Shown: piece after piece, positions 1-64,000 of the stretch
Layout of the letters: each line of letters begins with the position of its first letter
How positions within the stretch are numbered: position 1 is the stretch's first letter
Assembly: GCA_051313645.2 (NCBI GenBank)
Contig: JBNRSN020000017.1
Location: 9,238,001 to 9,302,000 of the forward strand
Origin: Centroscyllium fabricii
Taxonomy: Eukaryota
Length of the DNA: 64,000 nt
Direction: 5' to 3'
Made by a program: the position numbers and the translations under genes
The notes under the pieces: model-generated
Told to the model about the DNA's origin: nothing
The model's input: the letters and a program-made list of their open reading frames with translations, nothing else
Database searches by the model: none

Positions 1-1093
1 TGATCTCATTGAATGGCGGAGCAGGCTCGAGGGGCCGAATGGCCTACTCCTGTTCCTATCTTCTATGTGATGAAAGTGTGATCTAATGCTGATTTTTATA
101 ATCAAAAGTAAGCCACGAACAAATCCCATTTCCCTCATTTGTTGATTTTTGCAGTTTTCATTACAGTAAACTATACTGTAGATATTTAAGCTAGTAAGTT
201 TATTGACCAACCTAATGATTATGGATGCAGGAGTGGGAAGGGGAATTGGGGTGGAGAGGTATGATGGTGCAACGTATATGCAGAAAACAAGTAAGGTTGG
301 GAATGGAAATGTGTATAAATGCGTATCATCAAATTTTTGTTTCTGATCAGGACTTTAACTATAAAACCTAACTTAATTCATTAATGTGCAGTCTGCTTGT
401 TCAGTCTTGGAACATGGGGAAAAAAACTGTTGCAACTCGCCTAGCTGGTCCCAGTGCTTAAGCGATATGAAACTATATACTCTTGTGTCCTCAATTTATT
501 TCCTTTGTCTAAAAACCATATAACTCTATATTGATTTTGTACATTATCTGTCTCACTGGACAGTCTGTACCAGATGTTCATTACCTTCCTGTGAAGTAGT
601 TCATTCCAAACTGTTAAGCATGAGAGTTTGGACCAAAGCTAATCCCTCCAGTACCTCAACTTTCCTACCTTGGCATCCAGCAGTCAGTGTGGCTGATCTA
701 ACTGTTCTACCATGGCCTGTTCTTCTGAATGTGATGTAAAAATCGGGTAAATGGAGAGTATTAAACTAAACAGTTCTGATTGAGCAACACATGCTCTGGA
801 TTTTTATATTGCACAGGAACATGTGTGGAGTTCTGTTTATACAATTAAGTCTAACAATTTTTCCTACTTGCCGAGTGTATTTGTTATAATTGGCTTCGTA
901 GAATGGGAACAGAAATTGGCAACATCCACTTAACGGAGTTGCAATGCCAGCTGTTAATGGCGCGATTACAAAGGTTAATTGCTGCTTTTACAAGATGTAT
1001 GGCAGCGACGGTGTGTTTTATTGTGATGGGTTGCTGTTTGTGTACAAGCATTCCTGAGCTGCAAACAAATTAATTTTTAAAATGTTTCTCCAG

Positions 1094-1143
1094 TTTGACA
1101 GCTCATCTGCAACTTACATTCACTGGTTTCTTCCATAAAAATG
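1094..1143 (+). CDS. SUZ12: SUZ12 coding exon (human exon 5 equivalent), LTAHLQLTFTGFFHKN
   Basis: ctccag acceptor, GTATGT donor, 50 nt; translation matches SUZ12 LSAHLQLTFTGFFHKN. Confidence 0.95.
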
Positions 1144-1822
1144 GTATGTATATTAGTTATACTGTTGGGTACAGTGAAGTTCCCTGTTAAGTGGCATTGC
1201 TCAATGTAATAATGGTTATATACCCTCGCAAAATTCCACCTGCTGTGTCTTTGTACAATGTGTGTCATCTCCAGTAAGTCTGTGTTTTGTGGAGGCAGTA
1301 CTGGGGTGGAGGAGGAAAGCTGGTTCATAGTTGGAACCAAGGTAATTCTTGCATCAATATTTTCACTTATAAGTTCATGTTTATATCGAACGTCAGTGCG
1401 TAATATAAATGAGAATATGATGCATAATTGTATATGTGTCCCACTCATGACATTACGCAGAAGACACCCACTATTCATTTGAGAGTTCTCATGGTTAGCT
1501 CACAGGCAGAATATGAATCATGGCACATGGACTTGAGACCTGGCTGGAATCCAGGAATTTAATTATTGTGCATGCGTCTTTTATGTACAGCCTGGAAGTA
1601 GCTTTTCTAAATTGCCATTTTCTCCTCCCTTGCTAACCTGACTTCCAGTTGTTGTGCATGAATTTTTATTTTTTTTAAATACCTTTTGGTCTGCCAGTGT
1701 CCATATATTTCTTTGGGAAGTAGGTGAATGTTTCCTTTTTAATTGAAAGCCAGATTAATTAGGTGATTCCAATTGTTTGCTGCTTAAGGCAGTGAGTAGC
1801 TGAGCCATGCGGACCAGGAGGG

Positions 1823-1996
1823 TTATATGTGGGGTAACGGGGATAGGGTGGGATATGTGTCGATGGAGGCTCGATAGGGATATGGGGAGAGGGCAGGGAC
1901 AGGGTGCTGGGTTTGGATGATCAGCCATGATTTCATTGAATGGCGGAGCAGGCTCGAAGGGCCGAATGGCCTACTCCTGCTCCTAGTTTCTATGTT
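1823..1996 (+). mobile_element. V-SINE 3' half
   Basis: Matches the 3' part of the 53939 copy. Confidence 0.85.
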
Positions 1997-4900
1997 AGCA
2001 AGTGGTGAAGGAAGGGAGAAGATGGTGGGAAAGAGGAATAATGGGAACAAAAAACAAATGAAGTGAAATGGATAACAGGAAGTCTTCTAGATGGCATTTT
2101 TAATGTTGAAGAAATTTCCCCCACGAGGTCAGTGAGCAAAATACACGATGTTGGTGTGTTGGGAAATTGGTTAAGTGTTCCTCCTTCTGATAGCTGTTCA
2201 ACTACCTCTGCTGGATGTGCAGATGTTGGGCGAGGACAGAATTGGGCTTTGTGATGAGTTTTTGGGTTCTTTTACCCTTTCTATTCGATATTTTTGCCTT
2301 CCGTGCTTCAGCCCTGGCTCCTTGCATCTTGTGGAGTGTTTTCACTTGCCCTGGTAACTAGGTAAAGTGTTATAGCGCATGCAGGGTAACAAACATAGAA
2401 GTAAAAGCAGATAATGCTTGGAGGAAAAACAACTAGTCCGGTCAGGTATCTGTAGAGAGAAGATAAGTTGTGACATTTCGGGTGTGCATGCAAAGACTGA
2501 GCGATGTCATGTTTTTGTCTGGTTTGGGGGTGGGGGGTGGGTGCTGTGGTGGTAATTTGTTAAATCGCCCACAAACTGTTTAATGAACCACTGGATGTAA
2601 ACCATCAGTGAGACGATGCAGAGGTATAAAAAGGACACAACAATGTGGCGTGGGGAAGTGAAAAGACGAGGTTCACGCAAACAAAAATGAGCAAATAAGC
2701 AGGTTTTCCATCATCTGTCGTTTTTTCTTATAACCAATAGATCTCTTTTTTTCTTTTAAATTACTTCTGCCTGCATCCATCCCATAACTCCACAGGATTC
2801 TCCTCGTCTTTGAGAGGTGGGGAAGTGACGTGGGATCTTTTTATTTGGGCTTAAAATGCCAAATGAGCTCCAGTAAATAGACAAATGAATTGAAGCTGAA
2901 ATGCATTTTGTCATTGTGCTGATAGCTCCTCAACTCTAGTTGACAATTTTTCCATCTTTTAATCCTTTCCTCCTATGGAGATTTAATTTATCTATTCTCT
3001 TTGGAGATTCCATTAATTTTCTTCGAAGACTGCAGTTCAGATTCATTGATTTGAAAAAGGCAGGTTGATGAGTCCCTCTGAAGCAATAACCAGTCAAGCA
3101 GAATTACAAATTGCCATCTGTTAAATTCAAAAAGCTGACAATCAAACACCTATTTGAGCAAATCACACGCTTGTATTGAATTGTCATTGGCGTCCCCTCA
3201 GGCAAATTGCCCAGTACCCAACTGAAAATAGTTGCAGCTTTGTATTGAGTTAAGCTAGGTGTGATTTCTGTAAATAAAGCTGACTTTAACACTAATGCTG
3301 TGACCAAATCTAAGGAGCTGATACCAGATTGAAATGTGTCAAAAATGGGTCTGTCTTGCCACATCAATCCTCCCCCACATTCACCGAATGAGTTTCAATT
3401 CCAGCGTTTTGACGCTCCTGCAGACCAAAACTGCATAAATCTCCGAAGCAATAGTCTCAGCAATCCTGTTTTAAGAACCATGACAATGCTGGGTGACCTT
3501 GTATCCTTGCAGGGTGATGCCCCGTTGTGATAGATGCACATTTTTTGTCACAAGTTTCCAGTAAGTGCGCACAGAGTGTGGTCAGACTATGTAGCAAATG
3601 CAGTCCCGGATAAGTTTGGTTGTAACTTCTGCAGCATCCAGATCAAGCTTCAAGGTTCTTTTTCAATTGTTGAACCATCTTTCTCTTGTGGCAATAGCTT
3701 GTGACTTTAACTGCCGCTGGTTATTCCCCACGGTCATTTAACTGGCTCAGTAAAGCAGTGATATATTGTTGTGTACTGTGAAAACTCAAATCATCAGGAC
3801 AAGCTAGTACAGGCTCTGTACACGGCATCGTTCATCCTTGTGAAAGTGCTCTTGGCCTAGTGGACCAGGTTGGGCTTCACCTGGTGTCCGGTCAGTTAAT
3901 CATGTGACTGTATTACTACAGTTGGGAATCAGTCCACAATAAGAAACGGCCAACCCGCTGACTGCGTGTTTCTGTTCCTCCTGCAGTGGGCTGGGCCCCA
4001 TGCATGATGACCACCCATTTTCCTGTTCGGGGATCCTGAGCGCACTAATTCACTGGTACCTCATCCAATTGGCATAATTCAGATGTGAGATAGAGTGCTG
4101 CCAGTCTATTTATCTGTAAGGGCACCTTAAGCGAGCCTGTTTGTCCTTGTCCAAAGTCCACTGCATTAAGTTCCAGCCAAACCTGTTTTATGGGTATTGA
4201 GGCAAATTGTAATGCCCCTGCCGTCACCCTGCCTTAGGTCAGTTAATTAAAAGCTCAGACCAGCAGTTATACTCCGAGATCCTTCCCGATCTGTGTGGCT
4301 CAACTACTCATTGGAAAAATACTTTTATAATTTTTCCGCCATGGTGTTGTATTAAATAGAAATTAGTCCCCAATAGCATTAATAAATGTGGCCTCCATTT
4401 CTTTGCTTCTCTCGCTCGCCCTCTCTCTCTCGGTAAAGGTGTTTGCTGCAATGGATTTAAACCAGCACAATCTCAAAACTATGGAAATCGAAAGTACCTG
4501 TAAAGTCAAGCACATACAAACCTTTCCTGAATTAAGAGAGTTCAGGATGCAGTGTGCTTAAATCTTTAGTAGTTCAGCATTAAATGGGACAGTAGTGCTC
4601 TACATTTGTCACTGAGCAGTTGGCATATCACAGCCTAAAATAGTATGTTTCTGGACTCCCAGGTCACGGCATCCTCTGGATAAAGGGATGTGCAGAGAAC
4701 CTGCTACTGTGCCAATATACCTCTTCAGTTCAGCTAGGAGATGCGAGAGGGGGTGAGCTGGGTGACTTGTCCTGATTTCTCTCTCTCTCTGGGGAAAATG
4801 CCAGTCTTCCACTTGATACCCTGTGACGGCTTGGCAGAGATTGAGAGTTTGCTGTGGAATGGCAGATGCAACCTTGTGTCCTGATCTGTGGCACTCCATG

Positions 4901-5027
4901 AAACATTAATGTATTGATTCAACTTAAACTGGTATGTTTTTTGTTTTATTTGAATAGACTAAACTAAATTTAGCCTTTTTGCCTTGTAGGTAAATTTGCG
5001 AATAGTACCGTGTTTAGACAAAGCTGA

Positions 5028-5261
<234 letters not shown>

Positions 5262-5676
5262 TAACCCGCGCTGTCACCTGGGATGCTTCTGTTACATTGT
5301 GTACTCTTGAAAGTGCCATGTTGATTAGTGAAAACTGGTTGGCAGCTTTACAAACTTTAATCTCCAATAATCCTGGTGGATACTAGATTCTGTACATGAG
5401 GATAAATAATGTAGGATGTAATGTTTTGCTTGATTTGACTTTCTGGCAGGGCAGGGAGAAAACTTTCTCTGGGCATTGAGTTGGGCAAAGTCCATGCTAG
5501 ATTGGATTGTACTGGAATAGATTTGATGACTTAATTGGCCTTTACATTCTCTGCTTACATTTTACTATCTGGCAACCTTTTCAAGATCCCGTCCAGCTGA
5601 CAATCTGTCTACTTTAAACTTGAATAGCCTAAAAGAATCATGCGTCCACATTGTAACTAATCTTGTGATTTAGTAA

Positions 5677-6310
5677 TGCCCCGCTTTCACTGAGGCGACG
5701 AAAATCCCGAATGGTCCCGAATCGAAATTTGTGGAGATTCGGCAAAAAATGACAAATTTCGTGGAGATTCGGGAGGAGGTACGAATTTGTTACGAATTAT
5801 TTGTGCCGAATGTCAAGAATGGTTTAAGAAACAAGTACGAATTCAAAGAATCAGGTAAGAATTTAACGAATAAGGTACGACTCACTTACGAATGTGCCGA
5901 ATTACTGTACGAATCCACTACGACCGATTCGTACTTGATTCGTGGACATTTGTGCCTGTTTCGTGATGTATTCGGCGTGGGTCCACGAATTTGAGGGAGT
6001 CACGAATGCCCAAGAATAGGCCAGAATGCAGAAGAAGCGATTACGAAGCGGTTACGAACGATAAGAAAGGTTCACGAAGTGTTTACGATGCATGTACGAA
6101 TCTGAACTTCGTGAACCCTCCCACGAAGGTTTTTGACAAGCCAAAACATTCGTGCAAAATCGACGAACTCACGCGAACTGTACGAATGCTTAGGAATCAA
6201 CTAAGAATCAACTAAGAATCATTTAAGAACTGCAAGAATTGTCTACGAACCGGAAAAATTTCAGATTCGGGACCATTCGGGATTTTCGTTGCCTCAGTGA
6301 AAGCGGGGCA
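5677..6310. mobile_element. PIF/Harbinger-type MITE
   Basis: About 46-bp TIR TGCCCCGCTTTCACTGAGGC(G/A)ACGAAAATCCCGAATGGTCCCGAATC; TAA target duplication at 5674-5676 and 6311-6313; interior rich in TACGAA and AAGAAT. Confidence 0.88.
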
Positions 6311-7699
6311 TAAGTGAAACCTTTTGCTGTCTTTACATGCAGGGTGTTCGAAGAAGTCTCTCTTTTTGCATTATGCCTCTTCCAATTTCTTTTACTAAGG
6401 TTAGGCAAAGTTTGTTTCGTGCAAGTTGCTTTAATACTTTCAGGGGGTTCATTGCCATTGAACTGTCATGGAAATAATGTTGCATAGCTGAAACGCGACT
6501 GCTTTCTCTAGTTTAATGCGACTCAATTTGTTCATCCTGATGACAAAGCCATTCCACCAAAATTATTTTGGTCACTTTTTTGTCTGCTTCATTTCCTTTC
6601 CTGAACGCACTGCCTCTTTCTGGGGTACAGCTCCACTAGATATCCCTCTGGTACTTCTCCAAATGCTTATTTCTGTATGACTTTAGAATGTCATCGCAGC
6701 CTAGCCTAATTCAGTCTTCACCCGTTGTCATCACAGATGCGCTTTCCAATAGGAGTTGCTGAAGTGAGCAAGACCAGGAATACTGGATGATTTCCCCCTT
6801 CCCTACCCAAGGATGTGGTGATGGTGCTGCTTCCCAGTGTCACAATCCTTTCTGCGCATTCCTTGCAACTTTTAAACATTCTTGGTCTTTCACATCTATT
6901 CATTTTAATAGATTAAAATTGGTGTGGCCATTTCTGTGGCCACGACCATGGTGAGGGGTTTCACCTCCTGGTGTTGAGTTGCCAATCTCCGCAGAGGCGG
7001 CGTGGAAAAATTTTACGCAGTTATTTTTTTTTAAGTGGCATGTATTGCCTGAAAAGGCAGTGGAAGCAGATTCAATAATGACTTTCAAAGGGGGAATTGG
7101 ATAAATACTTGAAGGCAAACTTTGGTGCTATGGGGAAAGACCAGGGGAGCGGGACTAATTGGATTGCTCTTTCCACGAGCCAGCACAGGCACAATGGGCC
7201 AAATAGTCTCCTGCGCATAGTCTCCTGCGCTCTATCATTCGATTATTCATTGCTGTGGGCAATTCTTGAGCGTTGGTGCGATACTGCTTGGGGAAGAAAG
7301 ATCAGGTGGGAGGATCTTCCTGGGAATGTACTCCTAGCATGTACTCCTAGCAGTGAGCTTACAAAGAATGGTTGAGAGCGGGTGCAGATGCTTTGTTGCC
7401 AAAGATGCCCGGGGAGAAAGTGGGGCAATTCACACCCTCTCAAAAGTATCAAGAAAAAAATTGGCCCTCTGAATTTGTGGTTGGAAATTTTGAAGTATTT
7501 TGTGCTTACTGTTCCTGCGTTTACCGTCCTTAATGAATGCAATCTCTGTTAAACTGCTAAAATGTATTGGCAGTGTATTATAGAGAGAGAGCCCTGAAAA
7601 TTTAATAGCAATAAAAACTTCATTAGATTTCCTTTTTAAAAATTAGTGATCAATGTCTCGTTGCTAGTATAAATTTAGTTTTTATTTAAAGGGAGAAAC

Positions 7700-9060
7700 C
7701 ATGGTAAAGGAACATGACGCATAGCACAAAGTTCAAAAGACTAAATGATTAGGAAAATGAAGTGCTGGTTAGGTGGTGGATTTTTAACTTTGTTTTGAAG
7801 GCTAGATTTTGAGGCAGGTGAAGAAGAGCTCGATCATTTTGCAGTCCTGTGGAAGAATGGCTGAGACTGGCGTGACTGCACAGTCTGAATACAGAGGTGG
7901 AAAAGCATCCGACAGAAGGTCATTGACCTGAAACGTTAACTCTGTTTTTTCTCTCCATCTGCTGAGTGTTTCCAGCATTTTCTTTCTATTTAGGTGGAAA
8001 AGCATGCAGGGTTGTGTATTTGCAGTTTGAGATGAATGAAGGGAAAGTTCCATCCATAGCGACGTTTAAGTTAGAGATGACTGGTTGTGATTTGGGCGGA
8101 GGGGGGCTGGTGTTGGAAAGGGGCCTGAAGCTAAAAGTGAGAAGGACTGCCTGTCTGCCTTTTCTTGTATCCTGTTTAGGAATGCGAGGGGTGGGGGGGG
8201 GGTGTCAAGAATTTCTCCAAACGTTGGAATATTCACGTTTTGGATGAACTTAGCCTTTATAGAGAGTTGAGTTGAAGTGTTTCAGAGCAGGGGTCCCCAA
8301 CCTTTTTTGCTCTGCGGCCCATTTTGAGGGTCGCAATTTTTTCGCGCGGGGGGGGGTGGAAATCAAGTTCAAGCAATCAAGCGGCATAACAAAACGCATC
8401 TGTGCCTCGAACATCTTTTTTTTCACCGCTTACATCACGACGTAAGCGGTGAAAAAAAAGGCGATCGAGGCACAGACTGTGCCTGGATGCCTTTTTTTCA
8501 CCGCTTACGTCTGTGCCTCGTTAAATGAGGCACAGACGGAAACAAGCGGTCCAGGTCCCCCAAAAAAGCGTTGTTTAAAGGAGGAAGCGCAAATCCTTCC
8601 GCGGCCCGGTAAAATTGTCCGGCGGTTGGGGACCACTGTTGCAGAGGAAACAGCTTCTTACAGCCAGCTTTAGCAGCGGAGGAATTGCAGGAGTTCCAAT
8701 TTACTTCAGAGGAGCTGGCGAGGCGAAGAATATAGATAGACAAAGCACTGAATGGAACCATCAGAAGTCAGAGGTGGTAGCAATTGGTTGGAGTTGGCAA
8801 GAAATTCTTTGAAGGGCTAAAAGAAACCAAGATTGCCCATTCAAGGCTGTTTGCGAGATCAATATGGAGCAATTAAACCATTGTACTGAGATGAATGGAG
8901 GTTGTGTACACTGAGGCCATGACATCTGAAGGACATTGTTGAAGGGGGAATCAGTGAGGGTAGGCACAGCTGGAGATCATTGATCTGAAAAAGAAAAGTG
9001 TGGGAGAGAACCGAGCCCTGGGACACTTTTATTGATGTTTCTCTCGGCGGGTGGATGTGG
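7700..9060 (-). mobile_element. Ancient L2/CR1-group RT remnant hosting the hAT MITE
   Basis: VSQGSVLSHTFLFQINDL resembles the GVPQGSVLSP motif. Confidence 0.5.
8288..8638. mobile_element. hAT (Charlie-like) MITE
   Basis: TIRs CAGGGGTCCCCAACC and GGTTGGGGACCACTG; 8-bp duplication tttcagag/ttgcagag; internal hairpin. Confidence 0.88.
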
Positions 9061-10861
9061 GGCCGCAGGGGAAGAATTGATATCAATTTTGTTTTTCTTG
9101 TCCTAAATATGAAACATTAGAACATAACTGGTTCTGTAATCATTCCAATTTGAGTTAATTTTATAGTGATAACATTAGTTCTACATTAATGGCATAAATG
9201 TTTCTACTGCTGTAAATACACAGCAGGCTTGTCTGGATCTTAAAGACCAAAGGCCAACATTTTAGATCTCTACCATCTTTAATTTCTCTATCCGATCGTG
9301 ATGGATCTGCTTTATGTTTCTAGCATTTTGTTTTTATTCCATCACTCATAATTTCTTTATCTCTCACGTCTTTCACCTGCAGAAGTGCTAAAATGCAACT
9401 CCAACTCATGGCATAAAGTACTTTTTGGAATCTCTCTGTAGTTTTTCTGCTCTTAGTGCAAAAACTGTTCACTAAATATGTTAACTTCGCTAACAAAGCT
9501 ATTACTGTTCACTTGAGTATTTTTAACTAGCATTTTAATGCACAGGACCAGTTGTGCCTGAGGATTTGTTCAGAATTTTAGTTTGCTTCAGTGAACACAA
9601 ACAGATAAGTTTGCATTAACTGTCCTGCATCTTCTCTCCAGTAGATGTGTCCGACACTTGCCTCTAACAGCTCACATAATCCGCTCAGTAGACTGTGATT
9701 TCCAGATCCTGTTTCATTAAGTGTTGTAAAAACAGAGTCCACCTGACCAGTGACTGGCTGATGTAATTGTTTCTTGTTCTAATAACGTGCTTGGAACATT
9801 TTAGAAATTCTTGCTTTCTGTGTCCACCTCCCCAACCCCATGTTGTTAGGTTGGCTGTTGGGTGTTCCAGATCCTGAGATTGGTTGTCTGCAATAAATGA
9901 CTTGTTCAACATATCTTTATTATGGATTGCTGTCTCAGAAACAGCTTTTTTTATTTGAAAGTTAAGCTTTCTAAGTATGTAGTAAATATTTTTTTAAGCC
10001 TTGTTGCAATTTGGGTGGTAATCTGCCTGAAGGGTACACTAATGCCACTTACAGGTGACAAGTGTGACTAAAGATTCTCTCAAAACCAGTCCCTTGGAAC
10101 TTTAAACTTCGGTGTGGGTAAAACATGCGATGTCGAAACTAGGTGCTCTGAGAGAGAGACTGCAAGCTAGAGATTTAATTGTACAGAACAGTTTTAAAAG
10201 ATTCATTGTAATTACTATTGCAACAGTTTGGCCGGCCTTGCACATTTAACACCGCGACACTGACCATTTCTGATCTTTCACTAAAGGGGAAAAGAGGGCA
10301 GCAAGATTGATGCTGGAATTTGTTTATTGCTTTATCCAGGGAAGTGTTAAAAGTACATTTAAGCTGAAAAGGTACATTAATTTGGTATGTGTGGAGAGAC
10401 AAATGGTGCGCTGGCAAATGGGCTGACCCCGGGATGTTTGTGGTTTCCTCTAAATGTTGGTAGGAGATGTCTATGCACAGTGATGGAGGGGAGAGTCTAA
10501 GCAACTTCTGAAAGTCCTCAGCATGGAACTGGGACACACTCGAGTCATAATGTATTGGTATATTGCAGCCCTGTGTACATGGGGAGGGGGCTGAATGGGG
10601 AACTACATTCAGTTTGAGGTTTCGGATCTGGTTTATTTTCAAAGCAGTGATAGGGGAACAGGGCTAAAGTCCCAGTAAGCTGCCCGTGGGTTTTTTCCTT
10701 GGTTACAGCCTGTTTTGCATCGGATAGCTGAGGGTTTGCTTGATTTTTCTTGCACAGTAACTTCTACTTTAAAATTGAATGGCAGTACACTCCATTTTAT
10801 TAAAACTACAAACCACTACTTGTTAAAATTGTTAATCCTTTTATGCAGTTTCAGAAAGTAA

Positions 10862-11197
<336 letters not shown>

Positions 11198-12296
11198 TGA
11201 GGCTGGGGTGGGATATTTGTTCTAGCTGAAACTCCACTAAATAATTAGCATAGATCCGTGTAAAATTTGATGTGATTAAGTCCCAAGTTCTTACTAATGT
11301 TGTGTTTAGAGCTATAATAGCAAATGTCAAATTGTAAAATGTAGACTTGGCGTGTTTAGAAATTTTAACTTGTCTTTAAATTGAGATTTCAGCCTGTGCT
11401 AAATCTGCCGAATTGAATTGTACAACATTGTGCTTCATGTCTGCAAATCTAACTTCATATTAAAGCTTGTATGTCATGTTACTTGTGAGCAAGAATTGTT
11501 AGTGCTTTGGTTTAACTGTTTTCAAAGCTCAAAATGTCTTGGGAACCATTTGAAAAGCAAAGGTGTTCCTTAAACCATGGAAATGCTGCAGTTTATTACA
11601 TTTATTGGTGAGGCAGTGAAGCCCTGCTACATTTCATGAAATGTGTGTGAAAGAGAAAAGAAACTACTTGAATTTATGTAGCGCATTTCACAATCTCTAT
11701 GACCCAAAGTGCTTCATGGGCAATGAAATACTTTTTGAAGTGCAGTCACTGTTGTGATGTAGGGAAATGCGGCAACCAATTTGCACACAGCAAGCTCCCA
11801 CAAACAGGGAGATAAATGATCAAATTTGGTTTGGGGATATTAGTTGAGGGATACACAAGTTCCTGCAGTAGGAATTAAAAACATGACCGTCTGTCTTCGA
11901 GGTGAAGGTGCTGTGACTGAGCCACGGCTGACACCTAAATGTGTTTACGGAATGTGCTTAAAACCTTTTTGTAAAGGTCGCCAACATTCATAGTTCAGTA
12001 AAGAAATTTGCAGTGGTTTAGTAACAATGGGATTAAATGTTGCAAGCCTTAATTTAATAGCATTTTCACTAGTACTGTAGAAAGACATTAGCATTTTGCT
12101 TTTTTACATTTAATGCATACTCAACCTAGTGGCTTAATTGAGGAATAAAAAATCCAGTGGGGGGGGTCTTAATATTTTGAGCACATACCAATTTATTTTT
12201 ACATTCCAGTAGGGTTCTCATCAAATGTAGCTTGGTGACGGGCTGCACTTTTTCCTTTTGACACTCTTAATTCGACAGCCCCTTTTAAACCGATAT

Positions 12297-13378
12297 ATAG
12301 AAACATAGAAGATAGGAGCAGGAGTAGGCCATTCGGCCCCTCGAGCCTGTTCCGCCATTCATCATGGCTGATCATCCAAACTCAGCACCCTGTCCCTGCC
12401 TTCTCCCCATATCCCTTGATCCCTCTAGCCTTAAGAAATACATCCAGCTCATTCTTGAATATATTCAGTGAACTCGCCTCCACCGCCCTCTGTGGCAGAG
12501 AATTCCACATGTCCACCACTCTCTGGGTGAAGAAATTCCTCCTCATCTCTGTCCTAAATGAGTTACCCTTTATCCTTAGACTATGACCCCTGGTTCTGGA
12601 CTCTCCGATCATCGGGAACATTCTTCCTGCATCAAGTTTGTCCAGACCAGTTAGAATTTTATACGTTTCGATGAGATCCCCTCTCAATCTTCTAAACTCC
12701 AGAGAGTACAAACCCAATCTACCCAGTCTCTCCTCATACGTCAATCCTGCCATCCCAGGTATCAGCCTGGTGAATCTTCTCTGCACTCCCTCCATGGCAA
12801 GAACGTCCTTCCTTAGATAAGGAGACCAAAACTGCACACAGTACTCAAGGCGTGGTCTCACCAAGGCCCTGTACAACTGCAGCAAGACCTCCCTGTTCCT
12901 GTACTCAAACCCATTTGCTATGAAGGCCAACATATCATTTGCCTTCTTAACCTCCTGCTGCACCTGCATGCTTACCTTCGGTGACTGGTGCACAAGGACA
13001 CCCAGGTCTCGTTGCACTTCCCCTTCTCCCAATCTATTGCCATTCAGATAATAGTCGGCATTTCTGTTTTTTGCCCCCAAAGTGGATAACCTTGCATTTA
13101 TCCACATTATACTGCATCTGCCCCGTCTCAGCCCACTCGCCCAACCTGTCCAAATCATCCTGGAGCTTCCTGGTATCCTCCTCGCAGCACACACGCCCTC
13201 CCAGCTTTGTGTCATCTGCAAACCTGGAGACATTACATTTAGTTCCCTTTTCTAAATCATTAATGTATATTGTGAATAGCTGGGGTCCCAGGACCAATCC
13301 CTGTGGTACCCCACTAGTCACTGCCTGCCACTCGGAAAAAGACCCATTTACTCCTACTCTCTGCTTTCTGTCCGCCAC
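12297..13378 (-). mobile_element. CR1 (HER1-like) LINE, 5'-truncated, RT C-terminus and 3' tail
   Basis: GVPQGLVLGP, FADDTK, LEYCVQFWSP, RTRGH motifs; CTATGTTT-type tail. Confidence 0.95.
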
Positions 13379-13954
13379 CTTTTGATACAGCCAGCAATAA
13401 GAACTTTGTGTGCTTGTGTTTACAGATTCTGTTCTTGTAATTCACAGTGTGGACTCAGCAGAGGTTCGAGTTAAAAGGAATGTTTAAAAACTGGGGATTT
13501 CTTTGGGGTTGAACACCTGTCCGTGCAGTGCATGTTCATAGATCGCTAATGCACTGGCAAGGTGCATCTTTCTGTAGGTTTCACTATCCCACCCTAAAAC
13601 GTAGCACGTGACTAAGTCGCATCATCTGGGGAAAGTCAGCTATTTATTTGTGGAAGCAGATTTTGAAATGCTCTGTGACAAGCCTGCTGTGTGGCTCCTT
13701 GAGCTAAATTAAATCCAATCCTTTTTTATGGAAGATCAGTCTGAAAGGCGAATGACTCCAACACTTGCGTGTAATTTTCCCCGAATGCATTAGGAAGTTT
13801 GAATACTTATTTACTGGTTCCAGATTCAGTTTTCGGATTGTATTTCAGTCTTATGAAAAGCGACTCCCCAAGTCACATTTGTTATTGAGAGGACTGGAAA
13901 CCTATTCTGGTATCTTTATTACCTGCCACTGTGAGGTGTAGAATGTTCAGCGCT

Positions 13955-14332
13955 AACAGAAACTAGGAGCATGAGTCGGCCATTCGGCCCTTCGAGCCTG
14001 CTCCGCCATTCAATGAGATCATGGCTGATCATCCAAACCCAGTACCCTGTCCCTGCCCTCCCCCCATATCCCTATCGAACCTGCATCAACACATATCCCA
14101 CCCTATCCCCGTAACCCCACATATTCAATCCCCCTAACACGAAGGGTCAATTTATCCTGGCCAATCAACCTAACCCGCACATCTTTGGACTGTGGGGGAA
14201 ACCGGAGCACCCGGAGGAAACCCACGCAGACACGGGGAGAATGTGCAAACTCCACACAGATAGTACCCGAGGCTGGATTTGAACCCGGGTCTCCAGAGCT
14301 GTGAGGCAACAGTGCTAGCCACCGTGCCGCCC
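13955..14332 (-). mobile_element. V-SINE (HE1-like), full length
   Basis: tRNA-like head GGGCGGCACGGTGGC, V-domain GTGTGGAGTTTGCACATTCTCCCCGTG, CR1-derived tail. Confidence 0.92.
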
Positions 14333-15267
14333 ATTGTAAACTTGCACCGTGAAGTTGGAAAAGAACTGTGCATTTCGTAATCTAATGTGAGCACTGAGCA
14401 GTTGACTGGCTTTTGAATAAGATTTATAATGGTTGTGCAGGTATCTGGCTCGATTGTTTGTGGTGGTCTTGCTGTCATCACACATTTTAGAGCTGTTGCT
14501 GATTGGTTGGTTTTCTGGTGCACTTCCAGCAGTGGGTTGGTGCTGAAGATGCAAGTGGGAAGAACTCATTGCATCTGGTTTTCTTCCACTTTCAGCACTT
14601 CCTTGTGTGAAGTGGTGGTGTTTGAAGAATTGTTGTATTATCAAGGCAGAGTGCATGTTTTAGGGCCACCTCACATTTTACAGCTGCGCCAAGGCATGTC
14701 TTTTTTGCATGCGTGCTGTGCCATTGTCGGAGTTGCAGATCCGCTTTTGGATCTCTGATACTACCTGTAATTGGTAGATAGGAAGTCTATGAAAACGGCA
14801 CCCCTGATTTCTCCTCCCTTTATGGATGCTTCTGGTTTCTGCTCTCCACCCATGACCAACTACTCTCATGAAGCCCTCTGCTGTTTCACAAGGCACTGGA
14901 GTCCCAAAACAGTCGCTATTCAGTTGAGTGAGATGGACCTCCGATGAGTTGTGACCTAGTGTTCTCGTTTCTATTGCAGTCGGAAAGTTTCTGCACTTAC
15001 TCCATGACCATGCAGTCTATTTAAATAAGTTTGTTACTTTTTCTTGGCTTTTTCAATTTATTAAGTAGCCTGGACTCCTGGCTGTGGTTGTGTCCATTTA
15101 AAAATGTTGCATTTCTGACTGGCTGTATTTTTACTGTTGGTCATTTTTTAAACTCATAAGAACTAGTTTATAACTGGTTCCTGTTGAGGTGCAAATGTGG
15201 CCCAAAGAACTGGTAACAACAGAAAGTAACTCCTGGAAAACTGGATGTTAAATATGTTTTGAGTTAA

Positions 15268-15582
<315 letters not shown>

Positions 15583-16388
15583 TAAGAACACAGCCAAACT
15601 ATCAGTATGATGTATAGGTGAAGGGTGTGTGTGTGTATACTTTTATTACACATCAATAAAGGATTATTTCTGTTCTAAAGTGGTGTTCTGGCTCGCCAGA
15701 ACGTGCAACAGTTGATCAGGTTTGAAAAGGATTTATGAGGAAATATATTATGTGCTTGCATATTTAACGGGATGCTCAAAAGGATCGAGGATAGCGTTTT
15801 CTTTTGAGTAATATATCAGAATGACAAGCTCACATATGTAATGGAAGTAGCGAGCAGTCGCGGGGATTGATATTCACTGAAATTGGCAAGTCTCCTTTTT
15901 GATGGCCTTTTAGGAATGATTTTCAGAAGTACTTGTGTCAACACTTGGGCAATCTCTTGCTGAGATCACTTTTTGAGTTGCTGATCTATTTTAAAAACAA
16001 GGATAGAGGGCGCCTATATTGCTGTACAGTGCGAGGTGAGCAGAAGATAGCTGCAGGTTGTTAATTTTCCACCTGTGCATGAAGAAGTCCCTCCACTGGG
16101 TATGGAATTGGTTGGATGCTCTCCAAATCTCCCTGTGGAGTATTGACGCACCTTGGACCTGGAGCATCCCAACCAACAGTAATTCCCACCCCCACCCCAC
16201 CCCCAGGCAGTGTGCTTCGTGGCATTTACTGGGTATGATTGTCCAATTATTCCTGGTGTGGGCTTGCATCAGTAAAAAACAGGGTTTGTTTTGAGCCTGG
16301 GCCCTAGACATGGAATGCTGTATTTTAACTGACTGCATCACTTTGAATTTTAAAATCCAAATTAGTTGAAAGTAGTTTTCCATCTTAA

Positions 16389-16649
<261 letters not shown>

Positions 16650-16925
16650 TGAACTGGTGTTTTCTAGGAAACCCTATTCGCTGTGACCAGTAGATGGCCG
16701 CTTCAGACTTATTTGGGTAGATGTTCAACTTACTGCTCGGGCATAACACTGGCATTACGGATCAGCTGCCTGTTATAGAAGCCGACCCGTGGCGCCAGTT
16801 TTAAACTCCGACAAGTTGAAAATTTACCCCATGGTTTCCGTTCTGATATCTACACAACTCTGCTCGTCGCTATTTTGAAAGTTAGCAGGAATGATGTGTG
16901 TGTCAAAAGTGCGTGTTTGCTCTAA

Positions 16926-17153
<228 letters not shown>

Positions 17154-17364
17154 TAATACACGCCGGAAAATTTACCGCTCTTCGGTCCATGAGGCCCCAT
17201 TTTAAATCCTATATATCAGAACTGTAAATGGGAGTTGAGGTACAGATCGGCCATGATCCGAATCAAATGGCTCAATGGGCTGAATGACCTACTCCTGTTC
17301 CTCTGTCAACACTCTGCAGGGATGGACTTGCTCCTCCACCATAGACGAAGTACATAAAAAAAAT

Positions 17365-17741
17365 AAAAAATCTCGGTGTGGCATCGCTGGCAAGGCTGGC
17401 ATGTATTGCCCATTCTTAGTTGCTGAGAAGGTGGTGGGCGACTTGATACAACTGAGTGACTTGCTCGGCCACTTCAAAGGCAGTTAAGTCAACCACGTTG
17501 GTGTGAGACTGGAGTCCCATCGACCCAGACCAGGTAAGCACGACAGGTTTGCTTCCTTAAAGGACATTCGTGAACCGGGTGTGTTTATACAACAATAATC
17601 TGACACTTTTACTGATGCCAGCTTTTTATTTCCAGATTTAATTAAAAATGTAATTTAAATTGTTAACTAGCTATGGTGGGATTTGAACTATTGTTCTCTG
17701 GATTACTAGTCCAGTAACATAACAGCTGCACTACCGTACCC
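17365..17741 (-). mobile_element. tRNA-headed SINE with a GGGCAATAAATGCTGGC...CCAGCGA-type tail (other copies near 36890-37335, 37750-37990, 54920-55080)
   Basis: Copies resemble each other; tRNA-like head GGTAGTG...ACTGGACTAGTAATCCAGAG. Confidence 0.7.
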
Positions 17742-18179
17742 CATTGGCTGTCTTTACCATACCCATTGTCTTTATTTACTAGCTTTTTATTTTTTTAAAG
17801 TACTGTATGGAGGCATGCATCAATGTTGGGGGAGTGGAGGTGTTTCAAGCTCCCTCTGTGTGGTGATGGGTTATTCTGCATATTGGACTGGGCTGACCCA
17901 GAAAAGTGATAATAGTTGCATGCGTTACACTTAAATACATCTTTAACAGAAATAGAAATGAAGTGATTTTACATTTAGTAGGGATTGGATGGCATGTTTG
18001 TAGCAAGGTGCTGTTTGCAATCTATCCTTTTAATGAAAGATTGGACTTGCATTTATACAGCACCTTTCACGGCCTCGAGGTCTGTGATTTCACTGCCCAT
18101 AAATTACTTTTGAACTGCGTTCAGCATTATGCAGGCAAACCTGGCCAATTTGAGCAGAGTAGGGCCCCACAAACAGTGA

Positions 18180-18719
18180 TGAAGCTTCGGTGGCGCATGC
18201 ACAGAGCATTCAAAATGGCTGCCGCGAAATATTGAATGCTCTGCGCATGTGCCGCCGGTACCGGAAAGGTGATTTTTGGCCCAAGGGTCGGGTGGAACTC
18301 AAGATGCACTCGATTCTGCTGCCCATGGCGGATCAGGGAGCGGGCTGTACGGCTCCAGCGGGCCTGAGGCTCAATGCACGGCTCACGTGACGCCACCGCA
18401 CGCCAGCTTCGGAACGCGGTGACGTCCGCACGCAGCAGACTCCGGCAGCGATGGCAGAGCCGGGCCGAGCTCTGGCTGTACCGTGCCCTGCGAAAGGCAG
18501 CTGGCACAACAGTTCATCTTCTGGGCCTGGGATTCACCATCGGCATCGGGGTGGTCACTAAGCCAGGATCCAGTGAGCATCTGTTCGGTGAAAGGGAATC
18601 CCAGCCCCGACGGTGGCCATTTTCAATTGTCTGCGCATGCGCCGGGCAGTCGGGAAAATCTGTGCCAGACGTCTGAAGCTGCCGGTTTTTCGGGTACTGG
18701 ATTAATGGTGCTCAACCTG
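18180..18719. mobile_element. Tigger/pogo-like MITE, copy 1, left end missing
   Basis: Right TIR GGATTAATGGTGCTCAACCTG followed by TA; left subterminal region matches copy 3 from about 51114. Confidence 0.8.
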
Positions 18720-19094
18720 TATAAGTGTGTGTCACACATACAGGAACAAACACTACCAGAATCTGATGTGTGTGAGAATTGCTGTTGTATTTGTATTTGA
18801 TCTCTCGCACTATTGCAGGGAGTGAAACAGCATATTTGTGCTTGGTTACCAGCTATTTGCTTTGTCAAGCTCGTTTCATTTCTGAATTTGCATAGGAGGA
18901 TCAAATTGGGATCCTGAGCCAATTCCAAATAGGAATTTTCTATGGTTTTAGGAGTTTCCTCTTGCACTTTGGATTTTTAAAATCAGTGGCATATAATGGT
19001 CCAAATTGATACGGAACGCAGGCTATCTTTGTGAAGCTGCTGTTCTGTGCTTGACATGTGGGGAAAACCATGACTGAAAACTTAATTGGGTATT

Positions 19095-20212
19095 CATAAG
19101 AACATACATTAGATGCAGGAGCAGGAATAGGTCATTTGACCCCTCAAGCCTGCTCCGCCGTTGAGTAAGATCATGGCTGATCTGATCTTTGCCTCAACTG
19201 CACGTCCCTGCCCGCTTCCCCATAACCCACCAGTCCCTTACCTTTCAAAAATCTGTCTATCTTCACCTTAAATATATTCAATGACCCGGCCTTCACAGCT
19301 CCCTGGGGAAGAGAATTCCCAAGATTTACGACCCTTTGAGAAGAAATTCCTCCTCATTTTCGATTTAAATGGGTGCCCCCTTATTCTGAAACTGTGCCCC
19401 CGAGTTCTCGATTTCCCCACGAGGGGAAACATCCTCTCTGCATCTACCTTGTCGAGCCCCCTCAGTATCTTTTATGTTTCAATAAGATCACCTCTCATTC
19501 TTCTAAACTCCAATGAGTATCGGCCCAACCTGCTCAACCTTTCTTCATAAGACAACCCCCCTCATCTCCAGAATTAACCTTGTGAACCTTCTCTGAACTG
19601 CCTCCAATGCAAGTACTCTGTGTATCCTTCCTTAAATAAAGAGACCAAAACAGTACGCTGTACTCTCGGTGTGGCCGTACCAACGCCCTGTACAGTTGTA
19701 ACAGGACTTCCCTATTTTTACTCCATTCCCTTTGCAACAAAGGCCAACATTCCATTTGCCGTCCTGTTGTAATTACTTGCTGTACCTGCATGCTACCTTT
19801 TTGTGATTCATGTACATGGACCCCCCGATCCCTCTACCTCAGCATTTTGTATTCTCCCTCCATTTCAATAATTTGCTTTTTTATTTTTCCTACCAAAGTG
19901 GATAACCTCGCATTTTCCCACATTAAACTCCCATCTGTCAGATTTTTCCCATTCACTTGGCCTATCTATATCCCTTTGGAGATGCTTTGCCTTTCCACTT
20001 ATCTTTGTATCATCAGCAAATTTGGCAACATTACACTCAGTCCCTTCATCAAAGTCATTAATATAGCTTATGTATAGTTGAGGCCCCAGCACTGATCCCT
20101 GCTAGTTACAGTTTGCCAACCTGAAAATGACCCATTTATCCCAACTCTGTTTTTGTCAATTAGCCAATCTTCTATTCATGCTAATATATTACCCCCAACC
20201 CCATGAGCTCTT
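19095..20212 (-). mobile_element. CR1 LINE fragment, decayed
   Basis: VAKFADDTK and LLQLYRALVRPH motifs; CR1 tail. Confidence 0.9.
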
Positions 20213-21060
20213 ATAGAAGCATAGAAGATAGGAGCAGGAGCAGGCCCCTCGAGCCTATTCCGCCATTCAATGAGATCATGGCTGATCATCCAAATTCAGT
20301 GCCCCATCTCTGCTTTCTCCCCGTATCCCTTGATCTCTTTAGCCTTAAGAAATATATCTAATGCCTTCTTGAATATATTTAATGAATTGGCCTCAACTGC
20401 CTTCCATGGTAGAGAATTTGATGTGGTCTCACCAAGGTCCTGTACAACTGCAGCAAGACCTCCCTGTTCCTGTACTCGAACCCTCTCGCTACAAAGGCCA
20501 ACATACCATTTGCCTTCTTAACCGCCTGCTGCACCTGCATGCTTACCTTCAGCGACTGGTGCACAAGGACACCCAGGTCTCGGTGCACTTCCCCTTCTCC
20601 CAATCTGTTGCCATTCAGATAATCTGTCTTCCTGTTTTTGCCACCAAAGTGGATAATCTCACATTTATCCACATTGGGCAGATGCAGTATAATCACCCAA
20701 CCTGTCCAAATCATAACAGAGCTACACCACCTCCTTTTCCTTTCTGCCTATCCTTACGAAATGGCAGATAACCCTGAATATTCAGTTTCCAGCCTTTGTC
20801 ACCTTGCAACCATCTTTCTGTAATGGCTATCAGATCATACCCATTTATTTCTATTCGTACTGTCAACTCATCTATCTTGTTACGAATGCTGCGTGCGTTC
20901 AAATATGGATCTTTAAATTTTTTTTTTAACCATTTTTCCCTACTCTGACCCGTCTTTCTGACACGTGTATATGCGCTGTCCCTTCCTGTCACACTCTGGT
21001 TATCATTACCCCTATCGCTACCCTGCACTTTTGCTGACTTTTTACATCTCCGCTCAGCAT
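20213..21060 (-). mobile_element. Internally deleted CR1: tail, RT piece and endonuclease N-terminus
   Basis: YLNARSIRNKIDEL...IAITE...GGGVALL joined directly to the RT C-terminal region. Confidence 0.85.
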
Positions 21061-21839
21061 ATCCCCCCCCCCCCCCAACAGCGCAGTGCAGCAAAGTAAG
21101 TAAAAGATGATGGCAAAGGTCACATCATCCAATATAGTCACCTCAGTCTCTGGAAGATTTAAAACTACTTAAAGGTTATTTTATCTCTTAAAAGTGGAAA
21201 TAACCTTCATGCCCATATGAATCTGTACTCGAGCAGATTTAGTACTGAGACTTGCCCTGGGATTTTACTGGCTGTCTAGATCATCTCTGAAATAGTGTTT
21301 GCTGAGGAATGAAATTCATATCCCTAGAAAGTCTGTTAATTTGCTTTACTGCACATGCTGTCTGTCTCTCCAATTGTGTTGTGTGTGGTTATTGGGAGTC
21401 GAGTGCGCCTCTCTTACGAGCTAGGGTAGCTAAAATCAATCACATTTTTTAAACGGCTTCATGGATAACCTGTGCTTTAATTACCAGAGCTCTGTAAATG
21501 TTTTTGGTGAATTAGTGGTCCTTGATGGGGGAAAGTTGATTTTCACCCAACCCCCATCCCGTTTTTTACAGCAAGTTTAAAGAACAAATACTCCTGGCCA
21601 GATATAACTTTAATTGGGCGTAAAGCTCCCTCTACCATCTGCCGTAGTCCCAGCCTAAACATTCTTTGCTGCACTCATTATATTTTCCTTTCCCATCCTC
21701 ATGAAGAAGATTACCAATAAATGGCTGGTGTGTTTTCTTTGCTGCAGACTCAAAACCAGGACTGGGCGCAACTGCCCAAATGGTGGTCTTTAGGATTCTT
21801 TGTAAACTTTCATAGCAGTCACTTTATTAGCAAGGCCTT

Positions 21840-22150
21840 GAAGAAAGAACTTTCATTTATATAGAGCCTTTCAGAATCTTCAAGTCCCAAAGTGCTTTGC
21901 AGCCAATGAAGTGCTTTTGAAGTGTAGCCACTGTTGTAATGTGGGAAACGTGACAGCCAGTTTGCGCACAGCAAGGTCCCACAGGTGGCAATGAAATAAA
22001 GAACCAGATAATCGGTTTTGGTGATGTTGGTTGAAGAATAGATATTGGCCTGGGCACCAGGGAGAACTCCTCTGCTCTTCAAGGCAGTACCGTGGCATCT
22101 TTTGCACCAACTTGAGAGGGCAGATGTATGTTTTATGTTTCGTCTGGAAA
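21840..22150 (-). mobile_element. DeuSINE fragment (further fragments near 11660-11935, 18035-18180, 30405-30625, 49810-50160, 52570-52890, 53370-53545, 59200-59430)
   Basis: Reverse complement of the 29161 element body and tail. Confidence 0.8.
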
Positions 22151-22256
22151 AACTGGCTACATAACTTCCACGACTGAAGAAATCCAAATGGTATTTTTAA
22201 ATAAAATTTAAATGAGATATTTACTGTTTGAAACTGTTACGGATTACTGTTAGGAC

Positions 22257-22433
22257 CTGCGTTCCCACTAAGGTGTGTGCGTGCACGCGCGGCTGCGCAG
22301 CGGTCTGAAGGGTTCCGAGCAGGCTGCTCCCCGGCTTTTACATGGTAGATACCGCACATAGACAAATTTGAATGGGCTGCGCATTGAGGGAGGCGAGCCG
22401 CACAGGAGGCAGTGCAGCTTATGGGGGACATTG
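22257..22433. mobile_element. Short hAT MITE, same TIR type
   Basis: Ends CTGCGTTCCCACTAAG...CTTATGGGGGACATTG; target duplication unclear. Confidence 0.55.
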
Positions 22434-22520
22434 GTGAGTGAGAGCAAGTGTGAATCATGTGGAGTGTGAATGAGAAATTCCAGATGAGCACTACATTTAA
22501 TTTTTTTTTTTTTAACACAG

Positions 22521-22609
22521 CTGTAAAAGATTCTCTAACAACTGAACTTCAAACTAGAAAGGAGCAAGTTTCAATGGAACCACGACAGAAATTAAGGATA
22601 TTTTATCAG
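22521..22609 (+). CDS. SUZ12: SUZ12 exon 11 equivalent, VKDSLTTELQTRKEQVSMEPRQKLRIFYQ
   Basis: poly-T tract then acacag acceptor, GTACAG donor, 89 nt; absent from the ORF track and found by manual translation. Confidence 0.95.
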
Positions 22610-23534
22610 GTACAGTAAAAAAAAAAAAAAAAAAATGTCCGTGGGTTTCAAAAATTTGTGTTTGGTGTTGCAGATTATACAGACGTGCACTGGCAGTGAG
22701 TGAAACGCCTGCTAAAATCTGTGCTAGTGCTTCAATGCTCTTGTAGGAACTTTAAATGTTAGGCTTATTTTTCTGGAGGCAGGAGGAGGAAGAATTTGTT
22801 TTCGGCTCGAGTTAAGGATTGGAGGAGGGGCCCACGGGCATTGGTCGTGCACTGGGGCTGTTTGCTGGGTATAGGCCGCAGGTGAGTTGGAATGTTTGGC
22901 CACAGTAAATTAAGTCATATGCCGTATGAGGGCAGGGTTCTTTGAGGTAGAGGAGTGTTAATTGTACAGCACCATTTTTAACCTTGAACAAATCATAGAA
23001 TCATCAAATGATACAGCACAGAAGGAGGCCATTCGGCCCACCGTGCCTGTGCCGGCTCTTTGAAAAAGCTCTCCAATTAGTCCCACTCCTCCCGGCTCTC
23101 CCATAGCCCTGTAGCTTTTTTCCTTTCCAATATTGATCCAATTTCCTTTTGAATGTTACTATTGAATCTGCTTCCACCACCCTTTTGAGGCAATGCATTG
23201 CATATCTCCAGATATTCAGCTTCAATACAATGCAACCTCTCTTGGAGGTGACTTGTCCTTAACAACCAGTTCTCTGCCTTCATGGTCAGTTTGTTATCAT
23301 GACTCAGTCGTCCGGTATTGGATTTCTTGTAGCAGGACTCAAAGCAGTTTTGAATAATTCTGATGTCTTTGTAGTAATCTCCAAACTGTCTAGTTCTAAA
23401 ATTATTTCAGTTTCATTAGTGTGTCTTTTATTTATTGCTCATTTCAATGCTTTTTAAAAAAATAGTCCACTGTTAAAAGTTGCCGAGTTTTTTAAAAACC
23501 TGTGTATTTTAAATCTGTCAAAGGCAACTGAACA

Positions 23535-24572
23535 ATAAGAACATAAGAAATAGGAGCAGGAGTAGGCCAATCGGCCCCTCGAGCCTGCTCCGCCATTCAA
23601 CAAGATCATGGCTGATCTGATCCTAACCTCAAATCTACTTTCACTCTCCATCCCGCCCAAACCCATGTGATCACCCGGGAGAGGCGAAAAAACAGATAAA
23701 AAACCCAGTGGCCAATTTCGGAGAAAGAAATCTGGGAATTTCCTCTCCGACCCATCTAGGCGATCGTAAACTGGTCCAGGAGATCACATGGCCGATCTGA
23801 ACCTAGCCTCACGCCCACTTACCTGCCCGCTCACCATAACCCCTAATTCCCTTTAATTCCAGGAAACTGTCTATCTCTGTTTTAAATTTATTCAATGTAG
23901 TAGCTTCCACAGCTCTCTAGGGCAGCAAATTCCACAGCCCCACCACCCTCTGCGTGAAGAAGTTTCTCCTCATCTCAGTTTTGAAATGGCAGCCCCTTAT
24001 TTTAAGGTTATGCCCCCTAGTCCTAGTTTCACCCACCATTGGGAACATCCTCACCGCATCCACCCGATCAAGCCCTCTCACAATCTTATATGTTTCAATA
24101 AGATCGCCTCTCATTCTTCTGAACTCCAATGAGTAGAGGCCCAATCTACTCAACCTCTCATCATATGTCAGCCCCCTCATCCCTGGAATTAACCTAGTGA
24201 ACCTTCTCTGCACTGCCTCGTGAGCAAGTATGTCCTTTCTTAAATAGGGATACCAGAACTGCACGCAGTATTCCAGGTGTGGTCTCACCAATACCCTGTG
24301 CAACTGCAGCAAGACCTCCCTGCTTTTATACTTCATCCCCTTAGCAATAAAAGCCAACATTCCTGTCCCCCTGCTGCACCTGCATATTAACTTTTTGTGT
24401 TTCCTGCACCAGGACCCCCAGATCCGTTTACACTGAAGTACTTTCCAGTTTCTTTCCATTTAGATAATAACTATTATTTTCCTGCCAAAGTGCATAACTT
24501 CACACTTTCCAGTATTATATTCCATCTGCCAAATCTCTGCCCACTCACTTAGCCTGTCTATGTCCTTTGTTT
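23535..24572 (-). mobile_element. CR1 LINE subfamily with an extended structured 3'UTR
   Basis: ORF 23917-24459 is the CR1 ORF2 C-terminus; 3'UTR module at 23663-23791. Confidence 0.93.
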
Positions 24573-25099
24573 TTAAAAGACCTTATTCTCTACTGACCTT
24601 TCACTCCCAACTGCATTAAGCACCCACAGACCAAACATGGGATGGCTGTTGTTTGTGGCTGGATAGGCCACCCTGAACCGTGTCCTCATAGATGTGCTTA
24701 AACCTGATCGCTTGTCACTTTGCCAGTGGGCCGAAGACAATACTTCAGTGACCTGCTCAAGTGGCGCAGGCCCTGATCTGCCAGAGCCCATTATGATTCA
24801 GTTCATATTTAGGCCGTGGTTATCCTTCATACTTCAGTGGTTTACTCTACCCAGATCCTGTTAATTAGACTTGTCTAAATCCAGCCGTTCCAGTTTGAGG
24901 TTTCTACTCCACTAATGGGAAATTATAGTGGAGGAAAATTGGGAATCAGTTAGTTTGTCATTAATTATGAGACTTCCAGGTAGGTTAAACAAATTGCCAT
25001 TTTGTTAGTAATAAATTTAAGCTTTAGATTTTCCTAGTTCGTGACTTCCAGACACCCAGCTGATAATGTCAGTCGCGATGTATGCTAAGCTGGGTTTAA

Positions 25100-25309
<210 letters not shown>

Positions 25310-26198
25310 TGAAGCCTCTTAAAGGGTTGCTGAGTAGCCAAAGTGCTGTCAATTTTTTTGCTCTTTGCAAGATTATTTCTTTTCCTCGTCCTTTGGCTGC
25401 GCACCCTGTGATGCCTCATCCAAGACCTAATCAATCCTGATTAAACCCAGACAGGTGTTTGACTGGAGGCCTCTGCAGTGAGCACTCTAAGGAGCATTGG
25501 CTTTTGGAGCACACTGACCCTGCCTTGGCTGTGATCAGGTGACTCTGCACAGGCTGGGAATTCAACCTGGAACTTAAACTGCCATTACTCAAACGGCCAT
25601 TAAGGAAGCAGTGATTTAAAAAAAATCCAAATTTGGTAACTCTGAAATGCCTTGTTTTTATCAATGTCATGGATTCCTGTTGACAATAGGATTGACAATG
25701 CTTCTTGCATCTTTGCAGTTTAAGCACCAGGTAGCTTCTTGGTATCCAATGTACTTTTGTTCCAAGACGTAAATAATCTGAATTCCCCATTGTGTCGAGG
25801 AATGTGAAAGATCAACTTCGACGAGGTTGTAGTTTTATTGGATGTAGGAGTCAGTAAATCTACTTCCATTGCTTTTTAATTGGCCAACTTTGAAACTGGA
25901 TTAAGTGGCTCAAGTTGTTTCCCCCATTCTGTCCTGCAGACACTGACTCATGAATATTATTGGATGCGGGTAGGCATTGGAGCCTGCATATTATCATAGG
26001 GCGGCACTACATTGAGGGCCCAAGGACCTGTACAGTGCTGCATATTATCATCTGCGAGTCGCATCCGTTTATAGATAAGAGATGGTCTTTAAAGTAGTGG
26101 TTGGTCTGTGTAATCTGGGTTAGTTCTGCAGCTGCCCGTCGGTCCAGAAGCCTGCTGTTGACTTTCAGCGGTATAATGCTGACATAACTGTTCTGTAG

Positions 26199-26417
<219 letters not shown>

Positions 26418-27076
26418 TGAGGACGTACTGGTGCCCTTGTAGTTCTGAGGGGCACTTGTAAGTTGCTGTATAGGTTCATCAGTAAATTTTAGATTTTTAC
26501 AATCCAGCTGATTTCCTATTTAATCTTCTGTCCAGCTGACAGGAGAGCTGCATTGCCAGGTGACCATTGGTGTGTTCAGACTTTCTATGCAAGTGACTCG
26601 GTTGCATGCCATGGAGTCTTGGGGGTGGTGCGCACAGTTCAAATCTGTGCTCCTGTTAATATGCTATCTCTAGCTGTGGATGCTAATGGCTCTTGGTGTT
26701 CTGCTTTAGGATTGAGGCAACAGCGCTAAGAAAACTCATCGGACAAAACAATGTATAAAAAAATATATAATCACGAAGAATTATGTTGCCTGCTCTTTGA
26801 AGTGGCTTGTGGGCTGGAAGTGACCCTTGAGCCACACTATATGCACACTGGTGTAAACCATATCAGGCTGGGGAAACTAGAATATTTTCCTAGCAGGTTA
26901 CTGGCAAACTCCAGTGTTCTCATCCCAGTGCTTTAGTTGGGGGAGGAGGAGGATGATGGTAATGGTGCTAGGTAATGTGTAAAATCTAAGAATGTAAAGT
27001 TAAATGACTCGAGGTTATTGAAGCCTTTCCTCTTTGATCCCACCAAGTGGCATGGTGTTCTTAGAAGTTTGAGCGG

Positions 27077-27230
27077 CAAGATTCCTGCTAATTTCTTTCT
27101 TGGGTGCACGGTCCCATTAACAGGCTGTGTGGCCCATTCAAAATTTCGTGCATGTGCGAAATCTCGCATTGACCGCCCTGCACGAGACCTCCAGATAACT
27201 GCGCGGCCACGCAGCTTAGCGGGAAAGTTG
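27077..27230. mobile_element. Short hAT MITE (CAATGTTCCCTCTAA-type TIR)
   Basis: Perfect 8-bp duplication TTGAGCGG; degenerate TIRs. Confidence 0.8.
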
Positions 27231-27766
27231 TTGAGCGGGAGAGCAATTTACTTTGACGGTTTGTATCATTCGATAGGCTCGAGTGACATTCAGGATTGAC
27301 CTGGGGATTGAATAACCACATCTTGTGTTGGTGGGGAAGCACCCGGTCGGTTTCCCTTGTCTTTGTTGGCCCAGTTGAGCAGGAACTCTGAGGAATCAGT
27401 GTGAACTTGCATCTGGCATTTGGGTGCAACAATGTCATCCTCGGTCTGCTACCACTGAGGCTGCTTCGAGACTGCGCGGTGTAACATTAAACCCTACCGA
27501 GCAGAAGGTCCCAGGTTCGATGGCCAGTCCCTGCTGTGTTAGTGAATCTCTAGAGCAGGAAGTGGAGTGCTAAGATTAGCCCCTCCAATCCTGGGTGATA
27601 TTTGGGCCCCCAGTTCTCTGGGAATCATTTGAGTTGGTACCTTCAAGATGAGGAGGCAGAAAGTAGGTTACATCTGCATCATAGAACACATTGGGTACAC
27701 TGGGTCAGCAAATGAAAATGAGCAAATGCATGAATATCTTTATGCACGTGTTTCAGGGGGAAAGTA

Positions 27767-28430
27767 CAGGTTGAGCACCGTTAATTCGGCACGGGCGAGA
27801 CTACCGAACCGACTACCGAAAAAAAACAGGCGAATGAAGCCGGCCACTGTGCATGCGCGCACCATTCAAAATGGCAGCGCGCATACGCACAACATTGGAA
27901 ATGGCCGCCGGAAGTATTTGGTCACCTGCAGTGTAGCTGCAGCCGCCCAGAACCCGCCGTGCAAAGATCCCTCTGCTCAGCTCACCAGGCAGAAATGACG
28001 GGACTCACCCCCCACCCACCCCGGCACACAACCATAAATTGAGATCCAGGCTGCAGGCCCAGCACAGCACTAACAAGTTGGTAGATCCCGGTCCCGGGCA
28101 GCGCTGAGGGAGTGAGACCGGAGCGAGCGGCAGATCCTTACCATTCGGCGGCGCCCTAATGAGGAGGCAAAGATCGGTGCGGCCTCCGGCGGCCGTTTTG
28201 AATGATCTGCGCATGCGCTCCGCGGCGCATGCGCAGATCACGCAAAACCTCCGGCGGCCGTTTGAATGATCTGCACATGCGCCTGCTGTTCGGTGGCGCA
28301 TGCGCAGATCATTCGCCGAAGCATCTATCACGGCAGCTATTTTGCACATGCGCAGGACAGTCGAGGCAATTTATGCCGGACGACCGAAGTTGCCGGCTTT
28401 TCGGTTACCGGATTACCGGTGCTCAACCTG
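27767..28430. mobile_element. Tigger/pogo-like (Tc1-mariner) MITE, copy 2
   Basis: TIR CAGGTTGAGCACCG(T/G)TAAT; flanks TA and CA; many GCGCATGCGC motifs. Confidence 0.88.
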
Positions 28431-28536
28431 CACTTGTTTGCCTTGTGGGTGTAGAGCATTGTATGTGTAGCTTGGAACATGAAGGACAATGTATTCAATT
28501 TTTTCTAACTTTTTTTTGTTGTTTTTGTCCTGTTGA

Positions 28537-28773
<237 letters not shown>

Positions 28774-29160
28774 TGACGTTTGTTCGGGGGGGAGCTGAGA
28801 TTACAAGCTGGTTTTTGGTCTTCCATTTAAGAACGTCAGGCAAGAAATGATCCCCCGTTACCCTCGGTCTGATTTACCTTCCGTCCTTCCTCTCGAAGGT
28901 GGTGACTCGTGTTGAGGAATGGATCCGTTGATGCGGACCCCTCATCCATGTGGCCATTCTTTGAGTATCAGATGAACATTTGGTCTTGTTTTGGGATGGA
29001 GAACAGAATCGCAGCTTGGACTGATCCTATTCTCACTCCGCATCCCTGAAGGGATCACTGCCTAACATTCAGCAGCCGACGCCCTGCTTGAATCTCTCCA
29101 GCTCCCCTCCCCAGCAGGAGCTAATTGTTCAGCTGATTTGGCCTGGAATGTAGAAATTGT

Positions 29161-29585
29161 CAGCCGTGGCTCAGTGGGCAGCACTCTAGCCCCTGAGTCA
29201 GAAGATTGTGGGTTCAAGTCCCACTTGAGCACAAAAATCCAGGCTGACACTCCAGTGCAGTGCTGAGGGAGCACTGCACTGTTGGAGGTGCCGTCTTTCG
29301 GATAAGACTTTAAATTGCCCCCCTCGAGTGGATGTAAAAGATCCCACAGCACTATTTTGAAGAGCAGGGTCCCTGAGGTCCTGGCCAATATTTATCCCTC
29401 AATAAATATCACTAAAACAGATTATCTGGTCATTATCACACTGCTGTTTGTGGGAGCTTGCTGTGTGCAAATTGCCTGCCGCGTTTCCTTCATTACAACA
29501 GTGATTATACTCCCAAAAGTACTTAATTGGCTGTAAAGCACTTTGGGACGTCCTGAGCGCTCAAGGTGCTTTTGAAATGCACGTC
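29161..29585 (+). mobile_element. DeuSINE (SacSINE1-like), near full length
   Basis: tRNA head AGCCGTGGCTCAGTGG...GGTTCAAGTCCC; Deu-type core GGATGTAAAAGATCCCA...CCTGGCCAATATTTATCCCTCAA. Confidence 0.85.
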
Positions 29586-29869
29586 TTTCCGGACTGGGGA
29601 TTGAACCAGGGGCCTTATTGGTCTGTGGCCCCACTGTAAGTGACGGCGCATTAACCGATTGAGCTGCTGCAATATATAAACCTTTTGATCTCCAAATGAT
29701 GCTAATTTAAATATAATCTTACAGTTCAGTGGCATTGTAAAGACCATCAAAGTACAGTTTCAAGTTGGTTTATATGGTTAAGTTGCATTTAGTCCTGCTG
29801 AAATCGGGCATGTTTTCCAGGCAATTTTGAACCGATGTTTAATTGCGCTTTCTTCTTTTCTTTGACTAG

Positions 29870-29949
29870 CAAATCGATGAGTTCACTGACGTTAATGAAG
29901 GAGAGAAAGAAGTGATGAAACTGTGGAACCTGCACGTGATGAAGCACGG
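29870..29949 (+). CDS. SUZ12: SUZ12 exon 15 equivalent, QIDEFTDVNEGEKEVMKLWNLHVMKHG (VEFS)
   Basis: gactag acceptor, GTAAGT donor, 80 nt. Confidence 0.97.
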
Positions 29950-30831
29950 GTAAGTCTCTGATCCTTTTACTCTCCGATCTTTTTACTCTCCATTGTTGTG
30001 CTGCTTGTTGTGGGATGCAGTATTGGGATGGTACTTTATGAAGGTGGCAGTGAATTAATTCACTGACTTCTGATCTAGACGGAATGAAACCTGAGCTGTT
30101 TAATGGATGTTGGAAAAGCCCAGAGAGGGAGGTACCCTATTGTTTGTAACTTTGAAAAAGAATATATTATGTATATATATATATTATATCAGTGTAGAAT
30201 TGTGTTGTGCTGAGTTGGGGGAACTCCAATGGAATAGCGAGCACTATATCAGAATAACTTGTGAAGCCGACTTTTGTGTGGCGAATTCGCATGCAAATGA
30301 ACCAGATTACTTGGATCATTTTTGGTCACCCCCCCCCCCCCCAAGGGGTAGTCAGTGAGCGAAGGAAATTATTAATCCTGTTGTCTATGGCATGACATTC
30401 TCTCCATCTTTCAGATGAAATGTTAAGCCTGTTCAGGTGGATGTAAAAGATCCCACGGTACTTTTTTGATGAGCAGGGAGATCTCAGTGTATCCTCAGCC
30501 AACATCCATCCCTCAATCAACACCATCCAAGCACATTAACTGGTCACTTTTCTCATTTGCTGTCTGTAGGATCTTGCTGTGCACAAAATTGGCCTTGTTT
30601 GGCAAAACAGTGACACCGCTTGAAGAATTAGAAATTTTAAGTGCTATTTTTCCAAAACCGTAAATAAGTGATTGCAAGCCAACCGGACCTGTGTAGGCAG
30701 CATCCTTTAACAGTGTGCCCCCAATACACATGAGCTGAATGACTAACCTGCTCTTTTCCGGGTGGTAATGGTTAAGGGAGGAATGTTGTCCTGAGCCTGC
30801 TTGCTTTTCCCTCGAGTTGTGGTATGGGGCC

Positions 30832-30953
30832 CAATGTTGGTTGCCATGCTGCTCTCTGCCGGTCCCACTCAGCTTTTCCAATGTTAAATTTTGCGCATGC
30901 GGAAAAACTGGGCCGCGCAGCCCCTTCACAAAAAACAATTAGGGGGAGCATTG
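30832..30953. mobile_element. Short hAT MITE, same family
   Basis: 8-bp duplication ATGGGGCC/ATGGGACC; ends CAATGTT...AATTAGGGGGAGCATTG. Confidence 0.7.
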
Positions 30954-31419
30954 ATGGGACCTGTAATCTCCAATTGACCCTTCACAACAGGCAGATGGGA
31001 TTTCAGTTTAATGTCTTCTCCAAAGAGCTACACCCCTAACAATGTTCCACTGTACTGTCAGCCCAAACTCATCTACTCTAGTCCTAGAGATGGAGTTTCA
31101 ACCCACAGCCACAACCTAATCGGGGCGAGAGTGCTGCCAACTGAGCTAAGCTGGTTGTGATTGCTACTTCATTAACCTACAATCTAGCTGCCTGTTCTGT
31201 TTTTACAAACACTGACCACTTCAAAAAGAGCTTAAACTGCACCCCAATAGCTCAGACGGGTAAATCCACTGCCTGCTGTGCTCCAGGGAATGTCCTCAGT
31301 TCCACCTCGGCCAGCTCAGCACTTGGGGTGCTGCAGTTGACATCTGTGTCCCTGGGGTGGGGGTGGAAGTGCAGGCAATGAACCCTGCTGGAAAGTGCAT
31401 GTCTGGGTTCAGTTTGGAT

Positions 31420-32130
31420 TAGAACATAAGAACATAAGAAATAGGAGCAGGAGTCGGCCAATCAGCCCCCTCGAGCCTGCTCCGCCATTCAACAAGATCA
31501 TGGCTGATCTGATCCTAACCTCAATTTTATTTTTACTCTCCATCCCGCCCAGACCAATGTGATCACCTGGGAGAGGCGAAAAACCAGATTAAAAAACCCA
31601 GTGGCCAATTTGGGAGAAAAAATCTGGGAAATTCCTCTCCGACCCATCTAGGCGATCGAAAACTGGTCCAGGAGATCACAATACAATACAATACAATACA
31701 ATTCAATTTATTGTCATTGTAAAGCGAACACAATACAACGAAATGCAAACATGGCCGATCTGAACCTAGCCTCACGTCCACTTGCCTGCCCGCTCACCAT
31801 AACCCCTAATTCCCTTTAATTCCAGGAAACTGTCTATCTCAGTTTTAAATTTATTCAACGTAGTAGCTTCCACAGCTCTCTGGGGCAGCAAATTCCACAG
31901 CCGCACCACCCTCTGAGTAAAGAAGTTCCCCCTCATCTCAGTTTTGAAATGGCAGCCCCTTATTTTAAGATTATGCCCCCTAGTCCTAGTCTCACCCACC
32001 ATTGGGAACATCCTCACCGCATCCACCCGATCAAGCCCTCTCACAATCTTATATGTTTCAATAAGATCGCCTCTCATTCTTCTGAACTCCAATGAGTAGA
32101 GGCCCAATCTACTCAACCTCTCCTCATATG
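31420..32130 (-). mobile_element. CR1 LINE, same subfamily as the 23.5-kb copy
   Basis: ORF 31772-32116; near-identical to 23535-24170; carries an insertion at 31681-31751. Confidence 0.93.
31681..31751 (-). mobile_element. Short 3' tail of another non-LTR element (CAATGACAATAAA then (TATTG)n)
   Basis: Absent from the sister copy near 23788; ACA on both sides. Confidence 0.7.
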
Positions 32131-32236
32131 TTATTAGATCTATCTTCTTCTCTATGCGTAACTACATTGGGTGTCTGCAGGACTCTGCGCTTGCTAAGGC
32201 AGTATATATTAATAGGCTCTCGTTACTCTCTTGCAG

Positions 32237-32582
32237 GTTCATTGCTGACAATCAGATGCATCAATCCTGCCTGCTTTTTGTAGAGACTTGTGGACCAAGA
32301 ATAGTTGAGAGAAGCCTCTGTCGGAACTTTCTGCTTCATCTGGTTAGCATGCACGACTTCAACTTGATTAATTTAAACACGATCGATAAAGTAATGGCCA
32401 AGCTCGGTGAGCTGCAACAAAAGTTGCAAAGAGATTTCTCTGCTTTAAAACTGAGACAGGAGCCCTGTGACGATAGTCGGCCAAACAGCGCAGACAGTGG
32501 TACAGGCACGAGAGACAGAAATTCCAGCACTGACAGTCTCTCCTCTGGAGTCACCAAACAGAGCAAAAGGCACAAGCTCTGA
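32237..32582 (+). CDS. SUZ12: SUZ12 last coding exon, FIADNQMHQSCLLFVE...GVTKQSKRHKL*
   Basis: ttgcag acceptor; end of VEFS domain and basic C-terminal tail; TGA at 32580-32582. Confidence 0.97.
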
Positions 32583-34600
32583 AACCAAACCATTCACCCC
32601 GTCTCTTCCTCCCCCTTTCGCGCCCCCTCCCCTTTCCTGGACACAGTGGATCGTCACCGAGGAGAGAAGGGGCAAAACAAGATTGTTCCATGAGCGTCTC
32701 AGCTGAAATCGACAGAAGCTCCAAATGGACACTGGGCTAATCAGTAACAGAACGAAATGAGACAACAGTGTTGTATTAAGATTCTTTATTCTTGTATATG
32801 TTGGTGTGTTCAATTAATTGTACTTAATTAGCGGATGGAGTACAATTTTAAAGACATTGCATTCACCAGTGAACTGAACAAGCACAGTTCAGCTAGCTGC
32901 AGATGTTTTTTGTGCTATTCATTCTTTCTAGAGGACTTATTTTGGCTACAAAACCAAATCTTTCTCAACATCCATATTGGCGATTAAAAAAAAAAATGGC
33001 ATTGTATAGTTTTAAAGTCTTTCTGAAAAGTTTTTTTGTCATGAAATTTCAAAGGATCAGGATTCACTTTACATTCTCCATTTGGGAAAAAAAGCATGTA
33101 CTTTAGTTGAAGTATGATGTATAAAACCATGCGTGTAACAAAAATCTTCTGTAAAAACAAGTGCAATTTAAATAGTGGATGAAGTTTGCCTGTGTATATC
33201 TCACGGTCTTAATCTCCTTGTGACACAGGAGTAGCACTTCCCTATGTTCCTGTTTGGAAGGACTTTTTTTTAGTGTCTTTTTTTAATATATATATATATA
33301 TATATGTAATATATATATTATTTTAAGATGCCATCTCTACTCTCCCTCTTTACCCACACACCTCTCATTTTTAAAAAAGCTAGTGTTTATCGTTCTTCCC
33401 GTCGGGTCTGTGTTTGTGCATTTGTTTTGTTGCTTTCTGCTTGCTGTCTCGCCAGACTTGATCGTGCGCGCGCACACACCTGATGTGCTGCTTCATCTGC
33501 AACGCTGCTCTTTTTTAATGGCGTAGGAGAGATTATGCACTCCTTTTTTGGTGCGTTTCACCAATGCTTTGTGCTGGATACATCATCGGGACTGTATCGC
33601 CAAACTTCAGAAAAGGTTTATACAAGAGAAGGGGGGGGGGGCGGTAGCTTGAGCAGTGGTGCTGCAGAGGGGAGTGGGAAATGCACAGCAAGGCTGGGCC
33701 AGGAATACTTGCTAATCTCTTTATGCAATATTCTGAGAGACTTTTTATTTCCCTGTTACCAACACACAGGGTATTTATTGCAGGGGACACTAAAAAAAAA
33801 CCCGGATGTAAGGTATGTATTTTACACAGTATTTTGCTGCATAAGAACAGTCTTTTGTGCAGTCGAACACATTTTGGATAATGTAAATGTTTACAGTTTT
33901 TTTCCAATGGAAAGCGATTTTTCACTACTGGTGCAGTACCAGGAATGCAGGTTTTTAAACTCAGTAAGCACTGTGGGCCGAGTGACATTATCACCTCGGG
34001 TGTTTATTTTTTAAACTTTCCGTCAAGTTTGCATATTTTTTTGATTAAAAACTTAACTTAAAATGAGGGGCAGTGGACTGCTGTTTAACCAATATGACTT
34101 TGAGCTGCAGTTTTTTTTTAATATCCCACTTGAGTCACACCTGACTTTTCCTGGCTGTAATGGTCTGCATTTCTGTGAGTCTTTTTTAAACCTGTTCTTC
34201 CCTCTTTCTCGAAGAGTGTCTGTGTCGCCTGCGCGTATCTTGTTCGTGGCTTTGATTTGATCTAATGCTGTGCATATGTAAATTAGATTTTTTGTATTTT
34301 GGGCTGGGGTGCTGTAGTGTGTTTTTTTTCCTGCTGCTAATGTTCCTATCGAAGTACAATAATTCTGCTGTCCTGCCACAGATAGCTGGCATGGTCTGCA
34401 CAATTTTGACAGCCCAAGGTTTTGAATTAACGCTGGAAATTTTTGGATTTCGTGATATTTTACACTGACTTTTTTTTTCTTTTTTAAAAACAAAACCCGC
34501 ACCTTCCTGTCAGTTTTTGTAACCAAACCGGTCATCACAATGTTAATGGGTTTTTCTATTTAAAAAAAATAAATAAAATAAAAATAAGTAATTTTCCTAC
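32583..34600 (+). other. SUZ12: SUZ12 3'UTR (about 2 kb) ending at a cluster of AATAAA signals near 34568-34585
   Basis: AU-rich and free of interspersed repeats; overlapping AATAAA hexamers; exact end inferred. Confidence 0.65.
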
Positions 34601-34819
34601 TTCAAGTTGAATGCCTGCAATGCCAACCTTGCAAAAACATGTTTAAATTAAAATGTTAATTTAGAAATTGAGATTTAAGACTCCTTAATGAAGCTGAGCT
34701 TGAGTAACCCTGAAATGGTGCAACGCTTGTGCTGATGTCAAATTAAAAGCAGGCTGTTGCTGGGTCTTCACATTTTGCTTTGTAAGCAAGTCGTCTGAGG
34801 AAAACCAAGCAAGTCCGTC

Positions 34820-34920
34820 ACTGAAATAACAGAAAACGCTGGAAAAACTCAGTAAGCCAGGCAACATCGGTGGAGAGAAACAGAATTAACGTTTCAGGTC
34901 GAAACTCTTCAGAACTGAGG
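34820..34920 (-). mobile_element. Penelope-like terminal repeat with a decayed hammerhead-like core (related pieces near 2400-2490, 7905-7990, 9190-9340)
   Basis: CTGAAGA...GAAACGTTAA followed by CTGTTTCTCTCCA...CTGAG. Confidence 0.6.
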
Positions 34921-37417
34921 AAAAAAGCAGGAAATGAAACAGACTAAAAGGCCATTTTGGGAGCTGGGAAATGAGAGAGGGGATGAAAGTCAGTTACTGA
35001 ACCGTACAAGAGTGTAGCCGTTGATGTCTTTGGTTTTCTGCTCATGGTTAGAATAGCACCAGGGGACGATGATTTAATAGACAAGCTGAGCTCCCCTCAC
35101 GCCACCTTTTTGAAAACTGCCAACAAGTCCGTGTGATGCTGAAAAGGAGCATCGTGAAATACAGAACTCGCCTACCCCTGCGGTTTTAACCATTTTGGTA
35201 CTCTCGATAGCTGTCTATTAAAATGACATTTCCTGGCACGTTGTGCAGACTACCGTGACTCATTGAAAAATGTTTTTTTAAAGAACAATGTAGCTCAAAA
35301 AATTAGTTAATTTCCAAGTTAGATTTGCTGGATCATTATGAATACTTAAAATTTCTTTAGAACTGAAATTCACCCTTTACTAAGGTGTAGCAGGAAGAAC
35401 TTTTTTTAAATGGTTGTGACAGAATATTAAAATCCTTATAAATTAATCCCTGGGTCAGTACACGCCACTTGATGCACAACTGGAGGTGCGAGTAGTCCAC
35501 TTTGCTCCCTCCATATGGAGGGAATAACGCTTGCTTGATTCTTGAACCTGACAGTCTAGTTAGGAGTGTAAAATTCACAGGGCTGCAAGCTAACATCAAT
35601 TTTGACCCTGAGATTTGCAAATTACGGAATGAAGGGAAAGAATGTAAAATTGGACAGCAATGTAGAAAATGTAAGCTATCTTGATCCATGAGATCTGTAA
35701 GAGACACATCAGAGTGGGGACGGGTGTGTGAAGGTATTTAGCCTTGCTCCATTCCCCATTACCGCGCAGCAGTCTTTTTTCAAGCTGTTGACTCACTTGC
35801 TGAGGTACAGTTCCACAGGTGCTAACCAGCATCCCGTGCCTCCTAAATGGCTGTTTTTCCTGTATGCCTTTGAATGTCTGTCGCAGGCCGCCGCTGATTC
35901 CCAGTGTCCCACATATATACACACGTGTTATCGTGATCAAGAACAGGAAGTAGGGTGGACTTTCTTCATCTCCCTACCTCCAGTGTGCATTGGCCAATTC
36001 TGCTACCATCTACAAAAATCCAACCTGGGACCTTCCTAAGCTGTGTTCCTCAGCAACTAGCTCAAATGTACTGGGGAATAATTCAAACTAGCTGAACGTG
36101 TTTTTTGTTGCCTATTTGGGGCAGTAGGAAGTGTGAATTCATTCTTTAGTGACATTGGGAAAGCAATAATTGGTATAGTGTCAAAAGCTTGCATTTAGTA
36201 AATATACTCTTACATTGAAGTTTCATAAAGACCAGCAAGTGCAGTACTGTAGCACAAGAGGACGGCGTGGATTGATAACAATGGGTTGACCGAGTTGCTG
36301 CAGATGTTCAGTTTTGTGCAGCGAGATGTTCAGATGCTCAATGAAGCATTGGGCAGCAGCTGTGGTCATTTGTTGGAGTGACCCAAGTGTGTACAAACTA
36401 TTGCCAAAGCAGGAGAGGCTCATGGTGAATTCCAGACCTTAGCTGAGTTGTACGAGGTGCCAGGAACACCCATGCAAGGACAATTTATGGGAGTGTAGTC
36501 TGGTTTACTGGAGCTGCATTGTTTGGAGGGCTGCTAATGTGGGTACTCTGCCCTTGGATGGTGGGCAGCAAGCAGGGGAATGATGAAATGCATTTTAAAA
36601 ATGGCGCACTCCAATTTTTTGTCTTCAGCCCTGCGCTATTTCCATTCTGCATGTGATTCTTGACTGTTGGCAGCCTTTTTAGCCGCAGAAGTCATCACAA
36701 GTGAATATAAAACCTCTCCTTCACCAGATCAGGTAGTTATTGGAAGTGGTGACTGGTCCATTCTTTGTTGCTGGGTGAGAACGGCCACAAATTGGCCATT
36801 TGAGGCTAGAAGTGGCTCTGCTGTCACTCTCATCGTCAAACCTGGGATCTTGCTGGTTGTAGAAGTGAGGTATGGACCATGGAACAATTTAAAAAAATTA
36901 TTCATGGGATGTGGCCGTCGCTGGCAAAGCCAGCATTTATTGCCCATCCCACATTGCCCTCGAGGTGGTGGGGGGGCACCTTTTTGAACCGCTGCAGTCT
37001 GTGGTGAAGGTACTCCCACAGTGCTGACTTTGTTGTAGCGGTTTGGTACAATTGAGTGACTTGCTGGGCCATTTCAGAGTCCACTTCATTGTTGTGGGTC
37101 TGGAGTTACATATAGGCCAGACTAGGTAAGCATGGCAGATTTACTTCACTAAAGGACATCAGTCATCAGTGAACCAGTTGAGTTTTTCTGACAATCCAGT
37201 AGTCTGATGCTACCTTTTTAATTCCAGATTTATTTAACAATTTAATTTAAATTCCCCACAGCTGCCGTGTTGCAATTTGAACTCACACCTCTGGATTACC
37301 AGTCCAGTAAGATAACTACGATGCTACCATACCCCCTATCTACTAACCTATTGGTTTCACTTTTTCTACTGTATTTCTGAAGTTTACCAAGCCTGAAGAA
37401 CTACCTCACCATAGTCA

Positions 37418-37595
37418 CCATGATGTGGAGGTGCCAGTGTTGTACTGGGGTGGACAAATGCAAGAAGTCACACAACACGAGGTTATAGTCCAACAGTTTT
37501 ATTTAAAATCACAAGCTTTTGGACAGAAGCTCCGAAAGCTTGTGATTTAAAATAAAACTGTTGGACTATAACCTGGTGTGTGACTTACATTTGTA
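37418..37595. mobile_element. Penelope-like inverted-repeat remnant (palindrome)
   Basis: Inverted arms of about 70 bp; CACCATAGTCA duplicated at 37407-37417 and 37596-37606. Confidence 0.7.
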
Positions 37596-37989
37596 CACCA
37601 TAGTCATTTAGTGGAGAAACTGGAACTGTGAATGGGATGTTGCAAGAGGCATAATCTAGAACAAAAAGCTATGGTGTGATTATCTGCATGTGTGAGTTGC
37701 ACTTACATTTATTTATCTCCACCGGTATTGATCGCTTGGACCCTGGTGTTTTTAGGATGTGAGCGGCAAAGCAGCATTTATTGCCCATCCCTAGTTGCCG
37801 TGTTGGCATAGAATAGATTGCATGTAGACTAGGTAAGGACATTAAGTTCTCCAAAGCACAAGTTGGGGTTTTTGCAACAACCCAGGGGTTTTTGTGGATT
37901 ATTTTTCCGCTGCTACCTCACATGACCAGATTTATTGAATTGTTTCCTAGCATGCCATGATGGGATGGTAGCCTTAACCACCTGCCAAT

Positions 37990-39300
37990 GTTCCAGGTGT
38001 TGTAGCACAGGAGACGCCGATTTAGCCCATCACCCGTGTGCCAGTGCTCATTCTTCCACTGGAGCTCTTTAGGCCCAAAGTCCGATTCTTATCCAAATAT
38101 TCACCAATTCCCAGTCAAAGAATGACTCCTGCATCAATACCCATTTTGGCGTTGAAGCATTCCATGTTCTGACAGTTCGATGTAGAAAAGGTTTCTAGTT
38201 TCCACCTTTGTTCTAGCAATGAGCCTAAATGGATTCCCCCTCATTACTAATTTGCCAGAGGAAATACCCTCAACGTTTGGTAGCCTTGTAAGCAAGCCTC
38301 TCTTACATCCTCCCTTTAACCAACTTCTGTTTCAGTGGAATAAAGCACCAATTGTTCAAATCTTTCCTCATTAATAACTCATCATTATAGTGTATTCTCT
38401 AGTTGATAGGAATATCCTTCCTGTAGTAGGGTGCCTAGATTTGCTTGCAATTTTCCAGTTGCAACCAACCGTGCCAATATATTGTACAAGTTCCAGCAAT
38501 ATTTCCGATTTCATATTTAGCGGCCACATGCACCCAGATTGTCTGTTTATGGCCTATTCTGCTTGTGCTCCGATACAGATTTATGTATCTGCACTGATCT
38601 TCCTAGTTTTAAATAAACCATTTAGGGTATTCCTTTCACTTATTTTCCAGAAAACTTATCTGTCACCTTTTGTGCCCATTCTACTAATCTATCTGTCTTC
38701 AGTTAGCACTACCCCTTAATTTGATATCTGGCACAAAAAATATATCTAAGTTTACAATGTCAAAATCCATTTATATAAATGAAAGCATCCTGCCAATCTG
38801 AAAAATATCCATTTCCCTTTACTGTCCTATCTGTCCCCTGGCTTGCTATCCATGAGTACATTTCCTTTTTTCTGTGCCTTGATTTTCATCACAACTGGTA
38901 TATTAATGAGCCCTTTTGGAAAATGGGTATGTACAACATCCACTCAATTATCTACACACTCATTTCTTCAAAAAAATAAAACCTGTAAAACGCATGACCT
39001 TCCCTTTATGCTAGTTGACGCATGCCTTTCTAAGTATGCACTGATGTTATGCACTCTAGGTTTACCCACACTGGACCTAAAGCTCGCTGACCTATTTCCT
39101 GGGTACACGCCACTTCAACAGGTGTGTGGCATTTTGCCTGTGAATCCATTAACTTTGTCGTTTCTTCATTTAGCTCTAATGCCTCCAATATTCTCCTACC
39201 GTCCCACTTGCCCCTTCTGTGTAAAACTGACAAAATACTAAGTAGTTTGACCATTCTCCTGCTCTGTTATCTCAGTCTTGAATTATAAACTATTTTAAAG
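37990..39300 (-). mobile_element. Old, degenerate CR1 LINE
   Basis: Recognisable CR1 tail and RT-like segments with many mutations. Confidence 0.55.
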
Positions 39301-39961
39301 GCTAGAATATATGAAAGCTGGGGGACAGTTTGCTCTCCATTCATCCCACTGATACTTTAACACCAATTTAGTATCAAATGTATTTTAAATGTCATTCTCT
39401 ACTATCCAACCTGGCAGATTATTCAAAAACACATCACTTGAGCTTTATGTTTTAACTGCATGGATTTATCTCCTGTCTTTGGTTGAAGGATATTCTGGGT
39501 TTATCTTATCTGTACCATTTAATGTTTATGCACTTCCATCAGTCTTTATCCTGAAGGATAATGTAATTCAAATGACTAATCTTCCTCCAGACCTTGCTGC
39601 AGATGGCTAGGTTTCATTTTTCTAACTTGCAAACATAATATGCAGCACAGAAACAGGCCATTCAGCCCACGTGGTGTAGGTGTTTATGCACCACATGAGC
39701 AGCCTTCTCGCCCTACTTCAACCTCATCCCCTCAACATAACCTTCCATTCCTCTCTATCTCTTCCCCTTAAATTCATCAACAATATTTACTTCAACTACT
39801 CCATGGGGTAGAGAATTCTCTCCTGAATTCCTTATTGGATTTATTAAGACCCCTAGTTTTGGTTTTCCCTAAAGTGGAAACCGCTTCTCTACGTCTAGCC
39901 TTCCTTGTCATAATTTTAACAACCTCAATAAGGTCACCCCTCAGCCATAGAATCATAGTAA

Positions 39962-40237
39962 TGTGGCGACACTCCTACCAGAACCATCGAATCCGCCTCG
40001 GGAGTGCTGCGAGACGGCCCCGCCCGCCGGGCAGCGTGATGACGTCACCGCGACTTCCGGCGTGATGACGTCGCTAGGTGGACATCCGGCAGTGACGTCA
40101 CCAACCGCGGGACCTTTAAATACCTTGGTTCCAGGTGGCTCTCTTTCGCTACCTGGCCATGGCTGAGTTAATATTAAATGATTGTTTTCCGAATCTTCTG
40201 TATCCAGTGTGGTTCTTCAGGCCTGCATGCCTCTACA
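39962..40237 (+). repeat. 5' LTR (276 bp)
   Basis: By eye, 14 substitutions and 2 indels versus the 3' LTR; CRE and ETS motifs, TTTAAATA, ATTAAA. Confidence 0.96.
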
Positions 40238-40333
40238 GTGGTGACCTCGATACTTGGAACGAGTTCCAAGGGAACAATGAAGCAGTCGCTGCAGGACTGA
40301 GGGCCAAGCTGCCTCAGTTGAATCGCAACCACC

Positions 40334-43300
40334 ATGCCAGCAGGGATCGAAACAGCACGCCACCACAGACGGGGCCAGAACTACGGCCAAATCCCAAACT
40401 TACCTGAGTTCTGGGAACTCCGTCCAGCGGCCTGGTTCCTCAACACGGAGAACACCTGCCGCATCTATGGCGTGCAGGGGGACGATCGATACAGCCTGCT
40501 CTTCGCAGCCCACGGTCGACCGAATGTGGGCATCAATCCAGCAAGAACCAACTGCTGGCAGGTACGAAACGCTTAAGGCCGCGCTGCTAGAAAAATTTAC
40601 CCCCACCCAATTTGAGCGCGACTGCCAGCTCATTAACCTCCCCGATCTCGGGGACGCAGATCCATCGGACCTTTGGGCCCAATTTGAAGCGCTTAATTGC
40701 GACCCGGCCACCATTAAACGCGCCTTGTTCCTCCTTAAACTGCCCCCCTCCGTCAGACCGGCTCTGACGGTCCTCGAGCACTATACTAAGGAGCAACTGG
40801 CTCACGAGGCCGACAAGCTGATGAGGGCCGAGCGCACCCGAGCTGCCACGTGCCAACCCACTGCCGCTCCACCGGAGCAGTACTACGCGCACCCCAGGCC
40901 CGGCCCCAGGTCCCAAACCAGACCGGTGCGGACCCACAAAAAGCCACGCACCACAGGCCCCGGCTGGTGCTACTATCACACCAGGTTTGAAAACAAAGCG
41001 CAGCGCTGCGTCCAGCCCTGCACCTTCAAACCCCAAACCAGCCCAAGCCCCACCATGTCCGTAGGCCGCTCTGGAGCACTGCTCTTCGTCACGGACAGCG
41101 GCTCAGGCCTCCGCTTCCTCTGCGACACAGGCGCGCAGCACAGCATCGTGCCAGCCTCCCCCGCAGAAACCAAGCAAGGCAACCAAGGCCCACCACTTGA
41201 AGCCGCAAACGGCTCCGAGATAGTTACGTTCGGCACCCGCCAGCTTACCATCAAGCTAGCAGGCCACACGTACAAGTGGGACTTTATCACAGCCCAAGTC
41301 AAAATACCCCTACTCGGAGCCGACTTTCTCTGCGCCCACGGCCTACTGGTCGACGTTACTCGGCGCCGCCTAGTCGACATCCACAACATGTCGACCATCC
41401 CATGCTCCACAGGCCCGGCACACCAGACCCACGCGGCGTCCCACTGCCGAGCCCGGAACTCCGACACGTACGCCATGCTGCTCGCGGAGTTCCCAGCCCT
41501 CACCAACCCCACCTTCACAGCCCACACGGCCAAGCATGGGGTGGAGCATCACAGGCCCCCCAGTCCATGCCCACGCACGCAGGCTGGACCCGGCCAAGCT
41601 AGAGATCGCGCGCGGCGAGTTCCACATCATGGAACAACTCGGCATAATCAGCAGCCCCTGGGCCTCCCCCCTCCACATTGCCCCCAAACCCGGCGGTGCC
41701 TGGCGCCCCTGCGGAGACTACCACCGCCTCAACAACGCCACCACCCCAGACAGGTACCCCGTCCCCCACATCCAAGATTTCTCAGCAAGGCTAGCCGGCT
41801 GCATGGTCTTTTCCAAGATCGACCTGGTACGGGGCTACCACCAGGTACCGGTGCACCCGGCGGACGTCCCTAAGACAGCTGTCATTACCCCATTTGGCTT
41901 ATTTGAATTCCTCCGAATGCCCTTCGGACTCAAAAACGCGGCCCAGGCCTTCCAGCGCCCCATGGACTCAGTCCTACGGGGCTTGCAGTTCACGTTCGTC
42001 TACCTGGACGACATCCTCGTGGCCAGCACCTCCCCCCAGGAACACCTCCTCCATCTCAGGGCCCTTTTCAACCGCCTGGCCGAACACGGCCTTATATTAA
42101 GCCCCTCCAAATGTCGATTCGGCCTCGAGATGATCGACTTCCTCGGCCACCACATCTCCCAGACCGGGGCCATACCCCTGCCCTCCAAGGTGCAGGCGGT
42201 CCAGGAATTCCCCCGCCCGCACTCCATCAAGGGGCTGCAGGAATTCCTTGGGATGGTTAACTTCTATAACCGCTTCATCCCAGGAGCAGCCGCTCTCATG
42301 GCCCCCCTCTACCACGCCACCCGCGGCCAGTCCAACAAGGCTGCGGTCGAGTGGACGGCCGAAGCCTCCACCGCCCTGGCCAACGCCACGCTCTTCAGCC
42401 ACCCTAGGCCCAACGCCAGAGTAGCCCTCGCCTCTGACCGCGCCGTCAGAGCAGTCTTTGAGCAGTGGACAGGCGACTCCTGGCAACCCCTGGCCTTTTT
42501 CAGCCGACAACTCCGGCCCCCGGAGGTCAAGTACAGTGCCTTCGATAGGGAGCTACTCGCTCTCTACCTCGCGGTGCGCCACTTCCGCTTCCTCCTAGAG
42601 GGCCGCCACTTTACAGCCTTCGTGGATCACAAGCCACTTGTGTCCGCAATGGCTAAGATCTCTGAACCCTGGTTGGCCAGGCAGCAGCGCCAGCTCGCGG
42701 CTGTGTCGGAATTCACTACCGACATTCAGCACATCGCCGGCCGCGACAACGTGGTCGCTGACTGCCTCTCACGCCCCACCATCAACTCCGTTCAAACGGC
42801 CGTCGACTACACCAAACTGGCGGCCGACCAACTGACCGACCCCGATCTGCTCGACCCAGCTACCAACCTCCCCGGCCTGCTCTTGGCCACCGTAGCACAC
42901 GGGCCCACAGCCACGGAGGTCCGCTGCGACGTCTCCCTCCCGCAGCCCAGACCCGTCGTCCCCCACGCATGGAGGCGACACATCTTCCAGACCCTCCATG
43001 ACCTGTCCCACCCCGGTGTCCGCACGTCCACAAAGCTCATCTCAGCGCGATTCGTTTGGCGCGGCCTGCGCAAGGATGTCCGCGCCTGGACCAACACCTG
43101 CAATGCCTGCCAGCGCGCCAAGGTGCACAAGCACATCAAGGCACCAGTAGAAACGATCGCCATCCCAGCTAGACGCTTCAGCCACGTCCACATCGACCTG
43201 GTCGGACCACTACCACCATCACGGGGACATACACATATCATGACTATGGTCGACCGCAGCACCCGCTGGCCAGAAGCGGTCCCCCTCACCGCTACCACCA

Positions 43301-44101
43301 CCGCGGACCTGGCCAGGTCCTTCATTGCCACCTGGGTCGCACGTTTCGGCGTCCCCACCGACATCACATCAGACAGGGGCCCCCAATTTACCTCAACCCT
43401 ATGGGCAACCATCGCCCACGACCTCGGGGCAACCCTGCACCGAACCACCGCCTACCACCCACAGGCCAATGGCCTCTGCGAACGGTTCCACCGCTCCTTC
43501 AAAGCTTCCTTGCGGGCCAGCCTCAAAGACGCGACCTGGACCGACCGACCGCCTGCCCTGGGTAATGCTCGGTCTGCGTTCAGCGGCCAAGGAAGACCTG
43601 CACGCCTCAGCGGCGGAACTGGTCTATGGCCAACCCCTAACTGTACCAGGCGAGTTCGTTGCAGAAACAAACGCCCCCTGGTCAGCCGACCGCTGCCTCA
43701 AAGACTTCAACAACCCGGCAGCGGCGCTCAAACCACTTATGGTGGCCCGGCACGGAGAGCCGGCAGCACGTGTTCCAGACGGCATCCAGAATGCCAAGTA
43801 TGTGTTTGTCCGCCACGACGCACATCGAACACCACTACAACCACCGTACGACGGACCGTACAGGGTGCTTCGGGTGGGACCTAAAACGTTTCAGATCAAA
43901 ATGGGCAACAGAGCTGAGACTGTCTCAATCGACCGGCTCAAACCGGCACACGTAATGGCGGGCGAGACAACAGTCCCCGCGCAGCCACCAAAGCGCGGAC
44001 GCCCTACCGCACCAAACCCCGCCCACACTCCCACGCAGAACAAGGAGCAGCGCACGACACGTGCTGGCCGCATCATCAGGCCACCTCAATGCCTCGCCTG
44101 A
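40334..44101 (+). pseudogene. Gypsy gag-pol broken by at least 3 frameshifts (about 40510, 41550, 43550) and deletions in the RT-RNase H connection
   Basis: LPEFW...AAWF gag start; CYYH..F...C...C knuckle; FLCDTGAQ; YLDDIL; HHCC and DDE integrase; YDGPY module in a shifted frame; RNase H reads VALASD, lacking the usual TD of TDAS. Confidence 0.92.
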
Positions 44102-44248
44102 GACGACACGTGCGGGCCGCATCATCAGGCCGCCTCGGCACCTCGCCTGAGACTCAACTTTTATGCTCCATTTTTTAATTTTTCTTTATGCTCCCTTCTA
44201 CTCTAGGTCAAGCTTCGCTCTCCCTCACGGATTCTGGGGGGGGAGCTG

Positions 44249-44525
44249 TGTGGCGACACGCCCACCAGAACCATCGAATCCGCCTCGGGAGTGCTGCGAG
44301 ACGGCCCCGCCCACCGGGCGGCGTGATGACGTCACCGCGACTTCCGGCGTGATGACGTCGCCAGGTGGACATCCGGCAGTGACGTCACCAACGCGGGACC
44401 TTTAAATACCCTGGTTCCAGGTGGCTCACTCTTTCGCTACCTGGCCATAGCTGTGTTAGTATTAAATGATAACTTTCCAAATCTTCTGTGTCCAGTGTGG
44501 TTCTTCAGGCCTGCATGCCTCTACA
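44249..44525 (+). repeat. 3' LTR (277 bp)
   Basis: Direct repeat of the 5' LTR, preceded by the polypurine tract and followed by GTAA. Confidence 0.96.
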
Positions 44526-45079
44526 GTAATACACTATGTTTGTCTTGAGTTGGGAGGAATTGTAAAAAGGTGGTCAGTCTTTCCTGATATCTGATCATTC
44601 TTGTTGGAGGTGCTCTTTCTCGAGACTCCAGACTTGTATTTTATCTGCATCTTTGAACTCAGTGATTGGAAAAACTAACACCATGAAGATTTTGGGCTGG
44701 AAAATGGCAGGTTTCAAATGTGTAAAACTCATTATATAACTGCATGTACCAGCAAGTGTTGAACCCTATATTTAATGAGTGAATCAGACATCCCATGACA
44801 AACAATCAATGTCTAGTTTGAAACTGACATTTCTTTGGTATCAACTCTTCAGTTGCTGTGAGTGGTTGCTAACTGAGGTGGTGCAATACTCCAGTTCCAA
44901 TTATAACATTCACGTGAAGGCTTGGTAAATTGGAATCTTGCTTCTAAAATGATTACCACTGGTCGGAAGACCAAGCAAATACAAAGCAGATTCTTGGGTA
45001 TATGCCAACTTTTCTAATTACATGTTAGTTAGTTGGGTCTGAAGAAGAGGATACAAACTCTGTAGGGGAAAAACATGAC

Positions 45080-48000
45080 TTTTTCATTTTTATTTGAAAG
45101 TTAACATCCTCATCTTCCCTCCTGTAGCCAAGGATGTGGGTTCAGTTCCAGGAGCAGTCCTTCCATTCAAGTGACCATTTTCATATCTGCCTTGACTAGT
45201 GTTGCTAGTACATCACATCCAATCTCAATCCTGTCCACATGCAGAGCTGTAGTGGACACAGGCTCGCATGCAGGAGTGATACCGAAGCTCCATTTTCTTT
45301 CCCATAGCCTTTGAATAAGGTTAACAACTGGTGCTCCTGCTTTCCTAGTATAACGAGCGGTACCTTTATTAAGTGAGCGATCAAGAGACTCGACTACTTT
45401 TCAATGATACCAGTTTGGTGCATCTTACAATGACTCAAATCAGTAATCACTGCTTAAGTCAATGGAACTTTCCCCCCCCACTTTATTAGGAATACTTGTA
45501 GCAATACATTTTCAATATTAACGGCAAGAATTTGTAAAAAGCTTGGTAATTAATGCAACATTAAAAAAAATGCAGAATAGTGAGACCCTGATCAACCTGG
45601 AGTTTTTGTTCTTTGTTAGAGAAAGAGATGCTCACCTACAATTGTAATAGAAAAGGCCCTCACTGCTGAGTCAACTGCAGATATAAACATACCCAAACTT
45701 TTTCAATGAGCAAAAAGCCAATTTTCCCAATGCATGCAAAAAAACATTATACAAGGGACCATTGCAAGCTAACATTCATTATTGGACTCCACAGCGGAGA
45801 GGGAAAGCAGCTACTCCTTTAATAGCACAGTTCCTCAGCAGGCAGCCCTTGAATACTTCACCTTAATGGTTGTTCTTGACAGGTGAGTTTAGTGTCAGGA
45901 GCATATTTATTCTGTGCTCGTCAGAAAACCAGACACACATTTTCCAGCAAAGATTACTGGACGTCAATTAAGATTGCTGAAGTTTTTCCAACCCCCCCTT
46001 GCCCAGCCCAGAGGGAGTGGAGAGCAGTTGTGTCCCGGTCCGACTGTAGATATATAAATTGGGACACAATACCACACTCTGCAATGGCCTGGGTCAGTGT
46101 GCTGGCTCAGGCCAAATGCAGGGAACAAACCCACCTTTAAGGCACAAGGTTTAGCACCACACTTGGCAGTGTATTTACCCAAAGTGCCTTTTAACACCCG
46201 CACTTTGCTTCAAGTACAATTTAATACACTGGACTGACCCCAAATGTCCAAGTTTCTTGAGATCTTCCTACTTGCTTCGAAGCAGAGTCATTTGTTTTTT
46301 GAAGACTCAAGCTATCACACTGTTCAATATTATAAAAAGATAGATATGTATGCAGGCACTTTTAAACAGCATGATTGTCCTATAAAAAAGGATGCTTATA
46401 CAGTATCTACAAATAAAGGCAATTATGGGTCAGTAATTCAGCCTCTGATTTTTTGGGGTACTTCCTAAAACCATTCACACAAACAAATGTGAAAATACAC
46501 CATTATAAAGATAACAATTCACACATTTCCAGTCAACCTTTTCCATTAGCAATATACTGATATCCATATATAGGAAACTTGTCACAGGGTAATTACATCC
46601 TCCCTCCAACAACTCCTGGCAGGAGGATGTCGTTACTGTGTCTCAAGGCAGTTTCCATTATAAATATGGACATAAGGATAGAATGTATGCCGTTAAAATG
46701 GGAACTAAATTATATTTGCGTACCCTGACTCAATTATCCCCCAACATCAAACCCCATTTCACCTGAAGACTCCGTGTTCACTCAATAGGGGATTGACTAA
46801 TTTATACAAAGTGCAAGCACTGAATCACAGTAAAGATACAGTAGAGCTTATCCACTAGTACAAGCAGATCAATCCATGTTGTTAGAATTGTAACTACTTT
46901 TAAAATGTAGACCATTTTTTCTGCTTATTGAAGGTCAATGGTGAGGACTGGAACCATCACCCCCCCCCCCCCAAATCATATCTAGTTTTTGGAACCAGCG
47001 CCAGTCCTGAAACAGTTTCCTCCAGTCTTTCCAAACAATGTTTGTTAACCCTTAAGCTCAGAATGAAACACCCCCATTTAATTGCACCAATTTTTTGCTC
47101 GGAATGATATCCAATGGGGAAAGCTCACACTGGATTGTTCCTAAATCAACAAGACCACACCCCTGTACGTGTAAAAAATAACCCTTTTGAGGTGCTGTTC
47201 AAGACTGCAACATTCACTGGGGTCGAAACGACTAGCCCGTACCCTGTCCCCTACTTGGCTACACGTTAACAGTAACCCAACAAACCACTGGGTGGAAAGC
47301 AGAGGTTTGCAGGTTGACAATTTTCAGTACATTAAAAATACTAAATGTCTCTCATAAAATGTTCTGTCCTAAAATATATATATATAGATTTTAAAATAAG
47401 CTCTCAAATTGCACTATATCATATAAAACAGTGTGTGTGTGGTTAAGGAGATGATATAAAAGTTACGAACCACTTTACTTGGCGTGCGTCAGAGCTTGGT
47501 ATAAATTGATCTAAAACCGTTCACATTTGCACTCCAGACATAGGCTCAGACTGACAGTTTCGAGTTCACACGAACACAGTAAAATTCCCTGCTGGGCTTC
47601 AGACTGAATACAGAAAAATCTTTCCGCTGCACTCTGTTGTGACAACTAACACTTTGGCAGCTTGTTGGGCCAGGTTCTCTGCCGCAGTGACCTGCATGGT
47701 GTCTGAAGGAACAATTCGTACCCTGGCATTTCTTTCATTCCAAAACATACCATGGCCCCAACGCTTTTAAACTGAAACCTGTAGGTGAAGGGCCACAGCG
47801 CAGGCAGGGAAGGAGGAGGAGAAAACTGGAACATCAAAAGGACACCCCACACTTCCTGCCCCTCAAACTGGCCACTGACCGTCCATTAAAAAGACTCACA
47901 CAAACTAAAACGCTATGACGAGAAGTTTGACAAAATTTCATCTCTGCTATTGAACACACACGCTTGACTTCAGTCAGGGCAACATCATTCTGCAGAGACA

Positions 48001-48352
48001 GATTTCTGTGAACTCCATATTTAACACAAAACAGGGAATTCAGCCACTTTCCACTTGGCTGAATTTTTTTTTAATAATTAAAAAAGGCCTCTTATTTAAT
48101 ATCTTTTTATCAAAGCTTTTGGTGAGATAATTGTGCCTTCCCCTTTTCTTCACCACCACACGCCCCCCCCACCCCCCATCATCCCAAAACACATTCAGCA
48201 GCTGCGAGCCTTTCCAATGATGAGACATTGTAACTGGAACACGAGGACCACTCCTTACGGTGAAGCCTCCAGCTCTTGCACAGGCTTGGAGTAGCCGGAC
48301 TGTGCATGCCGGCAGATCCTGTTGGAAGTGAGGAGTTGCCCCTGGCTGGTGT
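45080..48352 (-). other. CRLF3: Probable CRLF3 3'UTR (about 3 kb); candidate AATAAA (- strand) at 45482-45487, 45365-45370 and 45089-45094
   Basis: Repeat-poor AU-rich stretch after the stop codon; tttatt hexamers on the + strand. Confidence 0.5.
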
Positions 48353-48606
48353 CTAAAATACCAGCACTTTCCAACCCGGGTAGACGAAGGAACAGCCAAA
48401 ATACAAGGCTTCGCAAGGCTGATCGAGCAGCCAGTCGAACACCACTTCTCGATTTCCAGAGCTGATGATCACTCGAAGCTTGAAGCTCGCAGCATCATTG
48501 AAGACGGAACCCAAGCCAACGACTTCCATGTCAAAAGTCACCGCAGACCCAATAGAAACACAAGGTAGCTGATTGGTCATTTCTTTGCCATTCACAAATA
48601 CCGCCC
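48353..48606 (-). CDS. CRLF3: CRLF3 last coding exon, AVFVNGKEMTNQLP...FGCSFVYPGWKVLVF*
   Basis: ttttag acceptor on the - strand; diagnostic CRLF3 C-terminus PGWKVLVF. Confidence 0.97.
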
Positions 48607-48936
48607 CTAAAAAAATAAAAAAATATTGACATGAGTTAACTCCGCCTGAAATTAAGCCTGATATGCAGACTTTAATGTTTTACGGGAGGTAAAACAAGTC
48701 ATAGGGTCACAGAGTTATACACAGAAAGAGGCCCTTCGGCCCATCAAGCCCTGTCTATTCTAATCCCATTTTCCAGCATTTGGTCCGTAGCCTTGTAGGC
48801 TGTGGCATTTCAAGTGCTCATCTAAATGCTTCTTGAATGTTGTGAGTGTTCCTGCCTCCACCACCCTTTCAGGCAGTGAGTTCCAGATTCCAACCACCCT
48901 CTGGGTGAAAAAGTTCTTCCTCAAATACCCTCTAAG

Positions 48937-49645
48937 AGACTAGATTACTTTGGGATTTGGAACATTGGGATAAAGTAACCAAAAGCCAAAGCAGATTAGA
49001 ATGTTACCGTGCCCTAAAAAGAGATTATAAATTGGCAGACTATCTCTCAACTGTCAGAAATATAAAGCAGAGACAGACCCTCACCAGGTACAGACTAAGT
49101 GACCACCAGTTGGCAGTCGAAAAAGGAAGACAGAAGAAATCCTGGCAGCCAAGAGAAAATAGAATATGCGGTCACTGTTTGACAGATGAGGTTGAAACAG
49201 AGGTGCACTTCCAAATAAAATGCAAAAAATTCGACAAAACAAGGAAAACATAATTTGACAAATTAAGCTTGGCAATCTCAGATTTCAAAGAACTAGATGA
49301 TATATCAAAACTAAGAATAATCCTTGGTGAGGGAAATAGGGCACAGCTTGGTGCACAATACGTAACAGCATGCCACAACCTGAGAGACAGTGAATGACCA
49401 ACATGCACACACGCACAGAGACTAATCAACACTAATTATTATACTATTTGTAATTGCAAGAACGTGTAGCAACCGATAAAAGGTTACAGATGTATTGTGT
49501 GTGTATATTATATAAATATATATATATATATTAATATATATTTTATTTATTTATAATAAATATATATATATACACACATACATACACAACATAGGGATGT
49601 ATCCTGTCATGCCAATAAAGTTTTTTAAATTGTAAATTGAAAAAT
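48937..49645 (+). mobile_element. RTE-X-like non-LTR element 3' end (C-terminal CCHC domain and tail)
   Basis: LTRYRLSDHQLAVEKGR...RICGHCLTDEVETEVHFQIKC; tail GCCAATAAAG followed by AATTG-type repeats. Confidence 0.75.
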
Positions 49646-51042
49646 TGACTAGGCATTCAACTGGCAACGAGGAGACGGATGGTCCTGCAGCAATGGGAGT
49701 TGAAATAAGCGGGAAATTGAACGATTTCTGCCTTTCCCCAATTCCATCCCCTAATAGCTCCGAGATAAAGTCCCACCATCTGTCTGAGTGATACAAGACA
49801 GGAAAAAAAGTTGCATTGTTGTAGCACCTCATCACGGTCACGCCTCAGGAACTCCTCAAAGTGATTCACACACACACAATAAATGACATTGAAATGCAGA
49901 AATGATTGTTATGGAGGCAGCTGTCCTGTGCACAGTTTGCATTTTGTTCACTAACGGAAATGAGATAAATAACCAGTTAGTCTTTACTGATGCTGGTTGA
50001 GGGAAGAACATTGGCCAGCACACCGGGAGAACTCCCCCCCCCCCCCCCCCATTTACTGGTGTTCCGATGTGTTCAGCAAATCGCCTGTGCCACCAGAACA
50101 GGCGGTCGAGGGCCTGGGTTTAACATATCAGGAAATGCACCACTTTCTCAGCACTGGACAGGCTCAAAATCCGGGTACAGAGCAAACACTGCAGCATGGT
50201 GCCAGGGTCTGTACCGAGTTAGCCCATTTCAGCCCTCGCACCCCCGATTGGGAGCCTGGAAAATCAGCCAGGATCCTGCTCCTGAATGTTACGCAGCGAC
50301 ACCTACTAGTTAATATGTGCTGTGCTTGCATGTTGTTATCTAATCACTTGAGGGCCCCCTGATGGGAGTAAGCACATTGTAGAAATTACACGCCAATGTC
50401 TCCTCTTGTATTACCTTTGTTCCAGAGGGTCTGGAAACAACAATTTTTAAAAGCAATTAGTTATTGACAGACACAGAATTAAATAGATTATACAGCACAG
50501 AAACAGGCCATTCAGCCCAACTAGTCTGTGGTGTTTATATTCCACACAAGTCTCCTCCCATTCCATCTCAGTTTTTCAGCATATCTTTCTACTCACTTTT
50601 CTCTCATGAACTCATCTAGTTTCCTTTTGAAAGCATCCAAGCTATTTGCCTGAACCACTTCCTGCAGTAGTGAGTTCCACATTCTAACCACTCAAAGTAA
50701 AGACATTTCTCCTTATTTCTCGATTGGATTTTTTAGTAACTATCTTGTATTTATGGCCCCTAGTTTTGGATTCTCCCAAAAGTGGAAACATTCTCTCCAC
50801 ATCCACCCTGTCCAACCCATTCATAATTTTAAAGACCTCCATCAGATCTCCTTTAAGTCTTCTCTTTTCTAAAGAAAAATGTCCCAACCTGTTCAATCTT
50901 TCCCGATAGCTGTAATCTCTCAGTTATGGTACCATCCTCGTAAATCTTTCTCCAGTGCTATGTACGTTTTCTAGAATGGAGACCAGAACTGTGCACAGTA
51001 CACAGAAGTGCGGCCTGACCGGGGTCCTATACAAGTTTAATA

Positions 51043-51986
51043 CAGATTGAGCACCGTTAACCCGGCATGGGCGGGACCAGGCCCGTGCCAGGAAAGTGAA
51101 AATCCCGAACGATTGAAGCTTCGGCGAGCGCATGCGCAGACCATTCAAAATGGCCACCGCGAAAGGTCGGCGGCCATTTTGAGTGCTCTGCGCATGCGCT
51201 TATCGTTCGGTAAGGCTCGGAGAGGCGCGGTAAGGCCTGGCTTGGGGAGCCCCGGCTCAGGAAGGCTCGGTAAGCCAAGGCAAGGCCTGGCTCGGGAAGG
51301 CTCGGTAAACACAGTAACACAGAAGATAGGAGCAGGAGTTGGCCTTTCGGCCCTTCGCGCCTGCTCCGCCATTTTGATGAGATCATGGCTGATCATCCAA
51401 ACCCAGCACCCCCCTCCTACCCTCTCCCCATATCCCCCGACACCCCCAACTCTAAGAACTATATCTCACACACTTGCTCATGGGCAATTTTTAGTATCTC
51501 CAATTCACCTAACCTGCATGTCTTTGGGTGGTGGGAGGGAACCGGAGTACCCGGAGGAAACCCACACGAACACGGGGAGAACATGCAAACCCCACGCAGA
51601 GCGGTCTCGAGCCAAGCAGGATTCGAACCCAGGAGCTCCTTATTGCGAGGCAGCAGTGCTAACCAATGCGCCGCCGTATCGTGGCGCAGTGGTAGGCGAG
51701 GCAAGGCCCGGCTCGGTAAGGCAAGGCCTGGCTCGGGAAGGCGAGGCGAGCCCCGGCTTGGAAAGGCGCAGTCCGGGATCGTTCGGCAGCGCATGCGCAG
51801 ATTAAAAACTTCACGGCGGTCATGGTGAATGATCTGCGCATGCGCTCGCCGGCACATGCGCAGATCATTCACTGAAGCATCAATCACAGCAGCCATTTTG
51901 CGCATGCGCAGGGCAGTCGGGGCAATTTGTTCCAGAAGACTGAAGCTGCCGGATTATTGGGTAATGGATTAACGGTGCACAACCTG
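51043..51986. mobile_element. Tigger/pogo-like MITE, copy 3, inserted in a CR1 and containing a V-SINE
   Basis: TIRs CAGATTGAGCACCGTTAA and TTAACGGTGCACAACCTG; TA target duplication. Confidence 0.88.
51308..51677 (-). mobile_element. V-SINE of a divergent subfamily, inside the MITE
   Basis: V-domain and CR1 tail with a different linker. Confidence 0.85.
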
Positions 51987-52344
51987 TATTAACTTCACTG
52001 CATTTGAATTCTATACCCTAGCAATAAATCCAAGTGCTTGGTTAGCTTTAATTGCTTTGCTGACCTGCGATGCTGCTTTTAAGGATTTGTTCATCTGTAT
52101 CCCTAGATCCCTTTGCTCTTTTACCCCATTTAAGTTTCTTATTTTCTAAGGTACCACCATGTTGAGTGTTTATTTGGACATAACAGGATCAAGGTCAGCT
52201 ACAGTGTCCTCCACATTGTGGGATAGTCTGCAGAAATTCACCATCAAGGTTCACACAAGAGTAATAGAAGGTTGGAGAGAAACCTGAGGAATGATCCTTA
52301 TTTCACTCCGATCTACGCAAAGCGGCTCCATTCAGTTTCATTAC

Positions 52345-52457
52345 CATTTGAACTGATGCAAACGGCCTTGTCTCTCTGCAGGGAGTCACACCCGTTCTGC
52401 GGCTCCACACACACCCCGATACTGTCTCGCTTATCTGGCAGTCCTGCCGCCTCCATT
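52345..52457 (-). CDS. CRLF3: CRLF3 exon 7 equivalent, MEAAGLPDKRDSIGVCVEPQNGCDSLQRDKAVCISSN
   Basis: cccag acceptor, GTAATG donor, 113 nt; manual translation. Confidence 0.95.
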
Positions 52458-53938
52458 CTGGGAACAAAACAAAAGCACAGCCTGTAAAAACTCTCTCTCG
52501 TGAATAATGTGTTCGTCGCTGGCGAGTGAAGTTAGTGCTGGGGGAATACGTTAGTGCTGGGGGAATAAAAGAACAAACTCGCATTTATGTCGCACCTTCC
52601 ACGACCTCAGGACGTCCCAATGTACCTTCACAGCCAACTCAGTATGTTTTGATGTGTAGTCACTGTTGTAGGAAACGCGGCAGCCAAATGACACACAGCA
52701 AGATCCCACAAGCAGCAATGTGATAAATGATCAGATTAATCTGTTTTTTTTTTAGTAATGTTGGTTGAGGGATAAATATTGGCCAGGAATCGGGAAGAAC
52801 TCCCCTGCTCTCCTACAATTGTGCTCAAGACTCTGGAGTGGGAATTGAACCCACAATCTTAAGGGCAAGAGTACGACCCACCGAGCCACCGCCCGTGAAC
52901 AGCATCAACTGCTCTTGGGTCAGGTACAGCACAGTCAGCTCAACTCTACTCTGCTCCAGCCAGATGCCTAATTCTAACCTCAGGACCTCCCCATTACTGT
53001 ACCTGGGTGACATGTTTCCCACGCCAGTTTTTCCAAGACCAACAACTCAGTGGTGGATTAGGGGCAGTGTGTGGTATCGGGCAGATTGTCCACTGGGAAG
53101 CCACATCACGATGGATACTCTCACCCAATCAGCCTGGGCTCGGATTTCAACCCGATCTGCTAACTCGCCAGCACACCTTTTGTAAAGTGAGCAGTGTCGT
53201 GTCAGTCACAAGAATTTTCCTTAGAACACATCAAACTACAACATGAACAGACATTGAGCAGGGAGTGTTAAGGCAGCAACTTCTGTTCCTTAAAGTAAGC
53301 GATGAACAGGTGGTGAGGGCAAAGTCCACGACAGAAAAATCATACATGGAATCTGGATAGAGTGAACCTGATGGACACATCAAAAACAGATTGTCTGGTC
53401 ATTCATCACACTGCTGTTTGTGGGAGCTTGCTGTGCGCAAATTGGTTGCCGCATTTCCCGACATGACAATAGTGACTACATGTCAAAAAAGTACTTCATT
53501 GGCTGTAAAGCGCTTTGGGACGTCCTGAGGTTGTGAAAGGCGCTCTAGAAATCTAAGTTTCTTCCTTCTAACTTCGATCTTTGGTGTTTTGAAATTCATA
53601 AGCTTCACTCGTGTGGTTTGGGTGTTTGCAGCAGCTCAATTGTACATCTGCCTCGTACCGCACTGCCAACCACTCGACGAAGCACGGGGCCGAATATCCG
53701 CAGCGAGACGAGGCATTCTGGAACTTTTAACCACCGGGTAAAATGATAGATTAGGAAGAGAAACCCTCTTGGATTACAGGTGCTGTTTTTAAACAGAGGC
53801 AGCTCATCCCGCACCTTCAGTGAAAGCGAATGGGGCCAGATGGTTCTTCCCTGCCGTAGAACCAAATCCTGCCGTAGGAATACACAGGACCAGAAGCCTA
53901 TCAGTCTGTCCAAAAGCATAAAAGTTCTGGGTGGGAAT

Positions 53939-54325
53939 GGGCGGCACGGTGGCACAGTGGTTAGCACTGTTGCCTTACAGCACTAGAGACCCGGGTTCAA
54001 ATCCAGACTCGGGTACTATCTGTGTGGAGTTTGCACATTCTCCCCGTGTCTGCGTGGGTTTCCTCCGGGTGCTCCGGTTTCCTCCCACAGTCCAAAGATG
54101 TGCGGGTTAGGTTGATTGGCCAGGATAAATTGACCCTTAGTGTTAGGGGGATTAAATATGTGGGGTTACGGGGATAGGGTGGGATATGTGTCGGTATAGG
54201 CTCGATAGGGATATGGGGGAGGGCAGGGGCGGGGTACTGGGTTTGGAAGATCAGCCATGATCTCATTGAATGGCGGAGCAGGCTCGAAGGGCCGAATGGC
54301 CTGCTCCTAGTTTCAATGTTTCTAG
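53939..54325 (+). mobile_element. V-SINE (HE1-like), full length
   Basis: Same head, V-domain and CR1 tail. Confidence 0.93.
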
Positions 54326-54611
54326 GTTTCTCGTACGCTAATCGCTCTCATTCCCCTCAACCCTTTCTCAACCAAATATCTATGCAACTCCTTCTTGAAT
54401 TTGCTGTCAGTCTCCAGAGTCTCCCCAGGCAGACTGTTACACACACTGATCACCCTCTATGCGAAGCATTCAATCTAAGCTCTCAGTTCACCGTCCCTCT
54501 TCTAAGTTGGAGTCCGCAGCCCCAGCCGTTTAGTCGACGCTGGAGCAGATTAAGGTAAACTTACCAAACGGGTTTTTAAAATATTGACAATGGCAGCAGT
54601 AAAGTACTTAC

Positions 54612-54744
54612 CGAAAGGTCAGGGTCTGTCCACTGGTGTAAGTGGGATCCTTGGAGTACAGCACGCCACAAGGAGGGGAGTCATTCCTCAGGGCCATGTC
54701 TCTACGACTGCTGAGACTAAAACCTTCGCAGCCTGTGATCCATT
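54612..54744 (-). CDS. CRLF3: CRLF3 exon 6 equivalent, WITGCEGFSLSSRRDMALRNDSPPCGVLYSKDPTYTSGQTLTF
   Basis: gacag acceptor, GTAAGT donor, 133 nt. Confidence 0.95.
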
Positions 54745-55351
54745 CTGTCAACAAGATTCAGAATTCAGGAGTCTGCAGTCCTGTGGATTGAAGCTTCAGT
54801 CAGCTCCCTCAGCTACGCATTTACCCTTGGTTACCCAGAGAATAGCTCAGCCTTGTTAGTACAGTTTTTAATATCTAAACGGGATACACAAAGTTCTCAA
54901 TTAAGGGGTAAATGCATGCCAGTGGCATAGTGGTTTATGTTACTAGACCAGTAATCCAGAGGCCTGCACTCATAATCTGGAGACACAAGTTTAAATCCCA
55001 CCACGGCAGCTGGGGAATTTAAATTGAGTTAATTAAATAAATCTGGAATTAAAAAGGATCGTCGTAAAAACCCATCTGTTCACCTGCCCCCACCTCTTCC
55101 CCGTTCTATTCCTTTCCCCATTCTCCTACAGCCTCTCGCCCATCACCAGCTGCCAGGCCTCTATCTGCCATTGCGGAGTGCGTCACAGTAAGTGCATGAG
55201 GAGAAGGGGTGGGTGGGTGGAGAGCAGGCCTGGAGCAGCATCGCCACAACAGGTAGCACCTGCTGGGGAGGGTTGGACTGGACTTCACGGCTGTAACCCT
55301 GTTAAACAAAACAAGAATCCCGAGAGTTTCGCCGTTAACGGCTGCACTGAC

Positions 55352-55574
55352 CGTGTGCAGTCAGGGTGGTGTGTGCAGTCTGCGGAATACTCCAAGGGCT
55401 CCACTCCATTCGCCCCTCTCCCCGGGCGCACACACGGAACGTGTAGCCAACATTGGGGTCAAGGTGCAAAACCACAAATTCGGTATCAGGTCCAATGTAG
55501 ACATCTTCAAAGTGGCAGGCGGTGTTTTTACAAAACTGCAGCCGATACTCCTGTGCCACAAAGTCATCGTCGTC
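55352..55574 (-). CDS. CRLF3: CRLF3 exon 5 equivalent, FN3 domain with WSPWS motif
   Basis: gttag acceptor, GTCAGT donor, 223 nt; DDDDFVAQEYRLQF...EWSPWSIPQ. Confidence 0.96.
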
Positions 55575-56642
55575 CTAACAACAAAACACAAAACATCAGT
55601 TACGCTTCAGTCTGCGACGTCCATAAAGTCGAGGACTCGTCAGCGGGTAACTGCACCTCCCAGCGTGGTACTGAGCCACGTGCCCCAGGAAGGGCCCCCC
55701 CACTCCAAGTTCAGTACACCTGTACTCAGTCTGTGCCGAGTTCAAGTCCTGCTCACTGGACAACACCGTCCAGAGTTTGCACGGTGAAGTCGTGAGTAAC
55801 TATGCGAATGAAGTTGGACTGGAAAATTGAGTACTATTAGCACTTGAGATTCAGTGGGGTCTTAAAGCTGCGGAAACCAAATTAGGACCGATTTAAACCC
55901 GAAGATAGAAATCAGAGCTGAATTGCCAGCATTTTGTGTTTGTACCTCAGACGGCTGCCCCACTAATGGAATAAAGACTCAAAGAAAATTCTTACTTTTT
56001 GTTGAAACCGTGTCGGATGTTTCATGTAAAACAACTCCTGACCAGATTGTGCATGCTGACATAATGGTAAGCTTTAGATTCTGACAATATTGGGTGATTT
56101 TTTTTTTGTGGTGAGGTGAGATCTAATAAAGGTGCTCAAAATTATGAAGGGTTTCGATGGAGTAAATAAGAAGAAACTCTTTCCACTGGTGCCGGGCAGG
56201 TAACCAGAGGACAGAGATTTACGAGAAAAAAATTAGCGGGGAGATGAGAATTTTTTTTTACGCAGCGAGTTGTTGTGATCTGGAATGTACTCCCTGAAAG
56301 GGCGGTAGAAGCAGATTCAATAGTAACTTTCAAAAGGGAATTGGATGAATACTCTAAAGAAGATGGGGGGGACGGGACTCTAAAGGCAAGTCAACCTTGA
56401 TCAGTGTGATGGATCGATTGGTCACTGGCGGAGGAATTGGAGCCGACCTTCTGGTTAAAGTCTGGTACATGGACTGCGATGGAGATAGAGGTGTGGCTAT
56501 AATGAAGGGAAAGAGAATATTGCAAGTGGAAGGGGGATTTGGATTTATACATAGTCCAGGTCAAATGAGGCTGTCTGTCTGTGGAAGAGTGGTAATTAAG
56601 TCTAGATTGGGAAATTGTAGTTGCCATGGCAAGATGAAAGCA

Positions 56643-57043
56643 GGGCGGCACGGTGGCATAGTGGTTAGCACTGTTGTCTCACAGCACTAGAGACCCGGGT
56701 TCAAATCCAGCCTCGGGTACTATCTGTGTGGAGTTTGCACATTCTCCCCGTGTCTACGTGGGTTTCCTCCGGGTGCTCCGGTTTCCTCCCACAGTCCAAA
56801 GATGTGCGGGTTAGGTTGATTGGCCAGGATAAATTGACACTTCGTGTTAGGGGGATTGAATATGTGGGGTTACGGGGATAGGGTGGGATATGTGTCGGTG
56901 CAGGTTTGAGAGGGATATGGGGACAAGGCAGGGACAGGGTACTGGGGTTGGATGATCAGCCATGATCTCATTGAATGGCGGAGCAGGCTTGAAGGGCCGA
57001 ATGGCCTACTCCTGCTCCTATCTTCTATGTTTCTATGTTTCTA
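56643..57043 (+). mobile_element. V-SINE (HE1-like), full length
   Basis: Same head, V-domain and CR1 tail. Confidence 0.93.
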
Positions 57044-57075
57044 TTTCCAGCAGTATTTTGCCTTTTACAGCTATT

Positions 57076-57108
57076 CTGCTCCCTCTGGTGGTCACTTGCA
57101 GAACTGCA
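57076..57108 (-). promoter_or_regulatory. CTCF-like site with upstream motif
   Basis: - strand reads TGCAGTTC-n6-TGACCACCAGAGGGAGCAG, matching the CTCF core plus the upstream TGCAG motif. Confidence 0.55.
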
Positions 57109-57956
57109 TGGACAGAATTGTTGCAACAAGTTTCCTGCGTTAAACGCTGAGAATCCTGCAGCACAGGAGGCCGGCCATTCAGCCCATCATGCCAGTACCG
57201 GCTCTCTGAAAGAGCGATCCAATTAGTCTCACTCCCCAGCTCTTTCCCCATAGCCCTGCACATTTTTTTCCCTATTTAAGTGTACACCCAATTGCCCTTT
57301 GAAAGATACTGTTGAATCTGCTATCTCCGCCCGTTCAGGCAGCACATTCCAGATCACAACAAATCGCTGCGTTAAAAAAAAAAAATTGCCTCATCTCCCC
57401 TCTGGTTCTTTTGCCAATTATCTTCAATCTGTGTCCTCTGGTCACCAACCCTCCTCCTGGCCTCACAAAGAGCAGTTTTAAACTCACGTGACGGGTCCCC
57501 CACTGCGATTCCGCCAGGTTTTACTGTGGCGGGGTTCAAATTACATCATAGACATGTATTCACCAGGCTCCCGCCCGAGTCTGGCAAGCTCCTCAACCGC
57601 CCGAGGAAGCAGCGCTGTTAAAACGGCCGCAGGGTGGGAACGGAACGGCAAGTCCATCAGTGGGATCTTAACCACCGTTCTGCCAAGCTGTTGCCACCAT
57701 CTAACTGAATGGGGCTCGTTGGGCTGAATGGCCTACTCCTCTTCCTATGTAGCAGCATTTGCCATAGGGTCAGCAGGCTCTGGGTTAGCTCTGAAATCAG
57801 CCTGAAGTTGTAGTGTCTTAATGTGAATTAAGCACTCCCCATAGAACATCTTCCCCCATTAACTCTTCTTGGTGAAGGGTGGGGGGGGGAAACAGGTGAA
57901 AAAAGGAGGGAAGAGGGAGAAATTGGTGGACAGTTCCATTTTGGAGATTCGCTCAC

Positions 57957-58134
57957 CTTGCACCATCGGACGAGAATCCCTCCAGGCCTTTCGGTCAATT
58001 CCTCTATCTGGACAGGAGGTCGCGATGCCACTGCTCCATGGCTAAAGATTCGATCCTTGACAAAGCTGAGAAAGCATTCGTCTAACTGAGCCGATAAACA
58101 TGGCACTTCCACCAGTAAAGGGACTTCTGGCAAA
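57957..58134 (-). CDS. CRLF3: CRLF3 exon 4 equivalent, LPEVPLLVEVPCLSAQLD...GGILVRWCK
   Basis: ctctag acceptor, GTGAGC donor, 178 nt. Confidence 0.96.
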
Positions 58135-58197
58135 CTAGAGTGAAAAGGAACCAGAGGAGAAGGGACATGTCAGGAAAACACACACCATGGGACATGA

Positions 58198-58846
58198 GGG
58201 CGGCACGGTGGCACAGTGGTTAGCATTGTTGCCTCACAGCACTAGAGACCTGGGTTCAAATCCAGCCTCGGGTACTATCTGTGTGGAGTTTGCACATTCT
58301 CCCCATGTCTGCGTGGGTTTCCTCCGGGTGCTCCGGTTTCCTCCCACAGTCCAAAGATGTGCGGGTTAGGTTGATTGGCCAGGATAAATTGACCCTTAGT
58401 GTTAGGGGGATTGAATAAACATAGAAGATAGGAGCAGGAGAAGGCCATTCGGCCCTTCGAGCCTGCTCCGCCATTCAATGAGATCATGGCTGATCATCCA
58501 AACCCAGTACCCCGCCCCTGCCCTCTCCCCATATCCCTCGATCCCTATCGAGCCTACACCGACACATATCCCACCCTATCCCCGTAACCCGACATATTCA
58601 ATCCCCCTAACACTAAGGGTCAATTTATCATGGCCAATCAACCTAACCCGCACATCTTTGAATATGTGGGGTTACGGGGATAGGGTGGGATATGTGTCGA
58701 TGCAGGCTCAATAGGGATCGAGTGATATGGGGAGAGGGCAGGGACGGGGTACTGAGTTTGGATGATCAGCCATGATCTCATTGAATGGCGGAGCAGGCTC
58801 AAAGGGCCGAATGGCCTACTCCTGCTCCTAGTTTCTATGTTTCTAT
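58198..58846 (+). mobile_element. V-SINE with an inverted, 5'-truncated copy of the same family inserted at 58418-58660
   Basis: TTGAATA duplicated at 58411-58417 and 58658-58664. Confidence 0.9.
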
Positions 58847-59124
58847 CAGATAACTGGAGGCATGTGCATGTTGGTGCACGTTTTACTCCCTGAACCCTCT
58901 GGTATTTCCAGCCCTCCAGCAAGCAGCATCTCTCCACAGACCACTTGAGGAGCCCTGGCCTCGAATTCAACAATGCTCCACAACTACACAGTCACAAATT
59001 AGGGGTGTGGGGGAATCGTTGGGCCACAAATATACTCCCCTTCATTATAACACTGAGCATCATAGAAGCCCCGATATACGCCCTTCACTGTAGTACTGAA
59101 CATTTTGGGGGTGCAGATGTGAGA

Positions 59125-59197
59125 GTAAGAGAGAGAAAAATGAGGGAGAGAGAGAGAGAAAGAGAGAGATAAAAAAAGAACGAGAGAGAAAGAGATA
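59125..59197. repeat. (GA)n-rich simple repeat; (TA)n tracts also near 33286-33320 and 49505-49570
   Basis: Direct reading. Confidence 0.9.
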
Positions 59198-59469
59198 AAA
59201 GCACCTTTCACAACCTCAGGATCTCCCAAAGCACTTTACAGCCATGAAGTAGAAGCAGCAATGTGATAATGACCAAATAATCTGTTTTTTAACGATTTTT
59301 GAGGGATAAATATTGGCCAGGACACTGGGGAGAACGCCCCTGCTCTACTTCGAAATAGTGCCCTGGGATCTTTTACCTCCACCTGAGACAGCAGATTTAA
59401 CGTCTCATCCGAAAGACAGCACCTCCGACAGTTATTGGAAAGACATCTGAAGGACGGGATAAATCTTCA

Positions 59470-61143
59470 TTTAGAATGACCCGGATTAATCAAGGACAGT
59501 CAGCACGGATTTGTTAAGGGAAGGTCGGGTCTGACAAACTGGATTGAATTTTTGAGGAGGTAACAAGGAGGGTAGAGCGTTTGATGTAGTGCATATGGAC
59601 TTTAGCAAGGCTTTTGATAAGGATCCACATGGCAGACTGGTCATGAAGTTAAAAGCCCCTGGGATCCAGGGCAAAGTTGGATTCAAAACTGGCTCGGAGA
59701 CAGGAAGCAGAGGGCAATGGTTGACGGGTGTTTTTGTGACTGGAAGGCTGTTTCCAGTGGGGTTCCGCAGGGCTCAGTACTAGGTCCCTTGCTTTTTGTG
59801 GTATAGATCAATGATCTAGACTTGAATAGTCCAAAGATGTGCGGGTTAGGTTGATTGGCCAGGATAAATTGACCCTTAGTGTTAGGGGGTTTGAATATGT
59901 GGGGTTACGGGGATAGGGTGGGATATGTGTTGATGGAGGCTCGATAGGGATATGGGGAGAGGGCAGGGGCGGGGTGCTGGGTTTGGATGATCAGCCATGA
60001 TCTCATTGAATGGCGGAGCAGGCTCGAAGGGCCGAATGGCCTACTCCTGCTCCTAGTTTCTATGTTTCTATAGGGGGTATGATTAAGAAGTTTGCAGAGA
60101 ATACCAAAATCGGCTGTGTGGTTGATACTGAAGAAGGAAGCTGTAGACTGCAGGAAGATATCAATAAATTGGTCAGGTGGGCAGAACAATGGCAAATGGA
60201 ATTCAATCCGGAGAAGTGTGAGGTAATGCATTTGGGGAGGGCTAACAAGGAAAGGGAATACACAATAAATGGTCGGACACTGAGTAGTGTAGAGGAACAA
60301 AGGGAACTTGGAGTGCAGGTCCACAGATCCCTGAAAGTAGCAGGCCAGGTAGATAAGGTGGTTAAGAAGGCAGACGGAATGCTTGCCTTTATTAGCCGTG
60401 GCATCGAATACAAGAGCAGGGGGGGTTATGCTTCAACTGTATAAAACACTAGTTAGGCCTCAGCGAGAGTACTGCGTATAGTTCTGGTCACCACATTGCA
60501 GGAAAGACGTGATTGTACTGGAGAGGGTACAGAGGAGATTTACAAGGATGTTGCCGGGAGTAGAGAATCTTAGCTATGAGGAAAGACTGGATAGGCTGGG
60601 TCTGTTTTCCTTGGAACAGAGGAGGCTGAGGGGAGACCATATTGAGGTGTATAAAATTATGAGGGGCCGAGATAAAGTGGATAGAAAGGACCTATTTCCT
60701 TTAGCAGAGTGGTCAAAAACCAGGGGGCACAGATTTAAAGTAATAGGTGGAAGGTTTAGAGGGGATTGGAGGGGAAATGTTTTCACCCAGAAGGTTACAT
60801 AAGAAATAGGAGCAGGAGTCGGCCAATCGGCCCCTCGAGCCTGCTCCGCCATTCAATGAGATCATGGCTGATCTGATCCCAACCTCAAATCTACTTTCAC
60901 TCTCCATCCCACCCGAACCCATGTTGTGGGGGTCTGGAACTCACTGCCTGAAAGGGTGGTAGAGGCAGGAACCCGAGCCACATTTAAAAAGTACTTGGAT
61001 GTGCACTTGGGATGCTGCAACCTGCAGGGCTACGGACCAGGAGCTGGGAAGTGGGATTCGGCTGGATAGTTCTTTGTTGGCCGGCGCGGACACGAGGGGC
61101 CGAAATGGCCTCCTTCCGTGCTGTAACTTTCTATGATTCTATG
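59470..61143 (+). mobile_element. CR1 LINE with two nested insertions (59829-60070 and 60797-60924)
   Basis: MDFSKAFDK, KFAENTKIG, RLGLFSLEQRRLRGD motifs; CTATGATT tail. Confidence 0.92.
59829..60070 (+). mobile_element. 5'-truncated V-SINE inside a CR1
   Basis: Starts at TCCAAAGATGTGCGGG and ends CTATGTTTCTAT. Confidence 0.88.
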
Positions 61144-61263
61144 ACAGTGCAGCACTGGGAATGTTGGCCTGGATTGCGTGCTCAAGTCTCTGTACTCCGC
61201 ACCCACTTTTTAAAAAATGGAGCAAAAGCGAGAACTAATTTGATCAAGTGGAGAAATATTGAC

Positions 61264-61348
61264 CTGTCGAGTTGGATTTGCAGAGCTTTTTTTGTGAAGT
61301 TTCCAAGTTTCTCCTCCTCTGCCGTCCCACAGAGCACAGCGACCTCTC
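61264..61348 (-). CDS. CRLF3: CRLF3 exon 3 equivalent, EVAVLCGTAEEEKLGNFTKKALQIQLD
   Basis: ttacag acceptor, GTCAAT donor, 85 nt, phase-2 end matches exon 4. Confidence 0.92.
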
Positions 61349-61899
61349 CTGTAAAACAGTAAAAGACGGTCAGCAGAGCAGCATCTGCAAGGCAATCCCG
61401 GAAATGTTACGTTTCTTTCCATCTGCCATTCCACCCCCGCAGAGTTTAACCAAACTAACTGCCTATTTCACAATCACATAGAATTAACAGCAGAGAAACT
61501 GGCCAGTCGGCCCAACAAGTCCGTGCCGGTGTTTATGCTCCACACGAGCCTCCTCCCGCCCCCTCTTCATCTCACCCCATCGACATATCGTTACCCAGCT
61601 CTGGGTGAGCTCTCTTACTCAGTGCAGTCGTTACATGAATTATAGTCTTTACAGCACAGAATAATTGAATTTATCCACAGAATGTTTTTTGTGTGTGTCT
61701 TTTAAAGCTTTCATTAATGTTATTACCGGGAACCCTCGGGCCTCTCTCCCAAAAGCCTGAGCGTAGAGCTAATACTTTTGCCCAAAGTTGTGACTCTTAG
61801 TTTGGATTGTGCACTCTGAGCACAGACACTATTGTTCAAAAAAGGTGTAAATATAAACCCAGCAACTACACCACAGGCCAGTCAGTTTAACCTCGGTAG

Positions 61900-62113
61900 T
61901 GGGGAAGCTTTTAGAAACAGTAATCAGGGACAAAATTAACAGTCACTTGGACAAGTGTGGATTAATTAAGGAAAGCCAGCACAGATTTGTTAAAGGCAAA
62001 TCATGTTTAACTAACTTGACTGAATTTTTTGATGCGGTAACAGAGGGTTGATGAGGGCAATGCAGTTGATGTGGTGTACGTGGATTTCCAAAAGGCGATC
62101 GACAAAGTGCCAC
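61900..62113 (+). mobile_element. CR1 RT fragment cut by the Gypsy insertion
   Basis: SQHRFVKGKSCLTNL...DFQKAIDKVP. Confidence 0.85.
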
Positions 62114-64000
62114 TGTGGTAACCCTTTTATGTAGTTGTTTTACCACTGTATTATTGGGCCAATAATGGGCTGTGCAGATGTAAGGCACAGCCCTGTAACC
62201 TGTGTAATACTGTTGGGAGCCAGGTCAGCCACACCTCTAACTCCTCCCCCAGGTGAGGCCCTTTATAGGTGGAAACTGACCGAGGCTCCTCATTCCTGTA
62301 CAGAAGTTCGTTCCGGAGGTTAGCTCCAATCTTAGCGATTAAAAGCCTTTAGTTACGGTAACTACTCGTCGACTCTTTTAATCGAAAGTATTGACGATAC
62401 GTCAATTTTAATCGCTAAATATTATAAAATGGATAGCAGCGCAGTTAAACCTGAGAAGCTGGACATCAGTCCCCAGGACCTGGCCGCTGCTACCACGTTC
62501 GAACACTGGTTCGGCCTCCTGGAGGCCTACATGGACGCCGCCAAGGCTACATCGGACAGGAACAAATTGCAGGTCCTCCGGTCGAGGATCTCCAGCAGGG
62601 TATTCTCCCTCATCAGAAACGCCTCAGCCTACACAGCGGCTGTGCTGCAACTAAGAAAATGCTACGAGCGCCCGGTCCATTCGGTCTACGCCCGACATGT
62701 GCTTGCAACCAGATCTCAGCTACCGGGTGAGACCAATGAGCAGTTCGAGCAAGCGCTCCAGGCCCTGGTACGGGTCTGTGGCTGCCAAGCCAGAACAGCT
62801 GAAGAGGAGGCGAATCTCCTCATTCGGGACGCTTACGTTACGGGACGGGACTAAGGTGTGTGGAAGCCCGCCAGCGGCTACTGGAGAGAGACACTCTGTC
62901 CCTTGAGGAGGCGATTAAGATAGCCAACTCAGTAGAGGGGGCCCGAAACAAACTACAGGCGTACAGCGGCACTAACCCGCAAGCCTACGACATATGGGCC
63001 GCGCCACAACGGGCCCAGGCCTGGGCAGCACCACAACGGGCCGAGACCCCCACGATGGCTGCGACAGCCACTAAAGATAAGCGCTGCTACTTCTGCAGCC
63101 AGGGACTGCACCCAAGAGCGAGATGCCCAGCCAGGACAGCGACCTGCGAGAGGTGCGCTAAGAAAGGACACTACGCTAAAGCCTGCAGATCAGCTCCAGC
63201 AGCGCCTAACCCAAGGTACAACAGTGCAGCCTGTGAGAGCACCGACAGACACCAGGTAAGCTGCAATAGCAGCGCGATCCAGCGACGGTCCGGGGGTAGA
63301 CAACAAGCGCCCCCATCTCCCACCCCGATGCGGCAAAGGCCGGCCAAGCGCGACCCCCCAACGCGGCCAGCTGCATGCGAATCACGGGCACCGCCAACCC
63401 GACCACCGCGGCTCGCTGCGTGCGAATCACGGGCACCGCCAACCCGACCACCGCGGCTCGCTGCGTGCGAATCACGGGCACCGCCAACCCGACCACCGCG
63501 TGTGAATCACGGGCGCCGCCAGCGCGCTCACAGCGGCCCACCATGTGCGACCCCTCGGCGACGCCATTTTGTATCCAGGGCCCCTCCATGTGCGAGCCAG
63601 GGGCGCTGCCATTTTGTATCCAGGGCCCCGCCATGTGCGAGCCAGGGGCGCCGCCATCTTGTATCCAGGGCCCCACCATGTGCGAGCCAGGGGCGCCGCC
63701 ATCTTGTGTACAGCCCCGACCAGCAAGGGCCCCACGCACACGAAAACGCACGGCTGCGGCGGCCAGACTCAGAGTGAACCAGGACAGGCCACATAGCCTG
63801 TCTAATTCTATTATGCCGATCAAGATTAACGACTACACTGTTAACTGCCTGTTTGACACAGGAAGCACTGAGAGCTTCGTACACCCCGATACAGTGCAGC
63901 GCTGCGGACTGCAGGTCCGGCCCACTAACTAACAAGTCTCCCGAGCTTCACAGTCCCACACCGCGGACGTCACCGGCTACTGCTCCGTCACGCTCACAGT
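62114..64000 (+). mobile_element. Second Ty3/Gypsy element (5' LTR about 62114-62404, gag from 62429, protease), inserted into a CR1 and cut off by the window end
   Basis: CR1 RT sequence stops at ...gacaaagtgccac|TGTGGTAA; gag KPEKLD...FEHW; CYFC and CERC zinc knuckles; LFDTGS protease; stops at 62852 and 63930 and a frameshift near 63500. Confidence 0.9.
63370..63710 (+). repeat. Two arrays of 45-bp tandem repeats in the gag-protease linker (AACESRAPPTRPPRL x3; MCEPGAPPSCIQGPT-like x4)
   Basis: Visible in both the DNA and the translated ORFs. Confidence 0.9.

Follow-up and report, generated by a model that had tools for sequence, protein, structure and literature searches.

A multicopy TIR/TA MITE family of Centroscyllium fabricii with captured 5' regions of host genes

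Three related MITEs lie in a 64,000-nucleotide stretch of the Centroscyllium fabricii genome (the window), and their family has captured 5' regions of host genes. Copy 1 carries a piece of CYB561D2, and a sister subfamily carries a piece of CENPW. The elements have TIR/TA structure, the parental gene loci are free of arms, and the dispersed copies decay neutrally. Very probably, TIR/TA MITEs copied pieces of host genes and then amplified each loaded version as decaying passengers; this is the best overall explanation of the data. An initial annotation of the window had proposed genic cargo for the family as a whole. This was confirmed for copy 1 and for the sister subfamily, whereas gene-start capture in copy 2 is plausible but unproven and copy 3 holds no cargo.

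Structure of the family and its three copies in the window

The TIR motif, allowing up to 2 mismatches, occurred 5 times in the window against 0.37 expected. Genome-wide, the TA-flanked MITE family gave 51,600 exact end matches, and its size is roughly 10^5 TA-targeting elements. Both TIRs were present in 27/29 loci of subfamily A (full length, ~615 to 626 bp), 37/38 of subfamily B, and 15/15 of subfamily E; TA was found on both sides in 23/27, 31/37, and 11/15 of these, respectively. Copies of all three subfamilies have their own TA target-site duplications and differing flanks on many contigs, demonstrating transposition after capture. TIR-element sequence borders the internal segment on both sides, which is how Tan et al. 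(2021) delimit a Pack-TIR.

Table 1. Positions of the MITE copies and their internal segments in the window
Feature	Position	Strand	Remark
Copy 1, Pack-TIR MITE, 5'-truncated, subfamily A	18180-18719	+	93.6% to consensus positions 72-615
Captured CYB561D2 5' region (core A)	18254-18611	+	85% (318/375) to arm-free parent
Captured CYB561D2 coding exon 1	18451-18572	+	2-bp deletion causing a frameshift in copy 1
Copy 2, complete MITE, subfamily B (~670 bp)	27767-28430	+	TIRs at 27767-27780 and 28417-28430
Core B, GC-rich foreign sequence	27922-28187	-	Sequence; multicopy
Copy 3, complete MITE, minisatellite subfamily	51043-51986	+	TA on both sides
Minisatellite GGCTC/GGTAA/GGCGA, left part	51206-51308	+	Aligned with six sampled relatives and L039
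SINE-like repeat, nested, 386 bp	51309-51694	-	tRNA-like head, LINE-like tail
Minisatellite, right part	51695-51772	+	Aligned with sampled relatives

The three copies had been described as one family with TIRs, TA flanks, and unrelated middles. Their arms are indeed shared, at 73 to 86% identity, no alignment was obtained among cores 1 to 3, and copies 2 and 3 retain both ends. However, copy 1 has a single TIR, the right one (18706 to 18719), followed by TA. It begins at consensus position 72 and has therefore lost the left TIR and ~71 bp, although both inner arms are retained. Copy 2 is flanked by TA on the left but by CA on the right.

When the middles of 68 sampled complete elements were compared, 12 clusters were obtained, 8 of which had several members or were shared with a window copy and 4 of which were singletons. 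This indicates a limited number of captures, each much amplified. The earlier picture of a family that routinely swaps its cargo, with very high cargo diversity, was overstated.

Gene cargo in copy 1 and in sister subfamilies

Core A, the middle of copy 1, had been considered unique. On the contrary, a genome search yielded 4,972 candidates, and 39/39 other scored places matched nearly the whole core at 88 to 92%; the CYB561D2 piece has likely spread to thousands of places. A parental locus outside the MITE, for which the initial annotation had suggested a search, was found on a different contig without arms or TIR (G000:C1156:5726377-5726003, minus strand). It aligned with the subfamily A consensus at positions 146 to 507 only (338/375, 90%). 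The parent lies ~9.6 kb upstream of an LFSWHP exon and, on the same strand, ~22.5 kb upstream of an exon encoding the cytochrome b561 domain (PF03188; E = 2.4e-26). Exon 2 is located at about C1156:5716460, and the exons are collinear on one strand. The first Atlas match for the last exon was "transmembrane reductase CYB561D2" (score, 0.97), and the choice of D2 over D1 follows this automatic name.

The captured exon matched four database proteins (E = 5e-8 to 7e-4), in two of which exon-2 sequence continues. Pfam neither recognized the core A exon nor provided a name for the four database relatives, and a longer-protein search returned nothing at E ≤ 1; the naming was settled by the genomic parent. 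Core A extends from the CYB561D2 promoter into the first intron: ~200 bp of promoter and 5'UTR are followed by coding exon 1 and by 40 bp of intronic sequence. Its upstream part contains CACGTG (18384 to 18389) and a decayed TGACGTCA (18420 to 18427). The splice donor, GTGAGT in the parent, reads GTGAGC in copy 1 (GT at 18573 to 18574). Core A is thus a non-TE host segment with an identifiable parent that is not flanked by the TIR element.

Sister subfamily E harbors exon 1 of CENPW. Its parent, likewise without arm or TIR, was located at C1:428958824-428958977 (139/154, 90%), 10.7 kb upstream of the sole CENP-W match exceeding the cut-off. Core E matched CENP-W of the PDB with an E value of 3.7e-4, and the CENP-W Pfam score was 18.6 bits, below the cut-off of 25. 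In one further element, C2orf69 exon pieces are present at both edges of the core (53/55 and 43/51 identical), and the parent was found. Six-frame translation of 11 cores gave 102 peptides, among which Pfam recognized only C2orf69 at the cut-off; a weak Ago_Mid match (E = 0.026) was rejected as chance. Since the C2orf69 piece is an internal exon, the 5' bias of capture rests on two of the three identified parents. For the commonest cargo lineage, no parent was found among 30 aligned places of the 100 listed out of 174. Its best parent candidate, L350, turned out to be a longer MITE and not a gene.

An identity of ~90% by itself gives no direction of transfer, and host genes might instead have acquired their first exons from the MITE. 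There is virtually no chance that this occurred: the parents lack arm and TIR, the exons are homologous to protein N termini of other organisms, and two unrelated genes would have required independent events. Moreover, the CYB561D2 parent differs from the consensus at 6 of 34.7 synonymous sites and at 2 of 88.3 non-synonymous sites, whereas the copies drift neutrally outside CpG (40/75 non-synonymous versus 11/26 synonymous). Eight parental base pairs that are missing from the consensus are still present in an older copy. In subfamily E, the uncorrected counts were 18 S and 14 N, an excess of synonymous changes that was mostly due to two CpG sites. Separately, horizontal transfer was considered from the 6 synonymous parent-consensus differences, the numbers being small. 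Cores B and E, arms included, also occur in contigs of other organisms.

The arms contain 3 to 7 GCGCATGCGC and 1 to 3 AARATGGC motifs per element, which we take to be NRF1- and YY1-like, respectively. This richness would be compatible with promoter cargo that is functional for the element or the host, in that it holds copies in open chromatin, enhances transposition, or provides alternative promoters. Gene-start cargos have also reached high copy numbers, and bat Helitrons with 5' cargo out-amplify others (PMC4224331). Contigs from two runs that may be RNA also cover the element, which is no proof of transcription. On balance, functional cargo is nevertheless unlikely. CpG transitions in whole elements were 4- to 6-fold over non-CpG, similar to the value of 6.3 for a control Tigger; the coding parts drift neutrally and accumulate frameshifts (10/27 copies of the core A exon); and the copy within the CENPW intron no longer has its start region, and its donor is weakened. 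It is possible, albeit doubtful, that the family serves as a platform for capturing promoters, in which palindromic arms rich in promoter motifs bias repair to CpG-island gene starts and cargo is added serially in several arm lineages. It would then have produced tens of thousands of promoter-exon-donor modules, some of which may now be spliced to host genes as alternative first exons.

Cores of copies 2 and 3 and the possible relationship to Tigger elements

Read on the minus strand, core B resembles a short non-coding first exon (~28187 to 28142), followed by a GTAAGG donor at 28141 and the start of an intron. Its search yielded 2,216 candidates, and 39/39 scored places matched at 93 to 95%. 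Pfam gave 0 matches for 10 peptides from a near-consensus copy. A search with an exclusion pattern returned 100 places, and no parent was found among the 39 loci that were aligned (30 as returned and 9 chosen as arm-free-looking or variant), each of which proved to be a MITE copy, a chimera, or a disrupted copy. Nor was a parent found in contigs of six runs; in the rows shown for the contigs of X1, X2, X3, X7, and X8, there was no loose end leading to an exon 2 or a promoter.

The middle of copy 3 had been read as a minisatellite spanning 51200 to 51780. A minisatellite is present, but a SINE-like repeat occupies much of this interval (Table 1). The minisatellite resembles the arm motif TTCGGGAAGGCCCGG, which also occurs in a cargo-free element. 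The SINE-like repeat, presumably of the V-SINE/HE1 type, shared ~71% identity with full free copies in the window and 85 to 90% in the tail, and 1.04 Mb of sequence contained 114 matches to it that were remote from TIRs. ARAGORN reported 0 tRNAs in the window. The repeat is missing in 6/6 sampled relatives and is a single secondary insertion; without it, copy 3 becomes a 558-bp member of a minisatellite subfamily. Core 3 is thus an arm-like minisatellite with one nested SINE and not cargo, and no non-TE host segment with an identifiable parent was found in it.

This outcome agrees with an alternative in which no host gene was captured and each middle is either an ordinary nested repeat, as the initial annotation had already considered, or a tandem expansion within the element. 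The same holds for many sampled elements: 23/68 belong to one cluster of mostly arm-like tandem expansions, and several middles hold pieces of other repeats, the inserts of the 697-, 716-, 831-, and 849- to 1306-bp types also being free repeats. However, 1.04 Mb of retrieved DNA, which did not yet include the parental loci, gave 0 matches to cores A and B outside TIR elements, and the gene parents of core A, carried by copy 1, and of core E refute the general form of this alternative. It is highly unlikely as an account of the family.

Internal deletion is the usual origin of MITEs, and all cores could accordingly derive from one long autonomous Tigger. Subfamily B does have longer ancestral variants. 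The family as a whole has TA on both sides and a short TIR beginning with CAG, features of pogo/Tigger MITEs. Of 150 scored DDE_1 places (1,714 candidates), 50 were examined, and none held a transposase gene bounded by this TIR. Tigger membership is therefore putative. Most places in the DDE_1 search belonged to a 2.4-kb family with another TIR, and that of a second family differs as well; the full-length elements have TIRs CAGGAAACTC.. and CAGGTTCACA.., unlike that of the MITE. The single-Tigger origin, which the initial annotation had set out as the counterargument to its own proposal, is nonetheless extremely improbable. None of four consensus elements matched two full-length Tigger-type families at E < 0.01, and neither the window nor the sampled MITE loci contained a match to a transposase query. 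Each of cores A and E corresponds to a single host exon that has a splice donor and further exons downstream, and for these two the arm-free parents refute a single-Tigger origin.

Proposed mechanism and comparison with known systems

Capture followed by amplification remains our preferred reading. Cargo-free relatives of subfamily A exist (L239 and L112), and L239 has a folding z of -7.75. Such strongly self-folding palindromic arms would likely cause stalling or breakage when the element is replicated or repaired after excision. DNA synthesis would then likely jump to an open, GC-rich gene start by 3 to 5 bp of microhomology and return. The few junction overlaps, all short and assigned by visual inspection, were GCCG (A left), GAAYG (E left), GGA (E right), and ~1 bp (A right). 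A pogo/Tigger-type transposase, none of which was found, would likely have amplified the product in trans. Stacked chimeras would result from later captures inside earlier cargo. Copy 3 instead grew as an arm-like motif expanded in tandem, and it received one SINE insertion.

Parents, cargo-free relatives, intermediates, and stacked chimeras coexist in one genome, which provides a test bed for the capture mechanism. Gap filling can be compared there with template switching combined with transposition, and the preference for gene 5' ends can be addressed. In addition, the CYB561D2 and CENPW copies will mislead the annotation of first exons, the calling of CpG islands, and the mapping of reads. 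The largely open-access literature that was searched contained no report of gene capture by TIR elements in cartilaginous fish. The word "shark" is absent from the main text of Tan et al. (2021; PMC8277862), the supplements of which may list a chimaera case.

The family represents multicopy Pack-TIRs at a scale like that of bat Helitrons and well above the few-copy animal cases of Tan et al. (2021). In the main text of that study, 370 cases include 4 multicopy ones, the frog examples having three and five copies; Tc1/mariner is among the two main carriers, and the CAPSL 5'UTR is a case of GC-rich cargo (PMC8277862). The elements described here are similar in that a GC-rich, non-TE host fragment with a distant parent lies between TIR arms, with junction microhomology and separate target sites on amplification. 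They differ in that a single capture can yield search candidates by the thousand, the cargo stems from several genes, and one capture may lie within another. In the published survey, capture by animal TIR elements appears as rare, mostly single-copy repair accidents.

Vesper bat Helitrons, in which NUBPL cargo reached ~1,000 copies (Thomas et al., 2014; PMC4224331), likewise captured promoter, 5'UTR, exon 1, and intron start, with 5' bias and sequential capture, but they are rolling-circle elements without TIRs, whereas a TIR element with TA duplication is involved here. As in rice Pack-MULEs, TIR ends are shared, GC-rich gene fragments vary, and parents reside elsewhere in the genome (PMC5861414). 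Those plant Mutator elements, however, carry many cargos (>1,000 genes for plant Pack-MULEs, as cited in PMC4224331), in contrast to the small set of very abundant cargos and the TA site seen here. The short TIR beginning with CAG and the TA duplication are shared with pogo/Tigger (TIR, ~18 to 23 bp), and Tigger is on record in Chondrichthyes (PMC9219625). In the MITE MER6, finally, a captured piece of a V-SINE was amplified (PMC6887750). Some subfamilies here similarly amplified pieces of other repeats, but the MER6 cargo is TE-derived and includes no gene pieces, unlike the gene cargo of the present family.

Abundance and composition of the family

The TIR motif occurred five times in the window against 0.37 expected, and the three copies shared arms common to all of them but not their middles. 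In the 7.2-Gb genome, the exact 20-mer (TA plus TIR) was found 51,600 times and its reversed control not once. Contiguous DNA of 460 kb that had not been chosen for the element contained 16 family ends by a strict pattern and 11 elements when two counts were combined; by rough extrapolation, these figures therefore suggest a family of about 10^5 elements.

The first 100 end matches on contig C1 yielded 79 elements, 68 of them two-ended, a sample that is biased toward copies with intact ends. The middles of the 68 fell into a single cargo lineage with four size classes (24), elements dominated by arm-like tandem repeats (23), a short type (14), type E (2), type A (1), and singletons (4). A midpoint-rooted tree computed from 168 columns of the element ends has some weak forks; in it, the three window types were placed in separate groups, cargo-free elements grouped with type A, and the CYB561D2, CENPW, and C2orf69 captures represented three different end lineages.

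The cores of copies 1 and 2 mark subfamilies, A and B. Genome searches, in which candidates are not copy numbers, returned 4,972 candidates for core 1 and 2,216 for core 2; all 39 other scored places matched at 88 to 92% and 93 to 95%, respectively. Two more cores from the C1 sample gave 428 and 3,718. The fetched A and B copies were complete MITEs; among those with two ends, TA flanked both sides in 23 of 27 (A) and 31 of 37 (B).

Features of the window and of genome stretches (L numbers) fetched for comparison
Feature	Location	Description
Copy 1	18180-18719	right TIR only; first base aligns to subfamily consensus position 72
Copy 2	27767-28430	complete element
Copy 3	51043-51986	complete element
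Insert in copy 3	51309-51694	SINE-like repeat; free copies in window
Retroelement pol	40281-43884 (+)	LTR-retroelement type (protease, RT, RNase H, integrase), long open frames
Inverted repeat	58417-58842	two SINE-tail copies, 185 bp, 94%, spacer 56 bp
Tandem arrays	63328-63710	two adjoining, GC-rich, 45 bp; one with GCCATTTT motif like MITE arms
Parent of core 1	C1156:5726377-5726003	without arms
CYB561D2-carrying copy	G000:C1:428968776-428969358 (L278:8776-9358)	within the first CENPW intron, on the same strand as the gene, ~290 bp upstream of exon 2; parent's 8-bp stretch retained; start damaged, donor weakened
Further distinct cargos	L027:2740-3445; L363; L188:2377-3076; L102:8762-9329; L096/L222-L231; L149	no parent assigned
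Full-length Tigger-type elements	L172:538-2916; L202; L205	two families
Related family	L206:1560; L207:3682-4084; L216:1823	TIR CAGGTCCGGCACCG, similar subterminal sequence

Origin of the cores in the window

In the A consensus, a frame of 41 codons runs up to a GTGAGT donor. Four database proteins matched this frame, and two of them continued into LFSWHP. A PF03188 search of the genome gave two single-exon matches; upstream of one, the arm-free parent locus aligned to positions 146 to 507 only of the consensus (338/375). An LFSWHP exon sits between the parent exon and the PF03188 exon, and the last exon downstream was named CYB561D2 by Atlas. Core 1 is derived from the 5' end of CYB561D2.

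Copy 1, which is frameshifted, was 85% identical to the parent. Six synonymous and two nonsynonymous changes separated the parent from the A consensus, whereas outside CpG the A copies differed from that consensus at 40/75 nonsynonymous against 11/26 synonymous sites' worth. Frameshifts were present in 10 of 27 A copies, and an older copy still has 8 parental bp that are missing from the consensus. The flow was therefore from gene to transposon, followed by neutral decay of the copies.

Core B (62% GC) had no free-repeat match in the 1.04 Mb searched, and its minus strand reads as a short exon with a GTAAGG donor. It is likely to be captured host DNA, although no parent was found by a genome exclusion-pattern search (39 loci aligned) or in contigs of sequencing runs. 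Without its insert, copy 3 measures 558 bp and belongs to a minisatellite subfamily with a repeat unit similar to an arm motif. The initial annotation had proposed host-fragment capture for all three middles; this stands for copy 1, with its CYB561D2 parent, is likely for copy 2, and fails for copy 3, a minisatellite with a SINE-like insert.

Other captures and stacked cargos

Core E, from a sister subfamily, can be read as the first exon of CENP-W, with a PDB match at E = 3.7e-4 and a Pfam match (E = 0.0023) that falls short of the cut-off. Only one CENP-W match in the genome search passed the cut-off; the parent of core E (139/154 identical) is located 10.7 kb upstream of it and has TGACGTCA and TTTGAA 5' of the ATG, which we take to be a CRE and a CHR, respectively. 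Another element bears two C2orf69 exon pieces (53/55 and 43/51) at its core edges with other DNA between them; this cargo is an internal exon, overwritten later. By eye, L188 likewise retains both CENPW cargo edges around new DNA. In a chimeric type, a 400-bp cargo is inserted in a deleted core B; L350 carries a longer version of roughly 1 kb, and derivatives of this lineage acquired pieces of other repeats and then amplified again.

The types of 531, 697, 716, 831, and 849 to 1306 bp in L075-L168 are near-identical subfamilies in a stepwise series. The 531-bp element acquired 166-bp and 185-bp pieces of other free repeats, separately and together, one with an 11-bp flanking duplication and the other beside a short fold-back, and each version was reamplified. 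Its core contains an ATG and a palindrome, presumably an X-box-like motif; no parent was found among the 100 listed of 174 candidate places, 30 of which were aligned. Among the further distinct cargos, one is AT-rich (428 candidates), and that of L027 was seen again in L363.

Mechanism and comparison with known systems

Whole elements showed CpG transitions 4- to 6-fold over other C/G transitions, all rates being lowered by selection of copies by similarity. This excess resembles that of a control Tigger (6.3), and the MITE copies were therefore probably methylated. Beyond the structure, parents, dispersal, and decay demonstrated here, cargo may have been gained when synthesis switched templates, either in replication or in gap repair, and the product then transposed. 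Such a route would fit the strong folding of a cargo-free element (z = -7.75) and the overlaps of 3 to 5 bp seen by eye at three of four junctions. The FoSTeST and gap-filling models, as outlined in part of Tan 2021 (PMC8277862), would both fit, and the evidence does not distinguish between them.

The mobilizing transposase was not found among the 50 DDE_1 places examined of 150 scored, which had other TIRs, and the cores did not align to the full-length Tigger-type elements from that search. Several Tigger-type copies on contig C967 have a 558-amino-acid open frame. Family MITEs are inserted within 2.4-kb Tigger-type copies in L181 and L188.

The subfamily of copy 1 meets the definition of a Pack-TIR. 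The passages of the animal survey considered here (Tan 2021, PMC8277862) count 4 multicopy Pack-TIRs among 370 cases, and no report of gene-capturing TIR elements in cartilaginous fish was found in the literature searched. Bat Helitrons, as described in the relevant part of Thomas et al. 2014 (PMC4224331), are a precedent for both 5' bias and thousand-fold amplification, by another mechanism. The MITE family belongs to a known kind of gene-capturing element and stands out by its high copy number.
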